Virus record (IMG/VR): IMGVR_UViG_3300045988_092366
Reading direction: 5' to 3' (one strand)
DNA length: 64,000 bases
Source: a virus
In this document: piece by piece, positions 1 to 64,000 of the stretch
Numbering within the stretch: position 1 is the first letter of the stretch
Layout of the letters: each line of letters starts with the position of its first letter
Translations under genes and position numbers: made by a program
The notes under the pieces: model-generated
Told to the model about the DNA's origin: nothing
Seen by the model: the letters and a program-made list of their open reading frames with translations, nothing else
Databases searched by the model: none

Positions 1-1
1 T

Positions 2-559
2 CTGATTCCAATGCGGCTTGATATTGATGGTCTTTCTAATAAATCCGCGGCGCACCTATATGGCAGTAAAGACCCTATTGCATATCGCAAGGCTCCCTGT
101 ACTGCTGCGGCATGTCTAAAGATTATTCAAACACTCTATGATAATAATCTTGCAGGTCTTAATGTCGCCGTTGTTGGCAGGTCTATGCGAGTCGGGCGAC
201 CTCTCGCAGAGCTATTATTGCAACAAGATTGCACTGTAACACTTTATCACAGTAAAAGCAAATTTATTTCAACAAAAGGAATGAATAATTTTAGCGATAA
301 AGATGTATTTGTTTCTGCTATTGGACAACCAAAGTATTTTAATACTTCTAATCTTGATGCATTTCGTTTAAACATCATTGATGTTGGCATTAACTATGAT
401 GAACAAGGACATATTTGCGGCGATGTAGATTATGATAGTGTTAAAGATTTGGCTGATTATATCACACCAGTCCCCAATGGCGTAGGCGCTGTTACGAATA
501 CTGTGCTGTTTGCTAAGCTATATGCAAATAAACTTGATTTTGCTGGGATTGATGTTTAA
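2..559 (+). CDS. folD: Bifunctional methylene-tetrahydrofolate dehydrogenase/cyclohydrolase (FolD-like), 5' end cut by the window edge
   Basis: Frame is open from nt 2. FolD hallmarks are present: D-I-D-G...PCT motif, VVGRS.xVG.P...LL NAD(P)-binding loop, IDVGIN, GDVD, TPVPxGVGxxT. Its stop overlaps the next start (TAATG). Confidence 0.6.
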   Translation: MIPMRLDIDGLSNKSAAHLYGSKDPIAYRKAPCTAAACLKIIQTLYDNNLAGLNVAVVGRSMRVGRPLAELLLQQDCTVTLYHSKSKFISTKGMNNFSDKDVFVSAIGQPKYFNTSNLDAFRLNIIDVGINYDEQGHICGDVDYDSVKDLADYITPVPNGVGAVTNTVLFAKLYANKLDFAGIDV

Positions 560-1053
560 TGCGTCTCTTAGCATTAGACCAAAGTTTGAATACAACAGGC
601 GTTGCGGTTTTTGATAATGATAAAATCTTAAATTGTGGAGCTTTCACCATTCATTCTAACCAAGAGCTAGGAAAGCGTCTGACTGAATTTCTTTATGAAT
701 TAGATGATTTATACGAGACTTATCATTTTGATGCTATCGTATATGAAGATATTCAATTGCAAATGGGCAATGTCGAGACATACAAGAAATTAGCATATGT
801 GCAGGCAATGATTTTATTCTGGTGTGAGAAGCATGAAAAGAATCTATATTGTCTTTCTCCATCGCACTGGCGTAAGATTTTGAAAGATAAATATGGTATG
901 TCATGGGGTAGAAAGAGAGCGGAGCAAAAACAAACCGCCATTGACTTTATCCAAGAGCACTATAAAAAAGAAGTAGATAGCGATACCGCAGATGCTATTT
1001 GTATCGGGTGTGCAGCCAATATTGAAATTAATAAAACTGAATCGGCTTTCTAA
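559..1053 (+). CDS. RuvC-like Holliday-junction resolvase (phage type)
   Basis: N-terminal 'LALDQSLNTTGVAVFD' resembles the RuvC/YqgF 'GIDPG..TG' motif, and C-terminal 'DTADAICIG' resembles RuvC 'DAADAlaia'. About 164 aa, as in lactococcal-phage RuvC-like resolvases. Confidence 0.5.
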   Translation: MRLLALDQSLNTTGVAVFDNDKILNCGAFTIHSNQELGKRLTEFLYELDDLYETYHFDAIVYEDIQLQMGNVETYKKLAYVQAMILFWCEKHEKNLYCLSPSHWRKILKDKYGMSWGRKRAEQKQTAIDFIQEHYKKEVDSDTADAICIGCAANIEINKTESAF

Positions 1054-1059
1054 AGCCAT

Positions 1060-1105
1060 AAAAAAAGAGGGGTATTCTCAATTAAGAGAATACCCCTTAT
1101 TTTAT
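1060..1105. terminator. Bidirectional rho-independent terminator between the convergent transcription units
   Basis: Perfect hairpin aggggtattctc-aatta-gagaatacccct flanked by an A-run on one side and a T-run on the other. Confidence 0.7.
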
Positions 1106-1109
1106 TTAA

Positions 1110-2156
1110 TTAAAATGGATTAGCATCAGAAATGCAGACTTGTAGACGGTCAAGAGCTTCACCATACATACCAGCGAAATCATCGCCACCATATGTAGAA
1201 CCGTCATCGCATACAGAGTTTAGCCAACCTTCACGGTCAACAGTCTGAGAACGATAGTATACTTGCTTGTAGCTTTCACCCTTTGGAGTAATATAGAACA
1301 TACGAACACCGTCAATCGCATGACCACCGATACCAGCACAGCCATTAACAAGGTCATTCTGATTACCTTGTGATACGTAGCCTAGCCAGCCGTCCTGCTG
1401 AGTGTGAACCTGATACTTAAGAGTACCGTGGTCAACCCAAGCACATAGATAATCATGCTTGCCGCAAGGAACGCCAGCAAAACCGTTGGAATCAGAATTA
1501 TTGAAGTTAGTAATTGTACCATTCCAACCACCATTAAGATTGCGCAAAGCATAATGAACATTAACGATAGCCTTGCCGGGGGCTGGCTTATTAGTAGGAG
1601 CAGGCGCAGGAGTAGGCTTATTTGTAGAAGGAGCAGGAGCAGCTTGTGAACCATTCTTCATCGCATCATACCATTGCTGCGCACGGTTAATATACTCGTC
1701 TTTCTGAGAACCATATAGTTCACCAGGGCACGCCGTAGCAGACCAGTAGCGATGCGGGAAGACATTGACTAGCCACTGAGGACGGCCAAGATTATAATAG
1801 AGACAAAGAGCAGCTACAAGATGCGCACCAGACTCTAGAGCAGCAGGGAAGACGGTCCAAGGATTGCTGTTGTTGTTAGCGTGCTCAATAGAGATAGTAT
1901 GCGTATTAGCATACCAATTGCCGCAAGCCCAAGCAGTATCCCAATCATTGACCATCTGGCCGATTTTGCCATCAGACTGAACCGCATAGTGAGCAGAAGT
2001 CTGTGAACGGCTCCACAGATTATAGCATTGGTCGATAGAAAGATTACCAGCCATATGGTGAATGGTAATACCAGTAATATTAGCACCTTCACGACCTGCG
2101 GTATAGTCGCAAGGCAGAATCTTGGTTACATCAGCTTGAATGTTTTTCCAATCCAT
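1110..2156 (-). CDS. Endolysin: N-acetylmuramoyl-L-alanine amidase (amidase_2/PGRP-type) with a Pro/Thr-rich linker and a C-terminal cell-wall-binding region
   Basis: 'GITIHHMAGN' amidase_2 signature near the N-terminus. APAPSTNKPTPAPAPTNKPAP linker. Last gene of the minus-strand late operon, next to the holin. Confidence 0.7.
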   Translation of the reverse strand: MDWKNIQADVTKILPCDYTAGREGANITGITIHHMAGNLSIDQCYNLWSRSQTSAHYAVQSDGKIGQMVNDWDTAWACGNWYANTHTISIEHANNNSNPWTVFPAALESGAHLVAALCLYYNLGRPQWLVNVFPHRYWSATACPGELYGSQKDEYINRAQQWYDAMKNGSQAAPAPSTNKPTPAPAPTNKPAPGKAIVNVHYALRNLNGGWNGTITNFNNSDSNGFAGVPCGKHDYLCAWVDHGTLKYQVHTQQDGWLGYVSQGNQNDLVNGCAGIGGHAIDGVRMFYITPKGESYKQVYYRSQTVDREGWLNSVCDDGSTYGGDDFAGMYGEALDRLQVCISDANPF

Positions 2157-2174
2157 AATTTTCCTTTCTGTTGG

Positions 2175-2203
2175 AAATAAAAAAGGGAGCCGTTAGGCTC
2201 CCT
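2175..2203 (-). terminator. Putative attenuating terminator between holin and endolysin
   Basis: Hairpin gggagcc-gtta-ggctccc followed on the minus strand by a T-run, then RBS gaaagga + ATG of the endolysin. Confidence 0.4.
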
Positions 2204-2212
2204 TGTGTAACA

Positions 2213-2503
2213 TTATTTAGATTCTTTATCGGAACCGTTGAGAAGATTTTTATAGGCTTCAAAAAGACCTGTACTTGCCAAACCACTACTTAATCCTGCA
2301 ACTACAACATCAACAGTAATTGGAACACCTGTTGTGACCGCAGTAAAGATTGTGGCGGCAACGCCAAGCACACCTACGATAAGAGGAATAAAACGGTTAA
2401 TAGAATCATTTGGAATCAAGTTCTTAATAATGTAGCCGACCAAAAGACATAGAATAACTACACTAGGAACGAGATAGGTAGAGATAGTTGATAAATCAAA
2501 CAT
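2213..2503 (-). CDS. Holin (phiLC3/LL-H-like, 96 aa, 2-3 TM segments)
   Basis: Two or three hydrophobic helices with a charged C-terminus (DKESK). RBS AGGAGA 6 nt upstream. Immediately upstream of the endolysin. Confidence 0.6.
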   Translation of the reverse strand: MFDLSTISTYLVPSVVILCLLVGYIIKNLIPNDSINRFIPLIVGVLGVAATIFTAVTTGVPITVDVVVAGLSSGLASTGLFEAYKNLLNGSDKESK

Positions 2504-2514
2504 TGTTAAATCTC

Positions 2515-2691
2515 CTATTCAGATTTATAATTCTTGAATTCCTCAAGAATTTCATCAGCTTGAGCCTGAGATAGCTTAGGATAACTATTTAGAATATCAT
2601 CAAGAGTTTCGCCACGGTCTAGACGAATCTTAACGGCTTTCTTAACGATTTTAAAAGCGAGTGCGGAAACACCTTTAGTGGGACGTGCCAT
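2515..2691 (-). CDS. XkdX-like small phage protein (58 aa), missed by the 60-aa ORF cutoff
   Basis: Hand-translated MARPTKGVSALAFKIVKKAVKIRLDRGETLDDILNSYPKLSQAQADEILEEFKNYKSE. Paralog of 2849..3010. TAATG coupling with the upstream gene. Confidence 0.35.
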   Translation of the reverse strand: MARPTKGVSALAFKIVKKAVKIRLDRGETLDDILNSYPKLSQAQADEILEEFKNYKSE

Positions 2692-2846
2692 TATTCATCA
2701 CTTCCTGATACAATCTCAGAAACAAGTTCGTTAAGGTCATCAATATCAGATTCCATCTGGATAAAACGATTAACGACAAATTTCTTAACAGTGCCGATAA
2801 TGGTAATTAGCAATGCACAAGCAATTACACCTAGAATAAAGTCCAT
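2691..2846 (-). CDS. Small membrane protein (51 aa), C-terminus ...SEIVSGSDE
   Basis: Hand-translated MDFILGVIACALLITIIGTVKKFVVNRFIQMESDIDDLNELVSEIVSGSDE. One TM helix. Its C-terminal motif is shared with the 3010..3531 protein. Confidence 0.3.
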   Translation of the reverse strand: MDFILGVIACALLITIIGTVKKFVVNRFIQMESDIDDLNELVSEIVSGSDE

Positions 2847-2848
2847 AA

Positions 2849-3010
2849 TTACTCACTTTCTTTTGGAGTATAGAATTCACGAAGTTCGACAGTCTGTTCC
2901 GCAGACAGTTTAGGATAGCTGGCGAGAATATCTTCCAGTTCTTCACCACGCTCAAGACGGATTTGTACTGCACTTTTAACGATTTTAAAGGCCATTTTAG
3001 ATACTGCCAT
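2849..3010 (-). CDS. XkdX-like small phage protein, second paralog (53 aa)
   Basis: Hand-translated MAVSKMAFKIVKSAVQIRLERGEELEDILASYPKLSAEQTVELREFYTPKESE. TAATG overlap with the 3010..3531 stop. Confidence 0.35.
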   Translation of the reverse strand: MAVSKMAFKIVKSAVQIRLERGEELEDILASYPKLSAEQTVELREFYTPKESE

Positions 3011-3531
3011 TATTCATCACTTCCTGCAACGATTTCAGACAACATAATAGTTAAATCACCGATAGATGTAGTATTAGATTCAAGCTGGTCAGGGCCATTT
3101 TCCATAAATGCAGCCTGCTTTGCCTGTTTCTCTTCCATTTCCTTACGTTCTTTAAGCTCGGCTTCGGTATATAGAACGTAACGTTGAATATCTTCATATT
3201 CATCATATGCGTCTTTGTGTTCTACATGCTCGTGGTCGATTACAGATTTAATGTCTGCACCGTGATAAACATTACCTTCACCTTTGTCTATGTATTCAAA
3301 GACGCCAGCTTGGTCATCAATAACCTTTACGTGCGGGTCTTCGTTGGTTTCGATAAGCATTTGCGAGCCATCTTCAAAGACAAAACGTTCAACTTCATAA
3401 TGTTTTTTCTCTGGAATTTCAAGTTGCTCATCGTGATGCATGACAAATTTCTTATCAGGCTTTAAATAGCCTTTCATTGTATCAACGTCAGATTCTTTAA
3501 TCTCAACGTCTTCTTCGTTTAAAATCTTCAT
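3010..3531 (-). CDS. Acidic hypothetical protein (173 aa), C-terminus ...LSEIVAGSDE
   Basis: ORF with RBS. Glu/Asp/His-rich. Shares the C-terminal SEIV(S/A)GSDE motif with the 2691..2846 mini-protein. Confidence 0.3.
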   Translation of the reverse strand: MKILNEEDVEIKESDVDTMKGYLKPDKKFVMHHDEQLEIPEKKHYEVERFVFEDGSQMLIETNEDPHVKVIDDQAGVFEYIDKGEGNVYHGADIKSVIDHEHVEHKDAYDEYEDIQRYVLYTEAELKERKEMEEKQAKQAAFMENGPDQLESNTTSIGDLTIMLSEIVAGSDE

Positions 3532-3557
3532 TTATACTCCTTTTATTTCTTAAAAAA

Positions 3558-4544
3558 TTAACCTTTATTGATATAAATGGCTTTAATTTTAGCCCCGGCA
3601 GGAATGTTTACATAGGCTATTGGTTGCGCATACGTAGAAATTGCAGCAGCTGATGACCAAGTAGAAGCTCTTGAATTATCTGCATTATAAGTCCTTGCCC
3701 TTACACGAGCATTACTATTATGTTTTAATCCCATAATAAAAGAATTAAGAGATGAATTAGAAGAGCTATGATTAACAACGGTTCCTTCATTTGCCTGTAC
3801 AGTAGACCAAGATAAACCTTTATCTGTAGAATATTGCCATTCGTTCTTTTTTGAAGGATAATTTGTATTATTGTTATCAATTGTAAAACCAACATTACCG
3901 GCTGTTGGCAGAATTGTAGCGTTTGCATTAACAATAGAGGGTGCAGGTGGCTCAGTATAAATAGTGTTTGTAGTTTGATGCGCTGACTGCCCAGCAGAGT
4001 TATATGAATTAATTCTAAATTGGTACCTATGATTAGCAGAGACAGTATATGTCGTGCTGGTAGCTTTTGTATTTAAAATATTTTTCCAGTCATCATTATC
4101 AATTTTCACGTCTACGTAATTACCTGTTGGATTGCTTGTACCAGAACCATTATTTGTCCAAGAGATAGTAACTGTTGAACCAGATAATACAGCTTTTTGA
4201 TTAGTTACTATAGGAGGGGTTGTGACAGATGGAGGTGTTGCAGGAACATATACATTTCCAGAACCTTCTGTAGCTCCAAAAGAACCAATAGCGCCACCGC
4301 CGCCCTTAAACCAAAGTGTCCTTGCAGACGTACTATTGCCAACAGAAAAACTAAAAGTTCTTGATATACTTTGACCATATGGAATGGCAACTCCTGAAAC
4401 AGACTGTCTAGAACATCCTTGTACTTCTGCCCAAAAAGTGACGCCGCCAGCGTCCCAAGTTATGCCATTGTTATTCATAGTTACTACTACCGTTACGGTA
4501 TTTTGATTAGCGCTAGCAGAAGCACTATAATAAGAATAGCCCAT
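3558..4544 (-). CDS. Fibre/receptor-binding-like protein with fibronectin-type-III-like repeat
   Basis: 'TVTISWTNNGSGTSNPTGNYVDVKI...YTVSANHRYQFRINSYNSAGQS' FN3-like pattern. Ser/Thr/Asn-rich. Confidence 0.4.
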   Translation of the reverse strand: MGYSYYSASASANQNTVTVVVTMNNNGITWDAGGVTFWAEVQGCSRQSVSGVAIPYGQSISRTFSFSVGNSTSARTLWFKGGGGAIGSFGATEGSGNVYVPATPPSVTTPPIVTNQKAVLSGSTVTISWTNNGSGTSNPTGNYVDVKIDNDDWKNILNTKATSTTYTVSANHRYQFRINSYNSAGQSAHQTTNTIYTEPPAPSIVNANATILPTAGNVGFTIDNNNTNYPSKKNEWQYSTDKGLSWSTVQANEGTVVNHSSSNSSLNSFIMGLKHNSNARVRARTYNADNSRASTWSSAAAISTYAQPIAYVNIPAGAKIKAIYINKG

Positions 4545-4635
4545 TCAATTCCTCCTTTCCTTTTAAATCGTATTTTACTAATTATACATAAAAAATGGGT
4601 AGAACTATTTACATAATTCTGCCCAAAAATTTAAG

Positions 4636-4929
4636 CTACTTGTACATATCAATTAATGTCTTGACATGTGCCGCACCGTCAATTAGTTTTTTGTTTTGCC
4701 AATCAAATAGATTCTGCACTATATCAGTTTGTTCTCCAAGAGATTCATAAACCTTGAGTAAATGTGAATGTAATATCTGTATGTGAGAATACTCTTGCTT
4801 AGACAAATCATTATACATACTAGACAGTTGCGGCGAATCGTCTTTCAATGACAGCGCTAGCTCCGCATACTCCTTTGCACCGCATATTTCATCATCGACT
4901 TGGTCAAGTAGCGTTTTAAAAATTTCCAT
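4636..4929 (-). CDS. Small helical protein (97 aa), possibly a fibre assembly chaperone
   Basis: Start overlaps the stop of 4929..5336, suggesting translational coupling. Predicted all-alpha. Confidence 0.25.
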   Translation of the reverse strand: MEIFKTLLDQVDDEICGAKEYAELALSLKDDSPQLSSMYNDLSKQEYSHIQILHSHLLKVYESLGEQTDIVQNLFDWQNKKLIDGAAHVKTLIDMYK

Positions 4930-5336
4930 TACGCAATCTTTACCACAATAATGTTGGCAATACGGACACTCGTAGCACTTAACGCCTTAACGTTAATTGT
5001 TGCTTGCGGAGCATTGCAAGGAACCGTGACAAGTGCGGAAAACGCCTGAGACACAAGATTACTTGCTGCGGCACCTGTGTCGATAGCATGTGCCGCTGGA
5101 AGAGCGTTGCCGTTGCGATACATTTGTGTTTCTATTGGTCCTGCTTCTGTTGCGGCAAATGTGAAATTCGCCATAATCTGATAAAGACCGCTATTGTTAA
5201 TAGTGATGTTCTTACCATCGCACGAGACGCACTTATTGGATACTGTTGAGTTAGGTACTGGAATGGTGTCGCCAGCAGCTAGCGTAATTGCAGTAGCACT
5301 ATCATAAGTGAATCTGCCTACTGTTTTGATGCCCAT
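4929..5336 (-). CDS. BclA-C-terminal-domain-like (C1q/TNF jelly-roll-like) tip protein
   Basis: Pattern 'SGLYQIMANFTFAA...NGNALP....ATINVKALSATSVRIANIIVVKIA' resembles Bacillus BclA CTD (GFYKITV.ANTA...IIIEKVA). Confidence 0.3.
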   Translation of the reverse strand: MGIKTVGRFTYDSATAITLAAGDTIPVPNSTVSNKCVSCDGKNITINNSGLYQIMANFTFAATEAGPIETQMYRNGNALPAAHAIDTGAAASNLVSQAFSALVTVPCNAPQATINVKALSATSVRIANIIVVKIA

Positions 5337-5361
5337 AATAAACTCCTAAAGATAGATAGGA

Positions 5362-5982
5362 TTAAAAAGTAGCTCCATTGCAGCCACAGCCACAAGGAGT
5401 AGCGAAGTTAGGCACTACGCCATAGCCATAAGGGGAAATACGAGGTACGCCGCAGAACATATTCTGGGTTTTAAGCTCGGAAACTTGAGCCTGTAGAGAC
5501 TCAATCTTATCCTGTGCAAGAGCATCTAGAATCTTTTGGGTCTGTGCGGTGGTGTTCTCGTTAATAGAAGCGGTGTTCATTGCAGCACTGTATTTAAGGT
5601 CTGCCGTGGCCTGCTTATTTTCGCAGCAACAATTCGCTAGCTGGCTAGAAAGCGCATAGTTACCATCTTTGATAGCATCCTGAGTAGATGCAAAGTTGCG
5701 TAGATTCTCATAGCCAACAGATGCTAGACCTTGTGAAGTCTGCATGAACTGTGTCTGCATTAGGTCAGACAGACGGCCAACGCTATTTTCAAGGTTATTA
5801 AAATTCATAGCGCTGCAAAGACCTGCTTCGGTAACAGGCTGTTCAGTTGTGGTGTTACGATTCCAGCCATTACCATACATAAATAGGAAAAGGACAATAA
5901 TCCAAATCCAGCCACCGGCACCGCCCCAATTGTCGTTGTCTTTAGTGACTGCCGCAATATCGGATAGAGACATATTTTCCAT
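5362..5982 (-). CDS. Membrane protein with Cys-rich tail (CCCENK...PCGCGCNG)
   Basis: N-terminal TM helix WIWIIVLFLFMYG, central coiled-coil-like region, C-terminal Cys cluster. Confidence 0.35.
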   Translation of the reverse strand: MENMSLSDIAAVTKDNDNWGGAGGWIWIIVLFLFMYGNGWNRNTTTEQPVTEAGLCSAMNFNNLENSVGRLSDLMQTQFMQTSQGLASVGYENLRNFASTQDAIKDGNYALSSQLANCCCENKQATADLKYSAAMNTASINENTTAQTQKILDALAQDKIESLQAQVSELKTQNMFCGVPRISPYGYGVVPNFATPCGCGCNGATF

Positions 5983-6044
5983 AATAATCTTCTTTCTATC
6001 GTGGTATATAGAAATATTTTATCCTGTGCGCACAAGGGGATAAA

Positions 6045-6281
6045 CTAATTGAAGAATTTGGCTATATTCATAGCCTGTTGTTTAAGTGTTTCAAATTGCT
6101 GTTGAGACATTTGCCCAGAAGAGATAAGAGATTGAACCTTCTCTTGGGCTTGTTGAGGTGTGATGTTACTACTTTTAATGAAGTCCAACAACTCGGTCAT
6201 TGGGTTGTTTTGCGGCGTTTGTGTTTGCTGCAATGTTTGAAATAATTGATTCATACTGCTCCTTCCATTTGTTGAATTCAT
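6045..6281 (-). CDS. Hypothetical Gln-rich small protein, overlapping 6175..6558 in another frame
   Basis: ORF only. Overlaps the neighbouring gene by about 107 nt. Confidence 0.2.
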   Translation of the reverse strand: MNSTNGRSSMNQLFQTLQQTQTPQNNPMTELLDFIKSSNITPQQAQEKVQSLISSGQMSQQQFETLKQQAMNIAKFFN

Positions 6282-6558
6282 CTTTTGTTATATAGTTATC
6301 CGCAGTTTGCGGCTCAACTTTTTTGAAGGAGTATTCTGAAATAGTAGATATACCATTCATATCAGTTTCTTTCAAATAAAAAATATCCTTATTTGAATCC
6401 ATAAGCAGCGCTTTTGTTCCGCGAGGAACGGCACAGCTTTCCGCTTCTTGACGATTAGACACAAATCTAACCCCTTGAATTTGGTTTGCTGGTGGGTACG
6501 CGCTATTCTGCATAGGCATATATGGCGCATATGGATTAAAATAAGGATATTCGTTCAT
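6175..6558 (-). CDS. Hypothetical protein with Pro/Tyr-rich N-terminus
   Basis: RBS AAGGAG 7 nt upstream of the ATG. Confidence 0.3.
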   Translation of the reverse strand: MNEYPYFNPYAPYMPMQNSAYPPANQIQGVRFVSNRQEAESCAVPRGTKALLMDSNKDIFYLKETDMNGISTISEYSFKKVEPQTADNYITKDEFNKWKEQYESIISNIAANTNAAKQPNDRVVGLH

Positions 6559-6600
6559 GGTGTTCTCCTTAGCGATATGCAGTGATACATATATATAAAA

Positions 6601-6666
6601 GAAGATATGGTAAGAGTTAATCTATTTTATTATATGGAATCTGATTTAACTTCATTACCATATCTT
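6601..6666. repeat. Perfect 13-bp inverted repeat GAAGATATGGTAA / TTACCATATCTTC, arms separated by 40 nt
   Basis: Read directly at 6601-6613 and 6654-6666, in the 186-nt spacer between the fibre gene and the next RBS. Confidence 0.6.
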
Positions 6667-6744
6667 CGTAGTGTCTTTAAGATTTTTCTCTCTATTGTAC
6701 CTAAAAATTAGAGGGTAAAAATTATAATACTTTGCCCAATAATT

Positions 6745-7857
6745 TTAAATTTTTATCCACAACTTACATCTTGAATCTGTTGGCTGAGTAGATGAAACTT
6801 GAACTGAATATTCAGTGTTTGCACTTCCAGCAGTAGTGGCATATTTAACTGATTGAGAACCAATATCAGCTGATGTAATACATTGACCGTAATATGAATC
6901 GTCTGAGTTGTATAGAGAAACATTGGGAGTGCCGTTTAAACCTTTAATGCAAAAGGCACCACCCTTATTATGGTCGCCAATAGCTGCATCATCGCCAACG
7001 ACATACCAAGTATTGTTTGCGAAATACGGTTCTAGCTTAGAAGGAAAATCACTGATTTGAGCTCTAGTATGCGTGTGACTGGCTGCGGCTGCACCAAGTT
7101 CAGATAAGGTAGGTTTATCGTCACTTGTATAAACTTTATACCAGCTATTCCAAGAAGAAGCAGATAAGTCTGAACCACGTAAAGCCAAACGTGGATGTCC
7201 TTCGCTTGCGTATCCAAAAGCAAGTTGATAACCATGACCGCCAGAAGTTTCACTCCAAGGAGCTAAAGATAAAACGCCACAAAAAGTTCCATTACATCCA
7301 ATAGGAGAATTAATTTTACTTGCAGTCTTAAAATCAACAGTCAATTTATTTTTATCGAATCCAGCGTCTTTTGGCGCAGGATTCTCATTTCTTGTATCTG
7401 CAACATCAACACCGTCAGTAGAACTAGATTTTGTAGCAGTATTTGCCACGTTAGCGCTGTTAGCGGTATTAGCTGTTTTAGCTGAATTAGCAGTATTGGC
7501 TGTGTTTGCGGAATCAGCTGTTGTAGCAGTATTAGCTGTATTTGCACTTCCTGCTGAATCAGCATATCCCGCAGACATTTTTTCCCACGTGCTAGAACCT
7601 AACGCTCTTTTATATAAATAAGAGACTGCTCCATCTGGAATAGCAATTTGAAATGGAGTGCCAATATCTGCATCGGTGAACACACTTGCCCATCGATTAA
7701 CGGGAGAAGACGCATTGCCACCAGTTGACGGCACTCCCCTAACAACATAATAACCAGTTTTGGTATGATTATCTAGATTCGTATCAGTTGTTACTGTTTC
7801 TGTCAACAGCGGTATTTTAGAAAATTCACTACCATCAGAAAGATAAAGTTCAGCCAT
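6745..7857 (-). CDS. Tail fibre paralog (370 aa): N-terminus MAELYLSDGSEFSKIP, C-terminus ...QPTDSRCKLWIKI, internal (S/T)ANTAN tandem repeats
   Basis: Conserved end modules shared with 20594..21145 and 21231..21746. SHTHT His motif. Confidence 0.5.
   Translation of the reverse strand: MAELYLSDGSEFSKIPLLTETVTTDTNLDNHTKTGYYVVRGVPSTGGNASSPVNRWASVFTDADIGTPFQIAIPDGAVSYLYKRALGSSTWEKMSAGYADSAGSANTANTATTADSANTANTANSAKTANTANSANVANTATKSSSTDGVDVADTRNENPAPKDAGFDKNKLTVDFKTASKINSPIGCNGTFCGVLSLAPWSETSGGHGYQLAFGYASEGHPRLALRGSDLSASSWNSWYKVYTSDDKPTLSELGAAAASHTHTRAQISDFPSKLEPYFANNTWYVVGDDAAIGDHNKGGAFCIKGLNGTPNVSLYNSDDSYYGQCITSADIGSQSVKYATTAGSANTEYSVQVSSTQPTDSRCKLWIKI
7435..7560 (-). repeat. Coding tandem repeat (gtattagcNgt)n giving ANTANTATTADSANTANTANSAKTANTANSANVANTA
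   Basis: Near-identical 9-18 nt units read directly. Confidence 0.5.
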
Positions 7858-7892
7858 TTAAATCAATCAAACTAGTTGACGTGGGCTTAAAG

Positions 7893-7901
7893 CCCCCCCC
7901 A
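7893..7901 (-). repeat. G9 homopolymer tract (C9 on plus), 36 nt upstream of the fibre gene start, inside mini-ORF MQTYTSWGGALSPRQLV
   Basis: Counted in the sequence. Flanked by the small palindrome gggctt-a-aagccc. Confidence 0.9.
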
Positions 7902-7936
7902 AGAAGTGTAAGTTTGCATAAAAATTCCTTTCAATC

Positions 7937-9133
7937 TTAAATTTTAATCCATATCTTACATGTATCGCTAGTAGGCTTTGTGCTAGATATGGTTATAATA
8001 TCGCTCGCTGCCTTGGCATTGAGCTTTGTGTTCATTTCACTTTCAGTATAGTAGCGGTCATCGTGAGAATGGCTAGAGTTGGCTTTACCGTTTAGTTTGG
8101 TATTAACTTCACTTTCAGTGTAATATCTATCATCGTGAGTGTGACTTGGAAGGTCAGCTGCCACAAGTTTTCTAAACGATGCTTTTCCGTTGGAACCACT
8201 TGGAGCAGCTAATATAGTATTAGCGGTTCTATCTGTTTGAGCACTATAAATATATGAACCCCAGTCACTAACATCTGTCATTTTGTGAGTGTGACCTGAT
8301 GGAGAAAACGTTGAAGGTTTACCACTAACATTACCCCATGAGACACTATTGGCAGAACCAGCACTGCTAGCATATGCAACTTTACCAATATCATAACCAG
8401 TAGCTTGTGCAGTGTATGCCCTTGTATCCATTGCAGCTCGGGGTTCATCGTTCATTAGCTGCCAAGAAGAGCCGTTACCACCACGAGTGCTGTTTGCTAA
8501 AATTCGGATATTACACGAATTATATGTACCAGTAGCATGAAAATATAAATCAGCATATCCAACAGTTGATTTAGCAGAATGTATTTTTAAAATAAATTGG
8601 TCTGGTTCATATCCATATCTACAAAGCCATTGAACAGTTCCATGAGTAGCCACAGCGCTTTCAGATACATTCTCATTGCGGAAACGGACTGCTAGAATGC
8701 CAAATCCACCATTTTCGTAACCAGAATCTACACACAATACAACGCTACCATCGAACCAATTTTGCGCTGATTCTATTTTCAAACAACGCCAATATGGTTT
8801 AGCAGCGCTAGATTGAGTAACATATCTTACAGTGCCATTTAGAGATTTTGTATAATTGGCAGTTCCAGAAATATTACATGTTACAACATTTCCTTCTGGA
8901 TTATATTTAAAATTATCATTATGGACTCTGTGAGTGTCATTGCCACTATCTGAAAACCAAATTGGCCTTAATGCATTTGCTGTCGCATTACCATAATTTT
9001 TTACAGCATTAGCAGCACCTCCTGCGGAATCTGCACCCGCATAATTATGGCTATGACTAGCAGCTGCTGCTCCCACCATGTCTGGAGTCCACTCTTTAAA
9101 AGACCCACCGCTAGGATAATATGCTTTAGCCAA
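7937..9133 (-). CDS. Tail fibre (398 aa), TTG start, HxH repeats 'SHTHDDRYYTESEVNTKLN', C-terminus ...KPTSDTCKIWIKI
   Basis: TTG start directly preceded by ATG-TAA. The repeat motif is shared with 9202..11337. Confidence 0.5.
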   Translation of the reverse strand: MAKAYYPSGGSFKEWTPDMVGAAAASHSHNYAGADSAGGAANAVKNYGNATANALRPIWFSDSGNDTHRVHNDNFKYNPEGNVVTCNISGTANYTKSLNGTVRYVTQSSAAKPYWRCLKIESAQNWFDGSVVLCVDSGYENGGFGILAVRFRNENVSESAVATHGTVQWLCRYGYEPDQFILKIHSAKSTVGYADLYFHATGTYNSCNIRILANSTRGGNGSSWQLMNDEPRAAMDTRAYTAQATGYDIGKVAYASSAGSANSVSWGNVSGKPSTFSPSGHTHKMTDVSDWGSYIYSAQTDRTANTILAAPSGSNGKASFRKLVAADLPSHTHDDRYYTESEVNTKLNGKANSSHSHDDRYYTESEMNTKLNAKAASDIITISSTKPTSDTCKIWIKI

Positions 9134-9141
9134 TTACATCG

Positions 9142-9151
9142 CCCCCCCCCC
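9142..9151 (-). repeat. G10 homopolymer tract, 9 nt upstream of the TTG start, inside mini-ORF MKNILTQRTFSEVCWGGGDVIG
   Basis: Counted in the sequence. Confidence 0.9.
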
Positions 9152-9201
9152 AGCAGACCTCACTAAAGGTGCGCTGTGTTAAAATATTCTTCATATTATC
9201 A

Positions 9202-11337
9202 CTATACCTTAATCCATAATTTACAAGTACTTGCGTTAGGCTGCGAAGAAGATACGATAACCTCTTCTGGTCGCCAAGTATTGGTGTTGGTATCTGTAAG
9301 AGCAATAGTCGCGTTACCAGACTGATTGAGCGTAAAACTGCCCTTATTCGTACCATTCTGTGTGATTGTAACAGTGCCATTACCAACAGAAGGAATTGAC
9401 GGTCTGCCAGAAATTTCAGACCAAGAATAGGAAGGTTTACTTGAAGCCTTAGCCCAAGCATAAACGTCACTAGCTGGCATAGAGGACGGTCTACCAGAAA
9501 CATTGCTCCATGCGACAGAACCAGCTGTGTTAGCATGACTTACAGATTGCGAACCGATAGTAGCAGAAGTGATAATTTCCTGCGAGCTGCCACCAGTAGG
9601 TAGATAAGTCGTATTGGTAGAATTCTTGCCAGCATTAAAATTAGTATCTGTATCGTAAGCGAATACTAGGCGTTCATCGCCTGCTAAGTTGCCGACAGTC
9701 CAAGCGCCCTTAGCTGTCTTTTGACCTACAACTGGATTGTATGACTGTGAATTGGCAGTAGAACCAAAAACGATAGCATTAATACGACCTTGAATCCAAC
9801 TGCCACCAGCACCACGAAGGATGCGGCCAGTCATTGTACCACCAGCAAGAGGTAGATAAGAGTGAGAGTGGCTTGCAGGAGCAGCACCTACATCACCAGC
9901 AGAAAGTGTGATATTAGCACTTAAAGCCTTACCATTGACTGTGCGGCTAGCTGGAACATATGAACTAAACTTATCGTTCAAGGCTTTACCCTGTGCCGCA
10001 GACAGTGATTGGTCGGTAGCAGTAGAAGTAAGATTATTCTGAACAGGACGCCAAGTATTTGTATCTGTAGAATGTACTGTAATATTACCACTTGCGTCAG
10101 ATGTTACAGAAGTAGCGCCAGTACCTTTAATAACCACACCACTACGGAAAGTATTATTATCTGTAACATTGATATAAGTGTTACCGTTTGTAGTAGCAGC
10201 ATTTGCAGTGCCACTTTTTGCGCCAGCTACGATATTGGTAGTATAATGAGTATTTGTATCTGTCTTTGGCGGGGTGTAGCCAAGAGCAGTAGTAACATTA
10301 GCGCTTGTAAGTTCGCCACGAATTGTCGCAGAAGACTTATTCTCTACACTACCAAGACCCAAATCGGCTTTTGTAGTCTTGTGCGGATTGCCAGTAGATG
10401 TGGAGTGGTTATATGCAGCACGAGATTCATCACCATAACCAGCAGTGGAATGAGTTGTACCGAGGGCAATAGTTTCAGAAATTACGACATATGTGCTACC
10501 GCTCCAACGATAGGTTTTGTTGTTGCTAAGGTCAACATAAATCTTACCAGCTTCGGCTTTGATTTCACCAGAATATGCGCCACTAGAGCTTTTTGTGGTA
10601 TAGAATTTGCCACCATTTAAATAACCTTCGATAACATCATCGACATAGCTTGGAAGATGCGCTGCATCAATTACACCGCTAATGCGCGAAGCAGGAAGAT
10701 TACCACTAACTTCACTAATAGTATAGCTAGGCTTGCTTGACTGCTTAGCCCATGAATAGACATCGCTCGCTGGCATACTAGTTGGGAAGTCTGTAATCTG
10801 AGCTTTTGTATGTGTGTGGCTTGAATTAGCTTTTGCATTCAGCTTTGTATTGATTTCGCTCTCAGTATAATACCTATCATCATGAGTATGGCCTGTATTA
10901 GACTTGCCGTCAAGTGCAGATTTAATGACCTTATTCTGTACAGGATTCATTGAAGTAGTAGAAAGTTCTGCATCAACAGTAACGTGATTTGAACCTGCGG
11001 CAACACCGTCAAGTTTAGCCTTGTCTGCGGCAGACATAAGACCTGCGGCACTGGCAGTAGCATTGCCGTATACAGTATTTGAATCTGTAACATTAAATGT
11101 GCTACCATCGCTACCTCTAAGAGTGATTGTACTACCGCTCTTGGTTAAGTTATAAGTTGTATTTGTATTGATATTATCTTTAATCTGAATCAGAGAGGAT
11201 GAAGAAATACCCATCCACAAAGTGCCGGTATCGGTGGCAACATACAATGCACCGTCCAATACTTTATTTTCGGCAGTGAGTGCTTTGATATTAGGTTCTT
11301 TATCTCTGATAAATTTTACTCTTGCTATCTTGCTCAC
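9202..11337 (-). CDS. Long tail fibre (711 aa) with internal repeats (SGRPSSMPASDVYAWAKxSSKPSY), C-terminus ...QPNASTCKLWIKV
   Basis: Repeat motifs and 'HTHDDRYYTESEINTKLNAKANSSHTH' are shared with 7937..9133. Confidence 0.55.
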   Translation of the reverse strand: MSKIARVKFIRDKEPNIKALTAENKVLDGALYVATDTGTLWMGISSSSLIQIKDNINTNTTYNLTKSGSTITLRGSDGSTFNVTDSNTVYGNATASAAGLMSAADKAKLDGVAAGSNHVTVDAELSTTSMNPVQNKVIKSALDGKSNTGHTHDDRYYTESEINTKLNAKANSSHTHTKAQITDFPTSMPASDVYSWAKQSSKPSYTISEVSGNLPASRISGVIDAAHLPSYVDDVIEGYLNGGKFYTTKSSSGAYSGEIKAEAGKIYVDLSNNKTYRWSGSTYVVISETIALGTTHSTAGYGDESRAAYNHSTSTGNPHKTTKADLGLGSVENKSSATIRGELTSANVTTALGYTPPKTDTNTHYTTNIVAGAKSGTANAATTNGNTYINVTDNNTFRSGVVIKGTGATSVTSDASGNITVHSTDTNTWRPVQNNLTSTATDQSLSAAQGKALNDKFSSYVPASRTVNGKALSANITLSAGDVGAAPASHSHSYLPLAGGTMTGRILRGAGGSWIQGRINAIVFGSTANSQSYNPVVGQKTAKGAWTVGNLAGDERLVFAYDTDTNFNAGKNSTNTTYLPTGGSSQEIITSATIGSQSVSHANTAGSVAWSNVSGRPSSMPASDVYAWAKASSKPSYSWSEISGRPSIPSVGNGTVTITQNGTNKGSFTLNQSGNATIALTDTNTNTWRPEEVIVSSSQPNASTCKLWIKV

Positions 11338-11352
11338 ATCCTTTCTGATATA

Positions 11353-12114
11353 TTATTTAATAGAAGACCAAGTTAAATCATCTGGCGTAGCAAAATCAGA
11401 AGCATCATGATATGCGGCAGATTTTAAACCATATACTGCCACAGATTTATCTTTAACTTTAATTGTACCATTTGCAGTGCCAGTAGTGATAGATGGAACT
11501 GTCAAAACATCAGATGGCAAAATGCCGCTTGCAACGGTATCGACATATGCTTTAGTGGCAATGTCATTATCGTCATTGATGACTTGACCAGCCGCGTATT
11601 TAATTTTACCAGATAAAGTACCACCAGTAAGAGGAAGATATTTCGCTTTCTCTTGGTCGGTATATGCCTTTGCATCTTTAAGGGCTTTATCTGCCTTTAC
11701 TTGTGCGTCTGTTGAAGACGCACCAGATGCAGTCTTAATTGCTGAATTCATCTCACTCTTGGTTGGATAGTTCGATAAGTCGGTCTTAGAGCCACCTAGC
11801 TTTTCAAACTTACCATTAACCCAAAAATATTCAGTATATTCATTGCTGGATTCAGTCAAATCTGGCAACATATAAATTGTATTTTCTTCGCCAGTAGAAG
11901 GAAGAGTTGACCCTTTTGCCAGCACAACACGTTTAAGATGCGGCGCACCTGCTACTGCATTTGCAATAGCCGTGTTCATAGCATCTTTTTTAACATATTC
12001 TGCTGGAACTTTATCACTCGGAATGTTAACATCCCAGTTAATATCAGAAGCATCTACGAGTTTGAAAGTGCCGTTATTCTTTTGTTTGATTTTATCAATA
12101 AGTTGAACAGGCAT
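11353..12114 (-). CDS. Fibre-like protein (253 aa) sharing a 'HLKRxxL...TIYM(L/V)PD' domain with 12957..14369 and 14812..16164
   Basis: Motif comparison by eye. Confidence 0.4.
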   Translation of the reverse strand: MPVQLIDKIKQKNNGTFKLVDASDINWDVNIPSDKVPAEYVKKDAMNTAIANAVAGAPHLKRVVLAKGSTLPSTGEENTIYMLPDLTESSNEYTEYFWVNGKFEKLGGSKTDLSNYPTKSEMNSAIKTASGASSTDAQVKADKALKDAKAYTDQEKAKYLPLTGGTLSGKIKYAAGQVINDDNDIATKAYVDTVASGILPSDVLTVPSITTGTANGTIKVKDKSVAVYGLKSAAYHDASDFATPDDLTWSSIK

Positions 12115-12932
12115 TATTTCACCTCCACCGTAGTTGCACCTAATCCTGCATTAGTTGACCTATAGATATTATAAGAAGCGGTATAGCCACTTGCATTTGT
12201 GAAATCAAAAGTCTTTACTTTGTTGAAGCCACCCTCGAAACCTCCAACATAAAATGCGGGAGTTCCAAAAGAAGCAGGAATAGCAAAATAAATATACTGC
12301 TCAGCATTAGCTGTGACGCTCCATGAACCCGTGCGACCAGACACTAAATTTCTAGTAAGCCCTTTGACAAACGCCGCATCTATCTTAGAAGTATCTGTTA
12401 TATTGCTCACGCCATAGTATTTACCATTTAAAAAGTAAATTGTAGTCTGCTTAGTAGATGTGGCTTTGCGAGCGTCAGTAGCAGTCAAAGTAAATGCGGT
12501 CGTTGCGGTAAGAGGTGCCGCAAATGTAATTGCCGCAGTTCCAGATTGCGTCTTGTTGATTTCAAATGATTGACCACCTGCTGTAATTGTCAGTTTAGAA
12601 GGTTGTTTATTCAAATTCCAAGAGAAGTTGGAAGATGGAAGACGAGAACCTATTTCAAGTGTGCCGCTATTGTTAGAAAAACTATTAACGGACATTGCTT
12701 TATAAATTGAAAGTGTGCCGTCAGAGGTAATATCAAAATCTCCGCTTGGCTTGATAATACCTGCGGCAGAGCCGGTGGCAATTTTAATATCGCCACAGCT
12801 GTATTTGATATTATTTTTCATGATACTCGTGGTATCTGAAAGAAAATAGATTCCGTTGGGGTCTATTTTGGTAGACCCCAACGCATCATACTCTGATTGC
12901 ACGCCTGTGTAAAATCTAATATCAGCAGACAT
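12114..12932 (-). CDS. Fibre/baseplate-associated protein (272 aa)
   Basis: Start overlaps the preceding stop. Confidence 0.3.
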   Translation of the reverse strand: MSADIRFYTGVQSEYDALGSTKIDPNGIYFLSDTTSIMKNNIKYSCGDIKIATGSAAGIIKPSGDFDITSDGTLSIYKAMSVNSFSNNSGTLEIGSRLPSSNFSWNLNKQPSKLTITAGGQSFEINKTQSGTAAITFAAPLTATTAFTLTATDARKATSTKQTTIYFLNGKYYGVSNITDTSKIDAAFVKGLTRNLVSGRTGSWSVTANAEQYIYFAIPASFGTPAFYVGGFEGGFNKVKTFDFTNASGYTASYNIYRSTNAGLGATTVEVK

Positions 12933-12956
12933 ACAATCTCCTTAATCTAATTTAAA

Positions 12957-14369
12957 TTAGAGTGTTTGCCATTCAATTAGGCCGTTAGCATATTCTTTAG
13001 CAGAAGCAAGAGCGTTATTGGCCTTAGTTGTAGCATCTGCGGCAGCAGCGTCAACGGCTTCGGTCTTTTTTGTGTCAGCATAGGTTTTAGCTTCAGTAAG
13101 AGCACCAGCAGCAGCACCAGAAGCATCAAAGGCACCGCTGTTTTGATAAGCAGCAGAGCCTAGACCCTTAACAGCAACGTCTGAACCCTTAACAGAGATT
13201 GTACCATTAGCAGTGCCAGAAACAACATCTGCGGCCTGAACAGCAGAGTCAGCTTTGGCGCCTTGGGCGGCAGTAGCATAATTCTTGGCTAGACCATCGG
13301 AATAAGCCTTGGCATCTTCAAGAGCCTTATCAGCTTTTTTACCAGCTTCGGTAATAGCAGCAGCTTGAGCAGCGTCAGCCTTTGTGGTGGCATCTGCTGC
13401 GGCGGTAGCAATGGCAGCAGCCTTAGCGGCATCTGCCTTAGTCTGAGCGTCAGTAGCAGCTTCACCCTTAGCGGTAGAGATAGCATCAGTTACTTGGTCT
13501 TTGGTGAAGTAGTTGCCAAGGTCTACGTCAGAAGTACCAATACGCTCAAAGGCACCATTGACAAGCATGTATTCAGTATAAACAGACTTGTTGGAGCCTG
13601 CGGTATCGGTGCTACCAGCATCGGGAACCATATAGATAGTATCTTCGTTGGCTTCGGAAACCTCGGGAAGAACGCTAACGATTTCACGCTTGAGGTGGTG
13701 CGCATTAGCTACGGCAGCAGCAATAGCGGTATTGGCTTCATCCTTTGTATAGGCATCGGCGATACCGTAACCAGCAAGGGTAGTAGCTTTGTCAGCTTTC
13801 TTGTCGATGTTGGCCTGTAGCTCGGTTTTAGCAGCGGTAACCTGTTTGGTGGTTTCAGCAGCAGCTGCTTCAATAGCTTCTGTCTTCTTAGTGGCAGAAT
13901 CAGCTTTGGCATCTTCTAGAGCTTTGTCGGCTTTAGAAGTGGCGTCTGTGGCAGCGGCGGCGATAGCAGCAGCCTGAGCATCAGCGGCAGCTTTCTTGAT
14001 AGAGCCTTCGCCCTCACCTTGAATAACCGTTAATTTTCCATCTGCGGCAGAAATATTATTTTCAGCAGTAGTAACACGCTGGGTAAGAGCAGAAAGGTCT
14101 GCGGCAACGGTTGTTGGCTTAACAACTGTAATATACTTGGTGCCGTCCCAATAGGCAACGTTGTCTCCATTATCACCTACAATATATAGGGTATTAATTT
14201 TACCCTGCGTAGGAAGTGCGCTTACTTTTTCGTAAATACCACCAGAGTATGGTGTATTACCTTTGTAAATGCGCTGCTCTTCTTCTACAAAATAAAGAGT
14301 ATTAGCGTCTTTATTTTCAAGGCCTTGGTAGCCAGCAAGAGTAGCAGCTACAAATTTAACTTGACTCAT
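12957..14369 (-). CDS. Tail fibre paralog A (470 aa), Ala-rich coiled-coil with AKAYTD/KADKATTLAGYGIADAYTK motifs
   Basis: Shares protein motifs and about 100 nt of DNA similarity with 14812..16164. Confidence 0.45.
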   Translation of the reverse strand: MSQVKFVAATLAGYQGLENKDANTLYFVEEEQRIYKGNTPYSGGIYEKVSALPTQGKINTLYIVGDNGDNVAYWDGTKYITVVKPTTVAADLSALTQRVTTAENNISAADGKLTVIQGEGEGSIKKAAADAQAAAIAAAATDATSKADKALEDAKADSATKKTEAIEAAAAETTKQVTAAKTELQANIDKKADKATTLAGYGIADAYTKDEANTAIAAAVANAHHLKREIVSVLPEVSEANEDTIYMVPDAGSTDTAGSNKSVYTEYMLVNGAFERIGTSDVDLGNYFTKDQVTDAISTAKGEAATDAQTKADAAKAAAIATAAADATTKADAAQAAAITEAGKKADKALEDAKAYSDGLAKNYATAAQGAKADSAVQAADVVSGTANGTISVKGSDVAVKGLGSAAYQNSGAFDASGAAAGALTEAKTYADTKKTEAVDAAAADATTKANNALASAKEYANGLIEWQTL

Positions 14370-14380
14370 TCACGTCTCCT

Positions 14381-14803
14381 TTAAATAGTTGTCCATTCTG
14401 TATTATTAGCAACACACATATATGTATGAAGGGCCGCATTCCATTTATAAATTGCTTTATCGGCAATATATAACATAGTTTCTTTTCCTTCTTTTGGAAA
14501 ATCTTCAACAGAAGTACCAAAAGCTATGGTTTGTAAATTAGAAGGAGTAAGCTGTTTCCACCCGTCTTTATAACGCCACATTACGCCAGTTTCTTCTACA
14601 TAATAGTAGCCTTCAACTGGCGCTAATTTATCAATTCTATCTTTGTCTGTAGGAAATTCTTGGATACAATTGTATTTAATTCGTAGACCGTTATAATCTA
14701 AATAGAGTTGACGTGTATCGGAAACAAAAACTAAATTTCCATCGCTAACTGGTAATTTATTTAATTTTGCGGCCACAGTTGTATATACACGAACTACAGC
14801 CAT
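14381..14803 (-). CDS. Hypothetical small structural protein (140 aa)
   Basis: ORF in the operon. Confidence 0.3.
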   Translation of the reverse strand: MAVVRVYTTVAAKLNKLPVSDGNLVFVSDTRQLYLDYNGLRIKYNCIQEFPTDKDRIDKLAPVEGYYYVEETGVMWRYKDGWKQLTPSNLQTIAFGTSVEDFPKEGKETMLYIADKAIYKWNAALHTYMCVANNTEWTTI

Positions 14804-14811
14804 TTTAACTC

Positions 14812-16164
14812 CTAAACTTCTACAATTGTTAAAGCGTTATCCGTGTAAGTTTTAGAAGTTTCAATGGCTTCTTTCTTTGCTGCTGCAATTGCTTCTGCAC
14901 TAGCAGTTCCACCGGAACCTACGCTTGTATCAATATACTGCTTAATAGTAGTACCTTCGGCAATGTCACCGACTTTTTCAGAAAGAATAGTCTTTACTTG
15001 AGCAGCATCGACTTTAGTATTTAAATTCTCTTGGATGGGAGAAATTTGACCATCGGTATATGCTTTAGCTTGTTCAAGTGTCGTAGCACCTTGCGTATCG
15101 GTATATGCTTTTGCATCTTCAAGAGCTTTAGCAGCGGCACCAGCTTTTTCATAATTAGCAGCAAGACCGTCGGCATATTCTTTTGCGCTTGTCAGAGTGG
15201 CAGTATCTTTTTCAACAGCAGCGGCAATGGCAGCAGCTTGAGCCGCATCGGCTTTTTTCTGCGCTTCTGCAATTGCAGCAGTTTGTGCGGTATCTGCCTT
15301 GGTCTGAGCGTCAGTAGCGGCAGCATCAATTGCAGCTTGCTTGGCGGTCGCAACTTCATCTTTAGTCGCGTAATCAGAAAGGTCTACCTTACTGTCACCG
15401 ATTTTTTCAAATTTCTTGACTTCACTAGCTACAACGAGAATGTATTCATCATAATGGTCATCAACTGGAACCATATAGATAGTATTAGCATCAGCTTCAT
15501 CGACAGCAGGGAGAGCATCGACAATAGCACGCTTTAAATGGTCTGCTTTCGCAATAGCAGAAGCGATTGCAGTATCAGTTGCTTCTTTTGTATAAGCATC
15601 AGCAATGCCGTATCCAGCCAAAGTAGTTGCTTTATCAGCCTTGTCAGCGACAGTAGTATCTGTATATGCCTTTGCATCTACAAGAGCTTTCTTTACAGAA
15701 CCTTCACCTTCACCAGTCAAGCTATCTAATTTAGCTTGAATAGCTTCAATGGTTGCTTTAAGATTCTCAACTTGTTCAAAAATTACCTTGAAACCAGAAC
15801 CAGTATAGATATATCCTTTGTTATCTGTAGTATTAATATAGATAACACCTTGTTCTTGGTCGGTTTCTGGAAGAGCTTCTACTACCTTAACATACTCTTT
15901 TACCTTGGTTGGGTCAATTTCACCATCAATTCCAATAGGAGAAAGATTAAAACCTGTACCCTCAGCTTTTGGTTGAAGCATATATGCTTTATACTTACCA
16001 TCAACCAATGCGGTAATGACTTGACCGCCATAAGCAATAGCTGAATCTGCATAGGTCTGTGCGGCTGCTAATGTCTCATGGACACTCGAAGCATCAAGTG
16101 GAAGAGCATTACCACGAGAATAGGCTTTTACAGCAACCAATAGTTTTGTGCTATCAATAGCCAT
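14812..16164 (-). CDS. Tail fibre paralog B (450 aa)
   Basis: Same motifs as 12957..14369. Confidence 0.45.
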   Translation of the reverse strand: MAIDSTKLLVAVKAYSRGNALPLDASSVHETLAAAQTYADSAIAYGGQVITALVDGKYKAYMLQPKAEGTGFNLSPIGIDGEIDPTKVKEYVKVVEALPETDQEQGVIYINTTDNKGYIYTGSGFKVIFEQVENLKATIEAIQAKLDSLTGEGEGSVKKALVDAKAYTDTTVADKADKATTLAGYGIADAYTKEATDTAIASAIAKADHLKRAIVDALPAVDEADANTIYMVPVDDHYDEYILVVASEVKKFEKIGDSKVDLSDYATKDEVATAKQAAIDAAATDAQTKADTAQTAAIAEAQKKADAAQAAAIAAAVEKDTATLTSAKEYADGLAANYEKAGAAAKALEDAKAYTDTQGATTLEQAKAYTDGQISPIQENLNTKVDAAQVKTILSEKVGDIAEGTTIKQYIDTSVGSGGTASAEAIAAAKKEAIETSKTYTDNALTIVEV

Positions 16165-16180
16165 AATTTATAACTCCTTT

Positions 16181-17185
16181 CTAAATGGTTACTGTAAATG
16201 TCATTGGAGCTGCGGCAGGAGCAGCCATAGCGTAGCTATAGACTTTATAGTTTGCAGCTGTTGCTCCGTTGGCACCTTCGACAGACACGGTCTGCTTGGC
16301 AAAGCTAGAAGCCATGCTAATATCATTTGTTTCTTCATATTTCACTTGGCTTACATCACGAAGAGCCGCAGGATAGGCGAAAACAATATATTGTTGCCCT
16401 TGAGCGACTTTAATGGTAAGTTTGGTACCAGCAGTAGGATTAAGAGACTTACCAGTAAGACCACGTACAATTGCAGAATTTAGCTCAGGTACAGAGCCTA
16501 CACCAGTGCCATAAAAGGCATTTCGCTTTCCAACATAAGAAAGTGCATTTGATGTAATAGAACCAGCAGTAATATGACCAGCTGGGGAATCATCTCCAAG
16601 ATTATCTTGCTTGATTGCACCCTCGGCATAAGAAGCAATAGCTTTAAAAGAAGTGGTACCTTCTCCAATAGTAATTGAATGGTCAGATAGAACTAGTGGG
16701 CTAGTAGTACCCTCAAGTACGTCTACAGTACCATCAGAAATTTTAATTGCGGTAAGAGCGCCAGCATCTTGCTTCGTAAAGTTTGCTGTCATTGTTGCTG
16801 CAAGGGTAGTACCAACTTCATAATTGCCCGGTTGAGCGCCTTTTGAAACCGCAAGAGAAATCTTAGGTGCAATATATGTAGCAGGTACACGTTTCATAAT
16901 AATCTTTTTAATTAATGCATCTAAATCAGTACCAGCTTCAATAACATCGCCAGTCTTGATACCGCCAACACTTCCACCAACGCCTAGTTGAACAGTGTGA
17001 GCCTGTTTAGATTTAGCGTTGCCAAGTGTATGCGGCACTTTAGAATCATCTACATAAATCATATTATCTTCTGTAGAAATAACGACACTATTTGTACCAA
17101 TAGTCCCAGCGGTAATACTATCATTTAGTTTTGTTTCAGAACCATGAAAAAAACTAATTTTTTTTGCATTTTCTGCATCAGCCAT
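16181..17185 (-). CDS. Fibre/baseplate protein (334 aa), Gly/Thr/Ala-rich
   Basis: ORF with AGG-type RBS. Confidence 0.35.
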   Translation of the reverse strand: MADAENAKKISFFHGSETKLNDSITAGTIGTNSVVISTEDNMIYVDDSKVPHTLGNAKSKQAHTVQLGVGGSVGGIKTGDVIEAGTDLDALIKKIIMKRVPATYIAPKISLAVSKGAQPGNYEVGTTLAATMTANFTKQDAGALTAIKISDGTVDVLEGTTSPLVLSDHSITIGEGTTSFKAIASYAEGAIKQDNLGDDSPAGHITAGSITSNALSYVGKRNAFYGTGVGSVPELNSAIVRGLTGKSLNPTAGTKLTIKVAQGQQYIVFAYPAALRDVSQVKYEETNDISMASSFAKQTVSVEGANGATAANYKVYSYAMAAPAAAPMTFTVTI

Positions 17186-17248
17186 ATGTTTGTAACCCCT
17201 CTCTATTGAGTATAAAAATTTTTATATATATAAAAATAAACCATATAG

Positions 17249-17857
17249 CTAAAATTCTCGAATCTTAACTTCTGCGCTGATAGCTATCTGGTCTAATTTA
17301 TTTTCTACTGAAACGGCTTTATCATATGCACTTGTTGCAATTTGTTTGATTTCTTTTGTTTCCTTTGTCCATTCTTGAAATTCTTTACGTTGTTCATTCA
17401 TTTGTTTTTCCATCTTGTCCCCAAGAGTAGCAAGATGGATTACAGCATTTTGAAAAGCGCTAAAATCATCAGAAACGACAAACGCAGAGCCGTCATTTGG
17501 GTCGGACAATACATGTACAAGAAAATTCGTGCTAGAAGCAATTGATACCGAATCAACTAATTCGACACAACAAAGCACGTCTCCTTCATGTAACATGGCT
17601 TGCGGCCATTTAATTTCCCATACGATAGGGTCTTCATGTGTTTTTGTAAAAACATTATATCCTTTTATATCTAGTTGAACATGCCGCCAACTCAAATAAA
17701 CTTTTGTATCTGCGACACATTGCGCAGCAGCTTCTTGGTCGAAAATAATTCTAAAAGTACGACCATTTGCATCTGCGCCGCCAGCCACAATAGGGTCTTG
17801 AATGTCTTGGTCAAGAGACTTTAAATTGACTGTAACTGCTTTTAATTCCTGACTCAT
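17249..17857 (-). CDS. Hypothetical protein (202 aa) with coiled-coil C-terminus
   Basis: Start overlaps the stop of the upstream gene. Confidence 0.3.
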   Translation of the reverse strand: MSQELKAVTVNLKSLDQDIQDPIVAGGADANGRTFRIIFDQEAAAQCVADTKVYLSWRHVQLDIKGYNVFTKTHEDPIVWEIKWPQAMLHEGDVLCCVELVDSVSIASSTNFLVHVLSDPNDGSAFVVSDDFSAFQNAVIHLATLGDKMEKQMNEQRKEFQEWTKETKEIKQIATSAYDKAVSVENKLDQIAISAEVKIREF

Positions 17858-18382
17858 TTATTCACCCCTTTCATTGTTCTTTTGGCTTACAATAAATTGT
17901 GGATTGGAAAGATTGATTCTCGGTAGTTCGCGTATCTCTTCCATTAAGCCATCAATGAATGAGTTGCCGCCTGCCGCTTTATAATATAAATATCTACGCT
18001 CTAGAGATTCTAGATTAAGGTCATCAATAGCCTTAATTTCATAGCAAAAATAGTGATGCTTGTCAATGATATAACTGCGGGAGTTCTCCTGCAATCTTTC
18101 AAGAGTAAGTTTTTCATGCTCTTGGAGTGCTTTAATATCATTCGATTGGTTGCTAATTTCTTGGCTAAGCCTTTTAATGTCTGCTTGCAACGAAGCAATA
18201 CTTTCTATAATCTCAGAGTGCTGTGTATCTTTAAGTGTCTGATAATTGAAGAATTTTTTTAATTTATTATAAAAATATTCCAATAGTTCACTTAAAAATT
18301 TAAAAGCAACAGCTAAAGTCACAACTAGCATAACGATAGCTCCGAAAGAGTATTGCGACACTAGTTGCGACAAAGCATCCAT
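17858..18382 (-). CDS. Membrane-anchored coiled-coil protein (about 175 aa, start at MDALSQ...). The ORF track over-extends it through a terminator.
   Basis: TM helix FGAIVMLVVTLAVAF followed by a long coiled-coil. Preceded by the terminator at 18462-18493 and an AT-rich promoter-like spacer. Confidence 0.35.
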   Translation of the reverse strand: MDALSQLVSQYSFGAIVMLVVTLAVAFKFLSELLEYFYNKLKKFFNYQTLKDTQHSEIIESIASLQADIKRLSQEISNQSNDIKALQEHEKLTLERLQENSRSYIIDKHHYFCYEIKAIDDLNLESLERRYLYYKAAGGNSFIDGLMEEIRELPRINLSNPQFIVSQKNNERGE

Positions 18383-18461
18383 TCTCGGCAATATCCCTTC
18401 TTCTCTACATAATCTAATATAATATGAAAATAATTTATATTTGATTTTAGGAATTTGCCCA

Positions 18462-18493
18462 TAAAAAAATGAGGGAAACATAAAGTTTCCCTC
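18462..18493 (-). terminator. Rho-independent terminator inside the tip-gene array
   Basis: gagggaaac-ataaa-gtttccctc followed by a T-run on the minus strand. Confidence 0.65.
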
Positions 18494-18505
18494 GAATAAA
18501 ATAAA

Positions 18506-18892
18506 TTAAGCGGTTCTATGCCACACATAGCAATTTTGATAAGCTGGTAAATTATTATGAGCTTTTCCGTCACCTTTTGATTCTACATATTTATCAATAA
18601 ACTTATTAGAATAATCCAAACCAGCCGCGCCAATTTGATAAGGCAAATTGGTAGCAATGTTATTACCAGCTTGCTTAGTTGATATGTGGTGAGTATGAGG
18701 TGGCATTTCACCAACGGTAAGTTTATGTGTGTCTTCCCCGCCGGTATTAGTATTTGTTGAAGCTCGTAGCACTTTATCAGTTATTTGTGTCCAAGTACCG
18801 CCAATACTGGATGCCGGTGAAGCGCTATGAAAAGAAATATATACAGAACCAACAGGGTAGACAATATCCATGAGGTTAACGTAATTAGACAT
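18506..18892 (-). CDS. Short tail-fibre tip/collar-like protein, paralog 4 (MSNYVNLMDIVYPVGSVY...HNNLPAYQNCYVWHRTA)
   Basis: Member of a four-gene tandem family. The second Met is the likely start. Confidence 0.5.
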   Translation of the reverse strand: MSNYVNLMDIVYPVGSVYISFHSASPASSIGGTWTQITDKVLRASTNTNTGGEDTHKLTVGEMPPHTHHISTKQAGNNIATNLPYQIGAAGLDYSNKFIDKYVESKGDGKAHNNLPAYQNCYVWHRTA

Positions 18893-18922
18893 ACGCAACC
18901 TCGCTTAGATTTAGATTGCTTG

Positions 18923-19378
18923 CTACGCTGTGCGATACCAAATAAAGCAAGTTGTGTAAGGTGGCAAGTTGTTGTGTGCTTGCCCCCCCCCATTAGAAGC
19001 AATAGTGTGGGTATGGTTACCAACCTCAGACGTATACTGTCCACCAAACCTACCAACAGAACCAAAATAATTACCAGCACCTTGAAGAACGTTACCTCCA
19101 CCTGGACCGTACCATGCGATAATTCGTTCATCAATACTGTGATTGTGTTTGCCAGCTTCTCCTGTAGAACCATTGTGGCTGTGAGCGGGCATTTCATTAA
19201 GGCTAAGCGTGTGCGTTGCTTCGCCGCCCGTATTCTTGGCGGTTGTAGACCCATAAAGAAAAGTGTTCAATCGTGTCCAAGTGCCACCAATAGAGCTAGC
19301 AGGAGATGTTGCATCCATGCTCTGATAGATTGAACCTACTGGATATATAATATCCATGAGGTTTACAAAATTACTCAT
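18923..19378 (-). CDS. Short tip/collar-like protein, paralog 3. Contains an in-frame G9 tract coding GGG 17 codons before the stop.
   Basis: MSNFVNLMDIIYPVGSIY...ASNGGGQAHNNLPPYTTCFIWYRTA. Confidence 0.5.
   Translation of the reverse strand: MSNFVNLMDIIYPVGSIYQSMDATSPASSIGGTWTRLNTFLYGSTTAKNTGGEATHTLSLNEMPAHSHNGSTGEAGKHNHSIDERIIAWYGPGGGNVLQGAGNYFGSVGRFGGQYTSEVGNHTHTIASNGGGQAHNNLPPYTTCFIWYRTA
18983..18991 (-). repeat. G9 homopolymer tract inside the CDS 18923..19378, about 90 nt upstream of the next paralog's start
   Basis: Counted. Encodes Gly-Gly-Gly. Confidence 0.9.
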
Positions 19379-19422
19379 TTATATCCTTTCTAATTGCATA
19401 GAAAGAATATTATAAAATCTTC

Positions 19423-19878
19423 TTAGGCTGTTCTTTTATATACTGCTAAAGAATAATGATATGGAATATGCTCTTGTTGTTCGGTAACAAAATGTCCGTT
19501 ATCATTAAGTTTCCAAGTACCTTTAGTCCACAAATTCCAACCAGTATCGCCACCATCTTTAGTACCGACTGACAATAATTGCCATAAACTACCAGCAGCA
19601 GCATTAGTATTCCAAAAACCAATACCTGAATATTGTTGCAGTTTACCATTCCAACCAACAACATTGTGCTGATGGTCTGGTATGGCTAGCGAAGAAATCA
19701 TATTGCTACCAGAAAAACGTCCAGCTACGTTATAGGTATCACCACTTGCCGCAAGCAAACAATTTTCTATTTTAGTCCAAGTTCCGCCAATACTACTCGC
19801 AGGAGAAGTACTAGAAGTACTAAAGTATATACTACCTACTGGATAAATAATATCAAGAAGATTTACAAAATTAGACAT
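19423..19878 (-). CDS. Short tip/collar-like protein, paralog 2
   Basis: MSNFVNLLDIIYPVGSIYFS... Confidence 0.5.
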   Translation of the reverse strand: MSNFVNLLDIIYPVGSIYFSTSSTSPASSIGGTWTKIENCLLAASGDTYNVAGRFSGSNMISSLAIPDHQHNVVGWNGKLQQYSGIGFWNTNAAAGSLWQLLSVGTKDGGDTGWNLWTKGTWKLNDNGHFVTEQQEHIPYHYSLAVYKRTA

Positions 19879-19931
19879 GGTAAATCACCATGCTTAGAAC
19901 AGCCATTGAAGAAGAAGCTACATTATTGTAG

Positions 19932-19941
19932 CCCCCCCCCC
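19932..19941 (-). repeat. G10 tract, 54 nt upstream of the start, inside mini-ORF MKNLMTNHGRWGGGYNNVASSSMAVLSMVIYHV whose stop overlaps the main ATG
   Basis: Counted. Confidence 0.9.
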
Positions 19942-20007
19942 AACGACCGTGATTAGTCATTAAGTTTTTCATAATATCCTTTCATTTAGGATATTAGATT
20001 TTAGATT

Positions 20008-20388
20008 TTAAGCAGTTCGTACCCAGACTCTACAAGCATATGAATAAGGATAATAATCAAGTCCTCTTCCCTCGGTACTAGTATATTTGGTAACGAATAT
20101 GCTACTGTCGTCAAGTCCACCGCCACCCCATTGGTACGGCCAATCATTATTAACGCCATTACCAGCATGTTTATTTGTGGCAGAATGTTTATGTGCTGGC
20201 ATTTGGTCAACTGTAATATGTTTGCTGCCCGTATAACCAGAAGTACTAGTATATGCGGCCAAGCAAGCGCCATCTTTAATCTGTGTCCAAGTGCCACCGA
20301 TAGACGTTGCAGGTGAAACAGTGCTAGTAGTAATATACATACTATTTATAGGATAAATAATATCTAAAAGATTTACAAAATTGCTCAT
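20008..20388 (-). CDS. Short tip/collar-like protein, paralog 1 (strong RBS AAGGAGG)
   Basis: MSNFVNLLDIIYPINSMY... Confidence 0.5.
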   Translation of the reverse strand: MSNFVNLLDIIYPINSMYITTSTVSPATSIGGTWTQIKDGACLAAYTSTSGYTGSKHITVDQMPAHKHSATNKHAGNGVNNDWPYQWGGGGLDDSSIFVTKYTSTEGRGLDYYPYSYACRVWVRTA

Positions 20389-20466
20389 TATTCAACCTCC
20401 TTATTTGGGAGGTCATCTAAAATCATAATATCAAATTGATTTATAGATTTTAAGCTACCGCAGTAG

Positions 20467-20475
20467 CCCCCCCCC
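20467..20475 (-). repeat. G9 tract followed by hairpin gctac-tgcg-gtagc, inside TTG mini-ORF (M)TSLGGGLLR
   Basis: Counted. The same G9+hairpin unit recurs at 21188. Confidence 0.9.
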
Positions 20476-20531
20476 TAGAGAGGTCAATTCATTAAATTTA
20501 TTCACATAAAACTCCTTTTCTTTCTTAGAAT

Positions 20532-20566
20532 TATATTCTATATCTATATGAAAAAAGGGCAAAACC
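20532..20566 (-). terminator. Rho-independent terminator after 20594..21145
   Basis: gggcaaaatcctgttacgggttttgccc followed by T6 on the minus strand. Confidence 0.65.
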
Positions 20567-20593
20567 CGTAACAGGATTTTGCCCAAAGTTATA

Positions 20594-21145
20594 TTAGATT
20601 TTAATCCACAATTTACATCTTGAATCCGTTGGTTGCGCAGATTGTACCATAACGCAATATTCATTATCAGCACTGCCAGCTTTTGTCGCATAGCTCGCCG
20701 AGCTTGCACTGCCAGCACTGGCCGCATATTTCACACTCTTGGATGAATCAGCCGTATTATCGACATTGCCCAATCCAACAGAAGATTTAGAAGGAGGATA
20801 AGCGTTTGTATAAAATTCCTCTACAGAGATAACAGAACCATTCGAGTAAGTCACTCTATAAGCCTTGCCCGGGCCAGTCATAGGAAATAACAATAAATTA
20901 CCATATTTATAATTATCTTCACCAACACCAGTCCTATGCGGCACATATAAATAATTATACCAAGAGCCACCAGTAAAGCTCAATCTTTTCTCTTTTGACT
21001 GATTGAACATACATGACCCTAGCGATGGAGGTCTATTCACTAATTTTACAATTAAATCATCTATTGTGTCCGCATTATTTTCTTGCGCTGTCATAGCTGG
21101 GATTACAGTAAAATTCTTCCCATTTGAAAAATAAAATTCGCTCAC
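20594..21145 (-). CDS. Tail fibre paralog (183 aa), GTG start, N-terminus MSEFYFSNGKNFTVIP, C-terminus ...QPTDSRCKLWIKI
   Basis: Conserved end modules. Confidence 0.5.
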   Translation of the reverse strand: MSEFYFSNGKNFTVIPAMTAQENNADTIDDLIVKLVNRPPSLGSCMFNQSKEKRLSFTGGSWYNYLYVPHRTGVGEDNYKYGNLLLFPMTGPGKAYRVTYSNGSVISVEEFYTNAYPPSKSSVGLGNVDNTADSSKSVKYAASAGSASSASYATKAGSADNEYCVMVQSAQPTDSRCKLWIKI

Positions 21146-21187
21146 TCCATATCATATAGAATGGTATCTATAGAGCTACCGCAGTAG

Positions 21188-21196
21188 CCCCCCCCC
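21188..21196 (-). repeat. G9 tract plus gctactgcggtagc hairpin, inside mini-ORF MFINLLWDGGGLLR (with an AAAGGAG RBS)
   Basis: Counted. Confidence 0.9.
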
Positions 21197-21230
21197 ATCC
21201 CATAAAAGATTAATAAACATATTTTCTCCT

Positions 21231-21746
21231 TTAAATCTTTATCCATAATTTACAAGTAGAAGATGTAGGCTGAGAAGATGATACGGTGACAATATCATTG
21301 GCCGCATACTGAGAATGCGTATGCGATGCTTGTGCAAACATATTTTTATTGATTGTTTTTAATGTATTACCATCATACGCAGCTATCCAAGTGAAGCCAG
21401 AATAGGGCAAGTCCTTAGCGCTATAAGAAACTTTTAAATCACGCCCATCGCCAGAGTCTTTGATTAAACCAGCTTCATTAGCATATTTTACTAATTTATC
21501 CGCATCGGCTGTGTTATCAACAGCATTAAGACCTAACCACTTTTTATATTCTGTCTTAGATACGTCTTTAATTTTCTTATCATTGCTTAGTCCAAGAGCA
21601 TAAGTAAAATCTGCGGCAGTAAAACTAGACCCAGACCATCCTAGCTTGATTACATTATTCGGATTATTGTAATCTCGCACGCCGTCAGCTTTAGAAGGGA
21701 CAAATTCAGAAAAATTCGTCCCATCGCTTACCATAAAATCAGCCAC
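21231..21746 (-). CDS. Tail fibre paralog (171 aa), GTG start, N-terminus MADFMVSDGTNFSEFVP, C-terminus ...QPTSSTCKLWIKI
   Basis: Conserved end modules. ASHTHS His motif. Confidence 0.5.
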   Translation of the reverse strand: MADFMVSDGTNFSEFVPSKADGVRDYNNPNNVIKLGWSGSSFTAADFTYALGLSNDKKIKDVSKTEYKKWLGLNAVDNTADADKLVKYANEAGLIKDSGDGRDLKVSYSAKDLPYSGFTWIAAYDGNTLKTINKNMFAQASHTHSQYAANDIVTVSSSQPTSSTCKLWIKI

Positions 21747-21779
21747 ACCTATCAGCTAAGCTATTTAGCGGGGCAGATG

Positions 21780-21788
21780 CCCCCCCCC
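21780..21788 (-). repeat. G9 tract inside mini-ORF MNNTFLGGGICPAK, preceded by an ATG-TAG start-stop
   Basis: Counted. Confidence 0.9.
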
Positions 21789-21815
21789 AGAAATGTGTTA
21801 TTCATATCTACATCC

Positions 21816-23375
21816 TTAAATTTGTACCCAAATTTTAACATGTTCTTCTGTTGGCTTACTCATACCAACATAGACAGTGCCAACATCATCCGCAAGTTTG
21901 CCATTGGTCACAGCTTTGCTTGCAATTTTGCCTGATGAAACAGCTCCATCAGCAATCTTAGCCGAAGTTACTTTGCCATTACCAATAGTCGTAGCCATTG
22001 TAATAGGGCTTGCCGTATTAAAACTTGTAGCAGATGTTGTAATATCTCCGCTCAGCGCAACAGTATTATTAAACTTGTTCGCAGATTGAGCATTCGTAGC
22101 GCTAGTAGCGTTACCTTCTACATTGCCAGTAAGAGTACCAACAATCTTATTAGCATAAACATAATTCCACTTTGCACTAGAGGAACCAAGAGAATAAGAG
22201 TTTGTAGCGCTAGGAACGATATTCTGACCAGTTAGAGAACCTGTCAGCGTGCCGCCAGATAGCTTTAAATAACTCGCATTGTGATTGTGGTTAGCGGTTG
22301 CAGCGCCGATATTAGCACAAGTAAGATTGACATTGCCTGTACGATAATTGCTTTCCGCATTACCCTTAACGCCAGTGACCTCGCCAGCAATTTGCCACGT
22401 ACCGTCTCCGCGAAGGAATTTATTCTGACTTCCAGCCGCAGGAGCAGGAACAAGGCCAGAGTGACCAGCTGCATTGGCAGTGGCAGCTTTCATGACTTCT
22501 GGTTTAGTTGTATCTATATCAAACGAAACATCAGCAGAACCATTGAAACTAAATGTCTGTTTACGCGAAGCTGATGCAGTCCCATATGTCACTCCAACAC
22601 TTAAATTATGACCAACTTTACCAGCAGTGGTCGCATTAGTAGCGTTATCGGCATTTGTCGCATGACTTGCGTTAAGCGCTGTACCAGCTTTGTACTCTTG
22701 GTATCCAGCATAAGAATTTAGCTTACTATCATCAACGACAATATACATAACGTTAGTGTCGTTTTGAATAACGCTATCGCCAGTCTGCACTTGCTTATTT
22801 GTTAACTGAAAGCGTGCAGCCTTATTTGCAACATGAACTAATCGTTCTAACGCACCTTGCGGAATAGTGCTTAGAGGTAACACTCCAGTGACACTTGCCG
22901 CATCAATTGATGGAATTGTAATTGAAATATTCCCAGAACCATCAAAATTAGCGCTGCCCGTGCCACCGTTGTTGCCGCCTTTAACGCTGATTGAGCGTGC
23001 GGTCTTTAGCTTCGTAGCTGTATCGGCATTACCAGTGACATTACCAGTTAGGTTTCCAGTGAATCCGCCATTACCAGTAACCTTGCCAGCGAATGTAGTA
23101 GGAGACTTAACTGATTGCGCGTTAGCAGTTGTCTTGTCTAGCTTATTGTTCGCATTGTCATTAACGGCCTTAACTGCTTTTGGCGTAGCGGCAACAACAC
23201 CTGTGGCCGCACTATCGGTCGCATTTGTCGCGTCTGAAAGCCAGACTTCACCACGCTTATTGTCGGTAGCATCTGGCGCAACGTAAATCGGCCTATATGT
23301 TTTAAGCGTAGGGTCATATACCTTAGCAACAAAATTATTTTTCATCGTAGAATCATTTGGATTACCTTTAGCCAT
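21816..23375 (-). CDS. Tail fibre (519 aa), Gly/Asn/Thr-rich beta-strand repeats, C-terminus ...EEHVKIWVQI
   Basis: The C-terminus is a degenerate version of CKLWIKI. Confidence 0.5.
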   Translation of the reverse strand: MAKGNPNDSTMKNNFVAKVYDPTLKTYRPIYVAPDATDNKRGEVWLSDATNATDSAATGVVAATPKAVKAVNDNANNKLDKTTANAQSVKSPTTFAGKVTGNGGFTGNLTGNVTGNADTATKLKTARSISVKGGNNGGTGSANFDGSGNISITIPSIDAASVTGVLPLSTIPQGALERLVHVANKAARFQLTNKQVQTGDSVIQNDTNVMYIVVDDSKLNSYAGYQEYKAGTALNASHATNADNATNATTAGKVGHNLSVGVTYGTASASRKQTFSFNGSADVSFDIDTTKPEVMKAATANAAGHSGLVPAPAAGSQNKFLRGDGTWQIAGEVTGVKGNAESNYRTGNVNLTCANIGAATANHNHNASYLKLSGGTLTGSLTGQNIVPSATNSYSLGSSSAKWNYVYANKIVGTLTGNVEGNATSATNAQSANKFNNTVALSGDITTSATSFNTASPITMATTIGNGKVTSAKIADGAVSSGKIASKAVTNGKLADDVGTVYVGMSKPTEEHVKIWVQI

Positions 23376-23386
23376 TTACTACCTCC

Positions 23387-23740
23387 TTATTCTTCCTCGT
23401 CTTTATAGATAACGTCTACAATTGTCTCTGGCGGCATACTCTTTTCAAAAGTGAATTTTAGCTTTGAGCCAAAATTACCGTCAAGCTCAAGTATACCTGT
23501 TTCATTTACCTTATATGAAAATTCACTCTCACCTGTAGTGATTGTAACATCATAATCAGGAATTTGCGGAAAAAGGATAATATCCTCTTTCCCTTCATTT
23601 AAAGCACGATATTCAGAATAAGCAATCGGTTGACGCTTTGGAATCTGAATGCCAATATGTACATAAGAGTTGCCCGCGCCAGCCTTAAATGTATGGCTAG
23701 ATTTTGTTGAGAACGGGCCTTTAATTTGTTCAAGTTTCAT
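23387..23740 (-). CDS. Small baseplate-associated protein (117 aa)
   Basis: ORF, coupled to neighbours. Confidence 0.3.
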   Translation of the reverse strand: MKLEQIKGPFSTKSSHTFKAGAGNSYVHIGIQIPKRQPIAYSEYRALNEGKEDIILFPQIPDYDVTITTGESEFSYKVNETGILELDGNFGSKLKFTFEKSMPPETIVDVIYKDEEE

Positions 23741-23742
23741 AT

Positions 23743-26037
23743 CTACGCTCCAAACTTATAGGTACTAGACCAATAGGAAGGAATCGCGCTGTCTGAAACT
23801 GTCACAGAGTTCTGTAAGAAAGCAAGACCATCAGAAGTTAAAGTTTTAAGACTTTCGTAAGTAGCTGCACTTTCATCCATTAGTTTAACATCGCGCATAC
23901 CAGTATCAGCAATCTTGCCAAGATAATACCACGTACTTAAATTATAATCAAACGCATAGAACTCTTTATCGCTCTTGGCTTCATTGTATGGCTGATACGT
24001 AATAATTTTGCCAAGATTAGATTGACCACCAGGCTGGTTTTGCGCACCAGTAAGGCCAAAAGGAAATTCACGATTTAGATATTCAATAATATTGGCATCT
24101 GTAAAACCTGCTGCATTTAGCTGAGTCTTTGTGACATTAAAGCCAATTAAAATACCAGCTTGGTCTTTAATAGTGCCGAGGTCTTTCCAATAGACATTTG
24201 AGCCATAATTAGGAATAGATGCGTCGTACTTCATCGCATCATTGTTTGAAATCCAACCATCGGTCGCATTTTTAACACGATGTGATGGGTCGCTGTAAAG
24301 AACGAATAGATGCCAGTCAGATGGACGAACAACAAGACGTTCAATTGAGTTGATTGGGTCACTGATTTTTACAGGGTTTGGACTACTATTGTATTTAACA
24401 TAAATGCTCTTATCATCACTAATACCAGTACCCATGTAGATAGATTTAACGGTTGTTATTTTATAATTCTCGCCACCGTTTTCAGTCTTTAAATTAATTG
24501 TCTCACCAGTATTAAAGATAAGAGTTGTTTCACCAATATCGTTAACACGCGCGGCCGTTAGAAGTTTCAGCTTGGCTGGACTAATTTTATCACCAGTAGT
24601 TGTATTGATTGTAATCTGACCATTTGCTTGATTAATTGTAATATCTTTGACCCAAGTTAAGCGTTTATCAACAGACGCAGTACCATCATTGAAAGAGCAT
24701 ACAAAATGACCAGTATTTTCATCTAACGTAACTGAACTAATCCAACGAATATGACCGACCTTATTCCTACCATCGTTTGACAGTTTGCCGCCATCTGTGC
24801 CCGCAAATGTTCCGATAACATCGCCGTTATCTTGAATCTCAAGGCCTTTGACCCACGTAAGATTTGTTTCATATGCAGGAGAGTCATTGTTGAAATCCAT
24901 CTTAAAATGTCCACCTGCGGCACCGTTTCCAGTAGACAGAGCAACGCCTGTCACCCATTTAATTTTCTTATAAAAGATGCTATCGTTGTTGTGAGTATAA
25001 GATACTGTTAGAGTACCTTTATCATCAAGCGTAATATTCTTAATAATATTAAAATCACCGAGATAAATTAAAATTGGGTCTGGATTGATTCGCTTATCAT
25101 AGATATATAGTTCATATACTACGATTTGGCGATGTTTGGCAATATCATCTTCCATATTAGGATAGCCAGATTGACCAACAGTAGCAAGACCAGTAGTAGG
25201 ATTGACTGTAATGTGCTCAGTAGAATATACTTTGTTGCGTAGTGCTTCTGTCATTTCAATAACTTTAAGGTTACGAAGCGTATCACCCTTTAAGCCTTTT
25301 GGAATACCCATGTCCCAGTATTCCCAGAATGGATGGGTCTTATCATCAATACGTGCAATGGAAGCCATAGCATTTTCTTGTTTAATATTACCAGCTGTAT
25401 CATACTGGGAAACTGCATGAGCTTTATAATCAATTACAGTATAAGGGAACTTCATTCCTACATAAAACCAAGAGTCCGCATCTTCATCATCCTTGCGGAT
25501 ATTGACCCATGTATATTCAATATCGTCATTAAATGAATTGCCACTTTTACCCGGAACTAACGTGCGGTTTTTGATATTGAATTTAAAATCTTTTTTAAGC
25601 GTACCGCCACCATCATGCCAGTTGCCATTATCATCTTGTTTCCAGTTAGTGATAACAGTACCATCGGCATTTTGACCAACTGGATACCTACGATAAGTAT
25701 TTTCTTCAAGTACCTTTGTTGACATATGTGTTACATTGTCAATAGTATCTACTTGAAAAAAAGGCGTGCCGCTAGACGGGCCAACGATTTGTCCTACGTA
25801 AATACTGCCAGCAGTCTGTGTATTCTGGTAATCTAGCCCGCGTCTAAAAACCTTTCCGTTATCTGGATGATTTTTATTCTTTGTAGAAATCAGACAGTAT
25901 TCTCCATACCAGACTTCTGTGAAATTACTACCACGCGAAAACATCTGTCGCATTTCATTTACAGAAGTGAAAGAAGCCTTAATTACAAAGCTAGTTCCTT
26001 CATGTCCACCATAAAGTGAATCCATTGGTCTATTCAC
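23743..26037 (-). CDS. Large baseplate/structural protein (764 aa)
   Basis: Position in the tail module. Start overlaps the upstream stop. Confidence 0.4.
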   Translation of the reverse strand: MNRPMDSLYGGHEGTSFVIKASFTSVNEMRQMFSRGSNFTEVWYGEYCLISTKNKNHPDNGKVFRRGLDYQNTQTAGSIYVGQIVGPSSGTPFFQVDTIDNVTHMSTKVLEENTYRRYPVGQNADGTVITNWKQDDNGNWHDGGGTLKKDFKFNIKNRTLVPGKSGNSFNDDIEYTWVNIRKDDEDADSWFYVGMKFPYTVIDYKAHAVSQYDTAGNIKQENAMASIARIDDKTHPFWEYWDMGIPKGLKGDTLRNLKVIEMTEALRNKVYSTEHITVNPTTGLATVGQSGYPNMEDDIAKHRQIVVYELYIYDKRINPDPILIYLGDFNIIKNITLDDKGTLTVSYTHNNDSIFYKKIKWVTGVALSTGNGAAGGHFKMDFNNDSPAYETNLTWVKGLEIQDNGDVIGTFAGTDGGKLSNDGRNKVGHIRWISSVTLDENTGHFVCSFNDGTASVDKRLTWVKDITINQANGQITINTTTGDKISPAKLKLLTAARVNDIGETTLIFNTGETINLKTENGGENYKITTVKSIYMGTGISDDKSIYVKYNSSPNPVKISDPINSIERLVVRPSDWHLFVLYSDPSHRVKNATDGWISNNDAMKYDASIPNYGSNVYWKDLGTIKDQAGILIGFNVTKTQLNAAGFTDANIIEYLNREFPFGLTGAQNQPGGQSNLGKIITYQPYNEAKSDKEFYAFDYNLSTWYYLGKIADTGMRDVKLMDESAATYESLKTLTSDGLAFLQNSVTVSDSAIPSYWSSTYKFGA

Positions 26038-26974
26038 CGTCCTCTTCTACGTCTTTTTGTGTAAATTCATAGTCAATAGTAAATGAATCAGTATAATCAC
26101 GAGCCACAATGCCAATAGAAGAAACAGGCACTTCTGATAGTTCATAGAATCCGCTCGGACCAATCCTAATCTCTTCACCATTAATAGCCATCATCAAACC
26201 AGAATGACCCCAAATACCAATTCTATCAAGCGTAGCATTATTGTTCATACTTTCCACTAGATTACTTAATTGACATAGCTCACATTTAATTTTATCTAAA
26301 TCTACAATGCGACCATAAGTCGTACCATTTGCTGTCGTATGTTGAATATTGTAGTCTTCTGCTTGTCTTGTCATTGACAGCACAACAGAAATGAATCCAT
26401 CTTCTATTGGCCTGAAAATCATTTCAAACAGACCATAACGTTCACCAACATCTGTTTTCCAAGATGCTGCCATAGCTACAATATTGCGTTTATCTGTCTG
26501 TGTATACGTATTGCCACCAGTGCCCAGATAATATTTTTTATTCTGTTCTCGATAATATAAAGCATCTTTAATAGTAGTTTTACCATATTCATATTTAAGC
26601 GGTATCATAGCATTAATGCTACCATTACTTTTCTCATATAATGCAACGTTATAAACGTTACTCCCGTCTCCACCTGCGTTAACGTTAACGGTCTTAATAT
26701 ACTGATACGAGCCTTGGTCTGTATCTGAATTTTTTGTTAATTTAATAGTAAATTCCATAGCATAATTCATGTCTTGCGGAATTTGAACTTTTAAATAATA
26801 ATCTTGACCTTTAACAAATTGCTTGTCGGGAATGATAGCAACGTCTTTGAAACCTGTATTTTGTTCATCTAATCCAGTAATATCAGCATTAGAGTCAACA
26901 TAAGATTTTTTGAAAGATAGTTCAGTAAGACCTTCTCCCGCATACCTATATTGACCGATATTTGTGGTTGCCAA
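26030..26974 (-). CDS. Baseplate protein (about 314 aa). The TTG start is re-assigned: the track's start at 27028 lies inside a terminator hairpin.
   Basis: AAAGGAGGG RBS before TTG GCA ACC (..ATTNIGQY). Confidence 0.35.
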   Translation of the reverse strand: MATTNIGQYRYAGEGLTELSFKKSYVDSNADITGLDEQNTGFKDVAIIPDKQFVKGQDYYLKVQIPQDMNYAMEFTIKLTKNSDTDQGSYQYIKTVNVNAGGDGSNVYNVALYEKSNGSINAMIPLKYEYGKTTIKDALYYREQNKKYYLGTGGNTYTQTDKRNIVAMAASWKTDVGERYGLFEMIFRPIEDGFISVVLSMTRQAEDYNIQHTTANGTTYGRIVDLDKIKCELCQLSNLVESMNNNATLDRIGIWGHSGLMMAINGEEIRIGPSGFYELSEVPVSSIGIVARDYTDSFTIDYEFTQKDVEEDGE

Positions 26975-27011
26975 TTTCCCTCCTTTTATTTCCAAAATAT
27001 ACCTAATATAA

Positions 27012-27056
27012 AATAAAAAATAGGGCAAACCAATTATACGGTTTTGCCCTATTTTT
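27012..27056 (-). terminator. Rho-independent terminator after 27055..29340
   Basis: agggcaaaccaattatacggttttgccct followed by a T-run. Confidence 0.6.
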
Positions 27057-29340
27057 AGAATCTTTCTATTGACTGATTACACGAAACGGTCATTGCATTG
27101 CCCGGCCCAAGAGGAATAGAAAGTGTATTTAAATTATAATCGCCATATGTATTTGTAGAAGTATCATTTAATTCAACTCTAGAATTAGGCTCTAAGTAGA
27201 ATACTGGCAGCGCAGTAATTGATACTGAATTTTGATAAGTTGTATGAAGATATAATTCATACTTTACTTGGTCAAAAGCACTATTCTTATAGCCGCCAGT
27301 AGCAAGATTATAAAAAACCTCACCGCGTACCTGAGTATATGGCATACCATTATCTTCACATTCCTGTTGCTTCGTTCTTCCCTTATCATCTTCATCAGCA
27401 TTGATGAATACAATATTAGGAATCTCAGGAGAGAACAGACAGTTTACGGTATCAGATGATACGGCATCTGTTCTGCGACCAATGGCAGATACAGAGAATC
27501 TTCCTAAGTCAGATGTTGAAGAATCAATAAAATCTAGAAAATAATTACCATCAGTCAGTGCAGAAGTAAGCAGTTCCGCATTTGCTTTCTCGCCTATGAA
27601 CTTCTGGTCTGCAAGGTCATAAATTTGCGGCCAAAATGCATCTAATTCTTCAAAATAATAATCTGTATCTATCTTACAATTATGTGCATATTGTAGAATA
27701 TCTCCCTGCCAACCAGAAATACCATCAATTTTAGCGTAATAATTGCCAGAATCAATTCCATTTTTCTTAGCCAATAGACCTTCAAGATAAAGCTCGGTAC
27801 GCCAGTCTTTCACAGTATAACCATCAATGATAATCGGTATTGCCGCAGAGCTGATGTCTCCTTTATCATCTACAACAACGGCAGAAGTTGAAGCATCTAT
27901 TGGAGGATAATATGCTGCACACTTTAATGCTTTATAAGTATCATCTTTCCAATAGTAAGCAGTTTTATTAGTAGCATCAAAATAAATAGTATTGAAATCA
28001 CCAATAGTAGGAAAATCTTTTACGCTTGTATATACAGTCGGAAACGCGGCTTTTAATTCTTGAGTAGACTCTTCTGTATATAATAAAACGTTGTAATAAG
28101 TATTATAGTAACTATTACCTTGTTCATCTATTGTAACGGGTGTCGGCTTGCGGTCAATGCAAAGATGATAACGAACGTCTACCTGCTGCTGGCTATTTGT
28201 ACCTTGGCGCTTACCTTGAATAATGAAGTCATTCTTGATATTATTGAATTGCGGTGTTTTACTAATACTGATAATATTGTCTTTATCATTAAAAGCGTAT
28301 ACACTTTTACCTGTAGTTGTTTCTACAAGATAGTCATGCTTCTTCATGTCATTGACTAAAGTTGTCGCTTGCGTAGTATTAAGATAATTCTTAATTTCCC
28401 TAAAATGGAATACACCAAATTCATCATAAAAATATTCAAAATTACCAAGATAGCTTTTAATCTTATCGAGTACAGATGTTACGCTTTCGCCAAGGTTAGC
28501 AGACAGCTCAGAATCATACACAAAATCATCATAGACATAGCCGCAGTCTTGACCGCTTAAAATTTCAATCGTACCGTCTTCTAATTTTGCCGGCTTATCG
28601 ACATATGCCGCATACCATATCCTACCAGCACTTCCACTTTGCTTAGGTACAAGATATAACGGATTAGAGCCAGTCCATTTCATTACTCTTTTGATGCGGC
28701 GAGGCACATCTTCAATGACGATATTGTTTAAATCTTCCCCGCCGTAATGATTCACTAACTCTTGGATAATATCATAAACTAATACTTTTTTAGTAACATA
28801 TGCGCCGCTTGCGTCCTGTGTATCCATTTCATCGAATATAACAGCCGCAGGCAACGTGCCAGAAACATCACCTGATAATCCACACATTTTGTCTTTCAAT
28901 GTCAATTGCAATGACACGGCAGATGAAACAGAAGATGATGCACTCGCACTCGCAATAAAGAAAACGCCTTGAGGGAACCATAAGATAGGATAATCTAAAA
29001 ATTGATTGCTATGGTTTTCAACACCAATCTCAATGAAGATTTTCTTGTTAATTGCAAAATCGTATGACATATTTTCAATATCATAATCACCGCTACTAAT
29101 AGATGCGGTTAATGAGCAAGTGCGCCTAATAGACGAAGAACCGTCTTTAGAAAGACTACCAGATGCAATAACGCCTTGAATCTCCTTCAACGGTTCTTCA
29201 TTCCAATTGAGAAGGGTTAGCCGCACATACTGTTTTTGATTAACAAAATTATCAATAGTCTTGAGAAAGTTTCTACGCTTTAATGCGCTATTGGCATCTT
29301 CATAGAAACTGTCGTTTAAATAAGGATACGTCCTTCTCAT
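27055..29340 (-). CDS. Large baseplate protein (761 aa)
   Basis: ORF. Follows the 1015-aa gene closely. Confidence 0.4.
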   Translation of the reverse strand: MRRTYPYLNDSFYEDANSALKRRNFLKTIDNFVNQKQYVRLTLLNWNEEPLKEIQGVIASGSLSKDGSSSIRRTCSLTASISSGDYDIENMSYDFAINKKIFIEIGVENHSNQFLDYPILWFPQGVFFIASASASSSVSSAVSLQLTLKDKMCGLSGDVSGTLPAAVIFDEMDTQDASGAYVTKKVLVYDIIQELVNHYGGEDLNNIVIEDVPRRIKRVMKWTGSNPLYLVPKQSGSAGRIWYAAYVDKPAKLEDGTIEILSGQDCGYVYDDFVYDSELSANLGESVTSVLDKIKSYLGNFEYFYDEFGVFHFREIKNYLNTTQATTLVNDMKKHDYLVETTTGKSVYAFNDKDNIISISKTPQFNNIKNDFIIQGKRQGTNSQQQVDVRYHLCIDRKPTPVTIDEQGNSYYNTYYNVLLYTEESTQELKAAFPTVYTSVKDFPTIGDFNTIYFDATNKTAYYWKDDTYKALKCAAYYPPIDASTSAVVVDDKGDISSAAIPIIIDGYTVKDWRTELYLEGLLAKKNGIDSGNYYAKIDGISGWQGDILQYAHNCKIDTDYYFEELDAFWPQIYDLADQKFIGEKANAELLTSALTDGNYFLDFIDSSTSDLGRFSVSAIGRRTDAVSSDTVNCLFSPEIPNIVFINADEDDKGRTKQQECEDNGMPYTQVRGEVFYNLATGGYKNSAFDQVKYELYLHTTYQNSVSITALPVFYLEPNSRVELNDTSTNTYGDYNLNTLSIPLGPGNAMTVSCNQSIERF

Positions 29341-29348
29341 TTTCCCTC

Positions 29349-32300
29349 CTATTGATAATTTGTGGTCATTACGGTGCCATAATAATTAATCATACCTTCT
29401 ATTGGCATAAAAGCAATACCAATAGTTTCTGTAGAATTATTATTCTCTATATTATCAATCGTACCAAAAGCAAAATTATACCATTGATAATTATAATAAA
29501 TCTTTAAGTCGCCATTAATATTATATACAGTATTTAGTGTAGGCTTCTTAACTTCACTAACATCCATGTATTTTACAACCTGAACTGGTCGTTCACCAAT
29601 ATCGTTCCATGCATTAACAAAACTATCCTGCGGTGGATTATTGTCTTGAATTACAGATACCGGGTCTTTTGTTTCAGCAGAATCAATAACTCTAATCCAA
29701 TTAAAATTGTTAATTGTTGCGTCATTAAGCGAAGCATCAACTCTAAATTCGTTCTCTTGCAAATATTTTGTTTTGTTTACTTGCTTCATACGAATTCCTA
29801 AGAAACACATATCATCTACTGGAACGTCTCTCAGCATATGTAAAACACCTGTGCCACCTACGAGATAGTTTTTATATTCTGCTTCATTATGGTATTTAAT
29901 ACTAGCAACTGCGTATGGAGTAACATCTAAGCAAATACCCTTCCAATATTTCATGCGTTTGCTTGAAATCATAACATCGCCGTTCATTTGAATAAAGTTA
30001 TATTTATTCCTAATCTTTCTTCCAAGATAAATATTAGGTTTAAAGATACCTCTCTCTTGACCAACTACTACGCGGTCAACAGACGCGCTTGAAACAGCTT
30101 CTTTTGAGCTAGAGCGTTCTTTATAGCAAAGCGTGTATTCAACAGTGATAACATCACCAATTTGGAAATAAAGACCAATAACATCTAACTTGTTTGGAAT
30201 CTGATAATATCCACGCTCGTTAACGAAAATATTATGATTACCATTACTACCACGAGTCATAACACCAAAATAATATCCTTGCTGGACTCGCTTTTCAGCA
30301 ATCATCTGAGACACACCATTTGTTTTATCTGTTACTTCTGTAAGTCCATCTGAACCACTTTGGAAGGTATAGTAACGAGGTTTAGAATGATAATAAATTT
30401 TAATATCTTTAAGTACGATTTCTTCTGCTTTGCGTTTCGCAAGAACTCCACTATATTTTTTACTTAATATATCATTAATATCATTTCTAATATCATTGTT
30501 ATTCGTAACTGTAAACTTATATGTTTGACCAGGTTTAATAACTTCAATGTAATCTTTAGGCTCGTCCTCGGAATCTTGTTTACCATTGCCACTAATAGAA
30601 CCAATCATCTTGCGGTTATAAATACCAAGAGTATCAAGAGTATCTAAGGAAGAAGCATCTTCAACTTCATAAACAGTAGCAGAAAAATTCCATAGCCTGC
30701 GGCCAACGGTTTCATTAGGTGTCAATGCAACATCTGTAAGCATAACGACCATTGAACCTTCTGCCATTGAACGATACAGCTTAGGCTCACCATCATTTAA
30801 CCATGCAATTAGCTTTTCACGGAATTCACGCTCGTAGAGCCAATCGTTTGTAGTAGTCGTTAAATACTCTTGTGACGTGATACTAGAAACTGGTGCATTA
30901 GGATACTGATTACCGCCAGTCTTTTCCCAGTTCTTAAAATCGTTACGTACTAATTCTTTAACACCGGTTTCATCTTTATATTCCGCATATAAATCTTTAA
31001 GAGTATCATTATTATGATGGATAAGTTTTGTTTTGTTCGCAAACTCTGAATAAACATCAGACTCAGCACTAATCAGACCTGAAATACTAAACTGTTTATA
31101 ATTCAATACAGCATTTTCTGCAAACTTAGGATATTTGCCACCAAGAGTATCAATCTTAGCCCTATTTACTACTGGTTTAAAACTACTTACTTGATAGTTG
31201 TATCTTACCGCATATTGCTCTTTTCCACGAGAGAAATATGCGTCATAGAATTGCGGCAAAACGACTTTAGACATGGTTGGTTTTGCAATTGACATTCCAG
31301 TAGAAGTAAGAGCTTCTACGCGATAACGGTACCATGTTAGGCTTTCTACAGTATTGTCTACAACTGAAAAATCAATCTGCTGTAGCTTTGCACTATAGAT
31401 TGTTTCCCACTCTTTGAAATTATCTTTATTAGATGCACGCCTTACGTATACAGATACGCCGTCACTAAAAGAATATTCATTTTTAACCGAAACCTTAATT
31501 GACGCAGTTTCATCATCAACTTCTGCGGCAATTGTAGGTTGCCATTCGTCAGCACCACTATATTCACCTATCTGGAATTTATATTCTTTGCTAAGCTGAT
31601 ATTGGTTTTTTGTGCGACAAGTAATGCGGCATACGTAATATGCGCTGGTTGGGTCTGATGTAGAACCATCTGCACTATTCTTCAAAGATGAAAAATCAAT
31701 ATTATATACAATATTATTTGGATTAAGATTTTCACCAGTATAAATGGTAGGGGTAGAGAACAATACCTTATCTGAATCATCTAAAATATCAAATTGATAT
31801 GCTTCAAGAGTTTCAGTTTCAGTATTTAAAACTACCTCTTCACCACTTTCATTTTTAGTGACAAAAAGAAGACCTCCCGCGATTTGCGTTAAGCCTTTAT
31901 TAAATGTCATATATGAATTGCCTGTATAATTTTCAAATACAGACAGATAGATTTTAGGTTGGTGAATAGGTCTAATTAAACAAACAGAAGACCATTCTGA
32001 AAAATATTGCGCATGTGATAAAAGATAACTATTCTTCTTTACTTCATCGTTGATAGGCACTTCATCAGTTCCATTATAGCTATCAAATCGAATCTGAACT
32101 TTATAAAACTGATTCGTATTAAAAGCATTGCCTTCAATATAAGCGGTAGGTATCGTTACATAATACATACCGCTTACTTTATCGAATTGTAAATCTTCAA
32201 TGAGAATGCCAGAAAGTTTATTCAAAGCATTCTCATTGTTAAGTTGATTTACGCAACTGACGTGTACGTGCTTAATCTCAGATGCAGAATTAAAAGAAGA

Positions 32301-32396
32301 AAGAGTAAAATACACAACAGCATCTTCTGTGTTTACAAAGGCATTTTGAAATGTCGAAACAACGGGTGGATACAGTGTACTAACAACTGTTGCCAT
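29349..32396 (-). CDS. Large baseplate/tail-tip protein (1015 aa)
   Basis: ORF, size and position. Confidence 0.4.
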   Translation of the reverse strand: MATVVSTLYPPVVSTFQNAFVNTEDAVVYFTLSSFNSASEIKHVHVSCVNQLNNENALNKLSGILIEDLQFDKVSGMYYVTIPTAYIEGNAFNTNQFYKVQIRFDSYNGTDEVPINDEVKKNSYLLSHAQYFSEWSSVCLIRPIHQPKIYLSVFENYTGNSYMTFNKGLTQIAGGLLFVTKNESGEEVVLNTETETLEAYQFDILDDSDKVLFSTPTIYTGENLNPNNIVYNIDFSSLKNSADGSTSDPTSAYYVCRITCRTKNQYQLSKEYKFQIGEYSGADEWQPTIAAEVDDETASIKVSVKNEYSFSDGVSVYVRRASNKDNFKEWETIYSAKLQQIDFSVVDNTVESLTWYRYRVEALTSTGMSIAKPTMSKVVLPQFYDAYFSRGKEQYAVRYNYQVSSFKPVVNRAKIDTLGGKYPKFAENAVLNYKQFSISGLISAESDVYSEFANKTKLIHHNNDTLKDLYAEYKDETGVKELVRNDFKNWEKTGGNQYPNAPVSSITSQEYLTTTTNDWLYEREFREKLIAWLNDGEPKLYRSMAEGSMVVMLTDVALTPNETVGRRLWNFSATVYEVEDASSLDTLDTLGIYNRKMIGSISGNGKQDSEDEPKDYIEVIKPGQTYKFTVTNNNDIRNDINDILSKKYSGVLAKRKAEEIVLKDIKIYYHSKPRYYTFQSGSDGLTEVTDKTNGVSQMIAEKRVQQGYYFGVMTRGSNGNHNIFVNERGYYQIPNKLDVIGLYFQIGDVITVEYTLCYKERSSSKEAVSSASVDRVVVGQERGIFKPNIYLGRKIRNKYNFIQMNGDVMISSKRMKYWKGICLDVTPYAVASIKYHNEAEYKNYLVGGTGVLHMLRDVPVDDMCFLGIRMKQVNKTKYLQENEFRVDASLNDATINNFNWIRVIDSAETKDPVSVIQDNNPPQDSFVNAWNDIGERPVQVVKYMDVSEVKKPTLNTVYNINGDLKIYYNYQWYNFAFGTIDNIENNNSTETIGIAFMPIEGMINYYGTVMTTNYQ

Positions 32397-32412
32397 ATTT
32401 CACTCTTCCTTT

Positions 32413-32670
32413 CTATTGGTTAGAAGAACTTGTATCAATCCAAATGCCAACATGAGTATTAGTAGGCTGTGTCTTGCCAGTGTATACAAATGTTGTATTT
32501 TTCATGTAGTCCATGTAATTATCAAAGAATTGGGCAAGAGAATAATTACCCTTATCTTTACGTGTGTCCACTACATTATCAAAGCCAACTCCAAATTCAG
32601 AGTAAGGCAAAGTAAGTGAACCATCTTTGGCCTTTTGACCAACCTTTTTAACAAAGGATTTTACTGCCAT
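32413..32670 (-). CDS. Small structural protein (85 aa)
   Basis: ORF. Confidence 0.3.
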   Translation of the reverse strand: MAVKSFVKKVGQKAKDGSLTLPYSEFGVGFDNVVDTRKDKGNYSLAQFFDNYMDYMKNTTFVYTGKTQPTNTHVGIWIDTSSSNQ

Positions 32671-32927
32671 TATTTAACTTCCTTCTCCTTGGGAGTGGCT
32701 TTTTGCTCTGCTTGATTAACTTCTTGCGCCTGTTGTTGAGCCTTAGCCGCAGTTTCCATGTCCATAGCTCGTAACATTTCACCCTGAGCTAGTGGATAAA
32801 GACCGACAAGAACAGAATTAAGAGCGTCTACCATAACAGTAGCACCAATACCGTTCTTTGCCATAAAATCATAAATCATATCTTTTGCAAGAGCATGAAC
32901 CCTCATGCGTACTTCTAATTCGTTCAT
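32670..32927 (-). CDS. Small structural protein (85 aa)
   Basis: ORF, ATGA overlap with the next gene. Confidence 0.3.
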   Translation of the reverse strand: MNELEVRMRVHALAKDMIYDFMAKNGIGATVMVDALNSVLVGLYPLAQGEMLRAMDMETAAKAQQQAQEVNQAEQKATPKEKEVK

Positions 32928-32960
32928 ATCCTTTTGTCTCCTTTTTTAATTTTAATGCTT

Positions 32961-35900
32961 TTAAACGGGTCGTGATGTCGAGAAACCAGAACCAGTAGCT
33001 AAACTAGTAACATACTCGTTCGCACTTTCTTTTCCACCAATACTAACCTTACTACGGAATACCGTAAACTGGTGCATGTGGTTGTTATAAGTAGAAGTAT
33101 CAACCTTATTATTAGCTGTAGCCTGCGCTGCATTAGCTTTGCTTATAGCACTATTGGCTTTATTCCTAGCATCATTTACATCAGACTTACGAGCATTTAC
33201 TTCATTATTAATCTGTGTTTGCAAATTATTTAACAAATCATAAATACAACCTAAATGGTCTGAAACCTTGGTTGAAGTTCTATTAGCACCCATACAATTA
33301 TGTGAATAAGCATTATTATAGCAATATTCGTTACTATAATTCCAACCACTGATGCTACGTATGTCTCGTTCGGCAGTAATTGATGTGGTTGATTGTGAAT
33401 CTGGTGTACCTGTAAATACACCCCAATTTGAAACAACGCCATGACCGATACTTACATAAGTTCGTTTACCAACATGCGGCACTTCATCATAATTAGATTG
33501 AATAGTACCAGTACCAGACCTGATATAGAAAGCACCATTACCACCAGACTGCGGGACAAGGCTAATACTTACGCCGCCTTGGGCTTCGTTGTCTTTAATA
33601 GCAGTAGCAAGTAATTTAATACCATCTGGTGAAGTATCACTTACAATATTAACGCCATTGTTTTCAGCATTGAATTTAAGACCTTCACCAACAAGCGTAG
33701 TATTTTGTCCTTTGTTGTCATTCAATGTTAAGACAGCTTTAGCATTATTTGCACCAATAGTAAAAGTACCATCTTTATTATTTGCGACAGAAGAGAAAGC
33801 CTTTGAATACATCAAATAATCTTCTCCTGCTTTAATCTGAAAGTCTTTATCTGCGATATTTCTGATTGAATTGGTTGCATTTAATCTTAAATTGCCGCCA
33901 ATGGTATAAGTATAATTACCGTCTTTATCTGTCTTATCATCTTTTGGCGTTCCAATAGCAGAAAGAGTAAAATCACCAGTAGACATAGTAGTTTTTCTAT
34001 CTTTTGGATTCATAAACTCAAAATTATTATTAAGATATAGAACAGATGTTTTAGTTTTTCCATCTGTTGTATCATCTGCCGCAGATAAAGCAGATAATCT
34101 TAAATAAGAATTTTCGTGGCCGATAATAGCTTGCTGTGAATCTATGTGAAGTCTATGTGTCGAGCTATCAGATGATTCCTTACCTAAATCTGGCGCATAA
34201 AGACTAACATGATTACCATATACATTGAATCCTCTTGGATATTCATTGTTAACATTTGTGCCAGTAGAAAGATAAAGGTCTGTTGTAGCCTTTTCAGAAT
34301 TTTTAACTGTACCATCAACAAAGAATTTAAATAAGTTTGTATCAGACCAGCCAAACTGCGCACCAATATATTTAGCATCTAGCGCACGTTTACCAAAGGC
34401 TCCAATCTTGCCAATGCCCATCGAAGACTCTTGGTCTTGAATTGCATTTGTGTAAAACTGCCCAAATTGATTAATACCAACAAGCGGATAACGATGCCAC
34501 TTATCATCTTTCTTATAATGTCTATAAATTGAGAAAGTTGAATCTTTGCGCGGGTCAATTTCTACTTCAAGGCTATCTCCCTCGGCAAGTGCGGCATTTG
34601 CTCCGTCAAAATCAATATTTGAATTTTGTTTTGTAAGTGGCTTACCTTTGACTGAAATATATGCGGGATTAGCACCTAAAATAAGACCCTGTTTGTCTGA
34701 TGGAATTGAAAATTGTGAATCCTTTACAGGATAATCTGTATATGGTCTATCTACAGTCGCTTCTGTGAAATTACCGTCTTTATCAACCTCCGCATTTGCA
34801 ATATTATATAATGCACGAGAACCGATACGCCATGCGCCAATATAGCTTTCGCCACCTGGGACTAACTTAATGCGGCCTTCCTCAAAATGGTTATTCTGCG
34901 ATGCTTGTTGTTCTGGCAAACCAAAAGTGGCAGAACCGTCTTTAGCATCTAAGAAAATAGATTGCTTACCTTCTGAGAATCCCATTAAACCAATTTGAGA
35001 TTCATCAGAATCATAAGTCTTAGAAGTTCCCATAACAACGCCAGTAAACTGATTATTCTTATTCTTTTCACCAGCACCAATTTGCGGCGCAAGGATGTAA
35101 TTTTCATCTTCATTGATTTCTAGATGCGTTCCATCCCAATCATTCAATGATTTAAGACCATAAGTATTCAGTGACATATAGATAGGAATATATAGCTCTA
35201 CAACAGGATTAGCCGCATCCGCCGATGTATATACTTTACAATGGACTAAATTGTTTCCATATTCACCATCATATACATCATTTGGGAGAATATAAATTTG
35301 ACTTAATCCTTTTGTGCGGGCTGTCTTTTGTACACCATCAGATGTATTCTTTTCTATAATAATTTTAAAACAAGCACTTAATGGATTCTCGTCATATGTT
35401 TGACCAGTCTTTGAAGGTTCACCGCCCTCAGCTATCCATTCAATAAATAAATTTTCAAGGCCAGAGCCAACAAGCGTAACGCCTTGGTTCTTATTGTATA
35501 ACGGATTACGTCCATCTGCGTTATAAGTAATAGACTTTAGAAGAGAAGTCTTATCAATTTGAATATCATTATCAGCATATTTCTTAATCACTGGGATACC
35601 ATAAAAAGCATAATACTTATATGAAGAATCTCCAACGGTATAAATTGTTTGAGCCTTTACAATTTGGTTCATAAACTTACGTTTGATCGCGTCAGTTGTG
35701 CTCCAAGAAACAACACCATTGTTACAACTCATATATTTGCTTTGACCATAACCCATAGACCAAGAGACAGTAGAATCATCATTGATTTTCTCATTGCGCT
35801 GATAGAGCTGGAACTGCAAGACCTGTTGCGAAATTGCCTGTCCTGTATTCCACGCAACTTTATTATTTTTGTCGATAATAAGCGCAAGCATCTTATTCTT

Positions 35901-38075
35901 TAGATTCTTAGAAGTAGGAGAAATCTTAGCGACAATATCTGTACCATTCGTACCATTCTCTCCAACTTTAGTAAACAGAAAATCAGTCATCTGACTATAT
36001 GTAACTCCTTGATATGTTACAATAGCTTCAATTTGATTCGATACTGCTGAATAATCAAAGTTTGCGGCAATCGCCATAGGATAAATCTGTGATATACAAT
36101 ACTCGATTTTCTGATTAGACTGATTGAGTACCATTCCTTCTTTTGGAATAGTAATCATTGAATCTGTTAATGGTACTCGCCATTTAATATCATATGTATC
36201 TTTATTAACTTCAAGACCAGCAGGGTCAAAGAAATGGCAAGTAAGCGGCTTGACCTCTAATGGGTCTTCATATCTATCATCATCAGGTGATACACCAGAT
36301 TCACTATACTGGAATACTTGGTCGCCATTTTCAATAGTGATATAATAATCAGTAGGGTCTGCGGCGGTTGCGTTTTTTAAAGTAAGTGTCGCAACACCAA
36401 TATTATATTCAATATTTTCTACAGATTCATCTTTTGAAGGTTCCCTATCGCGCAAATAAACTGCACACTTAAAGGTAGCCTTAGAATCAATGCCTTTAAC
36501 TGGATAAGTAAGCGTATTTTTGTCCCATGATGCACCTTCAAGTGCATTCATTTGATTCTTCAAGGCAGATAAATTGTTATATCCAATACCCTGTTTTATA
36601 CCATCTTCGTAACGAGCTTTAAGTTCTTCTACCGTTTCAATGAAAGATAATGTTTGACCATAATCATCAACTTTAGACCAAACAAATCTAAAGAAATTAT
36701 CTGGATGCCCATTTGCTTTACCAGCTTCAAAGTCAGAAGATTTGCCGTCCAAGAGACAGGTAAGTTTAGGTTTGCCACGGTCAAAGCTGAAACTAACACC
36801 AAGAGAAGAGATAATCTCAATATCACGCTTTGCCGCTTCATTATATAATGTGAAATAATCTTTTAAAACCATTTGCTCTTTATAGACGCAAACACACATA
36901 TATTTATTTTCATAAGCACGATTTTCCGCACCAGTAGTAACAAAGCTATACTTATTGCCTTTGGCTTCAAGATAAGACCAGCCAGCTCCACCGTACATCT
37001 TATAATCTTTTGAGCTTGCGGTCACTCGTCCATCTTCTTTGAACCAGTAAAACATAGCATCGCCTGATAAGTCTTCGTTTTTATGACGAAGAGTACCGAC
37101 AACGCTTAGAGAAGAGTTCTCAGTTAAGTCTCTAAGAGTAGAACCTTTCGGCATAGACAGGTGCATCTGATAATCACCATTTGCCGCACTGATTTTTCTA
37201 AGGCCATAAAATTCAACATCTTTAATGAAAATATCATCGCCCCAGCCAATCGGTCTATCCTGTGATTGAATTGGGTCAGTAGTTTCTACGAAATCTTTAC
37301 AATAGAAAATAATCTGGTCAATATATAAGAAGTTCTCAACGTCTACTGGGAAAATCTGATATTGGTCAAAATAACTTTGATATTGAAGCGGCGAACCTGT
37401 CATACTATTACTATCAATAGTATACGATAATTTCTTAACTAACGCCTGACCTTTATCGTCTGTAGCGTCTCCGTCTTTAAAAGCTAAGATAAAAGTGATA
37501 CCATATTCGCCAGTCTTTGTAAGTTTATGCTCTCGCGGCAAAGACGTGCGGAAAGACGCTTCAATTAGCATCGCTTCGGCCTGTTTAATATTATTATCTA
37601 GCTCTTGAGTATCAATAGATAAGAACTTAGGCTTAAAGCCGCTTACATCTTCATCTTTCTTATATAGAACTTTGTAATCTTCTTTTTTGTAAGAACGAAG
37701 TCCCGCAGGCGTGACTTTATTTTTATCACTAAGGCAATTGCGGCCAATGAGATTGTAATTACTAATGGCCGAAGATACAAAACTGATATTGTTATCATCT
37801 TCTGCTGCCTGCGCAACACCTACGATATTCTTTTTCTTGGTGAAATCACCTTCTGGAACAAGCACATATACTGATTGACCTTGAGTATATGTATTTCCTT
37901 CTTGGGCATATGCTTTTAATTTGCCACCATTATATGAAACAAGGTATTCTCCTGTAAGTGAATTAGTACAGCCAGCGACAGTGGCGGTAACTGTTTTATC
38001 CGTAGCTATCTGTTCTATTCTATTGGATACAATTGTATCCACAGCTTCAAGAACAACGTCTTGTAGATTCGCCAT
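32961..38075 (-). CDS. Giant distal-tail/baseplate hub protein (about 1704 aa), immediately after the tape measure protein
   Basis: aaaaGGAG + 7 nt + ATG at 38075 (alternative TTG at 38081). Position after the tape measure is typical of Dit/Tal-type proteins. Confidence 0.45.
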   Translation of the reverse strand: MANLQDVVLEAVDTIVSNRIEQIATDKTVTATVAGCTNSLTGEYLVSYNGGKLKAYAQEGNTYTQGQSVYVLVPEGDFTKKKNIVGVAQAAEDDNNISFVSSAISNYNLIGRNCLSDKNKVTPAGLRSYKKEDYKVLYKKDEDVSGFKPKFLSIDTQELDNNIKQAEAMLIEASFRTSLPREHKLTKTGEYGITFILAFKDGDATDDKGQALVKKLSYTIDSNSMTGSPLQYQSYFDQYQIFPVDVENFLYIDQIIFYCKDFVETTDPIQSQDRPIGWGDDIFIKDVEFYGLRKISAANGDYQMHLSMPKGSTLRDLTENSSLSVVGTLRHKNEDLSGDAMFYWFKEDGRVTASSKDYKMYGGAGWSYLEAKGNKYSFVTTGAENRAYENKYMCVCVYKEQMVLKDYFTLYNEAAKRDIEIISSLGVSFSFDRGKPKLTCLLDGKSSDFEAGKANGHPDNFFRFVWSKVDDYGQTLSFIETVEELKARYEDGIKQGIGYNNLSALKNQMNALEGASWDKNTLTYPVKGIDSKATFKCAVYLRDREPSKDESVENIEYNIGVATLTLKNATAADPTDYYITIENGDQVFQYSESGVSPDDDRYEDPLEVKPLTCHFFDPAGLEVNKDTYDIKWRVPLTDSMITIPKEGMVLNQSNQKIEYCISQIYPMAIAANFDYSAVSNQIEAIVTYQGVTYSQMTDFLFTKVGENGTNGTDIVAKISPTSKNLKNKMLALIIDKNNKVAWNTGQAISQQVLQFQLYQRNEKINDDSTVSWSMGYGQSKYMSCNNGVVSWSTTDAIKRKFMNQIVKAQTIYTVGDSSYKYYAFYGIPVIKKYADNDIQIDKTSLLKSITYNADGRNPLYNKNQGVTLVGSGLENLFIEWIAEGGEPSKTGQTYDENPLSACFKIIIEKNTSDGVQKTARTKGLSQIYILPNDVYDGEYGNNLVHCKVYTSADAANPVVELYIPIYMSLNTYGLKSLNDWDGTHLEINEDENYILAPQIGAGEKNKNNQFTGVVMGTSKTYDSDESQIGLMGFSEGKQSIFLDAKDGSATFGLPEQQASQNNHFEEGRIKLVPGGESYIGAWRIGSRALYNIANAEVDKDGNFTEATVDRPYTDYPVKDSQFSIPSDKQGLILGANPAYISVKGKPLTKQNSNIDFDGANAALAEGDSLEVEIDPRKDSTFSIYRHYKKDDKWHRYPLVGINQFGQFYTNAIQDQESSMGIGKIGAFGKRALDAKYIGAQFGWSDTNLFKFFVDGTVKNSEKATTDLYLSTGTNVNNEYPRGFNVYGNHVSLYAPDLGKESSDSSTHRLHIDSQQAIIGHENSYLRLSALSAADDTTDGKTKTSVLYLNNNFEFMNPKDRKTTMSTGDFTLSAIGTPKDDKTDKDGNYTYTIGGNLRLNATNSIRNIADKDFQIKAGEDYLMYSKAFSSVANNKDGTFTIGANNAKAVLTLNDNKGQNTTLVGEGLKFNAENNGVNIVSDTSPDGIKLLATAIKDNEAQGGVSISLVPQSGGNGAFYIRSGTGTIQSNYDEVPHVGKRTYVSIGHGVVSNWGVFTGTPDSQSTTSITAERDIRSISGWNYSNEYCYNNAYSHNCMGANRTSTKVSDHLGCIYDLLNNLQTQINNEVNARKSDVNDARNKANSAISKANAAQATANNKVDTSTYNNHMHQFTVFRSKVSIGGKESANEYVTSLATGSGFSTSRPV

Positions 38076-38096
38076 TGTCAACTCCTTTTCAATCCA

Positions 38097-38128
38097 AATA
38101 AAAAACGGGAGAACATAAAGTTCTCCCG
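38097..38128 (-). terminator. Terminator after the tape measure gene
   Basis: cgggagaac-ataaa-gttctcccg followed by a T-run. Confidence 0.6.
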
Positions 38129-38194
38129 TTCATAAAATTATGCTCTAAGACATATCAAAACCACAAATGTTCGATTATAAAATTTTGCCCATGT

Positions 38195-41100
38195 TTATCT
38201 GAACTTATAAGCATATTGAACTGCCCTATCGTTTAGTGACATAAGCGCAGATTCAATTTCTGCCGCACTGTTCGCAGCTGGGAATTCAGCAGTGATATGT
38301 ACGTTTTGGTCAATTGTCTCGGATGCGTTATTTGCTTTCGCACCACTCACCGCTCCAAGAGCAGTAGAAAGTGACTGTGCAAGGCTTGTAGATTTAAGGC
38401 TATCTGCAAAAGACCTTACGGATTCAACTGCCGCAAGAATATTTTGCGTATCTGTAGCATTAAGAACAAGTTCTTTCTGATGTAAGAATGCAAGTTTACC
38501 ATTTTTGGCATCTGCGGTCTTATCAGACCAAGAACCCGTGTAGCCGCCTGTATCATATCCGATTAGATTCTTTGAACTATATTTCATAGAACCGTAATCA
38601 ACAAGTTTACCAGACCTAGAATATTGGTTGATAATATCCTGAACGTGGCGGGCAAAAGCGGTACCATATGCGCCAGTCAGCTTGCTGGAACGTACAGGGT
38701 CATTGCCCCAGCCAGAAGCCCAGCCATAAGTCCAAATCGCCTTAGCAATGCCCCAAGCAGTATCTTCATTAGCACCAGCTCCACCGCCTCCACCGCCAGA
38801 TGAAGGACCGTTAGCGTTACCATAGTGTTCATAGTTATAGTTCTTTTGCTCAGCTTGCTTTAGAGCTTCGCTTAGATTAGCATTTTCTTGCTCTTTTTTA
38901 GACAGCTTGTTTGCAGTTTCATCAGCGAGTTGCTTGAATGCCTGCATATTGTTGTTAGCATCTGTAATACGATTGGCGTAATCAGTCATCGTAGATTCAG
39001 TCTTTTTGACTTCACCAGATACATCTTTAAGAATGTTGACAAAATCTTTTGTGCTGTCCGCAAGTTCTTTTGTCTTATCCGTTGTGCCGCTAATGCTATT
39101 AGAAATATCATCAAAATTAGTCTTAGCTAGGTCAGCAATAGTCTTTGTACCGTCCGCATAATCTTTACCAGCTTGCGTCAAATCACCAAGCATCTTATCT
39201 GTGTCGGCTTTGAACTGGTCCATATTCTGTAACCAAGAGGTCAAAGAAGTAGACCAACGTGTATCAATCTGGTCGAAAGCGTCAGTACTGCCATTAACAA
39301 TCTGGTCGTATACGTCTTGTAGATTATCTTTGTTCTCGCCAGTAAGCATATCGCACATGCCGATGAAGTCATTGATAATGTTCTTCTGGGATGTGCTTAG
39401 CTGTTCACTGGTTCCAGCGAGATATTCTTTGAGTGAGTCAATGATTGCTTGTGTTCTCTTGGTCTTCTCTTCAAGAGACAGATTAGCATTGTTCCAAATG
39501 TCATTGACTGTAGATTGAGCATCCTGTAGCGCAGATAGTGAATCTGCTTGAGTTTGCTTCATCTGGTCTTTAGACATATTGTAAGCGTTGTTCTGTGCAT
39601 CTAGAAGGTCAGACTGTGCGGAACGGACATTATCATCATTCGCTGTATAGACGTATGAATAATTACCCTGAGTATCCCTGCGAAGTTTCATTTGAGACTT
39701 GTTGCGCTGAGCTTCTTCAAGCGCAATTTGCTTCTGTAAGATTTCAAGCTGTGCATTTGCATAGTTTACATCGTATTCAGATAACTTAGTCTTATCACGC
39801 AGATATTCAAGTTGTTCTTTCATCTGCGCTGAAATCTTTTGCTGGATAGCTAAATCATTTGAACCATCCAAGAGGTCAAGATATTTGCTCTGTAGCTTTT
39901 GAATGTTATAGGATTTATTAACATCATCGAGATAATAATCTGCGTTGCGGTTAATTAGCTCCCACTGCGTATTCATCCAGTCAAGGTCAGTACCGACAGC
40001 TTTGGTTCCCCATGCCTTTGTAATCTTTGAAACTGTATTTGAATACTGCTTCTGTAGATTCTCTAAAGAATTCTGAATAAGGTCGTTAATGTCAGAAGTA
40101 GCATCTTTAATCTTGTCAGATACTTCGTTCCACTCTTCCGAACCTTCTTTCATGGAGCCAAGCATATCTTTCCAAATATCGCGCTGCTGCATTAGTTCAT
40201 TCAACTGTGCTTTGTAATTATTCTGCTGTGCGCCAAGGATGGTATTTAAATCATCGTAAGATTCTTCGCCATGTAGAAGTTCTGTAATATCTAACCAGTG
40301 TTCAAGTTCATCTGTGATGGCTTCATACTGGTCTTTACGCCTATCCATCTTATCGCTAATATCATCAATCATATCCATAACATTATCATGGAGATTTTCA
40401 ATCAATGACCAGTAGTCCTGAACAAGTCCTGCGGCCTGTTCATATACTGTCTTAGCTACGTCATAGAGGTCTGCGGAATTCTCACCGAAAATATCAGATT
40501 TACCAGTCTCTTCAAACTGTTTCATCTGAGCGTTAATGTCAGTGAGATTCTTCATAGACATGTCGAAATAACCAGTGCCGTAGTAGTCTACACTCTTATC
40601 ACCATTGAGCGCACGCTGCTTAGCGGCTTTGAGTTCGTCTACACGACCTGCTGACCATTTCTTATATGCGTCAGATGTGCCTGCGGCATTTGCAGCATCC
40701 TCTTGCTTCTTGATAAGATTATCATAGTATTCATCAACGCTCATGGTAGCAACATCAAAGTATTTGCCGAGCTTAGCTACATTATCTGCTGCTTCTTGAT
40801 AAGGCGTTAGCTTAATACCACGATTGAATGCCCGATCAAAATCAACTAGACTTTCTTGAATATCTTTAAGATTATCAAGAGCTTCAATTTGAGTCTTTAA
40901 TACTGAAATATGTAAATCTTCAATTGAATCTTTAAGGTCTTCAATTTGAGACTTTGTATCCTCTAAGTCACCGCTCCACAGCTCGTCATAGCGCTGATAC
41001 TTCTTGTTAAAATTATCCAGCGCTTTCGTAGCAGCTTCATATTCTTTGTCAACGGCATCTTGTTGTTCTTGTGAAGTTAATCCAGAATATTTTGCACCGA

Positions 41101-44100
41101 TACTATTAACTTTATTCACAAGACCAGTGTAAATATCAGCATAATTTGAAATAAAACCTTCGTTGTCAAATTGTACGCCGAAAGAAGAAGTCAATTCCTT
41201 GCGTAAATCTGCTGCTTCTTTTTCCTGAATTTTTTGTTTTTCTTGCTGTAAAGCAACTTGACGCTGTAAAAGTTTATTTTCTTCGGCTAAATTCTGTGCT
41301 AACTTATCACCAGTCAGCCTGTCTCGTTCAGAGGTTAAGCGGTCATACTGGTTGGAAATTTTTTCAAGCTGAGCATTGACCCTTTCATAAAGGTCTATCT
41401 CGCTTTCAATTTCTTTGTTCTCTTGCGGAGTGTATGACGAGCCACCACCACCACCGCCGCCACCTCCACCGCCAGAGCCACCACCAGCGTTGGAACCGTG
41501 TCCACCACCGCTTGGGCTGCGATAACTACTGCCGCCACCACTATTTGGTGTTCTCGTGACAGACTTAATCGTTGGAACCATAATTGATTGGCTAATGGCA
41601 CTTACTGTAGTACCAACAACCTGTCCAAGAGCTTCGCCCATGCTTTTGCTCTTTTTACCTTTTATGTTTTTCGAGACAGTTTGAGCGATTTGCGGCAAAG
41701 AAATAGTCGCTGGTTGATAAGCAATTTCAAAATCTACGCCAAGACCTTCAAGTGCCTTAAATAAAACTTGCAACTGCTGAGTAGTATATTGGCCTTCTGA
41801 TAGCATAGTGCGCAATCCATCAATAAATGGGCCTTCATTGATTGTTGCACCAGCTTCAATATCAGGAATATTATTATTGACATAATCAATAATAGAAGAC
41901 ATACTGTTATAGATGTCAGCGCTACTATTCGGATTAATTCCAGCATTAATTAAAATTTGATTTGCAGCTTCACGTCTTAATGCTTGTAAGGCTTCAACGT
42001 CTCCATTGGCTGCTTCTCTAATTTTATCAAGATTATTGGCAACAAAAGCACTTTTTTGGTCTAATGTCCAGTTAGACATATCAATATTGAGCATTTTACC
42101 GGTTGCATCAGCAAGCTCTTCAATTTTTGAAGTATAGTCGGCTGAACTTTCAGCTAATCCTTGTAATGGATTTTCAGTATCGGCAAAGATTTTATTCAAA
42201 TCTTCCATACCATTTTGCATTACAACTAGCTTAGCAGTTAATTCATCATAATTTTGATTATTTTGCTTAATTGATTTATTATTTGCATCAATTCGAGCTT
42301 TGTTTTGTTTCCATTCATCGCTAGACGCATCAAGATTTTTATTTGCCTTTTGTAATTGTTCATTTTGTTCTTGAAGGTCTGCGTTATTCTTGCTAACGTT
42401 ATCACCATATTTAGCAAATGCTTGATTTGTTCCTACAAGATTGGTTTTATATTCCTCAAGTTTTTCAGCACTTTCACCAACATTGGCAAGCTCAGAAGAA
42501 ATCTTTTGGTCATCCCAGCCGTTTTCAAACAAGGTTTTATCATCAATCTTATAAGATTTAATGGCATCTGCAAATGCTTTTGCATATTGCTCGCCATTTT
42601 TAAACCCGGCGGCTTTTGCAGCTTCGTCTGAAATTCCAAGATAGTCAGCTGTAATGCTATCAGAATCATTTTGCAGTTGGAAGATTTCAGAAACATCCAT
42701 TCCAGACAAGTCAAAGCCACTTTGTTTATTGCCGCCAGCGACAGCATTTACTAAGTCTGTCCCATATTTTGAACCAGCAGCAGAATTTGAAATTTGAGCA
42801 ACAATACTTGCAGTATCAACCCAATTGCTTGATGCTTCTGTCATAGCTTTAGAAGCGGCTAAATAATTAGTTAATACTTCTTTAGAAACTTGTTGTTCTT
42901 GTCCAAGAGCATCAGTGAATGTAAAAGTACCATTTTTTTCTTTATTAAAAGTCCAACCATTTTGCTGAGCATAAAGTTCACCAAGGTCAGAAGACTTCAT
43001 ACCGCTAAATTCACTATAATACTTATCTGTAAGGTTGGCAGCTTGTGAAGCAACCATAGCAACAACTGCGTCATTGTTTTTTTGGCTAGAATCATAACCA
43101 GCTGTGTTATTAAGAGCCTGCTGTGCCGCATTTTCAAGAAGCTGACGATTTTGAGTATTTAACTGCTCATTTTCTCTAAACGCACCGACAATTTTGTCGC
43201 CATTGTCAACAATAGCGTCTACAATTGCATCGCTAGAGTCTTGACCAGCTATTTCCAATGCTTCTCTAATGTCACTTTCTTTATTGATACTATTGACACC
43301 GTTATAACGGAGCATATCATAAACAGCGTCTAGCTCATTATCAGAAATCGAACGGGTACCATTAGTAACGTATGAACGTTTACGTCCAGCAGAGTCAGTT
43401 ACGGTTTTTGTTCCTCTGCCTTGGAAAGTTACATTAGCTTGAACTTCTTTATTATTGGCTTCAACTTGAGCTTGGTTTGCATCTTGCTGCGTCTTAGCGA
43501 CCGCAAGTGCGCCATAAGCCACATTTTGAGCCATTTTATCTTGTAAGTTATCTAAACCTTCATCTGAAATAGTTAACTTACCACTAGTATCTTTATATAC
43601 ATATTTCTGTAACTCAGGATACGCTTGTAAAAGTTTAAGAACTTCATCATTGACTGCAATAAGCTCGTCTTTCCAATCACGAGTTCCCTTTTCAAGTTTA
43701 TCAAGAGCTTCTTGAGATTCTTTATAATTAGCAATGCTATCTTTAAGATTCTGATAACTATTTTGAATCTCTTGGTATTCTGTAGCAACATCGGCAGCAG
43801 ACTTAGCTAAATCATCTGCTTTCTTTTGCGCTCGGTCAGCTTCAATAGCAAGACGATTAATGCTATACCAAATGCTATAACCGACTGCGGCAACACCAGC
43901 TCCAAGAGCAATCCAAGGAGCAGCAGCAACAATCAAACTGCCAAAGGCAGATGCCAATGCACCTACTGCACCAGTAATTTCACCAAATCTGCTAACAATT
44001 TTGGCTGCAAACCCACCAGCAGCAATGCCTTCTGTGGCTTCTGCAACGGTTTCTGCGGCCCCAGCAGCATCACCAGCAGCATCGACAACATCCGTTACAT

Positions 44101-47077
44101 CGTCAACAACCTCAGCAGCATTGCCAGCTGTTTCAGCTGCATTACTAGCAGCTTTGGCAGCAGCATTTTCTGCTTCTGTAGCACTATTTTCTGCCGTTGC
44201 GGCAGTATCAACTTTATCAGCGGCAGCTTCTTCTAGTGATGCTTCTGCACTTTCTTGTTTAGCTTTAGTGCTTGCAGCTTTGGCTGCGGCATTTTCAAGT
44301 TCGTCTTTTGTATTTTCTTTTGTACTTGCAGAATCACCTTTCTTAGACATGCTAACAGCATCGGCTACCTCAGACACATCATTGGCAAGTTTTTCAAGGC
44401 TATCTACCTTAAAAATATCTTTAAATGTTGAAAAAGACTGAGCAAGCATTGGCGCAATTGTACCAAGAGACATAAGGGTTTGAAGAAGTTTTTCGCCAGA
44501 TGTTAAATCATCATCGTTCCAAATGTCTCCAATAGACTGAATTTGTTGGTAAACGAAAGCAAGATTTCCAAGAGCACCTGCAAATTCTAGAGCCTTAGAA
44601 ATAGCGTTTGCAAAATCAAGAGATTTGATAAACGCTGCGCCACGTTCTTTAGCAGAATCAAATAAAGAGTCAACCTGAATTAACTGAGAAGAAAGTTTAG
44701 TCAGGTCTTCATCAGTTTTAACTAGGTTGCCGTCATAGTCATTTGCCGTCTTATTCACAGCTTCAATTGCTTGCTCTAACTGTTTAAAGGCTTCTTGTAG
44801 CTCTACAACTTCTACATCTTGAGAAGTTAATAAATCGAGTAGATTTTCAGCAGCATCAGTAACGTGGCTATTTTCCACTTTATTCATGTCATTAAATGAC
44901 CTGCTAGTTTTCATAATGTAATCTAAAGCATCGCTAGCTTGATTTCCTTCAGCAAGTTTATAAATAGCATTTAGCTGGTCTGCACTATCTCTGTATTTCT
45001 TTGAATCATTTGCAACAAATTGCAACGGCTGTAAATCTCTAGCAAAAGATTCATCTATATTAGACATGTCTGATTTATATAAAGCAAAATCTTCTTGTTT
45101 TACAGCACTATGGTCATATTTAAACTGCGCATCGCTGCCATATCTCTCACTATATTTCTGCAAACCACCAGTATTAACACCTGTAATATTGCCATTTTCG
45201 TCTCTAATCAAAGAAACATCTTCTGCAAGCGTTCTATTTCTAAGTTTGTAAGCTGCATTCGTAGCATCAACAGATTTTTGCAATTTCACTTCAAGGTCAA
45301 TTGCTTCTTTCTTTAAAGCTACTTCGTCTTGAAGAATACTATTATATGTTTTTTGAGCGTCAGAGTTCATAATAGAAGCATTACTCTGACCACCTTTAAT
45401 CAAGTTCACAATGTCACTATAACGCTCATCTGTAACATCGTTAATACCAAGTTTTTTAAGCTCAGCATATGCTTGATTTTTATTATTCGCTTGAATCTTA
45501 GATAAATCTCTATTATACAACATAGAAGAAATACCATTACCAATATTCTTAGCAAACACTTGCGTGGCAATTGGAGCAATGCCAGACAACATTCCCTTAA
45601 CGCCGCCAAGTGCATTAACGAACTGGTCTGTCAAATCAACAAGTTGAGTTAGCGCATCTACTGGCGCATAAAAATCTTCTGTATCAAAAAGGTCATCAAA
45701 TAAATTCTCAGCGCTAGCTTGTAATTTATTCATACGGCCTTCAAGCGAATTGACGTATTTTTCATTCATTACATCTAGAGTGCCACTAGCATTCTCAGAT
45801 GCACCCTTATATTGATTATACAAATCAGAACGATTCATCAGAGCTTGAAAGCGCGCAACTTGATATTTACCAGCTAATGACTGAGAAAGCCCTGCTTTTT
45901 GAGTTGTGTCAAGACCAGCCCAAACTTTCATCAAATCTTCAATAATATCGCCAACATCGCGCATGTTATTGTTTTGGTCAAAAACATTAACACCAGCGCC
46001 CTGTAACTGCTTTGTAACAGTACCTAATGTAATGCTATCGTCAAGGGTCTTTCCCGTCTTTAAGTCTGAAAAACGCGCATAAAGTGTTTTTAATCCGTTG
46101 CCGATTTGTTCAGGAGCCTCACGAGTAACAGACTCAATTGTAGCAATTTGTGCATTAAGTTGGTCTGTAGACACACCAAGAGTAGCCGCAGAAGAAGCTG
46201 CTTTCTGTGATGCTTCTGCAAGCTCTTTAACGTCAGCAGCGGACACGTTGGCTACTTCTGCCCATGAGTCCATAGCGCTCTGTAATTGAGAAAGATTCTT
46301 GTCTAGACCGTATGCGTTCATATACGCCATAATTTGGTCAGAGGTCGTAGCCGTATCTTGCTGTGAAGCATTAGCGAGCTTTGTAGATAATTGAGCCAGT
46401 TCATTAGACTGATTCAGTGAGAACCCGGATTGCGCGAATAGTAATGTGGCGTTGGTCATGGCGGTCGTAGTGCTGCCTAAAGCACGTGCTGCTTCGTTTG
46501 CTGACTTAGCGTATTGATTCATGTCATCTTTACTATAACTAGTAACGAGCTGAATCTGCGTTAAAGAATTATCTAACTCTTTAACGTAATCTGTAGCTTG
46601 TCTAATTGAATTTGTAACGCCATTAAACGCACTTGACATAATGCCCCAACGAACAGTATTGCCCATTGTATTGAACATTTTATCAACAAGAGAACTTGTA
46701 GCTTTGACGCCAGTATCAAGTTTGCCGAGAGAACCTAACACGTCTAGAAACGCTTTTTGACCTTCGGCTCCAGCAAGCTCGAAACTTTGCTGCAAAGATT
46801 TTAAGTTAACATCCTTACCTAAATTCTTTGTAACTTTAGAAATATCAAGCATACCAAGGTTTGCATTAAAACTTTTCTGTAAAGCCGTTGATACCTTGTT
46901 AATATCAGCAAGAGCTTTATTAGCAGTATTTGGAGATAATAGCTCTTGAGACTGCATTGAAATAATTTGCTGTTGCGTCTTAGCAAGTTGAGCTTGCAAT
47001 TGAGACAAACCAGTGTTATCTAATGTAGTTCGTAGATTATACGTAATAGTATTCGAGTATTTACTAATAGCAATCAC
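38195..47077 (-). CDS. Tail tape measure protein (2960 aa), GTG start
   Basis: Very long, Ala/Gln/Asp-rich coiled-coil. Hydrophobic TM-like segment (AAPWIALGAGVAAVGYSIWYSI). Gly-rich linker. Sits between the chaperone-like gene and the baseplate. Confidence 0.8.
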   Translation of the reverse strand: MIAISKYSNTITYNLRTTLDNTGLSQLQAQLAKTQQQIISMQSQELLSPNTANKALADINKVSTALQKSFNANLGMLDISKVTKNLGKDVNLKSLQQSFELAGAEGQKAFLDVLGSLGKLDTGVKATSSLVDKMFNTMGNTVRWGIMSSAFNGVTNSIRQATDYVKELDNSLTQIQLVTSYSKDDMNQYAKSANEAARALGSTTTAMTNATLLFAQSGFSLNQSNELAQLSTKLANASQQDTATTSDQIMAYMNAYGLDKNLSQLQSAMDSWAEVANVSAADVKELAEASQKAASSAATLGVSTDQLNAQIATIESVTREAPEQIGNGLKTLYARFSDLKTGKTLDDSITLGTVTKQLQGAGVNVFDQNNNMRDVGDIIEDLMKVWAGLDTTQKAGLSQSLAGKYQVARFQALMNRSDLYNQYKGASENASGTLDVMNEKYVNSLEGRMNKLQASAENLFDDLFDTEDFYAPVDALTQLVDLTDQFVNALGGVKGMLSGIAPIATQVFAKNIGNGISSMLYNRDLSKIQANNKNQAYAELKKLGINDVTDERYSDIVNLIKGGQSNASIMNSDAQKTYNSILQDEVALKKEAIDLEVKLQKSVDATNAAYKLRNRTLAEDVSLIRDENGNITGVNTGGLQKYSERYGSDAQFKYDHSAVKQEDFALYKSDMSNIDESFARDLQPLQFVANDSKKYRDSADQLNAIYKLAEGNQASDALDYIMKTSRSFNDMNKVENSHVTDAAENLLDLLTSQDVEVVELQEAFKQLEQAIEAVNKTANDYDGNLVKTDEDLTKLSSQLIQVDSLFDSAKERGAAFIKSLDFANAISKALEFAGALGNLAFVYQQIQSIGDIWNDDDLTSGEKLLQTLMSLGTIAPMLAQSFSTFKDIFKVDSLEKLANDVSEVADAVSMSKKGDSASTKENTKDELENAAAKAASTKAKQESAEASLEEAAADKVDTAATAENSATEAENAAAKAASNAAETAGNAAEVVDDVTDVVDAAGDAAGAAETVAEATEGIAAGGFAAKIVSRFGEITGAVGALASAFGSLIVAAAPWIALGAGVAAVGYSIWYSINRLAIEADRAQKKADDLAKSAADVATEYQEIQNSYQNLKDSIANYKESQEALDKLEKGTRDWKDELIAVNDEVLKLLQAYPELQKYVYKDTSGKLTISDEGLDNLQDKMAQNVAYGALAVAKTQQDANQAQVEANNKEVQANVTFQGRGTKTVTDSAGRKRSYVTNGTRSISDNELDAVYDMLRYNGVNSINKESDIREALEIAGQDSSDAIVDAIVDNGDKIVGAFRENEQLNTQNRQLLENAAQQALNNTAGYDSSQKNNDAVVAMVASQAANLTDKYYSEFSGMKSSDLGELYAQQNGWTFNKEKNGTFTFTDALGQEQQVSKEVLTNYLAASKAMTEASSNWVDTASIVAQISNSAAGSKYGTDLVNAVAGGNKQSGFDLSGMDVSEIFQLQNDSDSITADYLGISDEAAKAAGFKNGEQYAKAFADAIKSYKIDDKTLFENGWDDQKISSELANVGESAEKLEEYKTNLVGTNQAFAKYGDNVSKNNADLQEQNEQLQKANKNLDASSDEWKQNKARIDANNKSIKQNNQNYDELTAKLVVMQNGMEDLNKIFADTENPLQGLAESSADYTSKIEELADATGKMLNIDMSNWTLDQKSAFVANNLDKIREAANGDVEALQALRREAANQILINAGINPNSSADIYNSMSSIIDYVNNNIPDIEAGATINEGPFIDGLRTMLSEGQYTTQQLQVLFKALEGLGVDFEIAYQPATISLPQIAQTVSKNIKGKKSKSMGEALGQVVGTTVSAISQSIMVPTIKSVTRTPNSGGGSSYRSPSGGGHGSNAGGGSGGGGGGGGGGGSSYTPQENKEIESEIDLYERVNAQLEKISNQYDRLTSERDRLTGDKLAQNLAEENKLLQRQVALQQEKQKIQEKEAADLRKELTSSFGVQFDNEGFISNYADIYTGLVNKVNSIGAKYSGLTSQEQQDAVDKEYEAATKALDNFNKKYQRYDELWSGDLEDTKSQIEDLKDSIEDLHISVLKTQIEALDNLKDIQESLVDFDRAFNRGIKLTPYQEAADNVAKLGKYFDVATMSVDEYYDNLIKKQEDAANAAGTSDAYKKWSAGRVDELKAAKQRALNGDKSVDYYGTGYFDMSMKNLTDINAQMKQFEETGKSDIFGENSADLYDVAKTVYEQAAGLVQDYWSLIENLHDNVMDMIDDISDKMDRRKDQYEAITDELEHWLDITELLHGEESYDDLNTILGAQQNNYKAQLNELMQQRDIWKDMLGSMKEGSEEWNEVSDKIKDATSDINDLIQNSLENLQKQYSNTVSKITKAWGTKAVGTDLDWMNTQWELINRNADYYLDDVNKSYNIQKLQSKYLDLLDGSNDLAIQQKISAQMKEQLEYLRDKTKLSEYDVNYANAQLEILQKQIALEEAQRNKSQMKLRRDTQGNYSYVYTANDDNVRSAQSDLLDAQNNAYNMSKDQMKQTQADSLSALQDAQSTVNDIWNNANLSLEEKTKRTQAIIDSLKEYLAGTSEQLSTSQKNIINDFIGMCDMLTGENKDNLQDVYDQIVNGSTDAFDQIDTRWSTSLTSWLQNMDQFKADTDKMLGDLTQAGKDYADGTKTIADLAKTNFDDISNSISGTTDKTKELADSTKDFVNILKDVSGEVKKTESTMTDYANRITDANNNMQAFKQLADETANKLSKKEQENANLSEALKQAEQKNYNYEHYGNANGPSSGGGGGGAGANEDTAWGIAKAIWTYGWASGWGNDPVRSSKLTGAYGTAFARHVQDIINQYSRSGKLVDYGSMKYSSKNLIGYDTGGYTGSWSDKTADAKNGKLAFLHQKELVLNATDTQNILAAVESVRSFADSLKSTSLAQSLSTALGAVSGAKANNASETIDQNVHITAEFPAANSAAEIESALMSLNDRAVQYAYKFR
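41437..41500 (-). repeat. Low-complexity GGN repeat coding the poly-Gly linker (SGGGGGGGGGGG) of the tape measure protein
   Basis: ccaccaccaccaccgccgccacctccaccgcc read directly. Confidence 0.6.
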
Positions 47078-47148
47078 CTACTTTACATTTATCTGTACGA
47101 TTCACAATCGTACCTCCTTTTATATCTTTATTAACGTTAATATAGGCA

Positions 47149-47183
47149 TAAAAAAAGAGCCTACTTTATATAAAAGTAGGCTC
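47149..47183 (-). terminator. Terminator immediately upstream of the tape measure gene
   Basis: gagcctacttt-atataa-aagtaggctc followed by a T-run on the minus strand. Confidence 0.6.
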
Positions 47184-47205
47184 AAAGTAATTATTGAATT
47201 TTGCC

Positions 47206-47844
47206 CTAAAGCTCGAATAGCGGACCGTCTTCCTCTAGCGACTCTTCTGTTTCTTCTGGTTCAGAAATTTTAGGTTCCAATACATTATCAACAACTTTTT
47301 CAGGTTCTCCAACAATCTCAAATTTAGGCTTTTCTTTGTTTGCGATAGCTTGAACTTCTTTTTCTGGATTATTATTCATACCCCAATTATTGGCGATTTC
47401 AAGAACTTGATTTGCACCAACTTCATCTGAAACTGTTTTAAATTTTTCAACGGCTGTTTGAATAATATCTCCGCTAAATTCTTGGAAAGATGAAAGAATA
47501 CCACGAGCAGATTGTAGGTACTTAATATAGTCATCAAGCCATACACTGCCAATTCGACCAAGAGCATCCATATCTACCGCAAAGTTTTCATTCATATCTG
47601 CGATAGTGCCATCAGCCAAAAGAGCATCCCAAGCATCTAGAATATTATCTGAAACAATGCGACCAAGCTCTTCCTTACGGTCAGGATATAGAATAATCGC
47701 CGCATACGCATATAGCGCACGTTCAAAAACAAACTGGTTGACGAAGCCATTATCCTCAGCAGACTGTGCCGCGAAATGGATAATATCATACATGTCTTGC
47801 GAGGTCAGCTTTTTGGCTGTCTCTGTTTCAAAAAGAATTGCCAT
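47206..47844 (-). CDS. Acidic tail-assembly-chaperone-like protein (212 aa)
   Basis: Position just before the tape measure gene. Acidic C-terminus. Confidence 0.4.
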   Translation of the reverse strand: MAILFETETAKKLTSQDMYDIIHFAAQSAEDNGFVNQFVFERALYAYAAIILYPDRKEELGRIVSDNILDAWDALLADGTIADMNENFAVDMDALGRIGSVWLDDYIKYLQSARGILSSFQEFSGDIIQTAVEKFKTVSDEVGANQVLEIANNWGMNNNPEKEVQAIANKEKPKFEIVGEPEKVVDNVLEPKISEPEETEESLEEDGPLFEL

Positions 47845-47909
47845 AAAAATCTCCTTTTATCTCTATACCTATATGGTTATATCATACCATACTTTTAAAA
47901 CAATGTCAA

Positions 47910-49436
47910 CTAAGATTTAAAAATATCTGGCGTAAATAAACGACCCATATTAAGCGTGATACTAATCTTAGTATTATTCAATACCTTGTAGGCAAGTTTA
48001 TTACGATTTAATGCCATGCGGAAAACGTTATCTCCTGTCTGTGACGGCATAACTTTACTTCTTAAAGTACCTAAGTCAAAACCTTCAACAAGATAATATT
48101 TGTTGCCACCATACTTCAAAATAGTATCTGAATTATCATAAATCTTTCTAAGAATATCATAAATTGAAAATATCTTATTATTTATGATAAGTAAAGTTGA
48201 ATAATCTCCTTGAATACCACTACCAGCAATGGCATCCACAAGACTTAAAGCACCAGCTGCCTGCCTGATATTGTACCAGTCCATAGCATTAACAGTAGTA
48301 CCAAGAGCACCGACAAGGCTATATCCATACTGACCAGCACCGGGCGCAAAGGCATTTAATTTTTTGGCTAACTGCTGATATGTCATACTTTTGGCGACAA
48401 ATCCTTCAACTCCAAGAGCGCGTGAACCTGGGCCGCTACCTTGAAATGGCGCACTTTCACGTAATTTAATATTGCCGCCAAATTCAAGAACAATGCCACC
48501 TTTATTCCAATAAATATGAACATCTTCCTTGGATTCTTTACCTTCAAGAGTATCTGTTATCTGTTGGGCTGTCCAATTAGAATAAAATTTACCATCTGCG
48601 GCAGATACCATCTGCTTTATCTTTTCATCATTTTCCATAATAAGCTGTTGGCCTTCATTTGCGGCAACATTAATTGCATGCGCTTCTGCCATTTCGTGAA
48701 CTGTACCACCAATAGAGTTGAAAGCAGCTGCAATAGAATCTGCGGCAGATTGAAAGCTATTCTGAATATCAACACTACTACCATCACCAAGAGAAGCAAG
48801 AATATCTAGGTTTTCCCGCACCTTCTCCATTGCAAGAACAATCTTCGTTTCAGACTCCTTGACCATTCCCGCGCTAATGCTTGCATCTGTTGGAATGCCT
48901 TGTAGGTCTGATGGGACATTTCCACTTGTATAATACGCATCAACTAGACGCGCAGCAACTAAGTATTCATAATTAGATGCAAGTGTCCAGATAATATTAT
49001 TAACAGCTTCATTGACTGCTGTAGTAATACTGGATACATGAGTCAAACAATCTTGCACAGACGAACTAAATACGGCACCTACATTTGCTAAACTGACACC
49101 ATCGACAAAAATATCACCAGACGTACTATACGATTTAGCAATACCTTTGCTATCAAAGTTTGCAATGTCTTTCATTGCCGCATCAATATTCTGACCTATT
49201 ATACCGCCATTTGAAACCCAGTTATCCATCATAGACTTAATCTGTCTACCAGTATATTTTTTACCACTGGCCGCATTTACCTGATTAAATCTTTGAGTAA
49301 ATGTACTTACTTGGCGTTTCATGATACGGTGCATCGTGTCATCGTCAATATCAGCTTGTCCTCTGGCAATAGTATAAGCAAGATACTCTTTACCGCCATT
49401 ATATGCTTGGACGGCACGCCAATTGAAATTGCTCAT
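47910..49436 (-). CDS. Hypothetical tail-associated protein (508 aa)
   Basis: ORF between the major tail protein and the chaperone. Confidence 0.3.
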   Translation of the reverse strand: MSNFNWRAVQAYNGGKEYLAYTIARGQADIDDDTMHRIMKRQVSTFTQRFNQVNAASGKKYTGRQIKSMMDNWVSNGGIIGQNIDAAMKDIANFDSKGIAKSYSTSGDIFVDGVSLANVGAVFSSSVQDCLTHVSSITTAVNEAVNNIIWTLASNYEYLVAARLVDAYYTSGNVPSDLQGIPTDASISAGMVKESETKIVLAMEKVRENLDILASLGDGSSVDIQNSFQSAADSIAAAFNSIGGTVHEMAEAHAINVAANEGQQLIMENDEKIKQMVSAADGKFYSNWTAQQITDTLEGKESKEDVHIYWNKGGIVLEFGGNIKLRESAPFQGSGPGSRALGVEGFVAKSMTYQQLAKKLNAFAPGAGQYGYSLVGALGTTVNAMDWYNIRQAAGALSLVDAIAGSGIQGDYSTLLIINNKIFSIYDILRKIYDNSDTILKYGGNKYYLVEGFDLGTLRSKVMPSQTGDNVFRMALNRNKLAYKVLNNTKISITLNMGRLFTPDIFKS

Positions 49437-49493
49437 ATTACCTCCTAAATAACATTAGTATATATTGCAATAGCAATACATATTATTGCTATT

Positions 49494-49532
49494 TAAAAAA
49501 GAAAAAGGGTGTCCCAGTTAAGGAACACCCTT
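49494..49532 (-). terminator. Terminator after the major tail protein gene
   Basis: agggtgtccc-agttaa-ggaacaccct followed by a T-run. Confidence 0.6.
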
Positions 49533-49676
49533 TAGCTTATTTAGCTACAGACTTCTTTAGCTTAGAAACACTGGGAATAGTTTCATCTACAAAAGTCTTA
49601 GTAGTCGAATCAACTGCATTAGCAGTTACGTCTGAATGTTGTTTGTCAGCCGCAGATTCAGTTGACGTTGCGGCCT

Positions 49677-50513
49677 TTATTCCCCCGCTGCTTCGGAGAA
49701 GACAGACTTAGAATACCAACTATCTACATCGGAATCCTTTGTACGACCATTGTGACCAAGGACATCCTTATTCTTATAGTTGTGAGTTGTATCAGTCTTG
49801 TCAACAACCTGTAGCGTAGCCATAACTTTCTTCTTCTTGTTGAACTTAGTATAAGCAGGCATACAGTCAATAGTAAATGTAAATGTTGACGGGTCACCAT
49901 TATTGGCCATAGAGAACGTAAAGTTACTCTGGATTTTACCACGAGGAATGATAAATTCAGCAGGAAGGTCTACACCAGTCTCTTCATCACGGAAGAGTGT
50001 AGACGCTTCGATATAATAGTAACCAGCGAAGTTCTCAGCATCAATCTGCATCTCATAGGCTTCATCGTAATGAACCTCATAGCAGTCAATACGTACAGTA
50101 TCACCAGCCTTTACAGCAGCATCCTGCTTACTATCGCCGGGAGTGTCGGCAGCAAGCTGGAAAGCAATTGTCTTACCTTCGGCTTCAATTTCACCATGGT
50201 CACCAAGAGTAGCAGCAGTCAGGGTCTTGCCATCATTAATAACAAAAACCTGCTTGTCGGTAACAGCAGAAAGATAATTAGCTTGAGCACCAGCACTATC
50301 GAGAGTAACAGGATAGATAGGAGCTTCTTTTGTAACGATGATAGTCGCGCCGTTACGGTCTTCATCGGTTAGCTTAGCGATAATCTTATCATCAGAAGTT
50401 TCAGCAACCATATCATATGTAGCATGGACATAGATAGGAGTCTTATTTTCACCAGTTTTCTTACCGTGTACTAGACCAGCACCAGATAGCATAGCGAAAC
50501 TGGTAGGACTCAT
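49677..50513 (-). CDS. Major tail protein, exon 2 (3' part)
   Basis: In frame with the 74-aa exon 1 once the intron is removed. Highly expressed position, followed by a terminator. Confidence 0.5.
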   Translation of the reverse strand: MSPTSFAMLSGAGLVHGKKTGENKTPIYVHATYDMVAETSDDKIIAKLTDEDRNGATIIVTKEAPIYPVTLDSAGAQANYLSAVTDKQVFVINDGKTLTAATLGDHGEIEAEGKTIAFQLAADTPGDSKQDAAVKAGDTVRIDCYEVHYDEAYEMQIDAENFAGYYYIEASTLFRDEETGVDLPAEFIIPRGKIQSNFTFSMANNGDPSTFTFTIDCMPAYTKFNKKKKVMATLQVVDKTDTTHNYKNKDVLGHNGRTKDSDVDSWYSKSVFSEAAGE

Positions 50514-51733
50514 TAGAGAATCCTCAAGTGTGCTTTTAAATATATACTTTCATATATAAATAGACTATATCTTCATCCTTAAAAGGAGTTTCCCGCTAAC
50601 TTTAAAAAGTTATTAGTCGTTGAAGTTTTTAGTTACTATTTTCCAGAAATCAGAAGTAATAATAAATTTTTCAAGTTCATTAAAATATTGGTAAGGAACT
50701 ACAAGAAACGGAATCTTATTTTTTTCACAAAAACTTCGTTTAATATAATCATGCTTTTGTTGATAAATTAATCTATCTTTTGTATCCCATCCAGTTCCAG
50801 AAGTAGAATAGTGTAAAGAACCATTAAGTTCTATTAAACCTGTTAATTCTTCTTCTTCGTTAAAAATTGCGAAATCAAATGGAAGTGGCTTTTTATCTTT
50901 ACAATCTTCAAATTTATATTCTCTCTTATAGGGAACATGATATTTATCCATAATTTTTGCTGTAAGCTCATTGGCTTTAGAATTCATACATCCACAAGAA
51001 CTAGTGTTACCATTGAATAAATTTTTACCAATAACATCAACAATATTTCCACAATCACATTTACAATTGTACCAATAACTCTTACCTTTTAAAAAATATC
51101 CAGTAACAGTTAACCATCCATATTTTTCACCAATATGATTCGAAGCCTTTTTTTCATTATTTTCTTTTGAATGTTCAACAGACGCACATCCACAGCTAAG
51201 TGTAGCGCCATATTTTAAACTTGGGCCATACACACTACGGATAGTACCACAATCACATTTACAAATATAATTTCTCGGATTATCTTTATCTAACTTTAAA
51301 ACAGTCCATCTTCCAAACTTTTGACCATATAAATTATCGGAACATTTTTTGCTACACGCTTTAGAATAGCCACTTACTAACGAACTACCCCTAACAGCTC
51401 TAACAGTTCCACAAACATCACACTTGCATAGAAAATATAAAACGCCATGTTTGTTTTTATGGTCAAATTTAATTACTTCCCAATGATTAAATTTCATTCC
51501 TGGTTGAATTTCACTTGGAGTCATACGTAAGTCTCCTTTTTCTAGTGATTATATAACTAACTTACCTGCGGATTATCCAATACTTAACGATTTTACCATA
51601 CCTTAGTCATTACCTTCGCCATTATCCACGTCACCGTGATAATTTGGTTGTTAAGTCTCTAAGGAAGTCCCCGCAATTCAAGAAATTTTGCTATAGCCCA
51701 TTACTGGGCTAATGACCCCCACATTTGTTAATT
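50514..51733 (-). mobile_element. Group I intron (boundaries approximate) interrupting the major tail protein gene
   Basis: On the minus strand: P-like AATTGCGGGGACTTCC, Q-like GGATAATCCGCAGG, R-like CTTCAACGACTAATAAC overlapping the ORF stop, S-like GAAGATATAGTCTATT. P7 pairing GACUA/UAGUC. The exon-1 stop lies just inside the intron. Confidence 0.6.
50613..51524 (-). CDS. Intron-encoded homing endonuclease: N-terminal CKCDCG...SCGC zinc-ribbon repeats plus a C-terminal DUF559/Vsr-like (PD-(D/E)xK) nuclease domain
   Basis: Three repeats of W.V......Y.CKCDCG...SCGC. C-terminus FDFAIF..LIELNGSLHY...PYQY is similar to ORF 61574..61930. Confidence 0.5.
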   Translation of the reverse strand: MTPSEIQPGMKFNHWEVIKFDHKNKHGVLYFLCKCDVCGTVRAVRGSSLVSGYSKACSKKCSDNLYGQKFGRWTVLKLDKDNPRNYICKCDCGTIRSVYGPSLKYGATLSCGCASVEHSKENNEKKASNHIGEKYGWLTVTGYFLKGKSYWYNCKCDCGNIVDVIGKNLFNGNTSSCGCMNSKANELTAKIMDKYHVPYKREYKFEDCKDKKPLPFDFAIFNEEEELTGLIELNGSLHYSTSGTGWDTKDRLIYQQKHDYIKRSFCEKNKIPFLVVPYQYFNELEKFIITSDFWKIVTKNFND

Positions 51734-51952
51734 AAGGGTCAGAGTTTTTTCACCATCCCAGGCAATTAGACGAGGATTACCCTTGCCACCTTGTGCATAA
51801 ACAGTAGTGGCGGCACCTTCAAGGCTAGAAGTCTTGGCGGTGTCAATATAAAGCATAGGCTGACCAGCATCGAAGTGCTGGCCACCGAGGTCTACGGATG
51901 TAAGAGGCTTGAATACTACATCGCAGATTTCTCGCACGCCGAATCTATTCAT
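51728..51952 (-). CDS. Major tail protein, exon 1 (74 aa, ends WDGEKTLTLN)
   Basis: Short ORF ending in a stop immediately followed by intron core elements. Confidence 0.5.
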   Translation of the reverse strand: MNRFGVREICDVVFKPLTSVDLGGQHFDAGQPMLYIDTAKTSSLEGAATTVYAQGGKGNPRLIAWDGEKTLTLN

Positions 51953-52059
51953 AGATTTCTCCTTACATTTAGAAATTTGTATACATTTTCCTTAGTCATA
52001 GAAACATAACGCGCTAATTTCTATGTCTATTATATAACGCGGCAAAACCACGATTATAC

Positions 52060-52830
52060 TCAATAAATACCGTCCATCCAATTATCAGGCTCGTCCATCT
52101 TACTAACGTCCATCATAGGAGTAGTGGCTACTTTCTGATATAAGTCATATGCCATCTTAATTGTATACCTCTTAATACTATCAAACAACTGAAATGGAGT
52201 ATAATTATATATAACATTAATATCAATTGCCAAACCAATAGAAAGAGCAGAAGCATAATTACCAAAGATACTATTAGCTTTCTTCTTATCCTTATCACTC
52301 TTTATCTGATTTCGTATTTCTCGGCCACGTTGAAGTTTCGCCGCAATCTCGGCAGCTGCATCATTAGCAGGATTAAATTCTTCTTCATACTTATCAGTGC
52401 CTACTGGCAAAAATAGCTCTTTCAATGTAATTCTGAAATTTTCAAAATTCATAGGATTGAGTTGCCCTACTATCGGTCCATTCTCCTGTACCCTAAAGTT
52501 AATACACCCAGCGTCATACTCAATTATATAATCAGGAAAAATAAGACCAAAAAGGTTATCTACATTTCTTTTTGTATTTTCGTCCTGTTGGATGATTACT
52601 AATAATATTTGAAAATCGTCCATATATCTTAATTGACTTTTGCCCACGTTTTTCATTTCAGCGGCAAGTTCTTTCGCCTTGACAAAAAGTTCAATTGACA
52701 TAAGAAACGAATCTTCACCAAAAGCACAAATATCTTTAATAGACGGTTGCGAGATAGCAACATTTGCTCCCGCAACCGTCACTGGCATTCCAGAAAGATA
52801 TTTACCTAAATCTCCTTGTAACTCTGACAT
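52060..52830 (-). CDS. Head-tail joining/tail completion protein (256 aa)
   Basis: Position between the head and tail modules. Confidence 0.3.
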   Translation of the reverse strand: MSELQGDLGKYLSGMPVTVAGANVAISQPSIKDICAFGEDSFLMSIELFVKAKELAAEMKNVGKSQLRYMDDFQILLVIIQQDENTKRNVDNLFGLIFPDYIIEYDAGCINFRVQENGPIVGQLNPMNFENFRITLKELFLPVGTDKYEEEFNPANDAAAEIAAKLQRGREIRNQIKSDKDKKKANSIFGNYASALSIGLAIDINVIYNYTPFQLFDSIKRYTIKMAYDLYQKVATTPMMDVSKMDEPDNWMDGIY

Positions 52831-52842
52831 GCTGCACCAGCT

Positions 52843-53454
52843 TTATAAATCTTGCGGCGCAGGCTTAGTATTATCAATATTCTGCGAATCGTCGGCTTCG
52901 CTGTGGCTCGCTGAGTATCGTAGCATTACGCCACCTAAATATTCATTTAAAACAAGCTGTTGCGCACCTAGGAATTGTAGTTTTCCGATGCCAGATAAAC
53001 GAGTATCATTCATAATACCATCAACGTATCCAGCAATCATCCAAGGACGTAACTGATAGTCATCTAGTTCCCAATAGTCAAGTTGTGAGATAATTGTGAA
53101 GCTAATAACACAATTACGGTAGCGAGGATTCTCAGAAGGAGAAAAATCATCAAAGTCTAACATAATATAAGATTTAACCTCTTCATGTTCTCCAAAAGAG
53201 AGCTTTGGAGTAGCTTTAATATATTGATTATCATGTAGGTCTTTAATGGTATATTGTTCAATTTTACGCTGATATTGGTCTTGAGTTCTATCAAGACAAT
53301 CAGGCGTATTAATAATAAGTAATTTTTTCAGCATATCGCTGTAAGGTCTACTTTCAACAAAGAGTTTACGCCAAATGGTTTCTTGGTCTTCTGCATGAGA
53401 AAGAAAAGTAGACTTATAATTAGTCCGTAAGATATTAGAAGCAACGTGTTTCAT
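52843..53454 (-). CDS. Head-tail joining protein (203 aa)
   Basis: ORF. Confidence 0.3.
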   Translation of the reverse strand: MKHVASNILRTNYKSTFLSHAEDQETIWRKLFVESRPYSDMLKKLLIINTPDCLDRTQDQYQRKIEQYTIKDLHDNQYIKATPKLSFGEHEEVKSYIMLDFDDFSPSENPRYRNCVISFTIISQLDYWELDDYQLRPWMIAGYVDGIMNDTRLSGIGKLQFLGAQQLVLNEYLGGVMLRYSASHSEADDSQNIDNTKPAPQDL

Positions 53455-53468
53455 GTAACCTCCAATCC

Positions 53469-54605
53469 TTATAACGATTTAATCTTAACTGGTAAATCTG
53501 TTTCAATGTCACCATATACCGCATGAATGACAAATTTACCTTTCTTGCCAGATATAATTTCTACCTTGCAAGAATCATTGTTGGAATCTACAATCTTAGC
53601 CATAGATTCATCATCAATAGAGAATGCGACTCTTTCATCTTCTGGAAGTTTCTTAATCCAATAGGTATGAATATCATAAGGATAAACCTCTTGCGGCCCT
53701 TGAATTAGTGGCTTCTGCCATTCGACAATTACTGTCTGAAAAAAATCTCCATAGCAAATATCAAACGTTTTTACCGCACCCGCATAGACTTTAACTTTAC
53801 ACATGCGGCCATTCTCATATTCCTCAAGTATTTTGACTCTTGGATTATTCTTGACTTCCCAATGAATTTTGGGGTCATATGCTTCATTTGAAATAGCATA
53901 TCCAACAATAGTATCTTGTTTAGTCATTGTCGCACCGCTAATAACGTTAATGGGTGTAGTCTCGTCTTTGAGGATACTTGGCAGTTCTGCAATGCTGTTA
54001 TCATAATACTCTTGGATTTCAAGCTCTAAAATACCCGGTACTGTAATCGAATCTGTAACTTGTACTTCCCATGTATGTCCCGCAAGTTTGATGTGAGTAA
54101 AACGATGAAAAAAGTCTCTAGTATTTTCATCATTCTTAATATAAATTCGGCCAGACAAGTTAAGCTCATTGATATTAATACTGTTTTTAATAAACCAGCG
54201 AAGGTCTGTTTCTACAGGCCCCCTAAAAAAAATCCAATATTCTTGACCATTTACATTAAGCGTATAATCACAACGAATAATTTCAGACCGCAAATAAGCT
54301 GTCTCTGTAATTACTGGCAAATATACCATCCAATGAGTTCCACTATCTAAAAGTTCAAAAGTTTCACCAGCTTTTAGACCACTCTTGAAATCGACAGAGA
54401 TATACTTTTTATCGTAATCAGCCTTCAAACCTCCTGACATGGAGTTAATGAGACAAGGCCAAGACTGATTATTGAATTTAATCATTCTCTTATTATAGTC
54501 ATTTTTTAAAGCCGCTTGAAAAGACATATATTTAGACTGATTAATTCTCCCCATATTATCGCCACCAAGCCATTGAAGGCGAGCGCCTAATGTTTGAATG
54601 CTCAT
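53469..54605 (-). CDS. Neck/head-closure protein with C-terminal Big_2-like Ig domain (378 aa)
   Basis: C-terminus 'FSIDDESMAKIVDSNNDSCKVEIISGKKGKFVIHAVYGD' is Ig-like. Confidence 0.35.
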   Translation of the reverse strand: MSIQTLGARLQWLGGDNMGRINQSKYMSFQAALKNDYNKRMIKFNNQSWPCLINSMSGGLKADYDKKYISVDFKSGLKAGETFELLDSGTHWMVYLPVITETAYLRSEIIRCDYTLNVNGQEYWIFFRGPVETDLRWFIKNSININELNLSGRIYIKNDENTRDFFHRFTHIKLAGHTWEVQVTDSITVPGILELEIQEYYDNSIAELPSILKDETTPINVISGATMTKQDTIVGYAISNEAYDPKIHWEVKNNPRVKILEEYENGRMCKVKVYAGAVKTFDICYGDFFQTVIVEWQKPLIQGPQEVYPYDIHTYWIKKLPEDERVAFSIDDESMAKIVDSNNDSCKVEIISGKKGKFVIHAVYGDIETDLPVKIKSL

Positions 54606-54922
54606 AGGCTCTCCCTAACATCGTTAGCGATATTGCAGGCTTCAAAAATCATGCGGCGAAAAAGCATAAATTCAATATCTTTCCCCTGTTCTTTAATACC
54701 TTGCAGTTTATATACGAGTTGATAAAGTTTTGGCGCATTAGGAGTTACAAGAGCCATACCTGTAATCTCTATAACTAAAGTATCTAATGGTTTAATCCAA
54801 TCTTTACCATCTTCAAATGTAGGTAGAAGTTTAAAAATTTGATTTGTGATTCGTTCTAGGCTATCCTTAACATTTTCTACCTGATAGTCTAGAATCCTAT
54901 TATCTATTACCATTAACGCCAT
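54602..54922 (-). CDS. Head-tail adaptor-like small protein (106 aa)
   Basis: ORF, overlapping stop/start. Confidence 0.3.
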   Translation of the reverse strand: MALMVIDNRILDYQVENVKDSLERITNQIFKLLPTFEDGKDWIKPLDTLVIEITGMALVTPNAPKLYQLVYKLQGIKEQGKDIEFMLFRRMIFEACNIANDVRESL

Positions 54923-54923
54923 T

Positions 54924-55433
54924 TTACTTCACTGGTTCCATAATCATACCAAAAGAAGAACGAACATGGCCTTTCTTATCAACATACCTGCGGCAATAGA
55001 CTCTTTGAGCGTGGAAGGCTTTCTGCTCATATTCCTGCTTCATTGTAATAAGAGAGCGCATATGATTAGCCTGAGAAGTAAATGAAAAGTCTGAACTTGA
55101 ATATTTCTGGCGAATAAGGTCAACAGTGGCAAGCTGGTAACTAATCCATTCTGCAATCATATAATAACGAATAATAATCTTTTCCTCTACTGTAAGGCAA
55201 GTAGAGAAGCATTTATTTTCATAATCTAGAGTAAATGGGTGCGCCCAATGCGGGAACTCAAATTTAGGAACTGCCGCAATCAGAATTTCCTCAAGTAGCT
55301 TTTCAGTATCCTCTTTTGTAAGTTCCATAAACATGTCATCGGTAACACCTGCTAGGAAAAATTCATACATCTCCTGAAAAGAAGTTGGAGGTATGACTTC
55401 CATATCTTTATCAATATCTATATCTTGTGGCAT
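54924..55433 (-). CDS. Head-tail connector-like protein (169 aa)
   Basis: ORF. Confidence 0.3.
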   Translation of the reverse strand: MPQDIDIDKDMEVIPPTSFQEMYEFFLAGVTDDMFMELTKEDTEKLLEEILIAAVPKFEFPHWAHPFTLDYENKCFSTCLTVEEKIIIRYYMIAEWISYQLATVDLIRQKYSSSDFSFTSQANHMRSLITMKQEYEQKAFHAQRVYCRRYVDKKGHVRSSFGMIMEPVK

Positions 55434-55459
55434 TAGGCAAACCTCCTACTTATTTTATA

Positions 55460-56029
55460 TTACTCGGTAGTTGCTTTGACGCGGCGCTTACGCGGTTCGG
55501 CATCTTTTTGAACTCGGCGTTGACGTGGTTTATCAGCAACATTGGTATCGCTATTATCATAAGCATGTTTATTCTTAATAGCGGCATCAATATCGACACC
55601 AGTTTTTTTCGCAATGGCTTTAATTTTTGCACGGTCGTTGATTTCAAGTTTAATGGCATCATCTTTAATGGTTTCAATAATACCTTGTGGCGCAAAATCA
55701 AGAGCGTCCAGCAGAACATCAATTTCATCTTCGGTCAGACATTTCTTTACATCTGCTTCTGTCCAATCATATTCAATTGCATCATACGGAACACCAAATT
55801 CTGCGGCAAGTGACTTATTGCCTACATTGATGTAGTTCTGTAGAAGAATAGAGCCGCCGGGCTGGAAAAATAACTCACGTAGCTCACCTGCGGAAACACG
55901 CATAGTAACGCCCGGAATAAGACGGCGTGCGCGGCCAGAAGACGAAAGAATGTAACCAGTCTCGCAATTTACGATATTGCGGATAGGAACTAGTGTATCA
56001 TCGCTAATTAGTTCAACTTCGTTACTCAT
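55460..56029 (-). CDS. Hypothetical protein with basic C-terminus (190 aa). The track's start at 56374 is replaced by the ATG after AGGAG.
   Basis: aaaaGGAGaaaatataatATG. The track's extension would overlap a terminator and the upstream gene. Confidence 0.35.
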   Translation of the reverse strand: MSNEVELISDDTLVPIRNIVNCETGYILSSSGRARRLIPGVTMRVSAGELRELFFQPGGSILLQNYINVGNKSLAAEFGVPYDAIEYDWTEADVKKCLTEDEIDVLLDALDFAPQGIIETIKDDAIKLEINDRAKIKAIAKKTGVDIDAAIKNKHAYDNSDTNVADKPRQRRVQKDAEPRKRRVKATTE

Positions 56030-56053
56030 ATTATATTTTCTCCTTTTAAATCT

Positions 56054-56084
56054 AAAAAAAGAAGGGACGCAGAGCGCCCCTTCC
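56054..56084 (-). terminator. Terminator after the capsid/decoration genes
   Basis: gaagggacgcagagcgccccttc followed by a T-run. Confidence 0.55.
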
Positions 56085-56093
56085 AATAATTCA

Positions 56094-56996
56094 TTATTTG
56101 AAATTAACAACGGGGTCGTTAACTCCATCAGCAAGGATTCCCTGAGTATCGGCATATACATAATATACCTTATCCATTCCTTCACCTTTTTCCATGAGCT
56201 TCTTAGAGCCACGAACAAGGTTGTCGAAATTGATTGTAAACTTAGAGAAATCTTGCTTGCTGCCAGCCTTAGAATAATCCTGTAGCAGCATAAAAGCAGT
56301 ATAACCATCAGCATTTGGCGTATCACTATTGAATGAATACGTGGTATCCTTAAAATTAAAGATAGCAGAGACATTCTTAGGATTGCTCAGACGAATTGGG
56401 TTATTACTTACGTCAATATCTTCAAATACGTTACCCACAAAGTTTACGGTAGCACCTTCGGCAAGATTATAAAGGCTTACGCCGTTATTCTTTAGCTTAC
56501 CCTTGAACGTATTATTCTTAAAGGTGACATCCGCAATATCACGTGCATTGCTGATGCTAAACTCAACCATATTGTAAATATTCTTATCGCCAGCATCGAA
56601 TACGTTGTTCTCAAATACAATCTTGCCAGAAGTCATGACAGATAGTGCAGTGCGGGTAGTACCTGAAATTTCACTATTCTTTAGCGTGAAAGGCTTCGTA
56701 CCGTTAACCTTGACGGCAAGTGTCTTGTCATTAGCATCTGCGCCAGTAGCTACAAGTTTAACATTATCAAATGTAACTGCTGCATCTGAAACCACTACTG
56801 GTTTTTCAAAGGTTACACCATTACCCTTAACAGTAATATCATTATTAAAAGTTACAGGCTCTTCGATTGCAGCGGTTCCCGCAGGGACAAACAGTGTGCC
56901 ACCAGCGGGAACATTTGCGATTGCTTCTGAGACAGTATCATAATCGCCAGCATTTACCTCGTCTTTCCCAGGTGTGGGAGGTTCTGGGTCAGGCAT
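56094..56996 (-). CDS. Right-handed beta-helix-like protein (300 aa), candidate head fibre/decoration
   Basis: Repeated 'NN.F' and 'V.F.N' strands typical of parallel beta-helix. Immediately downstream of the capsid gene. Confidence 0.35.
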   Translation of the reverse strand: MPDPEPPTPGKDEVNAGDYDTVSEAIANVPAGGTLFVPAGTAAIEEPVTFNNDITVKGNGVTFEKPVVVSDAAVTFDNVKLVATGADANDKTLAVKVNGTKPFTLKNSEISGTTRTALSVMTSGKIVFENNVFDAGDKNIYNMVEFSISNARDIADVTFKNNTFKGKLKNNGVSLYNLAEGATVNFVGNVFEDIDVSNNPIRLSNPKNVSAIFNFKDTTYSFNSDTPNADGYTAFMLLQDYSKAGSKQDFSKFTINFDNLVRGSKKLMEKGEGMDKVYYVYADTQGILADGVNDPVVNFK

Positions 56997-57007
56997 TGGC
57001 GTTGGGT

Positions 57008-58054
57008 TTAGCGAGTTGCTTTTTTTAGTGCTGTGTTCTGATAAGAGCAGATAGAAGGATTAGAGAATACAGCGACACCAAACTTCTTGTAAGTTTGGAG
57101 GTCTGTTGACCAATCGTCATTATCAGAAACGGTACGAACGGCAGTCTGGCCCTCGAAGACAATTTTAACAGGCTTTTCACCAACAGAAGCGAAGATGTAA
57201 GCCTGAGATGGGTCAACAACCTTCTCAGCGTTGGTTTCATCAACCATAGACTGCTGGAGGATAATTACAGGGTGGCCCTTATAATCAGCGAAAAAGCCCT
57301 TGCGGAAAAGTTCTTCCTTCATAGCGTCAGAAGCCCAATCAGCAGAAGCAGGCTTCATAGTAGAAGCGAACTCACGAGTGCAGTAGATGGTGGAAGTACC
57401 ATTACCATAAGAATCAGAAATGGCGAGTAGTTCATCCATCTTAGTCTCGTCAAAGCCAGCACCGACATACTTGTTAGCAGTTGGAAGTTGTTCAACGGTC
57501 TGTGTAAGAGCCTTTAGAATTTCAGCGTAGATGTATTCATCGACACCATCAAGCATGATATTAGTGAAGTCGGCAAATGAATAGCGACCATCAAGGAATT
57601 CCTCAAAGCCAATGCGGATAGCATAACCAATAGCGCTAGTAGCAACTTCGAGTTCCTTACCATCAAGCATCATTGTCTCGTAACGACCAGCAAGGCCGAC
57701 ACGAGTTACGAAAGCCTTGGCACGCTTACGAGCAGCTTCAGTAATGCGGAGCTTGAAGACGGCCTTATCGCCCTGAGCGATTGTCTGGACGTCAGCGAAC
57801 TGTTCAAATTGCTGCATAACCTTGACGGGAAGAATCTCGTCAATAGTATTCTCAATTAGTTCGTAGACAGCGACTTCGTTGCGACGGAAGAGACGATAAT
57901 CGCCAGCAAGTAGATTGAACTGTTCACGAAGAGTACGGTTAACGGTATCAACGTCAAATGATTCCTCGTTGCCATTTACTGAAAAAGTAAGGGGAGCGTT
58001 CTTGGTAGCGGCACGAGCGAGCTTTTTAAGTTCGTCAAATTTCATTAGTTCCAT
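57008..58054 (-). CDS. Major capsid protein (348 aa)
   Basis: Size and position after the scaffold. Followed by a terminator. Confidence 0.55.
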   Translation of the reverse strand: MELMKFDELKKLARAATKNAPLTFSVNGNEESFDVDTVNRTLREQFNLLAGDYRLFRRNEVAVYELIENTIDEILPVKVMQQFEQFADVQTIAQGDKAVFKLRITEAARKRAKAFVTRVGLAGRYETMMLDGKELEVATSAIGYAIRIGFEEFLDGRYSFADFTNIMLDGVDEYIYAEILKALTQTVEQLPTANKYVGAGFDETKMDELLAISDSYGNGTSTIYCTREFASTMKPASADWASDAMKEELFRKGFFADYKGHPVIILQQSMVDETNAEKVVDPSQAYIFASVGEKPVKIVFEGQTAVRTVSDNDDWSTDLQTYKKFGVAVFSNPSICSYQNTALKKATR

Positions 58055-58073
58055 TATCTATCTTACTCCTTTC

Positions 58074-58598
58074 TTATTCAGCAATGACTTGTAGTTTAAG
58101 GCCGGGCTGACCATCAGGCATGGTGGTGAGCTTAGCAACCTTGACGGCTAGACCTTCGCCCTTAGCGCCCTTCTCAAGAACACCATTAGTGCCGGGGACG
58201 AGAACGTCACCGAGGTCATAATCGTCAGCCTTGACGTTATTTGTGGTGAAAATATCACCAGCATACATGCGGAAAACACGAGGTGTCATAACGCCGTCAT
58301 AGAAGTCAGACTTCTTCATGGCGTAGTCACGGTGCATCTGCTTACGCTCGTCATAGAGCTTTTCTTCATTGAAGACCATCATCCAAGGGCCTTCACCAGT
58401 GAAGTTAATCTTGCCAGCAGCATAATCGTACTTAACGAAAGTGCCCTGTTCAAGCATTGTAATAGAATCATCAGCGGGGAGCTGACCATAAACGCCACCA
58501 CTGCGGGGAGCAGAGAGGTGGTTAGGTTCGACAACAGCAAAATTGTCGTGACCAGTAAGCTGAATCTTAGTGTCAGCGCGGTCTACATGTAGAGCCAT
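58074..58598 (-). CDS. Head protein (174 aa), decoration or minor capsid
   Basis: ORF between scaffold and capsid. Confidence 0.3.
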   Translation of the reverse strand: MALHVDRADTKIQLTGHDNFAVVEPNHLSAPRSGGVYGQLPADDSITMLEQGTFVKYDYAAGKINFTGEGPWMMVFNEEKLYDERKQMHRDYAMKKSDFYDGVMTPRVFRMYAGDIFTTNNVKADDYDLGDVLVPGTNGVLEKGAKGEGLAVKVAKLTTMPDGQPGLKLQVIAE

Positions 58599-58611
58599 TT
58601 AATCCTCCTAT

Positions 58612-59955
58612 TTAATAGTTTTGTGCTTCGCGGAGAGCAGATAGCATTGGGTCAGCATCTTCCGCAATAGTTTCATCGTCTAAAGAGAATGTCGTAAGAG
58701 GTGTAGAATCTACCTCTTCCTCTTCATCAAAATTAACATTCTTCTGAACGTATAGTAAAGCGAGCTTGCTTTCAATCTCGCCAAGAGTGAATTTATCTTT
58801 ATCAGCGATAATTTCCGCTTTGTCTTCGTCAGAGAGCATATGATATTTAGCAATCATAGCATCCTTGTCGGCATCAATGCGCTCTGCCTTAAACTTACGA
58901 AGCTCTTCTGCTTCTGCTTCGAGAGCCGTAAACTTATCTGTAAGCTCTTTTAGCTGTTCAGAAAGTTCAGAAACCTGATTCTCAAGCTCATGCTTTTTCT
59001 CTGGCTTCTTTTCATCTTCCTTATCATCAGAATCATTAGAATCGTCATCTGATTCATCTTCATTATCTTCGGAATCAGAGTCTTCTTTATCTTCTTTCTT
59101 CTCTTCTTCCTTAGCAAAAGTTTCTTCGGCGGAGTCTTCGCTAGATTCAACGTCTTCATTTGTCTCAACGTTTTCAGCAAACTCTTCTGCCGCAGGAGTT
59201 TCTTCCTCAGCTGTGGCAGTAGGCTCTACCTCAACGCTTTCAACGTTTTCTTTCGGCATAGACCCTCCTTTTGTCAACGCACTTTTTAATTCATTCATCA
59301 TAGCAAATAAAGTATGCGAAAATTCTTTATTATAAGAGAAATGTTCGCTTACTTCTGGGCTAGTGACAGATGCGCCCTCAAAACAAGGTTCTACATCATC
59401 GCCCAAGATACAAAGTTTTGTAAAGATTGCATCATTTATAATAAAAAACTCAATATCGTTGCTATCGGTAGTCCAATGTCCGTCAACGTCATCAATTTCC
59501 ATTGACTGTCCTTGGCCTTGGTTGATACATTTATCCAATTCAGGATACTGCCCAGTCCATAGATAACCAGTAGTCATCATGTATTCACGTGTAGTGGTTT
59601 CACCGAATTCATTTGTATCATCGAATTTCTGAAACCATACTTCTGCATCTGGAGCAACGAAACCGTAAGGAACGGTCTTGCAAGAGAATTTTACTTCCCC
59701 ATCTTCAATGTGAAGAACTTCACCGTGGTCACCAAAGTCTTCTTTGTTCTCATTATAGGCAGCTACAATTGGCGTAGCAGGTAATGAGTTCGCCATCTGG
59801 ATGGCCGTGTTCTTATCAATGAAAGAACCGTTGCGGTTCTTACCAAGATACATGACCTTAATCTCACATTTAGAAATACCTGGGTTGATAGCATCTGGTG
59901 CTAGATTAATGAATTCTGGACTATCAATTGTAGCCACAGACCTATTTCTTAGCAT
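58612..59955 (-). CDS. Scaffolding protein, possibly protease-scaffold fusion: globular N-domain, poly-acidic stretch, coiled-coil C-terminus
   Basis: EEEKKEDKEDSDSEDNEDESDDDSNDSDDKEDEKK then ELENQVSELSEQLKELTDKFTALEAEAEELRKFK. Confidence 0.45.
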   Translation of the reverse strand: MLRNRSVATIDSPEFINLAPDAINPGISKCEIKVMYLGKNRNGSFIDKNTAIQMANSLPATPIVAAYNENKEDFGDHGEVLHIEDGEVKFSCKTVPYGFVAPDAEVWFQKFDDTNEFGETTTREYMMTTGYLWTGQYPELDKCINQGQGQSMEIDDVDGHWTTDSNDIEFFIINDAIFTKLCILGDDVEPCFEGASVTSPEVSEHFSYNKEFSHTLFAMMNELKSALTKGGSMPKENVESVEVEPTATAEEETPAAEEFAENVETNEDVESSEDSAEETFAKEEEKKEDKEDSDSEDNEDESDDDSNDSDDKEDEKKPEKKHELENQVSELSEQLKELTDKFTALEAEAEELRKFKAERIDADKDAMIAKYHMLSDEDKAEIIADKDKFTLGEIESKLALLYVQKNVNFDEEEEVDSTPLTTFSLDDETIAEDADPMLSALREAQNY

Positions 59956-59961
59956 TTAATT

Positions 59962-61563
59962 CTATCCTTCCGCTTCTATATTAGCGATTGTTTTATCAGA
60001 CTTCTCGGAATCTGGCTTCTCAGGGCGACCACCCTTATTGCCCGAAGATGGAGTCTGCTGTTGTTTTGTCTTCGCGGTAGTATCTCCATTGCCGCCATTG
60101 CTCATAGTAGAAGACAGAGCAGGAGCAACGAAAACCTCATTGAGAGACATAACATCATTCTCAAAATATGCAGTCATAAGAACCGCACTCTGAGATTGAC
60201 CAAGAGCAACTTGCGGCAATAGCTTGGAGAATCCAAGAGAGGTCATATCTTTATACTGTTTAGACAGGTCTTTATAATTATAGACAGTTGTTGGCAGAAT
60301 ATCGACATGATAATAAAGTCGCTTACTGTTCTTGTTAAATGGTGCCAACAGACGTTCCGCAAATGTCTGGAATTGTAAAATAAGGTCAGACATAGTAGCT
60401 TCATCATTTGCAATGGATTTCTCCAATGCAAGATTTCCATCTGCATTAAAAAGGTTCTGTCCAGTACCAGCTTCGTTGTACACAGAACGTTCAACTTTAT
60501 TAAGCTGGTCTACGGAAGAGACATTACCTTTGTCCGCAAGGTCTGCCACATCAACATCCGCGAACGTTGTCAACACGTCAACTCCAACAGCGTCACCAAG
60601 CATGGCAACTGCATTAGTATGGAGCTGTTGTGCTTCTTGGACATCGAAGATTAAATCGCCGTTCTTATCAATTGGCATCTTTTGGATAATAATCTTCAAA
60701 ATTTGTTGAAGCATCTTTTTCTTATCTAAATCCTGCGCGTCTTCCAAATCCAACAGCTTAGGAATAATACTCATGAACAGTGGCGCGTCACCGCCCGTAA
60801 TATTAAACTTCACCGTTGTAGATGGGTCAAGTAAAAACCAGCCGTTGGTATCGCCAGCATAGTCAATGGGTAACTTCCCATCCTTATAAGCAAGGTAAGC
60901 CTTCTGGACTTCCTTCGGCCACAGTTTTAGAACTCTTAAACGATACGCAGTATCGGAAAAAGCATCATCGAAATATTTCATATTAAATTCAACCGCAGGA
61001 TTACCGTTAAGTTGATAACGGCTGCGGCAATAGGAAATAGGCAATTCTTGAATAAAACAAGCGTCTTTTTGCTGTACAATAACGCCATAATATGCGCCTA
61101 TACGTACAACTTTTAGCGCAATCTCACCAAACACTTTTTTGAGGTTGCAATTTTCAAGATAGCGTGTTGATTTATACCAACCTTCAACTACCTTTTTAGA
61201 TTTACCATCTTGTTTTAATTTTTCATCATATATCATTGGCGTAATAAACCAATCATATTTGAATAGGAAAGCCATATAACGACACAGGCGGCTATAGATA
61301 CCGCTTGTTTTGAAGAAATAATTTGAAATCTTACGCTGTTCATTCATATTATTCTGCTCAATAGCCTTTAGCACATCTTCTTTAGTGTATTTCTTGCGGC
61401 GAGAATATTTGTCTGTGATAACCTGACCAATATCAAGAACAACGTCATTGGAGAGAGTTTTGTTCCCTACCTTAATTTTATTAAATGCTAAAGAACCAGA
61501 CTGACTATTGCCATTTGCAATGATGCGGCAATCGCGTTCGTCTTTATTTTTAACGGTAGCCAA
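59962..61563 (-). CDS. Portal protein (533 aa)
   Basis: Size and position between the terminase and the scaffold. Confidence 0.55.
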   Translation of the reverse strand: MATVKNKDERDCRIIANGNSQSGSLAFNKIKVGNKTLSNDVVLDIGQVITDKYSRRKKYTKEDVLKAIEQNNMNEQRKISNYFFKTSGIYSRLCRYMAFLFKYDWFITPMIYDEKLKQDGKSKKVVEGWYKSTRYLENCNLKKVFGEIALKVVRIGAYYGVIVQQKDACFIQELPISYCRSRYQLNGNPAVEFNMKYFDDAFSDTAYRLRVLKLWPKEVQKAYLAYKDGKLPIDYAGDTNGWFLLDPSTTVKFNITGGDAPLFMSIIPKLLDLEDAQDLDKKKMLQQILKIIIQKMPIDKNGDLIFDVQEAQQLHTNAVAMLGDAVGVDVLTTFADVDVADLADKGNVSSVDQLNKVERSVYNEAGTGQNLFNADGNLALEKSIANDEATMSDLILQFQTFAERLLAPFNKNSKRLYYHVDILPTTVYNYKDLSKQYKDMTSLGFSKLLPQVALGQSQSAVLMTAYFENDVMSLNEVFVAPALSSTMSNGGNGDTTAKTKQQQTPSSGNKGGRPEKPDSEKSDKTIANIEAEG

Positions 61564-61573
61564 AGCTCACCTC

Positions 61574-61930
61574 CTAATATCCTGCTGCTTTCATAATATA
61601 ATCGTAACTTAATCTTCCTTCATCGTAATAAGGAATAGTGACTAATTTCAGATTATGTTCCAAGCAAAATTTTCTTTTTAACGTATCGTTATATTTTTGA
61701 TATTTGAGGGCGCGGCCACCACCATATTTTCCAACAGGTACATAATGCTGCGCTCCTTGATATTCTATAAGGAAGTCGATATTACCGCAATCGTCAAACA
61801 CACAAAAATCAAAACGAAGATTTCTGCCAGATTTGCCGACAAGTCCCTCAAATTCATACTCTTCCTCAAAAGGTAAACCTGCGTCTGTTAGTATTTCATA
61901 TATTTTTATTTCACCAATAGAATCACGCAT
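61574..61930 (-). CDS. Free-standing DUF559/Vsr-like (PD-(D/E)xK) endonuclease (118 aa)
   Basis: 'FDFCVFDDCGNIDFLIEYQGAQHY...DTLKRKFCLEHNLKLVTIPY' fits the D..IE.DG..H...D..R..L...G..V.R pattern. Similar to the C-terminus of 50613..51524. Confidence 0.45.
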   Translation of the reverse strand: MRDSIGEIKIYEILTDAGLPFEEEYEFEGLVGKSGRNLRFDFCVFDDCGNIDFLIEYQGAQHYVPVGKYGGGRALKYQKYNDTLKRKFCLEHNLKLVTIPYYDEGRLSYDYIMKAAGY

Positions 61931-62004
61931 TGTTTGTCCTTTCGGAATTTCTTACTATACCATATAAAATTACACTCTATAAAATAATACAGTTTTGCCC
62001 AATT

Positions 62005-62057
62005 TTTATAAAAAATTTTTATATAAAAATAGGGTACGACCGTATGGGCCGCACCCT
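62005..62057 (-). terminator. Terminator after terminase exon 2
   Basis: agggtgcggcccatacggtcgtaccct (G-U wobbles) followed by a T-rich run. Confidence 0.45.
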
Positions 62058-62058
62058 A

Positions 62059-62610
62059 CTAATGCTTCGTAAAGAACATAAATCCACTTAAATCTCTGGA
62101 ATTGCGGCGATTTCGCCTATCCTCTTGGCGTTTACACCAATAGAGTCCATAGATTAGAGCAGACACTTTATCCTTTAGAATCTTTCTATTAGATTGCTTC
62201 AGGATGATATTTGCACCCTCATTATCTTGTACTAGATTTGCCATCTGCGATTTTAGAATATCAGTGGCAACATATGGCCGCAAATAATCCTGACGCTGTA
62301 ACGGCGACATTTTCTTTCCTTGCGCCTGCTGCAATAGCTTATTTTTAGCAGTGTTAGAGTCAATTAAGAACTTTAACTTGCCGTTGCGCAATTGCGTCTG
62401 AGTGTAAGAATACAGTTCTGTATTCATTGGAGCATTTGCCTTCATCATCCAAATCGCATTCTTGATTGTATTCTCATTCTCGAACGATTTATAGTTCTTG
62501 CGGTCTTGCTCGTTAGGAATATCGTCTAGATTAATAATACCCATGTTAGGAAGAAGCTCGTCTGTTTCTGGGTCGTTCTGGTCTGTAATTAAGTAATCAA
62601 GCAGTCCAAT
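62059..62610 (-). CDS. Terminase large subunit, exon 2 (C-terminal part; 5' boundary approximate)
   Basis: The frame is open upstream of the track's Met back to 62615 (IEYNVGIGLLDYLITDQNDPETDELLPN-MGIINLDD...), directly downstream of the intron S element. Confidence 0.45.
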   Translation of the reverse strand: MGLLDYLITDQNDPETDELLPNMGIINLDDIPNEQDRKNYKSFENENTIKNAIWMMKANAPMNTELYSYTQTQLRNGKLKFLIDSNTAKNKLLQQAQGKKMSPLQRQDYLRPYVATDILKSQMANLVQDNEGANIILKQSNRKILKDKVSALIYGLYWCKRQEDRRNRRNSRDLSGFMFFTKH

Positions 62611-63440
62611 GCCTACATTATATTCTATTCAGTTCGCTATTCTGAATACCGTATTCGGCTATATATTACTATATAGATTAGACTATATCTTTACAATTAT
62701 AATTGTACTTTCAAATTTCCATAATCAATAACTTATTATGTACTTCCTTGCGGAATAGTCGTTGAACCATATCAAATCATAAAATTTTAATTAATTACTA
62801 AAGTCAATATCTTTTGTTAAACAAGTCCATCGTTCGCCCCTGCGAATCATATTGGCATAATCAGATGGAAAACCAAAATAATTATCAATATATGCGCCAG
62901 TATACTTATGACTTTTTAACATTTCAATCGCTTGTAAAATTGTTTCTTCTGAATATTTACTAGCATTATTGTTTGTACCAGATTGGTCATGCCGCAAACC
63001 ATTTTCACAAGCGTGCTTAATATTTTGCTTACAAGTACACCACTCAAGATTAGATAAGTTATTATTTTGTTTGTTTCCATCTATATGATTTATTTGTAAT
63101 TCCGACATATCTTCTCTTGGACAAAAATTTTCCATGACAAGACGATGAACAGAATAACGATGACGTGTCTTACCGGGTGAAGTAAGCGTGACTTTAACGT
63201 ATCCGTCTTTGTCTAATGCAGTAGATAATTTTCTATTATATTTACCAGAAATTACATCGCCGGTATCAGTAATATAATAATCTATTGCCAGTGGATATTT
63301 AGCATTTATAATTTTCATTGTTTTCATGTTTATAGACCTCCAAAAAAAGTCTTTATGATTTGATATTGGCTGCGGATTATCCACATCTGTGGACTTCCCC
63401 GCATTTAAAAAAGTTTTACACGAGCTAGTTAGTTAACCCG
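62600..63440 (-). mobile_element. Group I intron (boundaries approximate) in the terminase large subunit gene
   Basis: On the minus strand: P-like AAATGCGGGGAAGTCC, Q AATCCGCAGC (exact consensus), R-like GTTCAACGACTATTCC, S-like AAAGATATAGTCTAATC. Core closely similar to the tail-gene intron. Confidence 0.6.
62791..63384 (-). CDS. Intron-encoded HNH homing endonuclease (197 aa)
   Basis: 'INHIDGNKQNNNLSNLEWCTCKQNIKH' HNH motif. GGAGG RBS. Located between the Q and R elements. Confidence 0.6.
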   Translation of the reverse strand: MDNPQPISNHKDFFWRSINMKTMKIINAKYPLAIDYYITDTGDVISGKYNRKLSTALDKDGYVKVTLTSPGKTRHRYSVHRLVMENFCPREDMSELQINHIDGNKQNNNLSNLEWCTCKQNIKHACENGLRHDQSGTNNNASKYSEETILQAIEMLKSHKYTGAYIDNYFGFPSDYANMIRRGERWTCLTKDIDFSN

Positions 63441-64000
63441 TTCGCATCCAAAACTATAGCTTCGCACTTGAACGCATTGAATAGCTGCTTAATCTTAATT
63501 GCTTGATATTCAAAGTGAGATTCAGAAAGTGTAAAGATATTTACTATCTTCTTATCATTGACACCTGTTGTTCTTGCAGGAGAAGATTCAATTATTACAA
63601 TTTCTGTCGGACAATTAAGACGGCCTACGTCCACGCCCATGACGTAAAACGTATCTCTATTTTGTCCTTTGTCATATCCATTCTTGGCGAGGTTGATAAT
63701 CCTATGCTTGTCAAACTTATTCATATCGAAGAAAGCACCGTCTAAAGTTCCACTCCACACGGATCCGTATTCACGTTCAAAGCCAATCTCGTCCATCGAG
63801 TTGCCTGTCTCTTGGGCTTGAATGTAATTTGCTGGCTGTAACCCTTCGACTACAGGTACTTTCCAATCGCCTCCTAGAATGAAAGAATCGTATCCATTAC
63901 TGGATACCATACGGCACAACGCGTCGATTAGTTTGTCGTAAGCGTAAGTACCTTTAAATCCGGCGCTTGTGACGTAGATGTCGTTCTGGTTCAGTGTCTC
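63425..64000 (-). CDS. Terminase large subunit, exon 1 (partial; N-terminus beyond the window end)
   Basis: Frame is open to nt 64000 (ETLNQNDIYVTSAGFKGTYAYDKLIDA-LCRMV...). Contains 'TFYVMGVDVGRLNCPTEIVII' and 'AIVLDANG', which are nuclease-domain-like Asp motifs. The stop is immediately followed by the intron P element. Confidence 0.5.
   Translation of the reverse strand, partial: ETLNQNDIYVTSAGFKGTYAYDKLIDALCRMVSSNGYDSFILGGDWKVPVVEGLQPANYIQAQETGNSMDEIGFEREYGSVWSGTLDGAFFDMNKFDKHRIINLAKNGYDKGQNRDTFYVMGVDVGRLNCPTEIVIIESSPARTTGVNDKKIVNIFTLSESHFEYQAIKIKQLFNAFKCEAIVLDANGLTN

Follow-up and report, generated by a model that had tools for sequence, protein, structure and literature searches.

Seven poly-G tracts in the tail-fibre locus of an uncultured human gut phage (genome ~140 kb) appear, on balance, to be hypermutable contingency tracts that set, gene by gene, the distal tail-fibre modules of each virion lineage. 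The phase of a short leader ORF carrying the tract probably decides whether ribosomes are handed to the next host-recognition gene, and the geometry of the leader frames is best read as translational coupling rather than in-frame fusion. If true, a single genome could give rise to many host-range variants. Switching of fibre genes by ±1 re-phasing had been put forward in the original prediction, and the comparative sequence analysis described here supports it.

The analysed window comprises 64 kb of the phage genome. No match to the phage was found among 50,697 phage records; its portal protein was nearest to those of Phass-1 and Enterococcus phages, and a Gram-positive host is plausible. All genes of the locus lie on the minus strand and encode tail-fibre or collar-domain proteins, according to Phage_fiber_2, Phage_fiber_rpt, Gp10_C and PHROG tail-fibre matches (table 1). 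Gene A is the conserved 5' anchor of a variable cassette array, and gene P is the proximal partner in the P-Q-R series. The protein of gene B starts with VADFMVSDGTNF. The C-terminus CKLWIKI, originally ascribed to the genes upstream of six tracts, was exact in B and C but not in A, D, P and Q. A promoter-like sequence (TTGCCC-16-TAGAAT) was found 3' of the terminator-like hairpin that follows gene C.

The tracts are C-runs on the plus strand and thus G-runs on the coding strand, and all seven (G8-G10) are located inside the 14 kb tail-fibre locus. No further G or C run of at least 7 nt was present in the 64 kb window, which agrees with the earlier claim that runs of this length are absent elsewhere. 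The claim that chance is excluded at ~39% GC also held: at the GC content of 38.7%, dinucleotide-preserving shuffles contained on average 0.12 C8 matches, versus 15 overlapping matches (7 tracts) observed, and composition alone would yield 0.23 runs of at least 8 nt and 0.05 of at least 9 nt. The number of tracts was as first reported, but the run at 7893-7900, given as one of seven C9-10 runs, is 8 nt long. The tracts are indeed close to the next start codon, with a computed distance from the tract end of 8-84 nt instead of 9-90 nt. Six tracts are within short leader ORFs, each preceded by a Shine-Dalgarno (SD) sequence of its own, and the seventh is in frame within collar-domain gene F, an upstream paralog, as originally stated (...SN-GGG-QAHNNLPPY...). 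Two further sequence elements pointed out at that time were recovered, namely a 22-nt unit (G9+CTACTGCGGTAGC) identical at 21188 and 20467 (tracts 2 and 3) and a GGGCTT-T-AAGCCC palindrome at 7893.

Table 1. Features of the tail-fibre locus (window coordinates).
Feature	Position	Strand	Size	Remarks
Poly-G tract 1	21780..21788	-	G9	junction fibre gene A / tip gene B; in relatives G9 (x7), G10, G11, G20
Poly-G tract 2	21188..21196	-	G9	junction B / C
Poly-G tract 3	20467..20475	-	G9	5' of collar gene D; in 18 metagenome contigs G9 x8, G5 x3, G6/G8/G10/G11 x1 each, interrupted forms x3
Poly-G tract 4	19932..19941	-	G10	junction D / E; in relatives G8, G9, G10, interrupted forms
Poly-G tract 5	18983..18991	-	G9	intragenic, gene F
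Poly-G tract 6	9142..9151	-	G10	junction P / Q; in relatives G8, G9, G10
Poly-G tract 7	7893..7900	-	G8	junction Q / R; in relatives G8, G9, G10
Leader ORF A>B	21761..21805	-		MNNTFLGGGICPAK*, SD AAGGA
Leader ORF B>C	21176..21220	-		MFINLLWDGGGLLR*, SD AAAGGAG
Leader ORF 5' of D	20455..20505	-		VNKFNELTSLGGGLLR*, GTG start, SD AAAGGAG
Leader ORF D>E	19871..19972	-	33 codons	MKNLMTNHGRWGGGYNN...VIYHV*
Leader ORF P>Q	9126..9194	-		MKNILTQRTFSEVCWGGGDVIG*
Leader ORF Q>R	7887..7919	-		MQTYTSWGGL*
Predicted hairpin GGGGC-AUCU-GCCCC	21770..21783	-		takes up last G residues of tract 1
Predicted hairpin GGGGCUAC-UGCG-GUAGCUCU	21172..21191	-		3' arm holds UAG stop of B>C leader
Predicted pairing ACCUCC...GGAGGU	20395..20413	-		sequesters gene D SD
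Predicted long hairpin	19899..19950	-		poly-G with CUUCUUCUU around GCUAC...GUAGC core
Predicted hairpin GCAUGGUG-AUU-UACCAUGU	19875..19893	-		encloses gene E start codon
Predicted hairpin GGGCU-UUA-AGCCC	7883..7895	-		contains UAA stop of G8 Q>R leader
Fibre gene A	21816..23375	-	519 aa	Phage_fiber_2; C-terminus VKIWVQI
Tip gene B	21231..21746	-	171 aa	GTG start, no SD; C-terminus CKLWIKI
Tip gene C	20594..21145	-	183 aa	GTG start, no SD; C-terminus CKLWIKI
Intrinsic-terminator-like hairpin and T-run	20557..20584	-		3' of gene C
Collar-domain gene D	20008..20388	-	126 aa	Gp10_C; C-terminus CRVWVRTA
Collar-domain gene E	19423..19878	-	151 aa	no SD
Collar-domain gene F	18923..19378	-	151 aa	Gp10_C, E = 2.6e-20
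Fibre gene P	9202..11337	-	711 aa	Phage_fiber_rpt/PTR; C-terminus CKLWIKV
Tip gene Q	7937..9133	-	398 aa	TTG start, no SD; C-terminus CKIWIKI
Tip gene R	6745..7857	-	370 aa	ATG start, no SD; C-terminus CKLWIKI

At every intergenic tract the leader SD scored 4-6, and no leader was fused to a fibre gene in any of the three frames. In all nine sequence-distinct junction types a single frame was coupled, the leader ending at -2, +1 or +5 of the downstream start, and both other frames stopped 8-69 nt 5' of it. The stop overlaps the start as NTG-GCT-GA, GTGA, TAATG or ATG-TCT-AA. From shuffled sequences, the joint probability of an open coupled frame at seven junction types was ~5e-4. This genome is in the coupled state at D>E (G10), where the leader ends on the ATG-TCT-AA of gene E (+5), and at P>Q, where it ends on the TTG-GCT-AA of gene Q (+5). 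Four leaders are uncoupled, with stops 17 nt 5' of the gene B GTG (A>B, G9), 33 nt 5' of the C start (B>C, G9), 69 nt 5' of the D ATG (G9) and 32 nt 5' of the R ATG (Q>R, G8). A tract of G8 or G11 is predicted to bring the A>B leader to an end on GTG-GCT-GA (+5), the B>C leader on GTGA (+1) and the D leader, after 25 extra codons, on TAATG (-2). The Q>R leader would end on ATG-GCT-GA (+5) at G10 or G7, as seen in L003, L004 and L005.

The genes downstream of these leaders showed a matching organization. SD sequences were absent at all 37 distinct tip-gene starts of the window and its relatives, and 27 of these starts were GTG or TTG. An SD was present in 21 of 23 collar genes without a G element and in 31 of 43 other genes of the window. 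An out-of-frame stop overlapped the start in 60/60 collar genes, and those whose codon 2 cannot yield TAA at +5 had TAATG (14/14). The SD-preceded leaders, the one coupled frame of three and the SD-less tip genes all fit the original suggestion that a ±1 change re-phases a short leader ORF.

Predicted RNA structures buried the downstream SD or start codon in a conserved hairpin at two junctions. The SD of gene D is strong, though sequestered; in the consensus fold of junction D, poly-G pairs with ACCUCCC and the leader CCUCUCU with the SD. The long hairpin 5' of gene E showed two compensatory pairs in its lower stem, and in L034 an ATG-to-TTG change of the gene E start was accompanied by a matching change in the opposite hairpin arm. 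Compensatory changes were found in four pairs altogether (junctions D and E), mostly from one lineage (L034). At P>Q the window has a 14-nt deletion, which removed the hairpin found in all relatives.

In the proposed mechanism, replication slippage would alter the G count and thereby set the leader reading frame. In the ON frame the leader would be read to the stop overlapping the fibre-gene start, where terminating ribosomes could re-initiate, having melted the hairpins covering the SD or start codon on their way. In the two OFF (or low) frames the leader would stop within or just past the small hairpin next to the tract, leaving 8-69 nt to the start. Few ribosomes would then be expected to reach the fibre gene, since the leader stops upstream and the gene lacks its own ribosome-binding site. 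At tip junctions the OFF-frame stops are only 8-33 nt upstream, so that re-initiation could leak. We infer that slippage is common and can revert, and that a gene is expressed when its leader is in the coupled frame.

Tract 5 would act in the classical in-ORF mode, a ±1 change removing the conserved C-terminal 19 residues of the collar-domain protein. It encodes Gly-Gly-Gly 5' of the conserved C-terminal QAHNNLPPYTTCFIWYRTA, and was the only one of 23 such tripeptides written as GGGGGGGGG. GGG is the rarest Gly codon (just 4%) and strongly avoided elsewhere in the window, suggesting selection of GGGGGGGGG at the nucleotide level. Analogous intragenic tracts, out of frame, were found at L032:6303, L033:6325, L033:5416 and L035:5411.

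About 40 related contigs (IMG/VR and SPAdes assemblies), 18 of them from independent gut metagenomes, carried tracts of G7-G11 (most often G9; G20 in one case) at orthologous positions, with G on the mRNA strand in every case; the C-run orientation was not found among the fibre loci of the 18 metagenome contigs, which contained G7 (x5), G8 (x5), G9 (x23), G10 (x13) and G11 (x5). Both sequence-based checks named in the original prediction went in its favour. G-tracts were present at the same junctions of homologous phages, and their lengths differed in near-identical flanks, as judged from consensus genomes. Their recurrence in independent Illumina/SPAdes gut metagenome assemblies indicates that they are not an assembly artefact. 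The single indel in 118 kb of alignments with at least 99% identity was G10 versus G11 (L024 and L025). Coding A/T runs of 7-8 nt had a constant length in 23-25 relatives. The length of non-coding T7 runs varied too, and variability is therefore not exclusive to the G tracts. While leader sequences had diverged, the G-run was retained, and interrupted 'locked' alleles (G4TG4, G5, GGTGAGGG) occurred at homologous sites, as they commonly do in contingency loci. The coupled frame was found in 19 of 54 intact tracts, and in 6 of 18 at junction D, i.e. the share of about one third expected if frame were irrelevant. It was not significantly enriched among locked alleles (4 ON and 4 OFF by automatic count; Fisher p = 0.45).

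The tracts also fall at joints where fibre cassettes were deleted or exchanged, and may serve as exchange points. Between gene A (94–97% identity) and genes H/I/J (97–99% identity) the relatives had 2-7 cassettes of differing types. In hybrid junctions the breakpoint was exactly at the tract, joining an A-type leader to a C-type spacer (L012:4685 and L035:3758) or a D-type spacer (L017:5929), or a D-type leader to an E-type spacer (L020:5489). Recombination elsewhere in the locus was at repeated protein-linker motifs, not poly-G. These breakpoints, the unlike cassettes and the 22-nt unit common to tracts 2 and 3 would also suit a model in which the tracts serve chiefly for recombination, poly-G and hairpin being short identical cassette borders at which modules are deleted, duplicated or swapped between co-infecting phages, with any effect on expression secondary. 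This is compatible with contingency switching but unlikely to be the main role: the shared homology is just 9-22 nt, the linker motifs serve recombination elsewhere, and the SD-preceded leaders, single coupled frame, SD-less tip genes and intragenic tracts are left unexplained. The artefact explanation, by which the tracts are sequencing or assembly errors or functionless remnants of one duplicated junction, is very improbable. Homopolymers are prone to sequencing errors, the seven tracts are not independent since the junctions are paralogous, and the share of coupled tracts, roughly one third, looks like chance; yet the same tracts recur in the ~40 contigs, the coding A/T runs of these genomes are stable, the G-run is kept in diverged leaders, and GGG is strongly avoided elsewhere in the window.

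Slippage could instead be programmed and non-heritable, by ribosomal +1/-1 shifts on three rare GGG codons or by RNA polymerase stutter, a fixed fraction of leader translation reaching the coupled frame and setting tip-protein stoichiometry without switching. G9 is modal (23/51 tracts) and at four junction types is one nucleotide off the coupled frame, slow decoding is expected because GGG is so rare, P-site tRNA re-pairing would be perfect, and a hairpin lies directly 3' of each tract. The hairpins measure just 5-8 bp, however, and begin 0-1 nt past the run, an unusual spacing for a frameshift stimulator, and A/U runs are better substrates for RNA polymerase slippage than G:C-rich runs. Tracts of G7-G11 and G20 also occupy all three frames among near-identical genomes, and non-slippable interrupted alleles persist, so that we regard this model as quite unlikely. 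An RNA-structure rheostat, with the G-run pairing to a C/U-rich partner in cis (CUUCUUCUU, ACCUCCC) or to an sRNA in trans, as with Helicobacter pylori RepG, would make the downstream SD or start gradually more or less accessible as tract length changes, irrespective of leader frame. The consensus folds at junctions E and D contain such pairing, but at A>B, Q>R and P>Q there is just a 4-5 bp hairpin and no long C/U-rich partner. This model is improbable, as it does not account for the intragenic tract, for the stops that overlap starts, or for leaders with an SD and start codon.

Frame-gated contingency switching has parallels in several known systems. Mu G-segment and P1 C-segment inversion and the Bordetella BPP-1 retroelement have the same outcome, alternative receptor-binding tips from one genome, but differ in mechanism (site-specific invertase in Mu and P1, reverse-transcriptase mutagenesis in BPP-1). 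Neither an invertase nor a retroelement was seen in the fibre locus, and all fibre cassettes have the same orientation. Coliphages T2 and T4 have contingency loci with A-runs of ~6-9 nt inside ORFs, e.g. agt and rIIA, and Gomez, Barrick and Waters (2025; bioRxiv 10.1101/2025.10.21.683753) reported that tail-fibre genes are under-represented among the sites of such repeats. These are likewise phage homopolymers with possible reversible frameshifts and bet-hedging, but the gut-phage G tracts cluster in the fibre locus, where they form an array. In Helicobacter pylori tlpB-hp0102, a leader G-repeat is targeted by the sRNA RepG (PMC8295292). It resembles the phage tracts in its variable length, position in an mRNA leader, C/U-rich pairing and post-transcriptional action; the bacterial repeat is untranslated and under graded control by a trans sRNA, whereas the phage tracts are translated as Gly codons of a leader ORF and three-phase frame coupling is proposed.

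The poly-G/C contingency loci of surface genes in Campylobacter jejuni, Neisseria and Haemophilus are bacterial relatives in kind: they too have a homopolymer above the slippage threshold whose ±1 changes shift the frame, alleles of different length in closely related genomes, 'locked' alleles with interruptions, and a length of about G9 as the commonest. Bacterial tracts are usually in the ORF or promoter spacer; here six of seven are in upstream leader ORFs and the carrier is a virus. A literature search turned up no account of a leader ORF dedicated to frame-gated termination-reinitiation upstream of a gene. The original claim of novelty was nevertheless too broad, as it overlooked the Campylobacter Fletchervirus phages, whose receptor-binding-protein genes contain hypermutable poly-G tracts (Sorensen et al. 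2021, Cell Rep 35:109214; via PMC10877375 and bioRxiv 10.1101/2025.10.21.683753). Each Fletchervirus genome, like that of the gut phage, has several such tracts, clustered in host-recognition genes and presumed to yield sub-populations with different receptor use, and their length range of G7-G11 agrees with that in the clade of the gut phage. In the citing papers the Fletchervirus tracts are described as lying within the receptor-binding-protein genes and causing frameshifts, whereas six of the seven gut-phage tracts are outside the fibre ORFs, with leader coupling proposed. The gut phage (~140 kb, 39% GC) is unrelated, and its tracts also mark cassette borders. The array is best read as a variant of the poly-G receptor-binding-protein switches of Fletchervirus.

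Seven runs of C occur on the plus strand of the 64-kb window, corresponding to G-runs on the coding minus strand, on which every gene of the tract region lies (see table). Beyond these tracts the window, with a GC content of 38.7%, holds no G/C run of at least 7 nt. From composition alone, 0.23 runs of at least 8 nt are expected, and dinucleotide-preserving shuffles gave 0.12 C8 matches compared with the 15 overlapping matches observed, so a chance origin of the tracts was ruled out. Slippage-prone homopolymers (about 7–8 or more G/C), a hallmark of contingency loci, are thus present far above chance, as seven tracts of 8–10 nt. The original prediction, in which tracts of nine or ten G precede fibre or tip genes and mostly follow a gene ending in CKLWIKI, described the array correctly except for the 8-nt length of one tract and for the ending, which is exact in only two upstream genes; the rest carry close variants, apart from gene D, which ends in CRVWVRTA.

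Coordinates of the poly-G tracts, split-motif junctions and selected genes
Feature	Position	Strand	Remark
Poly-G tract	7893-7900	-	8 nt
Poly-G tract	9142-9151	-	10 nt
Poly-G tract	18983-18991	-	9 nt
Poly-G tract	19932-19941	-	10 nt
Poly-G tract	20467-20475	-	9 nt
Poly-G tract	21188-21196	-	9 nt
Poly-G tract	21780-21788	-	9 nt
Junction A>B, split motif	21746-21816		
Junction B>C, split motif	21145-21231		
Junction Q>R, split motif	7857-7937		
Gene K, contiguous PETDQEQGVIYINTTDNKGYIYTGSGF motif	14812-16164		motif around residue 99
BclA_C-like gene	4929-5336	-	
Hoc-like gene	3558-4544	-	

Among the genes of the locus, A and P are tail-fibre genes (Phage_fiber_2, Phage_fiber_rpt, PTR), D, E, F and G encode small 'collar' tip domains (Gp10_C, E-values as low as 2.6e-20), and B, C, Q and R are fibre-tip genes with weak or absent family matches. 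The fibre locus is adjoined by a gene for a Hoc-like decoration protein and by one whose product matched the BclA C-terminal domain below threshold (31.4 bits, curated cutoff 38).

Neither the 14 kb locus (megablast) nor a neighbouring protein of 764 aa (tblastn) had a match in 50,697 phage records. About 24 related contigs (93–147 kb, about 39–40% GC) were found in IMG/VR, and a pattern scan added 18 contigs from independent metagenomes of the human gut, many of which were assembled by SPAdes (Illumina). The orthologous junctions of the related contigs carry G7–G11 tracts and one G20, the run being G in the mRNA sense every time and never C. In the 18 metagenome contigs the loci contained five tracts of G7, five of G8, 23 of G9, 13 of G10 and five of G11. 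Between genomes the tracts differ in length while their flanks are nearly identical, which is the polymorphism between close relatives expected of a contingency locus. In pairwise alignments of at least 99% identity (118 kb, 83 mismatches), the sole indel was G10 versus G11 between loci L024 and L025; a census at 95% identity or more gave no information, because it consisted mostly of indels of diverged cassettes. Interrupted or shortened alleles, among them G4TG4, G5TG4, G5 and GGTGAGGG, were also detected at homologous sites. Coding A7, A8 and T7 runs, which served as a control, were constant in length across 23–25 relatives.

The possibility that the tracts are artefacts of assembly or homopolymer error was excluded, since they recur in independent Illumina/SPAdes metagenome assemblies, coding A/T runs are stable, and GGG is rare among Gly codons. 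In the window this codon accounts for only 4% of the Gly codons (n = 1,353), and of 23 Gly-Gly-Gly tripeptides a single one is written as GGGGGGGGG, indicating that the G-runs are maintained at the nucleotide level.

Two non-coding T7 runs (18463-18469 and 1060-1066) range from 7 to 9 nt among relatives, so that intergenic A/T homopolymers of this clade are also length-polymorphic; the former makes up the tail of a terminator-like hairpin (18471-18493). A G8 run (GAG GGG GGG GCA) was also observed around position 7302 in a collar-domain gene of four unrelated phage contigs of 25–38 kb and 53% GC (L037, L038, L040 and L045), where it lies at the GG motif before THTLTVEEMP, written GGTGGT in their relative L046. 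It may be an independent contingency tract.

Among the best 15 of 67 matches to the portal protein, Phass-1 was 40% identical and phages of Enterococcus or Bacillus were at about 30%; the portal relatives also included Clostridioides phages. Phass-1 (OQ749652.1; loci L053-L055), the nearest cultured relative, contains no G/C run of at least 7 nt, and the poly-G feature therefore belongs to the clade of the window phage. The only match in a search with the endolysin, an Amidase_2 protein, was a homologue (63% identity) encoded by a contig that had been assigned to a Clostridiales MAG. Together with strong Shine-Dalgarno (SD) usage, the Amidase_2 type of the endolysin and the portal relatives, this makes a Bacillota host plausible; a 'Gram-positive' host is unproven. 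Phass-1 lies in a TAG-recoded 'code 15' clade and has three suppressor tRNA-CTA genes. The 49 genes of the window end in TAA (33), TAG (14) or TGA (2), and stop-codon recoding was ruled out in the window phage: code 11 leaves its ORFs intact, with TAG terminating 14 of them, and TAG and TAA alternate at orthologous stops. The window also contains an HNH or homing-endonuclease-like gene among structural genes (50613-51524; PHROG 374/559, E = 4.6e-38) and an auxiliary FolD-like gene on the plus strand (11-559; THF dehydrogenase/cyclohydrolase NAD(P)-binding domain, E = 1e-37).

The other tracts, six of the seven, are intergenic and have a common arrangement. Behind the stop of the upstream fibre gene come an SD, an ATG or GTG start, and a leader ORF that has 5–14 codons ahead of the tract; the G-run is followed in turn by a hairpin of 5–8 bp, a spacer and the fibre gene. 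The hairpin stem is built partly from the final G residues of the run. At the P>Q junction of the window the hairpin is absent because of a 14-nt deletion. Comparison of 9126-9151 with L001-L005 and L011 showed that every relative is without this deletion, which takes out hairpin CATCAgtagccaaTGATG and leaves 8 nt between the G10 tract and the downstream TTG start, a position at which the G-run itself could act as an SD-like element.

In-frame fusion of leader and fibre ORFs by a change of +/-1 was ruled out at every junction, because every frame contains stop codons between tract and fibre start. Instead, each junction has exactly one frame, of the three, in which the leader stop falls on the downstream start codon, in the form GTG/ATG/TTG-GCT-GA or -AA (stop at +5), GTGA (+1), TAATG (-2) or ATG-TCT-AA (+5). 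In this coupled frame the upstream stop overlaps or abuts the downstream start, as is characteristic of termination-reinitiation; in the two non-coupled frames the leader stop lies 8–69 nt upstream, mostly within the hairpin. When each spacer was shuffled, the joint probability of an open coupled frame in seven junction types was about 5e-4. In this genome the G10 tracts at 19932 and 9142 are coupled, and the G9 tracts at 21780, 21188 and 20467 and the G8 tract at 7893 are uncoupled. By sequence logic, a change of +/-1 is therefore placed where it would alter gene expression. In one relative, the G20 tract at an A>B-type junction (L032:2936) leaves the leader in the coupled frame.

No SD was found at any of 37 sequence-distinct tip-gene starts from the window and its relatives, 27 of which use GTG or TTG. 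An SD was present at 21 of 23 collar genes without an upstream G element, and at 31 of the 43 remaining window genes. Gene D has a perfect AAGGAGG SD, but in the predicted structure this is paired with ACCUCC or with CCUCUCU of the leader. For gene E, a predicted hairpin (GCAUGGUG...UACCAUGU) encloses the start codon, and a second predicted hairpin, of about 24 bp, pairs the poly-G of the gene with the downstream CUUCUUCUU. Compensatory changes were seen at four base pairs of the D and E structures, mostly from one lineage (L034), and one of them goes with an ATG-to-TTG change at the start codon. The lack of an accessible ribosome-binding site on the downstream cistron, a further characteristic of termination-reinitiation, is thus apparent at the 37 tip starts and predicted for E, through its masked start codon, and for D, through its paired SD. 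At the collar-gene starts an out-of-frame stop overlaps the start in 60 of 60 distinct cases; where codon 2 lacks a final T, so that no TAA is possible at +5, TAATG is found instead (14/14).

We propose that replication slippage, probably frequent and reversible, would alter the G-count and thereby set the frame of the leader. In the coupled frame, presumably the expressed state, translation would continue through the spacer and unfold the masking hairpins, and ribosomes terminating at the start codon would re-initiate on the SD-less gene, while in the other two frames an early stop would leave the fibre module off or low. The tract at 18983 would act by the classical route of protein truncation: it encodes an in-frame Gly-Gly-Gly inside collar gene F, directly before the conserved C-terminal QAHNNLPPYTTCFIWYRTA, and internal tracts of collar genes are out of frame in some relatives (L032:6303, L033:6325, L033:5416 and L035:5411). 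The coupled frame was seen for 19 of 54 intact tracts overall and for 6 of 18 at junction D, about one third, which is also the expectation if the frame is irrelevant. Locked (interrupted) alleles showed no significant enrichment of the coupled frame (p = 0.45). The stops of the 'OFF' frames are near enough to the tip-gene starts for leaky re-initiation.

The tracts may mainly be recombination joints, an explanation compatible with a leader switch. Across these genomes gene A is 94–97% and genes H, I and J are 97–99% identical, and the array between them (18500-21800 in the window; about 2000-7000 in L012-L035) consists of 2–7 cassettes of differing types. In several hybrid junctions the breakpoint falls exactly at the tract, an A-type leader being joined to a C-type or D-type spacer (L012, L035 and L017) or a D-type leader to an E-type spacer (L020), and the tracts therefore also mark joints of module exchange. 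Other rearrangements of the locus took place via repeated protein-linker motifs, not tracts. Gene R (6745-7857) contains tandem repeats of 9, 27 and 45 nt at 7434-7563, encoding SANTANTA..., and variants of it were seen in relatives (proteins P0001, P0012 and P0016). Some of the variants carry in-frame deletions, e.g. a form of 129 aa in which ...SANTEYSVQVSSTQPTDSRCKLWIKI directly follows the N-terminal domain. In others this domain is fused to the C-terminus of the BclA_C-like gene. Short R-like proteins were considered as signs of more frameshift sites and rejected, being products of in-frame deletions or fusions.

Alternatively, the ribosome or RNA polymerase may slip in a programmed manner, as the modal length of G9 and the rarity of GGG as a codon would suggest, but tract length is not fixed across genomes. 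The hairpins of 5–8 bp, which start 0–1 nt past the run, and the unconserved length do not have the form of a programmed ribosomal frameshift site. The G-run may otherwise function as a RepG-like RNA rheostat (PMC8295292); C/U-rich cis partners of the run were predicted at junctions D and E and none at the tip junctions, and Rfam detected no known RNA family at the junctions. At the level of sequence the locus has the properties of a contingency locus.

The C-terminus of the fibre proteins (...QPxxSxCKLWIKI) and the N-terminus encoded by the next gene (xxEFYxSDGxxF), when joined, resemble the unbroken PETDQEQGVIYINTTDNKGYIYTGSGF of protein K. With a regex designed after inspection of the data, the same resemblance was found in none of 1,332 control pairs of C- and N-termini. 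A search with the fused Q and R sequence for a natural unbroken version gave no match covering more than 52% of the query, and neither tip protein R nor collar protein F matched a PDB chain in a sequence search. It is conceivable, though we consider it unlikely, that these proteins form a combinatorial, self-assembling split tail fibre, with the leader switches located in the turn of a beta-hairpin-like motif divided between two genes. If so, shafts and tips would end in a universal 'socket' and tips would begin with a universal 'plug', stochastic switching of leader frames would select the plugs that are made, and phages would exchange cassettes via the same poly-G joints; six switches would then allow up to 64 fibre configurations per genome.

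The host range of a phage is usually regarded as fixed by its genome or altered by rare mutation. If the tracts do switch, a widespread clade of human-gut phages would pre-generate host-range variants in each burst, using six or seven independent switches within one fibre locus. To our knowledge, viral phase variation has so far been documented in Campylobacter phages only, and switching in the present clade would make it a general viral strategy. This would be relevant to the prediction of phage-host links from gut metagenomes, in which sub-populations are masked by consensus genomes, and to the selection or engineering of therapeutic phages, while synthetic biology would gain a compact three-phase genetic switch.

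For the Campylobacter Fletchervirus phages, phase variation through G7–11 tracts within receptor-binding-protein genes, where indels truncate the protein, has been documented (Sorensen 2021, as cited in PMC10877375 and bioRxiv 10.1101/2025.10.21.683753). In the window this is true of one tract only, that in gene F, whereas the other six sit in separate leader ORFs outside the fibre ORFs. No Campylobacter phages appeared among the portal matches listed (best 15 of 67) or the organism names summarised. Given the lack of sequence homology, in these portal matches and in the search of 50,697 phage records, and the position of six of seven tracts, the locus does not belong to the Fletchervirus system. 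For T2 and T4, a recent study described homopolymer contingency loci and found such repeats to be under-represented in tail-fibre genes (bioRxiv 10.1101/2025.10.21.683753). A literature search yielded no account of a phase-variable repeat in a dedicated leader ORF gating termination-reinitiation. Since the locus combines the sequence features of a contingency locus with this leader-ORF design and lies outside the Fletchervirus system, it is best regarded as a variant on known poly-G switching, in which the regulatory design may be new: the repeat is placed outside the structural protein, in a disposable leader ORF, and termination-reinitiation would bring about the ON state.

Follow-up and report, generated by a model that had tools for sequence, protein, structure and literature searches.

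Poly-G runs in leader ORFs ahead of tail-fibre genes as a plausible frame-dependent translational-coupling switch in an uncultured gut phage

The 64-kb stretch of phage DNA that we analysed (the window) carries seven runs of at least eight Gs, all on the minus strand and G8 to G10 in length, six of which are intergenic, between successive fibre genes and within short ORFs preceded by an SD sequence. We judge the chances to be about even that these runs constitute a battery of contingency (phase-variation) loci for alternative receptor-binding proteins, in an uncultured phage of ~140 kb whose host is a Gram-positive bacterium of the human gut. From the sequence, a frame-dependent translational-coupling switch is plausible, in which ribosome access to each fibre gene probably depends on a one-base change in the run. 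Poly-G phase variation is already known in phages; here the runs reside in leader ORFs ahead of the fibre genes.

Besides the seven runs found by the run scan, no G or C run of seven or more was found in the 64 kb when both bases were scanned. The window contains 15 matches to G8 where 0.22 are expected, all of them on the coding strand and confined to the tail-fibre region. A pure frame switch does not account for the runs on the coding strand being G and never C, a bias that would point to an RNA-level role. The features of the region are as follows, with leader peptides and C-termini given up to their stop codons.

21816-23375, minus strand: tail-fibre gene, 519 aa, C-terminus ...VKIWVQI (Pfam Phage_fiber_2 and PHROG tail-fibre matches)
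21761-21805, minus strand: leader ORF MNNTFLGGGICPAK, SD AAGGA, ATG 21805, intergenic G9 run 21780-21788
21231-21746, minus strand: fibre-module gene, 171 aa, GTG start, no SD, N-terminus VADFMVSDGTNF, C-terminus ...CKLWIKI
21176-21220, minus strand: leader ORF MFINLLWDGGGLLR, SD AAAGGAG, ATG 21220, intergenic G9 run 21188-21196
20594-21145, minus strand: fibre-module gene, 183 aa, GTG start, no SD, N-terminus VSEFYFSNGKNF, C-terminus ...CKLWIKI
20535-20584, minus strand: intrinsic terminator (GGGCAAAAC...GTTTTGCCC then T6) and adjoining promoter-like site (sequence scan)
20455-20505, minus strand: leader ORF VNKFNELTSLGGGLLR, SD AAAGGAG, GTG 20505, intergenic G9 run 20467-20475
20008-20388, minus strand: Gp10_C tip-domain protein 1, 126 aa, ATG 20388, perfect AAGGAGG SD (Pfam PF21939)
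19871-19972, minus strand: leader ORF MKNLMTNHGRWGGGYNNVASSSMAVLSMVIYHV, 33 codons, SD AAGGA, ATG 19972, intergenic G10 run 19932-19941
19423-19878, minus strand: Gp10_C tip-domain protein 2, 151 aa, ATG 19878, weak SD GGTGA (Pfam)
18923-19378, minus strand: Gp10_C tip-domain protein 3, 151 aa, intragenic, in-frame G9 run 18983-18991 (Pfam)
18471-18892, minus strand: Gp10_C tip-domain protein 4, ATG 18892 (Pfam), and after it the terminator 18471-18493 closing the Gp10_C operon
9126-9194, minus strand: leader ORF MKNILTQRTFSEVCWGGGDVIG, ATG 9194, weak SD AAGG, intergenic G10 run 9142-9151
7937-9133, minus strand: fibre protein, 398 aa, TTG start, no SD, C-terminus ...CKIWIKI
7887-7919, minus strand: leader ORF MQTYTSWGGL, SD AAAGGA, ATG 7919, intergenic G8 run 7893-7900
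6745-7857, minus strand: fibre-module gene, 370 aa, ATG start, no SD, N-terminus MAELYLSDGSEF, C-terminus ...CKLWIKI

The leader SDs are mostly strong, that of the 9126-9194 leader being the weak one. An SD is absent from four of the six run-associated genes, three of which start with GTG or TTG, against about 2 of the 45 other genes in the window, about 33 of which have an SD of at least 4 nt. The first-pass annotation had described the fibre starts as often TTG or GTG without an SD, which agrees with GTG 21746, GTG 21145 and TTG 9133, and ATG 7857 lacks an SD as well, but ATG 20388 has a perfect SD and ATG 19878 a weak one. The perfect SD of the 20388 gene is a counterpoint to coupling at that junction. 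The tail-fibre gene at 21816-23375, which has its own strong SD (8 nt), is without a poly-G run, and the leader starting at ATG 21805 follows directly after its stop codon. At GTG 20505, the leader start overlaps an ATG-TGA start-stop.

Two of the six leaders, those with the 9142 and 19932 runs, are already in the frame that leads to the next gene, their TAA stops overlapping TTG 9133 and ATG 19878, respectively, by 8 nt (+5). The annotation's claim that the leaders end at or just before the fibre start holds for these two, but the remaining four stop 17, 33, 69 and 32 nt upstream of the starts at 21746, 21145, 20388 (each at G9) and 7857 (at G8). With other run lengths, all four are predicted to reach the start: at G8 or G11, the 21761-21805 leader would stop at +5, overlapping GTG 21746, the 21176-21220 leader would form a GTGA stop/start overlap at GTG 21145, and the 20455-20505 leader would read past CCTCCC and AAGGAGG to a TAATG overlap, and the 7887-7919 leader would stop at +5 of ATG 7857 at G7 or G10. 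For this last leader, the annotation had read a peptide ending in GGALSPRQLV with a stop 9 nt before ATG 7857; that peptide needs G9, and the reading was incorrect. The switch at the 21746 junction may be weak, because the stops of all three frames lie within 21 nt of the start. Since there are stops in all three frames between run and gene, leader and gene cannot be fused at any run length, and a simple in-ORF switch is thereby excluded for the intergenic runs. The annotation's reading of the tract as always Gly-Gly-Gly, usually after Trp or Leu, is a trivial outcome of a T preceding the G run.

Stop/start overlaps of 1, 4 and 8 nt are canonical for translational coupling, and the coupled-frame stops overlap the starts by exactly these lengths (TAATG, GTGA and ATGnnTAA). 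Taking the window together with about 40 related phage contigs, exactly one frame is open as far as the next start, with its stop at +5, +1 or -2, in 11 of 13 junction types, compared with 6.3 expected from shuffles (P=0.002). This permutation signal is moderate, and some of the 13 types are related to each other. The stops of the other two frames come 17-69 nt earlier. A leader SD with ATG is found in 12 of 15 5'-flank types, far above the frequency of 0.069 at random positions; the leader is broken in a few relatives (L014 and L016). These two results favour the proposal, already made in the annotation, that run length sets the leader frame and hence re-initiation. Against it stand the four uncoupled leaders of the window, the coupled state in 21 of 71 distinct junctions among the relatives, which is the chance frequency, and a predicted occlusion of the starts that is not general.

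Between near-identical genomes, the run length varies from G7 to G11 with one G20 while the flanks are conserved, although lengths from short-read assemblies may be off by one. The junction of the 21780 run occurs with G8, G9, G10, G11 and G20, and that of the 7893 run with G8, G9 and G10. In all junction types the modal length is G9, be it coupled there or not, for which mutational bias and neutrality could be the source. The TTG start at 9133 is conserved in all relatives; the ATG-TAA micro-ORF that the annotation had placed before it is present in the window but not conserved. The spacer before this start is 13 nt shorter in the window than in the relatives, and with one additional G in the run (G10 instead of the coupled G9) the coupled frame is preserved. 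Two relatives carry runs "locked" by an interrupting T, L023 (GGGGGTGGGG) and L001 (G7-T-G, also without the CCTCC element), and both are in the coupled frame. A clade with an only 50% identical baseplate protein (L025 and L034) shares this architecture, its flanks being unrelated, and a clade with 47% identity in this protein has no runs, no leaders and no extra cassettes.

The seventh run was missed by the annotation, which placed every tract in a leader mini-ORF; this is the case for the six intergenic runs, whereas the run at 18983-18991 encodes Gly-Gly-Gly in frame, 22 codons upstream of the stop of the gene at 18923-19378. Because it is in frame within a Gp10_C gene, this run would act as a classical in-ORF switch. 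It is placed where the variable body of the protein meets the conserved C-terminus QAHNNLPPYTTCFIWYRTA, which would be lost with the run out of frame. The alternative +1 frame (G10) ends at +5 of ATG 18892. Among the relatives, 10 of 17 intragenic runs are in frame and 7 are out of frame, in keeping with a role of such runs as switches.

In the intergenic junctions, hairpins begin inside the run or immediately behind it, with significance in the junction types B3, C3, D3 and K3; of the four intragenic junction types, three have no such hairpin. The 21188 run is followed by GCTAC-TGCG-GTAGC (folding z -4.6), which the leader at 20455-20505 also carries, and the 7893 run by GGGCTT-T-AAGCCC. Upstream of the gene at 19423-19878 (D3), the G run pairs with CUUCUUC in a conserved 23-bp hairpin (z -5.5), and a second hairpin at 19875-19893 holds the start codon, where compensatory changes keep the pairing even in a relative with ATG replaced by TTG. 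Upstream of the gene at 20008-20388 (C3), the consensus fold predicts pairing of the SD with leader codons UUGACCUCU and of the run with CCUCCC beside this SD. GTG 21746 is covered by a weak predicted hairpin. Predicted start-region accessibility does not differ overall between run-associated and other genes, and only at 19878 and 21145 is the case for a start occluded by predicted structure convincing.

These structures, together with the strand bias, would fit a length-dependent RNA switch, in which the G run pairs, as 5' arm of a hairpin in the leader, with a downstream C/U-rich stretch, as in the G:C/U stem at the 19932 run, or serves as an SD-like or sRNA-binding site, and its length tunes mRNA folding, ribosome binding or processing (e.g., by RNase III). 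Similar cases are known from the 5'-UTR repeats of Haemophilus influenzae hmw1A and the G-repeat of Helicobacter pylori tlpB with the sRNA RepG (PMC12721329, PMC8295292). We regard this reading as quite unlikely: a gain or loss of one G has little effect on the stem energy, the hairpins, of 5 bp, are short and do not exceed chance in most junction types, a search of the region gave no sRNA and no Rfam family, and neither the conserved leader SD and ATG nor the open coupled frame would have a role. Programmed recoding would likewise draw on a slippery G run with a hairpin after it, and on a coupled frame that almost every junction type possesses. Whatever the genotype, a constant share of ribosomes would then enter the coupled frame, through ribosomal frameshifting on G GGG GGG or through slippage of RNA polymerase on the run, and expression would be set by slippage efficiency and not by DNA run length. 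Classical frameshift stimulators need more distance from the slippery site than a hairpin that starts at or inside the run. Moreover, run length varies freely among the relatives, shifting the baseline frame anyway, and the best-documented cases of transcriptional slippage involve A/T runs; recoding therefore appears very unlikely to us (for general background on ribosomal frameshifting and slippage, see PMC5009743).

The intrinsic terminator and the promoter-like site directly after it (20562-20535, TTGCCC-16-TAGAAT) open the Gp10_C operon and are kept in the relatives. Given their intergenic position, and the place of one run behind this terminator, the runs might vary the spacing between -35 and -10 and thereby transcription, as modelled on Neisseria porA and opc. 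We consider this extremely unlikely, as a scan for sigma-70-type promoters found no sigma-70-like hexamer pair across any of the seven runs. The run nearest to the promoter-like site, at 20467-20475, is located ~60 nt downstream of its -10 within the predicted transcribed leader, and the other runs occupy short gaps of a co-directional operon.

The runs were also overlooked in the annotation as recombination junctions between cassettes. When flanks are grouped into sequence clusters (u for 5', d for 3'), the two sides assort independently and switch exactly at the run: u0 joins d0, d2 and d4, and d4 joins u0, u5, u8 and u25. The cassette at 20594-21145 has a 23-nt direct repeat, G9 plus CTACTGCGGTAGCT, on both sides, the 3' flank of L023 is a hybrid whose joint falls within the hairpin, and intragenic runs fall at the border between variable and conserved protein sequence. 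By sequence comparison, the runs and the small hairpins following them are the exact breakpoints for cassette exchange or deletion between relatives, a second role at the DNA level. It is possible, if unlikely, that this role is the main one, i.e., that a G run with its hairpin is a recombination or deletion hotspot shuffling fibre modules, with leaders loading ribosomes in every frame and run length largely neutral, to which the chance frequency of coupled states and the ubiquitous modal G9 would conform. Such boundaries leave unexplained the strong leader SDs before SD-less genes, the single frame kept open to the start, the compensated 13-nt deletion and the coupled frame of the locked variants, and 9 bases are very short for homologous recombination. 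A role as cassette boundaries is compatible with the coupling switch and does not exclude it.

In the coupling switch, ribosomes would load at the leader SD and, in the coupled frame, melt any local structure, and after terminating on the start codon they would re-initiate there and make the fibre or tip protein; in either of the two remaining frames, early termination would leave the SD-less gene poorly translated. The output could be graded over three levels instead of strictly on or off. In its present state, the window would have the genes starting at 9133 and 19878 coupled and those at 7857, 20388, 21145 and 21746 uncoupled. Gain or loss of one G by slippage during phage DNA replication would switch each cassette heritably and reversibly, and the outcome would be phage subpopulations carrying different fibre sets. 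If true, this would add a further route to host-range variation in phages.

Every gene between approximately 6.7 and 47 kb lies on the minus strand, and the C runs described in the first-pass annotation are therefore G runs in the sense of the mRNA. Seven such runs were located:

7893-7900, minus strand, G8 run, intergenic, in a leader ORF
9142-9151, minus strand, G10 run, intergenic, in a leader ORF
18983-18991, minus strand, G9 run, inside the Gp10_C gene 18923-19378
19932-19941, minus strand, G10 run, intergenic, in a leader ORF
20467-20475, minus strand, G9 run, intergenic, in a leader ORF
21188-21196, minus strand, G9 run, intergenic, in a leader ORF
21780-21788, minus strand, G9 run, intergenic, in a leader ORF

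Beyond these seven, the whole 64 kb contains no G or C run of at least 7 bases. The G8 pattern matched 15 times, compared with 0.22 matches expected from dinucleotide shuffles, and was found on the coding strand in every case. Homopolymeric contingency loci are recognized as runs of at least about 7 bases that occur far above chance at host-interaction genes, which is what we found, with all the runs confined to the fibre/tip-protein region.

Judging from matches to Phage_fiber_2, Phage_fiber_rpt, and PHROG tail-fibre entries, the runs are surrounded by tail-fibre modules. Six fibre-module genes close with a shared C-terminal motif, (C/V)K(L/I)W(I/V)(K/Q)(I/V) followed by the stop codon. Its fuller, near-identical form, S(S/T)(Q/K)PT..(C)K(L/I)W(I/V)(K/Q)(I/V), is found in the genes at 6745, 7937, 9202, 20594, 21231, and 21816, and three fibre modules have the N-terminal motif x-A/S-E/D-F/L-Y/M-x-S-D/N-G in common. 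Such conserved ends could serve as docking ends by which fibres are chained or branched. Four small paralogues consist of the Gp10_C tip domain alone (PF21939, E-values down to 3e-20). They are arranged in tandem (18506-20388) and encode proteins of 126–151 residues with conserved N- and C-terminal strands and hypervariable middles, resembling free-standing tip or adhesin-like proteins with no obvious anchoring domain. This four-gene unit is bounded by a strong terminator together with a promoter-like site (20584-20535) and by a second terminator (18493-18471). Two giant minus-strand ORFs, 32961-38081 (1706 residues) and 38195-47077 (2960 residues), precede the baseplate and fibre genes. Among the structural proteins tested, the majority had no Pfam match, and PDB sequence searches were uninformative, giving one weak match to a tail-collar fibre. 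The tRNA search found none. A search of the region against Rfam and for small RNAs found no family but only a sub-threshold microRNA match, a spurious one on both strands of a low-complexity coding repeat (SANTANTA...) at 7503-7577 in the fibre gene 6745-7857.

The leader ORFs around the intergenic runs, each checked by translation, are as follows:

21761-21805, minus strand, leader ORF reading MNNTFLGGGICPAK and a stop
21176-21220, minus strand, leader ORF reading MFINLLWDGGGLLR and a stop
20455-20505, minus strand, leader ORF reading VNKFNELTSLGGGLLR and a stop
19871-19972, minus strand, leader ORF of 33 codons ending in VIYHV and a stop
9126-9194, minus strand, leader ORF reading MKNILTQRTFSEVCWGGGDVIG and a stop
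7887-7919, minus strand, leader ORF reading MQTYTSWGGL and a stop

The first-pass annotation had placed every tract in a leader mini-ORF. This holds for the six intergenic runs but not for the run at 18983-18991, which is translated in frame as GGG close to the C-terminal end of the Gp10_C protein. The leader at the first run had been read as ending in GGALSPRQLV, which turned out to be a miscount: the G8 run stops the ORF directly after the run, and GGALSPRQLV would need G9. Leaders were also thought to end at or just before the fibre start. In the present sequence of the window, the upstream ORF ends over the downstream start at two of the six junctions (starts 9133 and 19878, runs 9142 and 19932), where the stop lies at +5 relative to the start and creates an 8-nt overlap. 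At the other four, the leaders of the 21780, 21188, 20467, and 7893 runs stop 17, 33, 69, and 32 nt upstream of the start, respectively.

The downstream starts are indeed weak and often non-ATG, as had been noticed earlier. Four of the six run-associated genes lack a Shine–Dalgarno (SD) sequence (GTG 21746, GTG 21145, TTG 9133, and ATG 7857), three of which use GTG or TTG; ATG 19878 has only GGTGA, and ATG 20388, with a perfect AAGGAGG, is the exception. Among the other genes of the window, an SD of at least 4 nt precedes about 33 of 45, and only about 2 have none. The endolysin (1110-2156) combines Amidase_2 with a C-terminal domain that is approximately 61% identical to endolysins of the large Lactococcus phages WRP3, AM2, and AM9; its best genomic relative is a protein of a Clostridiales MAG (63% identity). 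Because its phage matches are solely to phages of Gram-positive bacteria, we assign the host to this group, and the frequency of SDs in the window is consistent with a Firmicute. In Firmicutes, SD-less GTG and TTG starts are expected to be poorly used unless they are coupled.

If the leader were the true N-terminus of the fibre protein, the run would be a mis-annotated switch within an ORF. Stops interrupt all frames at run lengths from G(n-2) to G(n+2), and no length fuses leader and gene. Nor would stop-codon reassignment join them, as all three stop codons (TAA, TAG, and TGA) occur between leader and gene, and translation table 11 gives normal ORFs as long as 2960 residues. A promoter-spacer switch of the porA/opc type would require the run to separate promoter hexamers; in a scan for sigma-70-type promoters, no hexamer pair spans any run. 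About 60 nt separate the end of the sole promoter-like site near a run from the 20467 run downstream of it, and this run is therefore located in the transcribed leader.

To compare the junctions (leader ORF, G run, spacer, and downstream start) among relatives, we collected 35 IMG/VR loci around the adjacent gene for a 764-residue baseplate protein, on contigs of about 90–147 kb, and further loci around a 398-residue fibre gene. No cultured relative was found: searches of 50,697 phage records with the 14.5-kb DNA region and with the 764-residue baseplate protein gave no match. Scanning metagenomes added only four more contigs, one labelled human gut, and all four have G9 at the junction of the 21780 type; scans of IMG/VR for the hairpin pattern yielded nothing beyond the contigs of this set. 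In the clades with 81–98% and 50% identity (the latter L025 and L034), G runs of at least 7 are restricted to the coding strand and to the region downstream of the first fibre gene. Run lengths vary from 7 to 11, with one G20, at the same junctions among genomes with near-identical, conserved flanks. Length thus differs between near-identical genomes, as at contingency loci, although short-read assembly may be off by ±1. The G20 run (L026, position 14220), at the first junction, is double the usual length and falls in the coupled frame, i.e., the run length modulo 3 that places the leader stop on or across the downstream start. All of the approximately 90 runs counted over the window and some 40 related loci are G on the coding strand, never C; a pure DNA-slippage frame switch would not need such exclusiveness, which hints at a role at the RNA level. 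Elsewhere, the gene 16181-17185 contains an A run and a T run close together near its 5′ end (codons 7–13, window 17140-17170). Ten relatives share one length, and the locus L023 (17065-17095) has one additional base in each and an N-terminally shortened ORF; this may be an assembly error or another slippery site.

Runs and leaders are absent from the clade with 47% identity, where the Gp10_C genes number just two and start within about a dozen bases of the fibre-gene stop. As this clade lacks runs, leaders, and extra cassettes alike, the leader-plus-run device arrived with the expansion of the cassette array.

At each intergenic junction, we took the best start codon preceded by an SD and traced its reading frame across the run at lengths n-1, n, and n+1. 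In nearly all junction types, exactly one frame is open as far as the downstream start, and its stop lies at +5 (ATGnCTAA, GTGGCTGA or TTGGCTAA), at +1 (GTGA), or at -2 (TAATG). Such stop/start overlaps of 8, 4, and 1 nt are typical of coupled genes. The two remaining frames encounter stops 17–69 nt earlier, often within the hairpin that follows the run. This outcome was observed in 11 of 13 junction types, compared with a mean of 6.3 in spacer shuffles (P = 0.002), which is only moderate evidence because some junction types are related. As for leader conservation, a comparison suggested in the first-pass annotation, an SD with an ATG is present in 12 of 15 types of 5′ flank (0.069 at random positions). 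The peptides are unrelated between types, suggesting that translation itself, not a peptide, has been conserved.

Several observations weaken the coupling model, among them the exclusive use of G, the possible misjudging of run length in short-read assemblies, and leaders that are broken in a few relatives. The coupled frame, moreover, is not enriched in the relatives, being found in 21 of 71 distinct intergenic junctions, which equals the chance expectation. G9 is the modal length of all junction types, including those in which it does not give the coupled frame. A mutational attractor with accessory fibres that are off by default fits this mode, but neutrality fits it equally.

Two loci carry interrupted runs. 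In L023, the run is interrupted (GGGGGTGGGG) and followed by a hybrid 3′ flank, and the leader reads on to a TAA at +5 of the ATG; L001 carries G7-T-G and is coupled through TAATG, with the CCTCC element also lost. Thus, the coupled frame is found at both of the fully locked runs (2/2). At the TTG 9133 junction, the relatives have the coupled frame at G9, with 21 nt of spacer. In the window, 13 nt (atcagtagccaat) that every relative has between run and TTG (L037-L046, L085) are missing, and the G10 run restores the same frame. This loss leaves the run only 8 nt from the TTG (window 9126-9151), where it could act as an SD-like sequence.

The intragenic runs behave as classical switches: of 17 such runs in relatives, 10 are in frame and 7 out of frame. 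Most of the out-of-frame tails have their stop at -2 or +5 relative to the next gene, and at the QAHNNLPPY-type run one frame extends far beyond the start of the next gene.

Consensus folding of the 19932-type junction predicts that the G run pairs with CUUCUUC as part of a 23-bp hairpin; the hairpin is conserved, with some compensatory pairs. A second predicted hairpin at this junction contains the start codon (19878), and in L045, where the start is TTG, both sides of the stem have changed and the pairing of the start is kept. For the 20467-type junction, whose alignment offers no covariation, folding predicts pairing of the SD with the leader codons UUGACCUCU and of the G run with CCUCCC. 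The GTG of the 21780-type junction is covered only by a weak predicted hairpin. General occlusion of the starts was expected but not found: start regions of run-associated genes are predicted to be no less accessible than those of other genes of the window, and occlusion is therefore limited to some junctions. Hairpins starting at or in the run occur above chance in four junction types and are absent from three of the four intragenic types. Short hairpins outside the 19932-type junction are mostly not above chance.

The runs also mark the borders at which modules have been exchanged. The sequence 5′ of each run moves with the upstream gene and that 3′ of it with the downstream gene, assorting independently exactly at the run, so that three distinct 3′ flanks occur behind the same 5′ flank, and four distinct 5′ flanks in front of the same 3′ flank. 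Mosaic breakpoints fall exactly at the window runs 21780-21788, 21188-21196, and 20467-20475, and at L001, L005, L011, L012, and L023. The last of these recombined within the hairpin. A 23-nt direct repeat, G9 followed by CTACTGCGGTAGCT, flanks the cassette 20594-21145 on both sides, which suggests run-mediated deletion or exchange of the cassette. The intragenic runs are located at the border between a variable body and a conserved C-terminus. Flank assortment, the repeat, the L023 hybrid, and this border position together indicate that the runs are cassette junctions too.

We consider, with moderate confidence, that coupling of fibre and tip translation to the leader frame is the best explanation. 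By setting the frame of a leader ORF that has its own SD, the hypermutable poly-G contingency loci would decide whether alternative fibre and tip proteins are translated; ribosomes would terminate in the leader and reinitiate at the downstream start. Unmasking of the start or SD would assist reinitiation at some junctions. The run at 18983-18991 would be a classical in-ORF switch, and all runs would also serve as recombination junctions. The observations themselves extend to the enriched and polymorphic runs, the SD–ATG sites of the leaders, one coupled frame in three, SD-less starts, one start-codon hairpin with covariation, and the mosaic junctions; leader translation, reinitiation, and frame-dependent expression are inferred. 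A more speculative extension, which we hold to be rather improbable, is that the leader-gated cassettes, as at least six independent and heritable three-state switches, make up a combinatorial host-range "switchboard," with G run and hairpin as a portable junction for swapping, duplication, and deletion reminiscent of integrons.

Phage in-ORF poly-G phase variation is already known, as are 5′-UTR repeats acting via RNA structure or small RNAs. The primary report of receptor-binding-protein phase variation in Fletchervirus is said to be that of Sorensen et al. from 2021 in Cell Rep 35:109214. According to the summaries in later articles, these Campylobacter phages vary their receptor-binding proteins by poly-G tracts (PMC10877375, PMC8540345, PMC12823448), which lie within ORFs and act by frameshift truncation (PMC8540345). 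As far as those accounts go, our phage shares with them several hypermutable G7–G11 runs per genome, clustered at receptor-binding or fibre genes and producing phage subpopulations. The run at 18983-18991 and its out-of-frame relatives are of this type, and it is the only in-ORF run in the window. Unlike the Fletchervirus runs so described, six of seven lie outside the fibre ORFs, in SD-led leaders that no length fuses to the gene, and the endolysin points to a Gram-positive host.

Termination–reinitiation coupling at overlapping stops and starts (ATGA, TAATG) is well established, e.g., in gene pairs of the trp operon and in many phage structural operons. The present junctions resemble it in the 1-, 4-, or 8-nt overlaps that one of the three frames gives in most junction types, in several downstream starts that are SD-less or non-ATG, and in one start codon within a predicted hairpin that an upstream ribosome would open. 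They differ in that the upstream cistron is a non-conserved leader of 10–33 codons, in which a hypermutable homopolymer sets the frame and hence the overlap. Leader peptides of ermC and cat control the downstream ribosome-binding site, with ligand- or drug-induced ribosome stalling as the input. There, too, the position of the ribosome on a short leader decides the use of the downstream initiation region, whereas the input proposed here is a heritable change in DNA length. In lic1 of Haemophilus influenzae, tetranucleotide repeats and alternative start codons produce three expression levels (strong, weak, and off). Three repeat-length phases would similarly give three translational outcomes here, but the lic1 repeat is located in the gene's own 5′ coding region, without a separate leader cistron or reinitiation. 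Repeats outside the regulated ORF include the 5′-UTR heptamer repeats of H. influenzae hmw1A, with an RNase III hairpin (PMC12721329), and the leader G-repeat of Helicobacter pylori tlpB, with the RepG sRNA (PMC8295292). As in these, the repeat is transcribed in a leader and, at some junctions, is predicted to form one arm of a hairpin, and that of H. pylori is also a G run. Their effect depends on length via RNA structure or a small RNA, whereas the placement of our runs in a leader ORF points to a modulo-3 effect. The literature searched describes no phase-variation switch based on translational coupling to a leader cistron.

If correct, this would be a distinct route to phase variation, in which a repeat controls a gene from outside both the gene and its promoter. 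Annotation would be affected, as SD-less GTG/TTG starts and mini-ORFs dismissed as "junk" would be functional, and so would host-range prediction from consensus genomes, since one G more or less would mean a different fibre set. For engineering, the device would offer a compact, tunable, and heritable translational switch. The coincidence of hypermutable runs with recombination breakpoints is also relevant to the exchange of fibre modules. Large gut phages infecting Gram-positive bacteria would be seen to hedge their bets over many receptor-binding proteins simultaneously.
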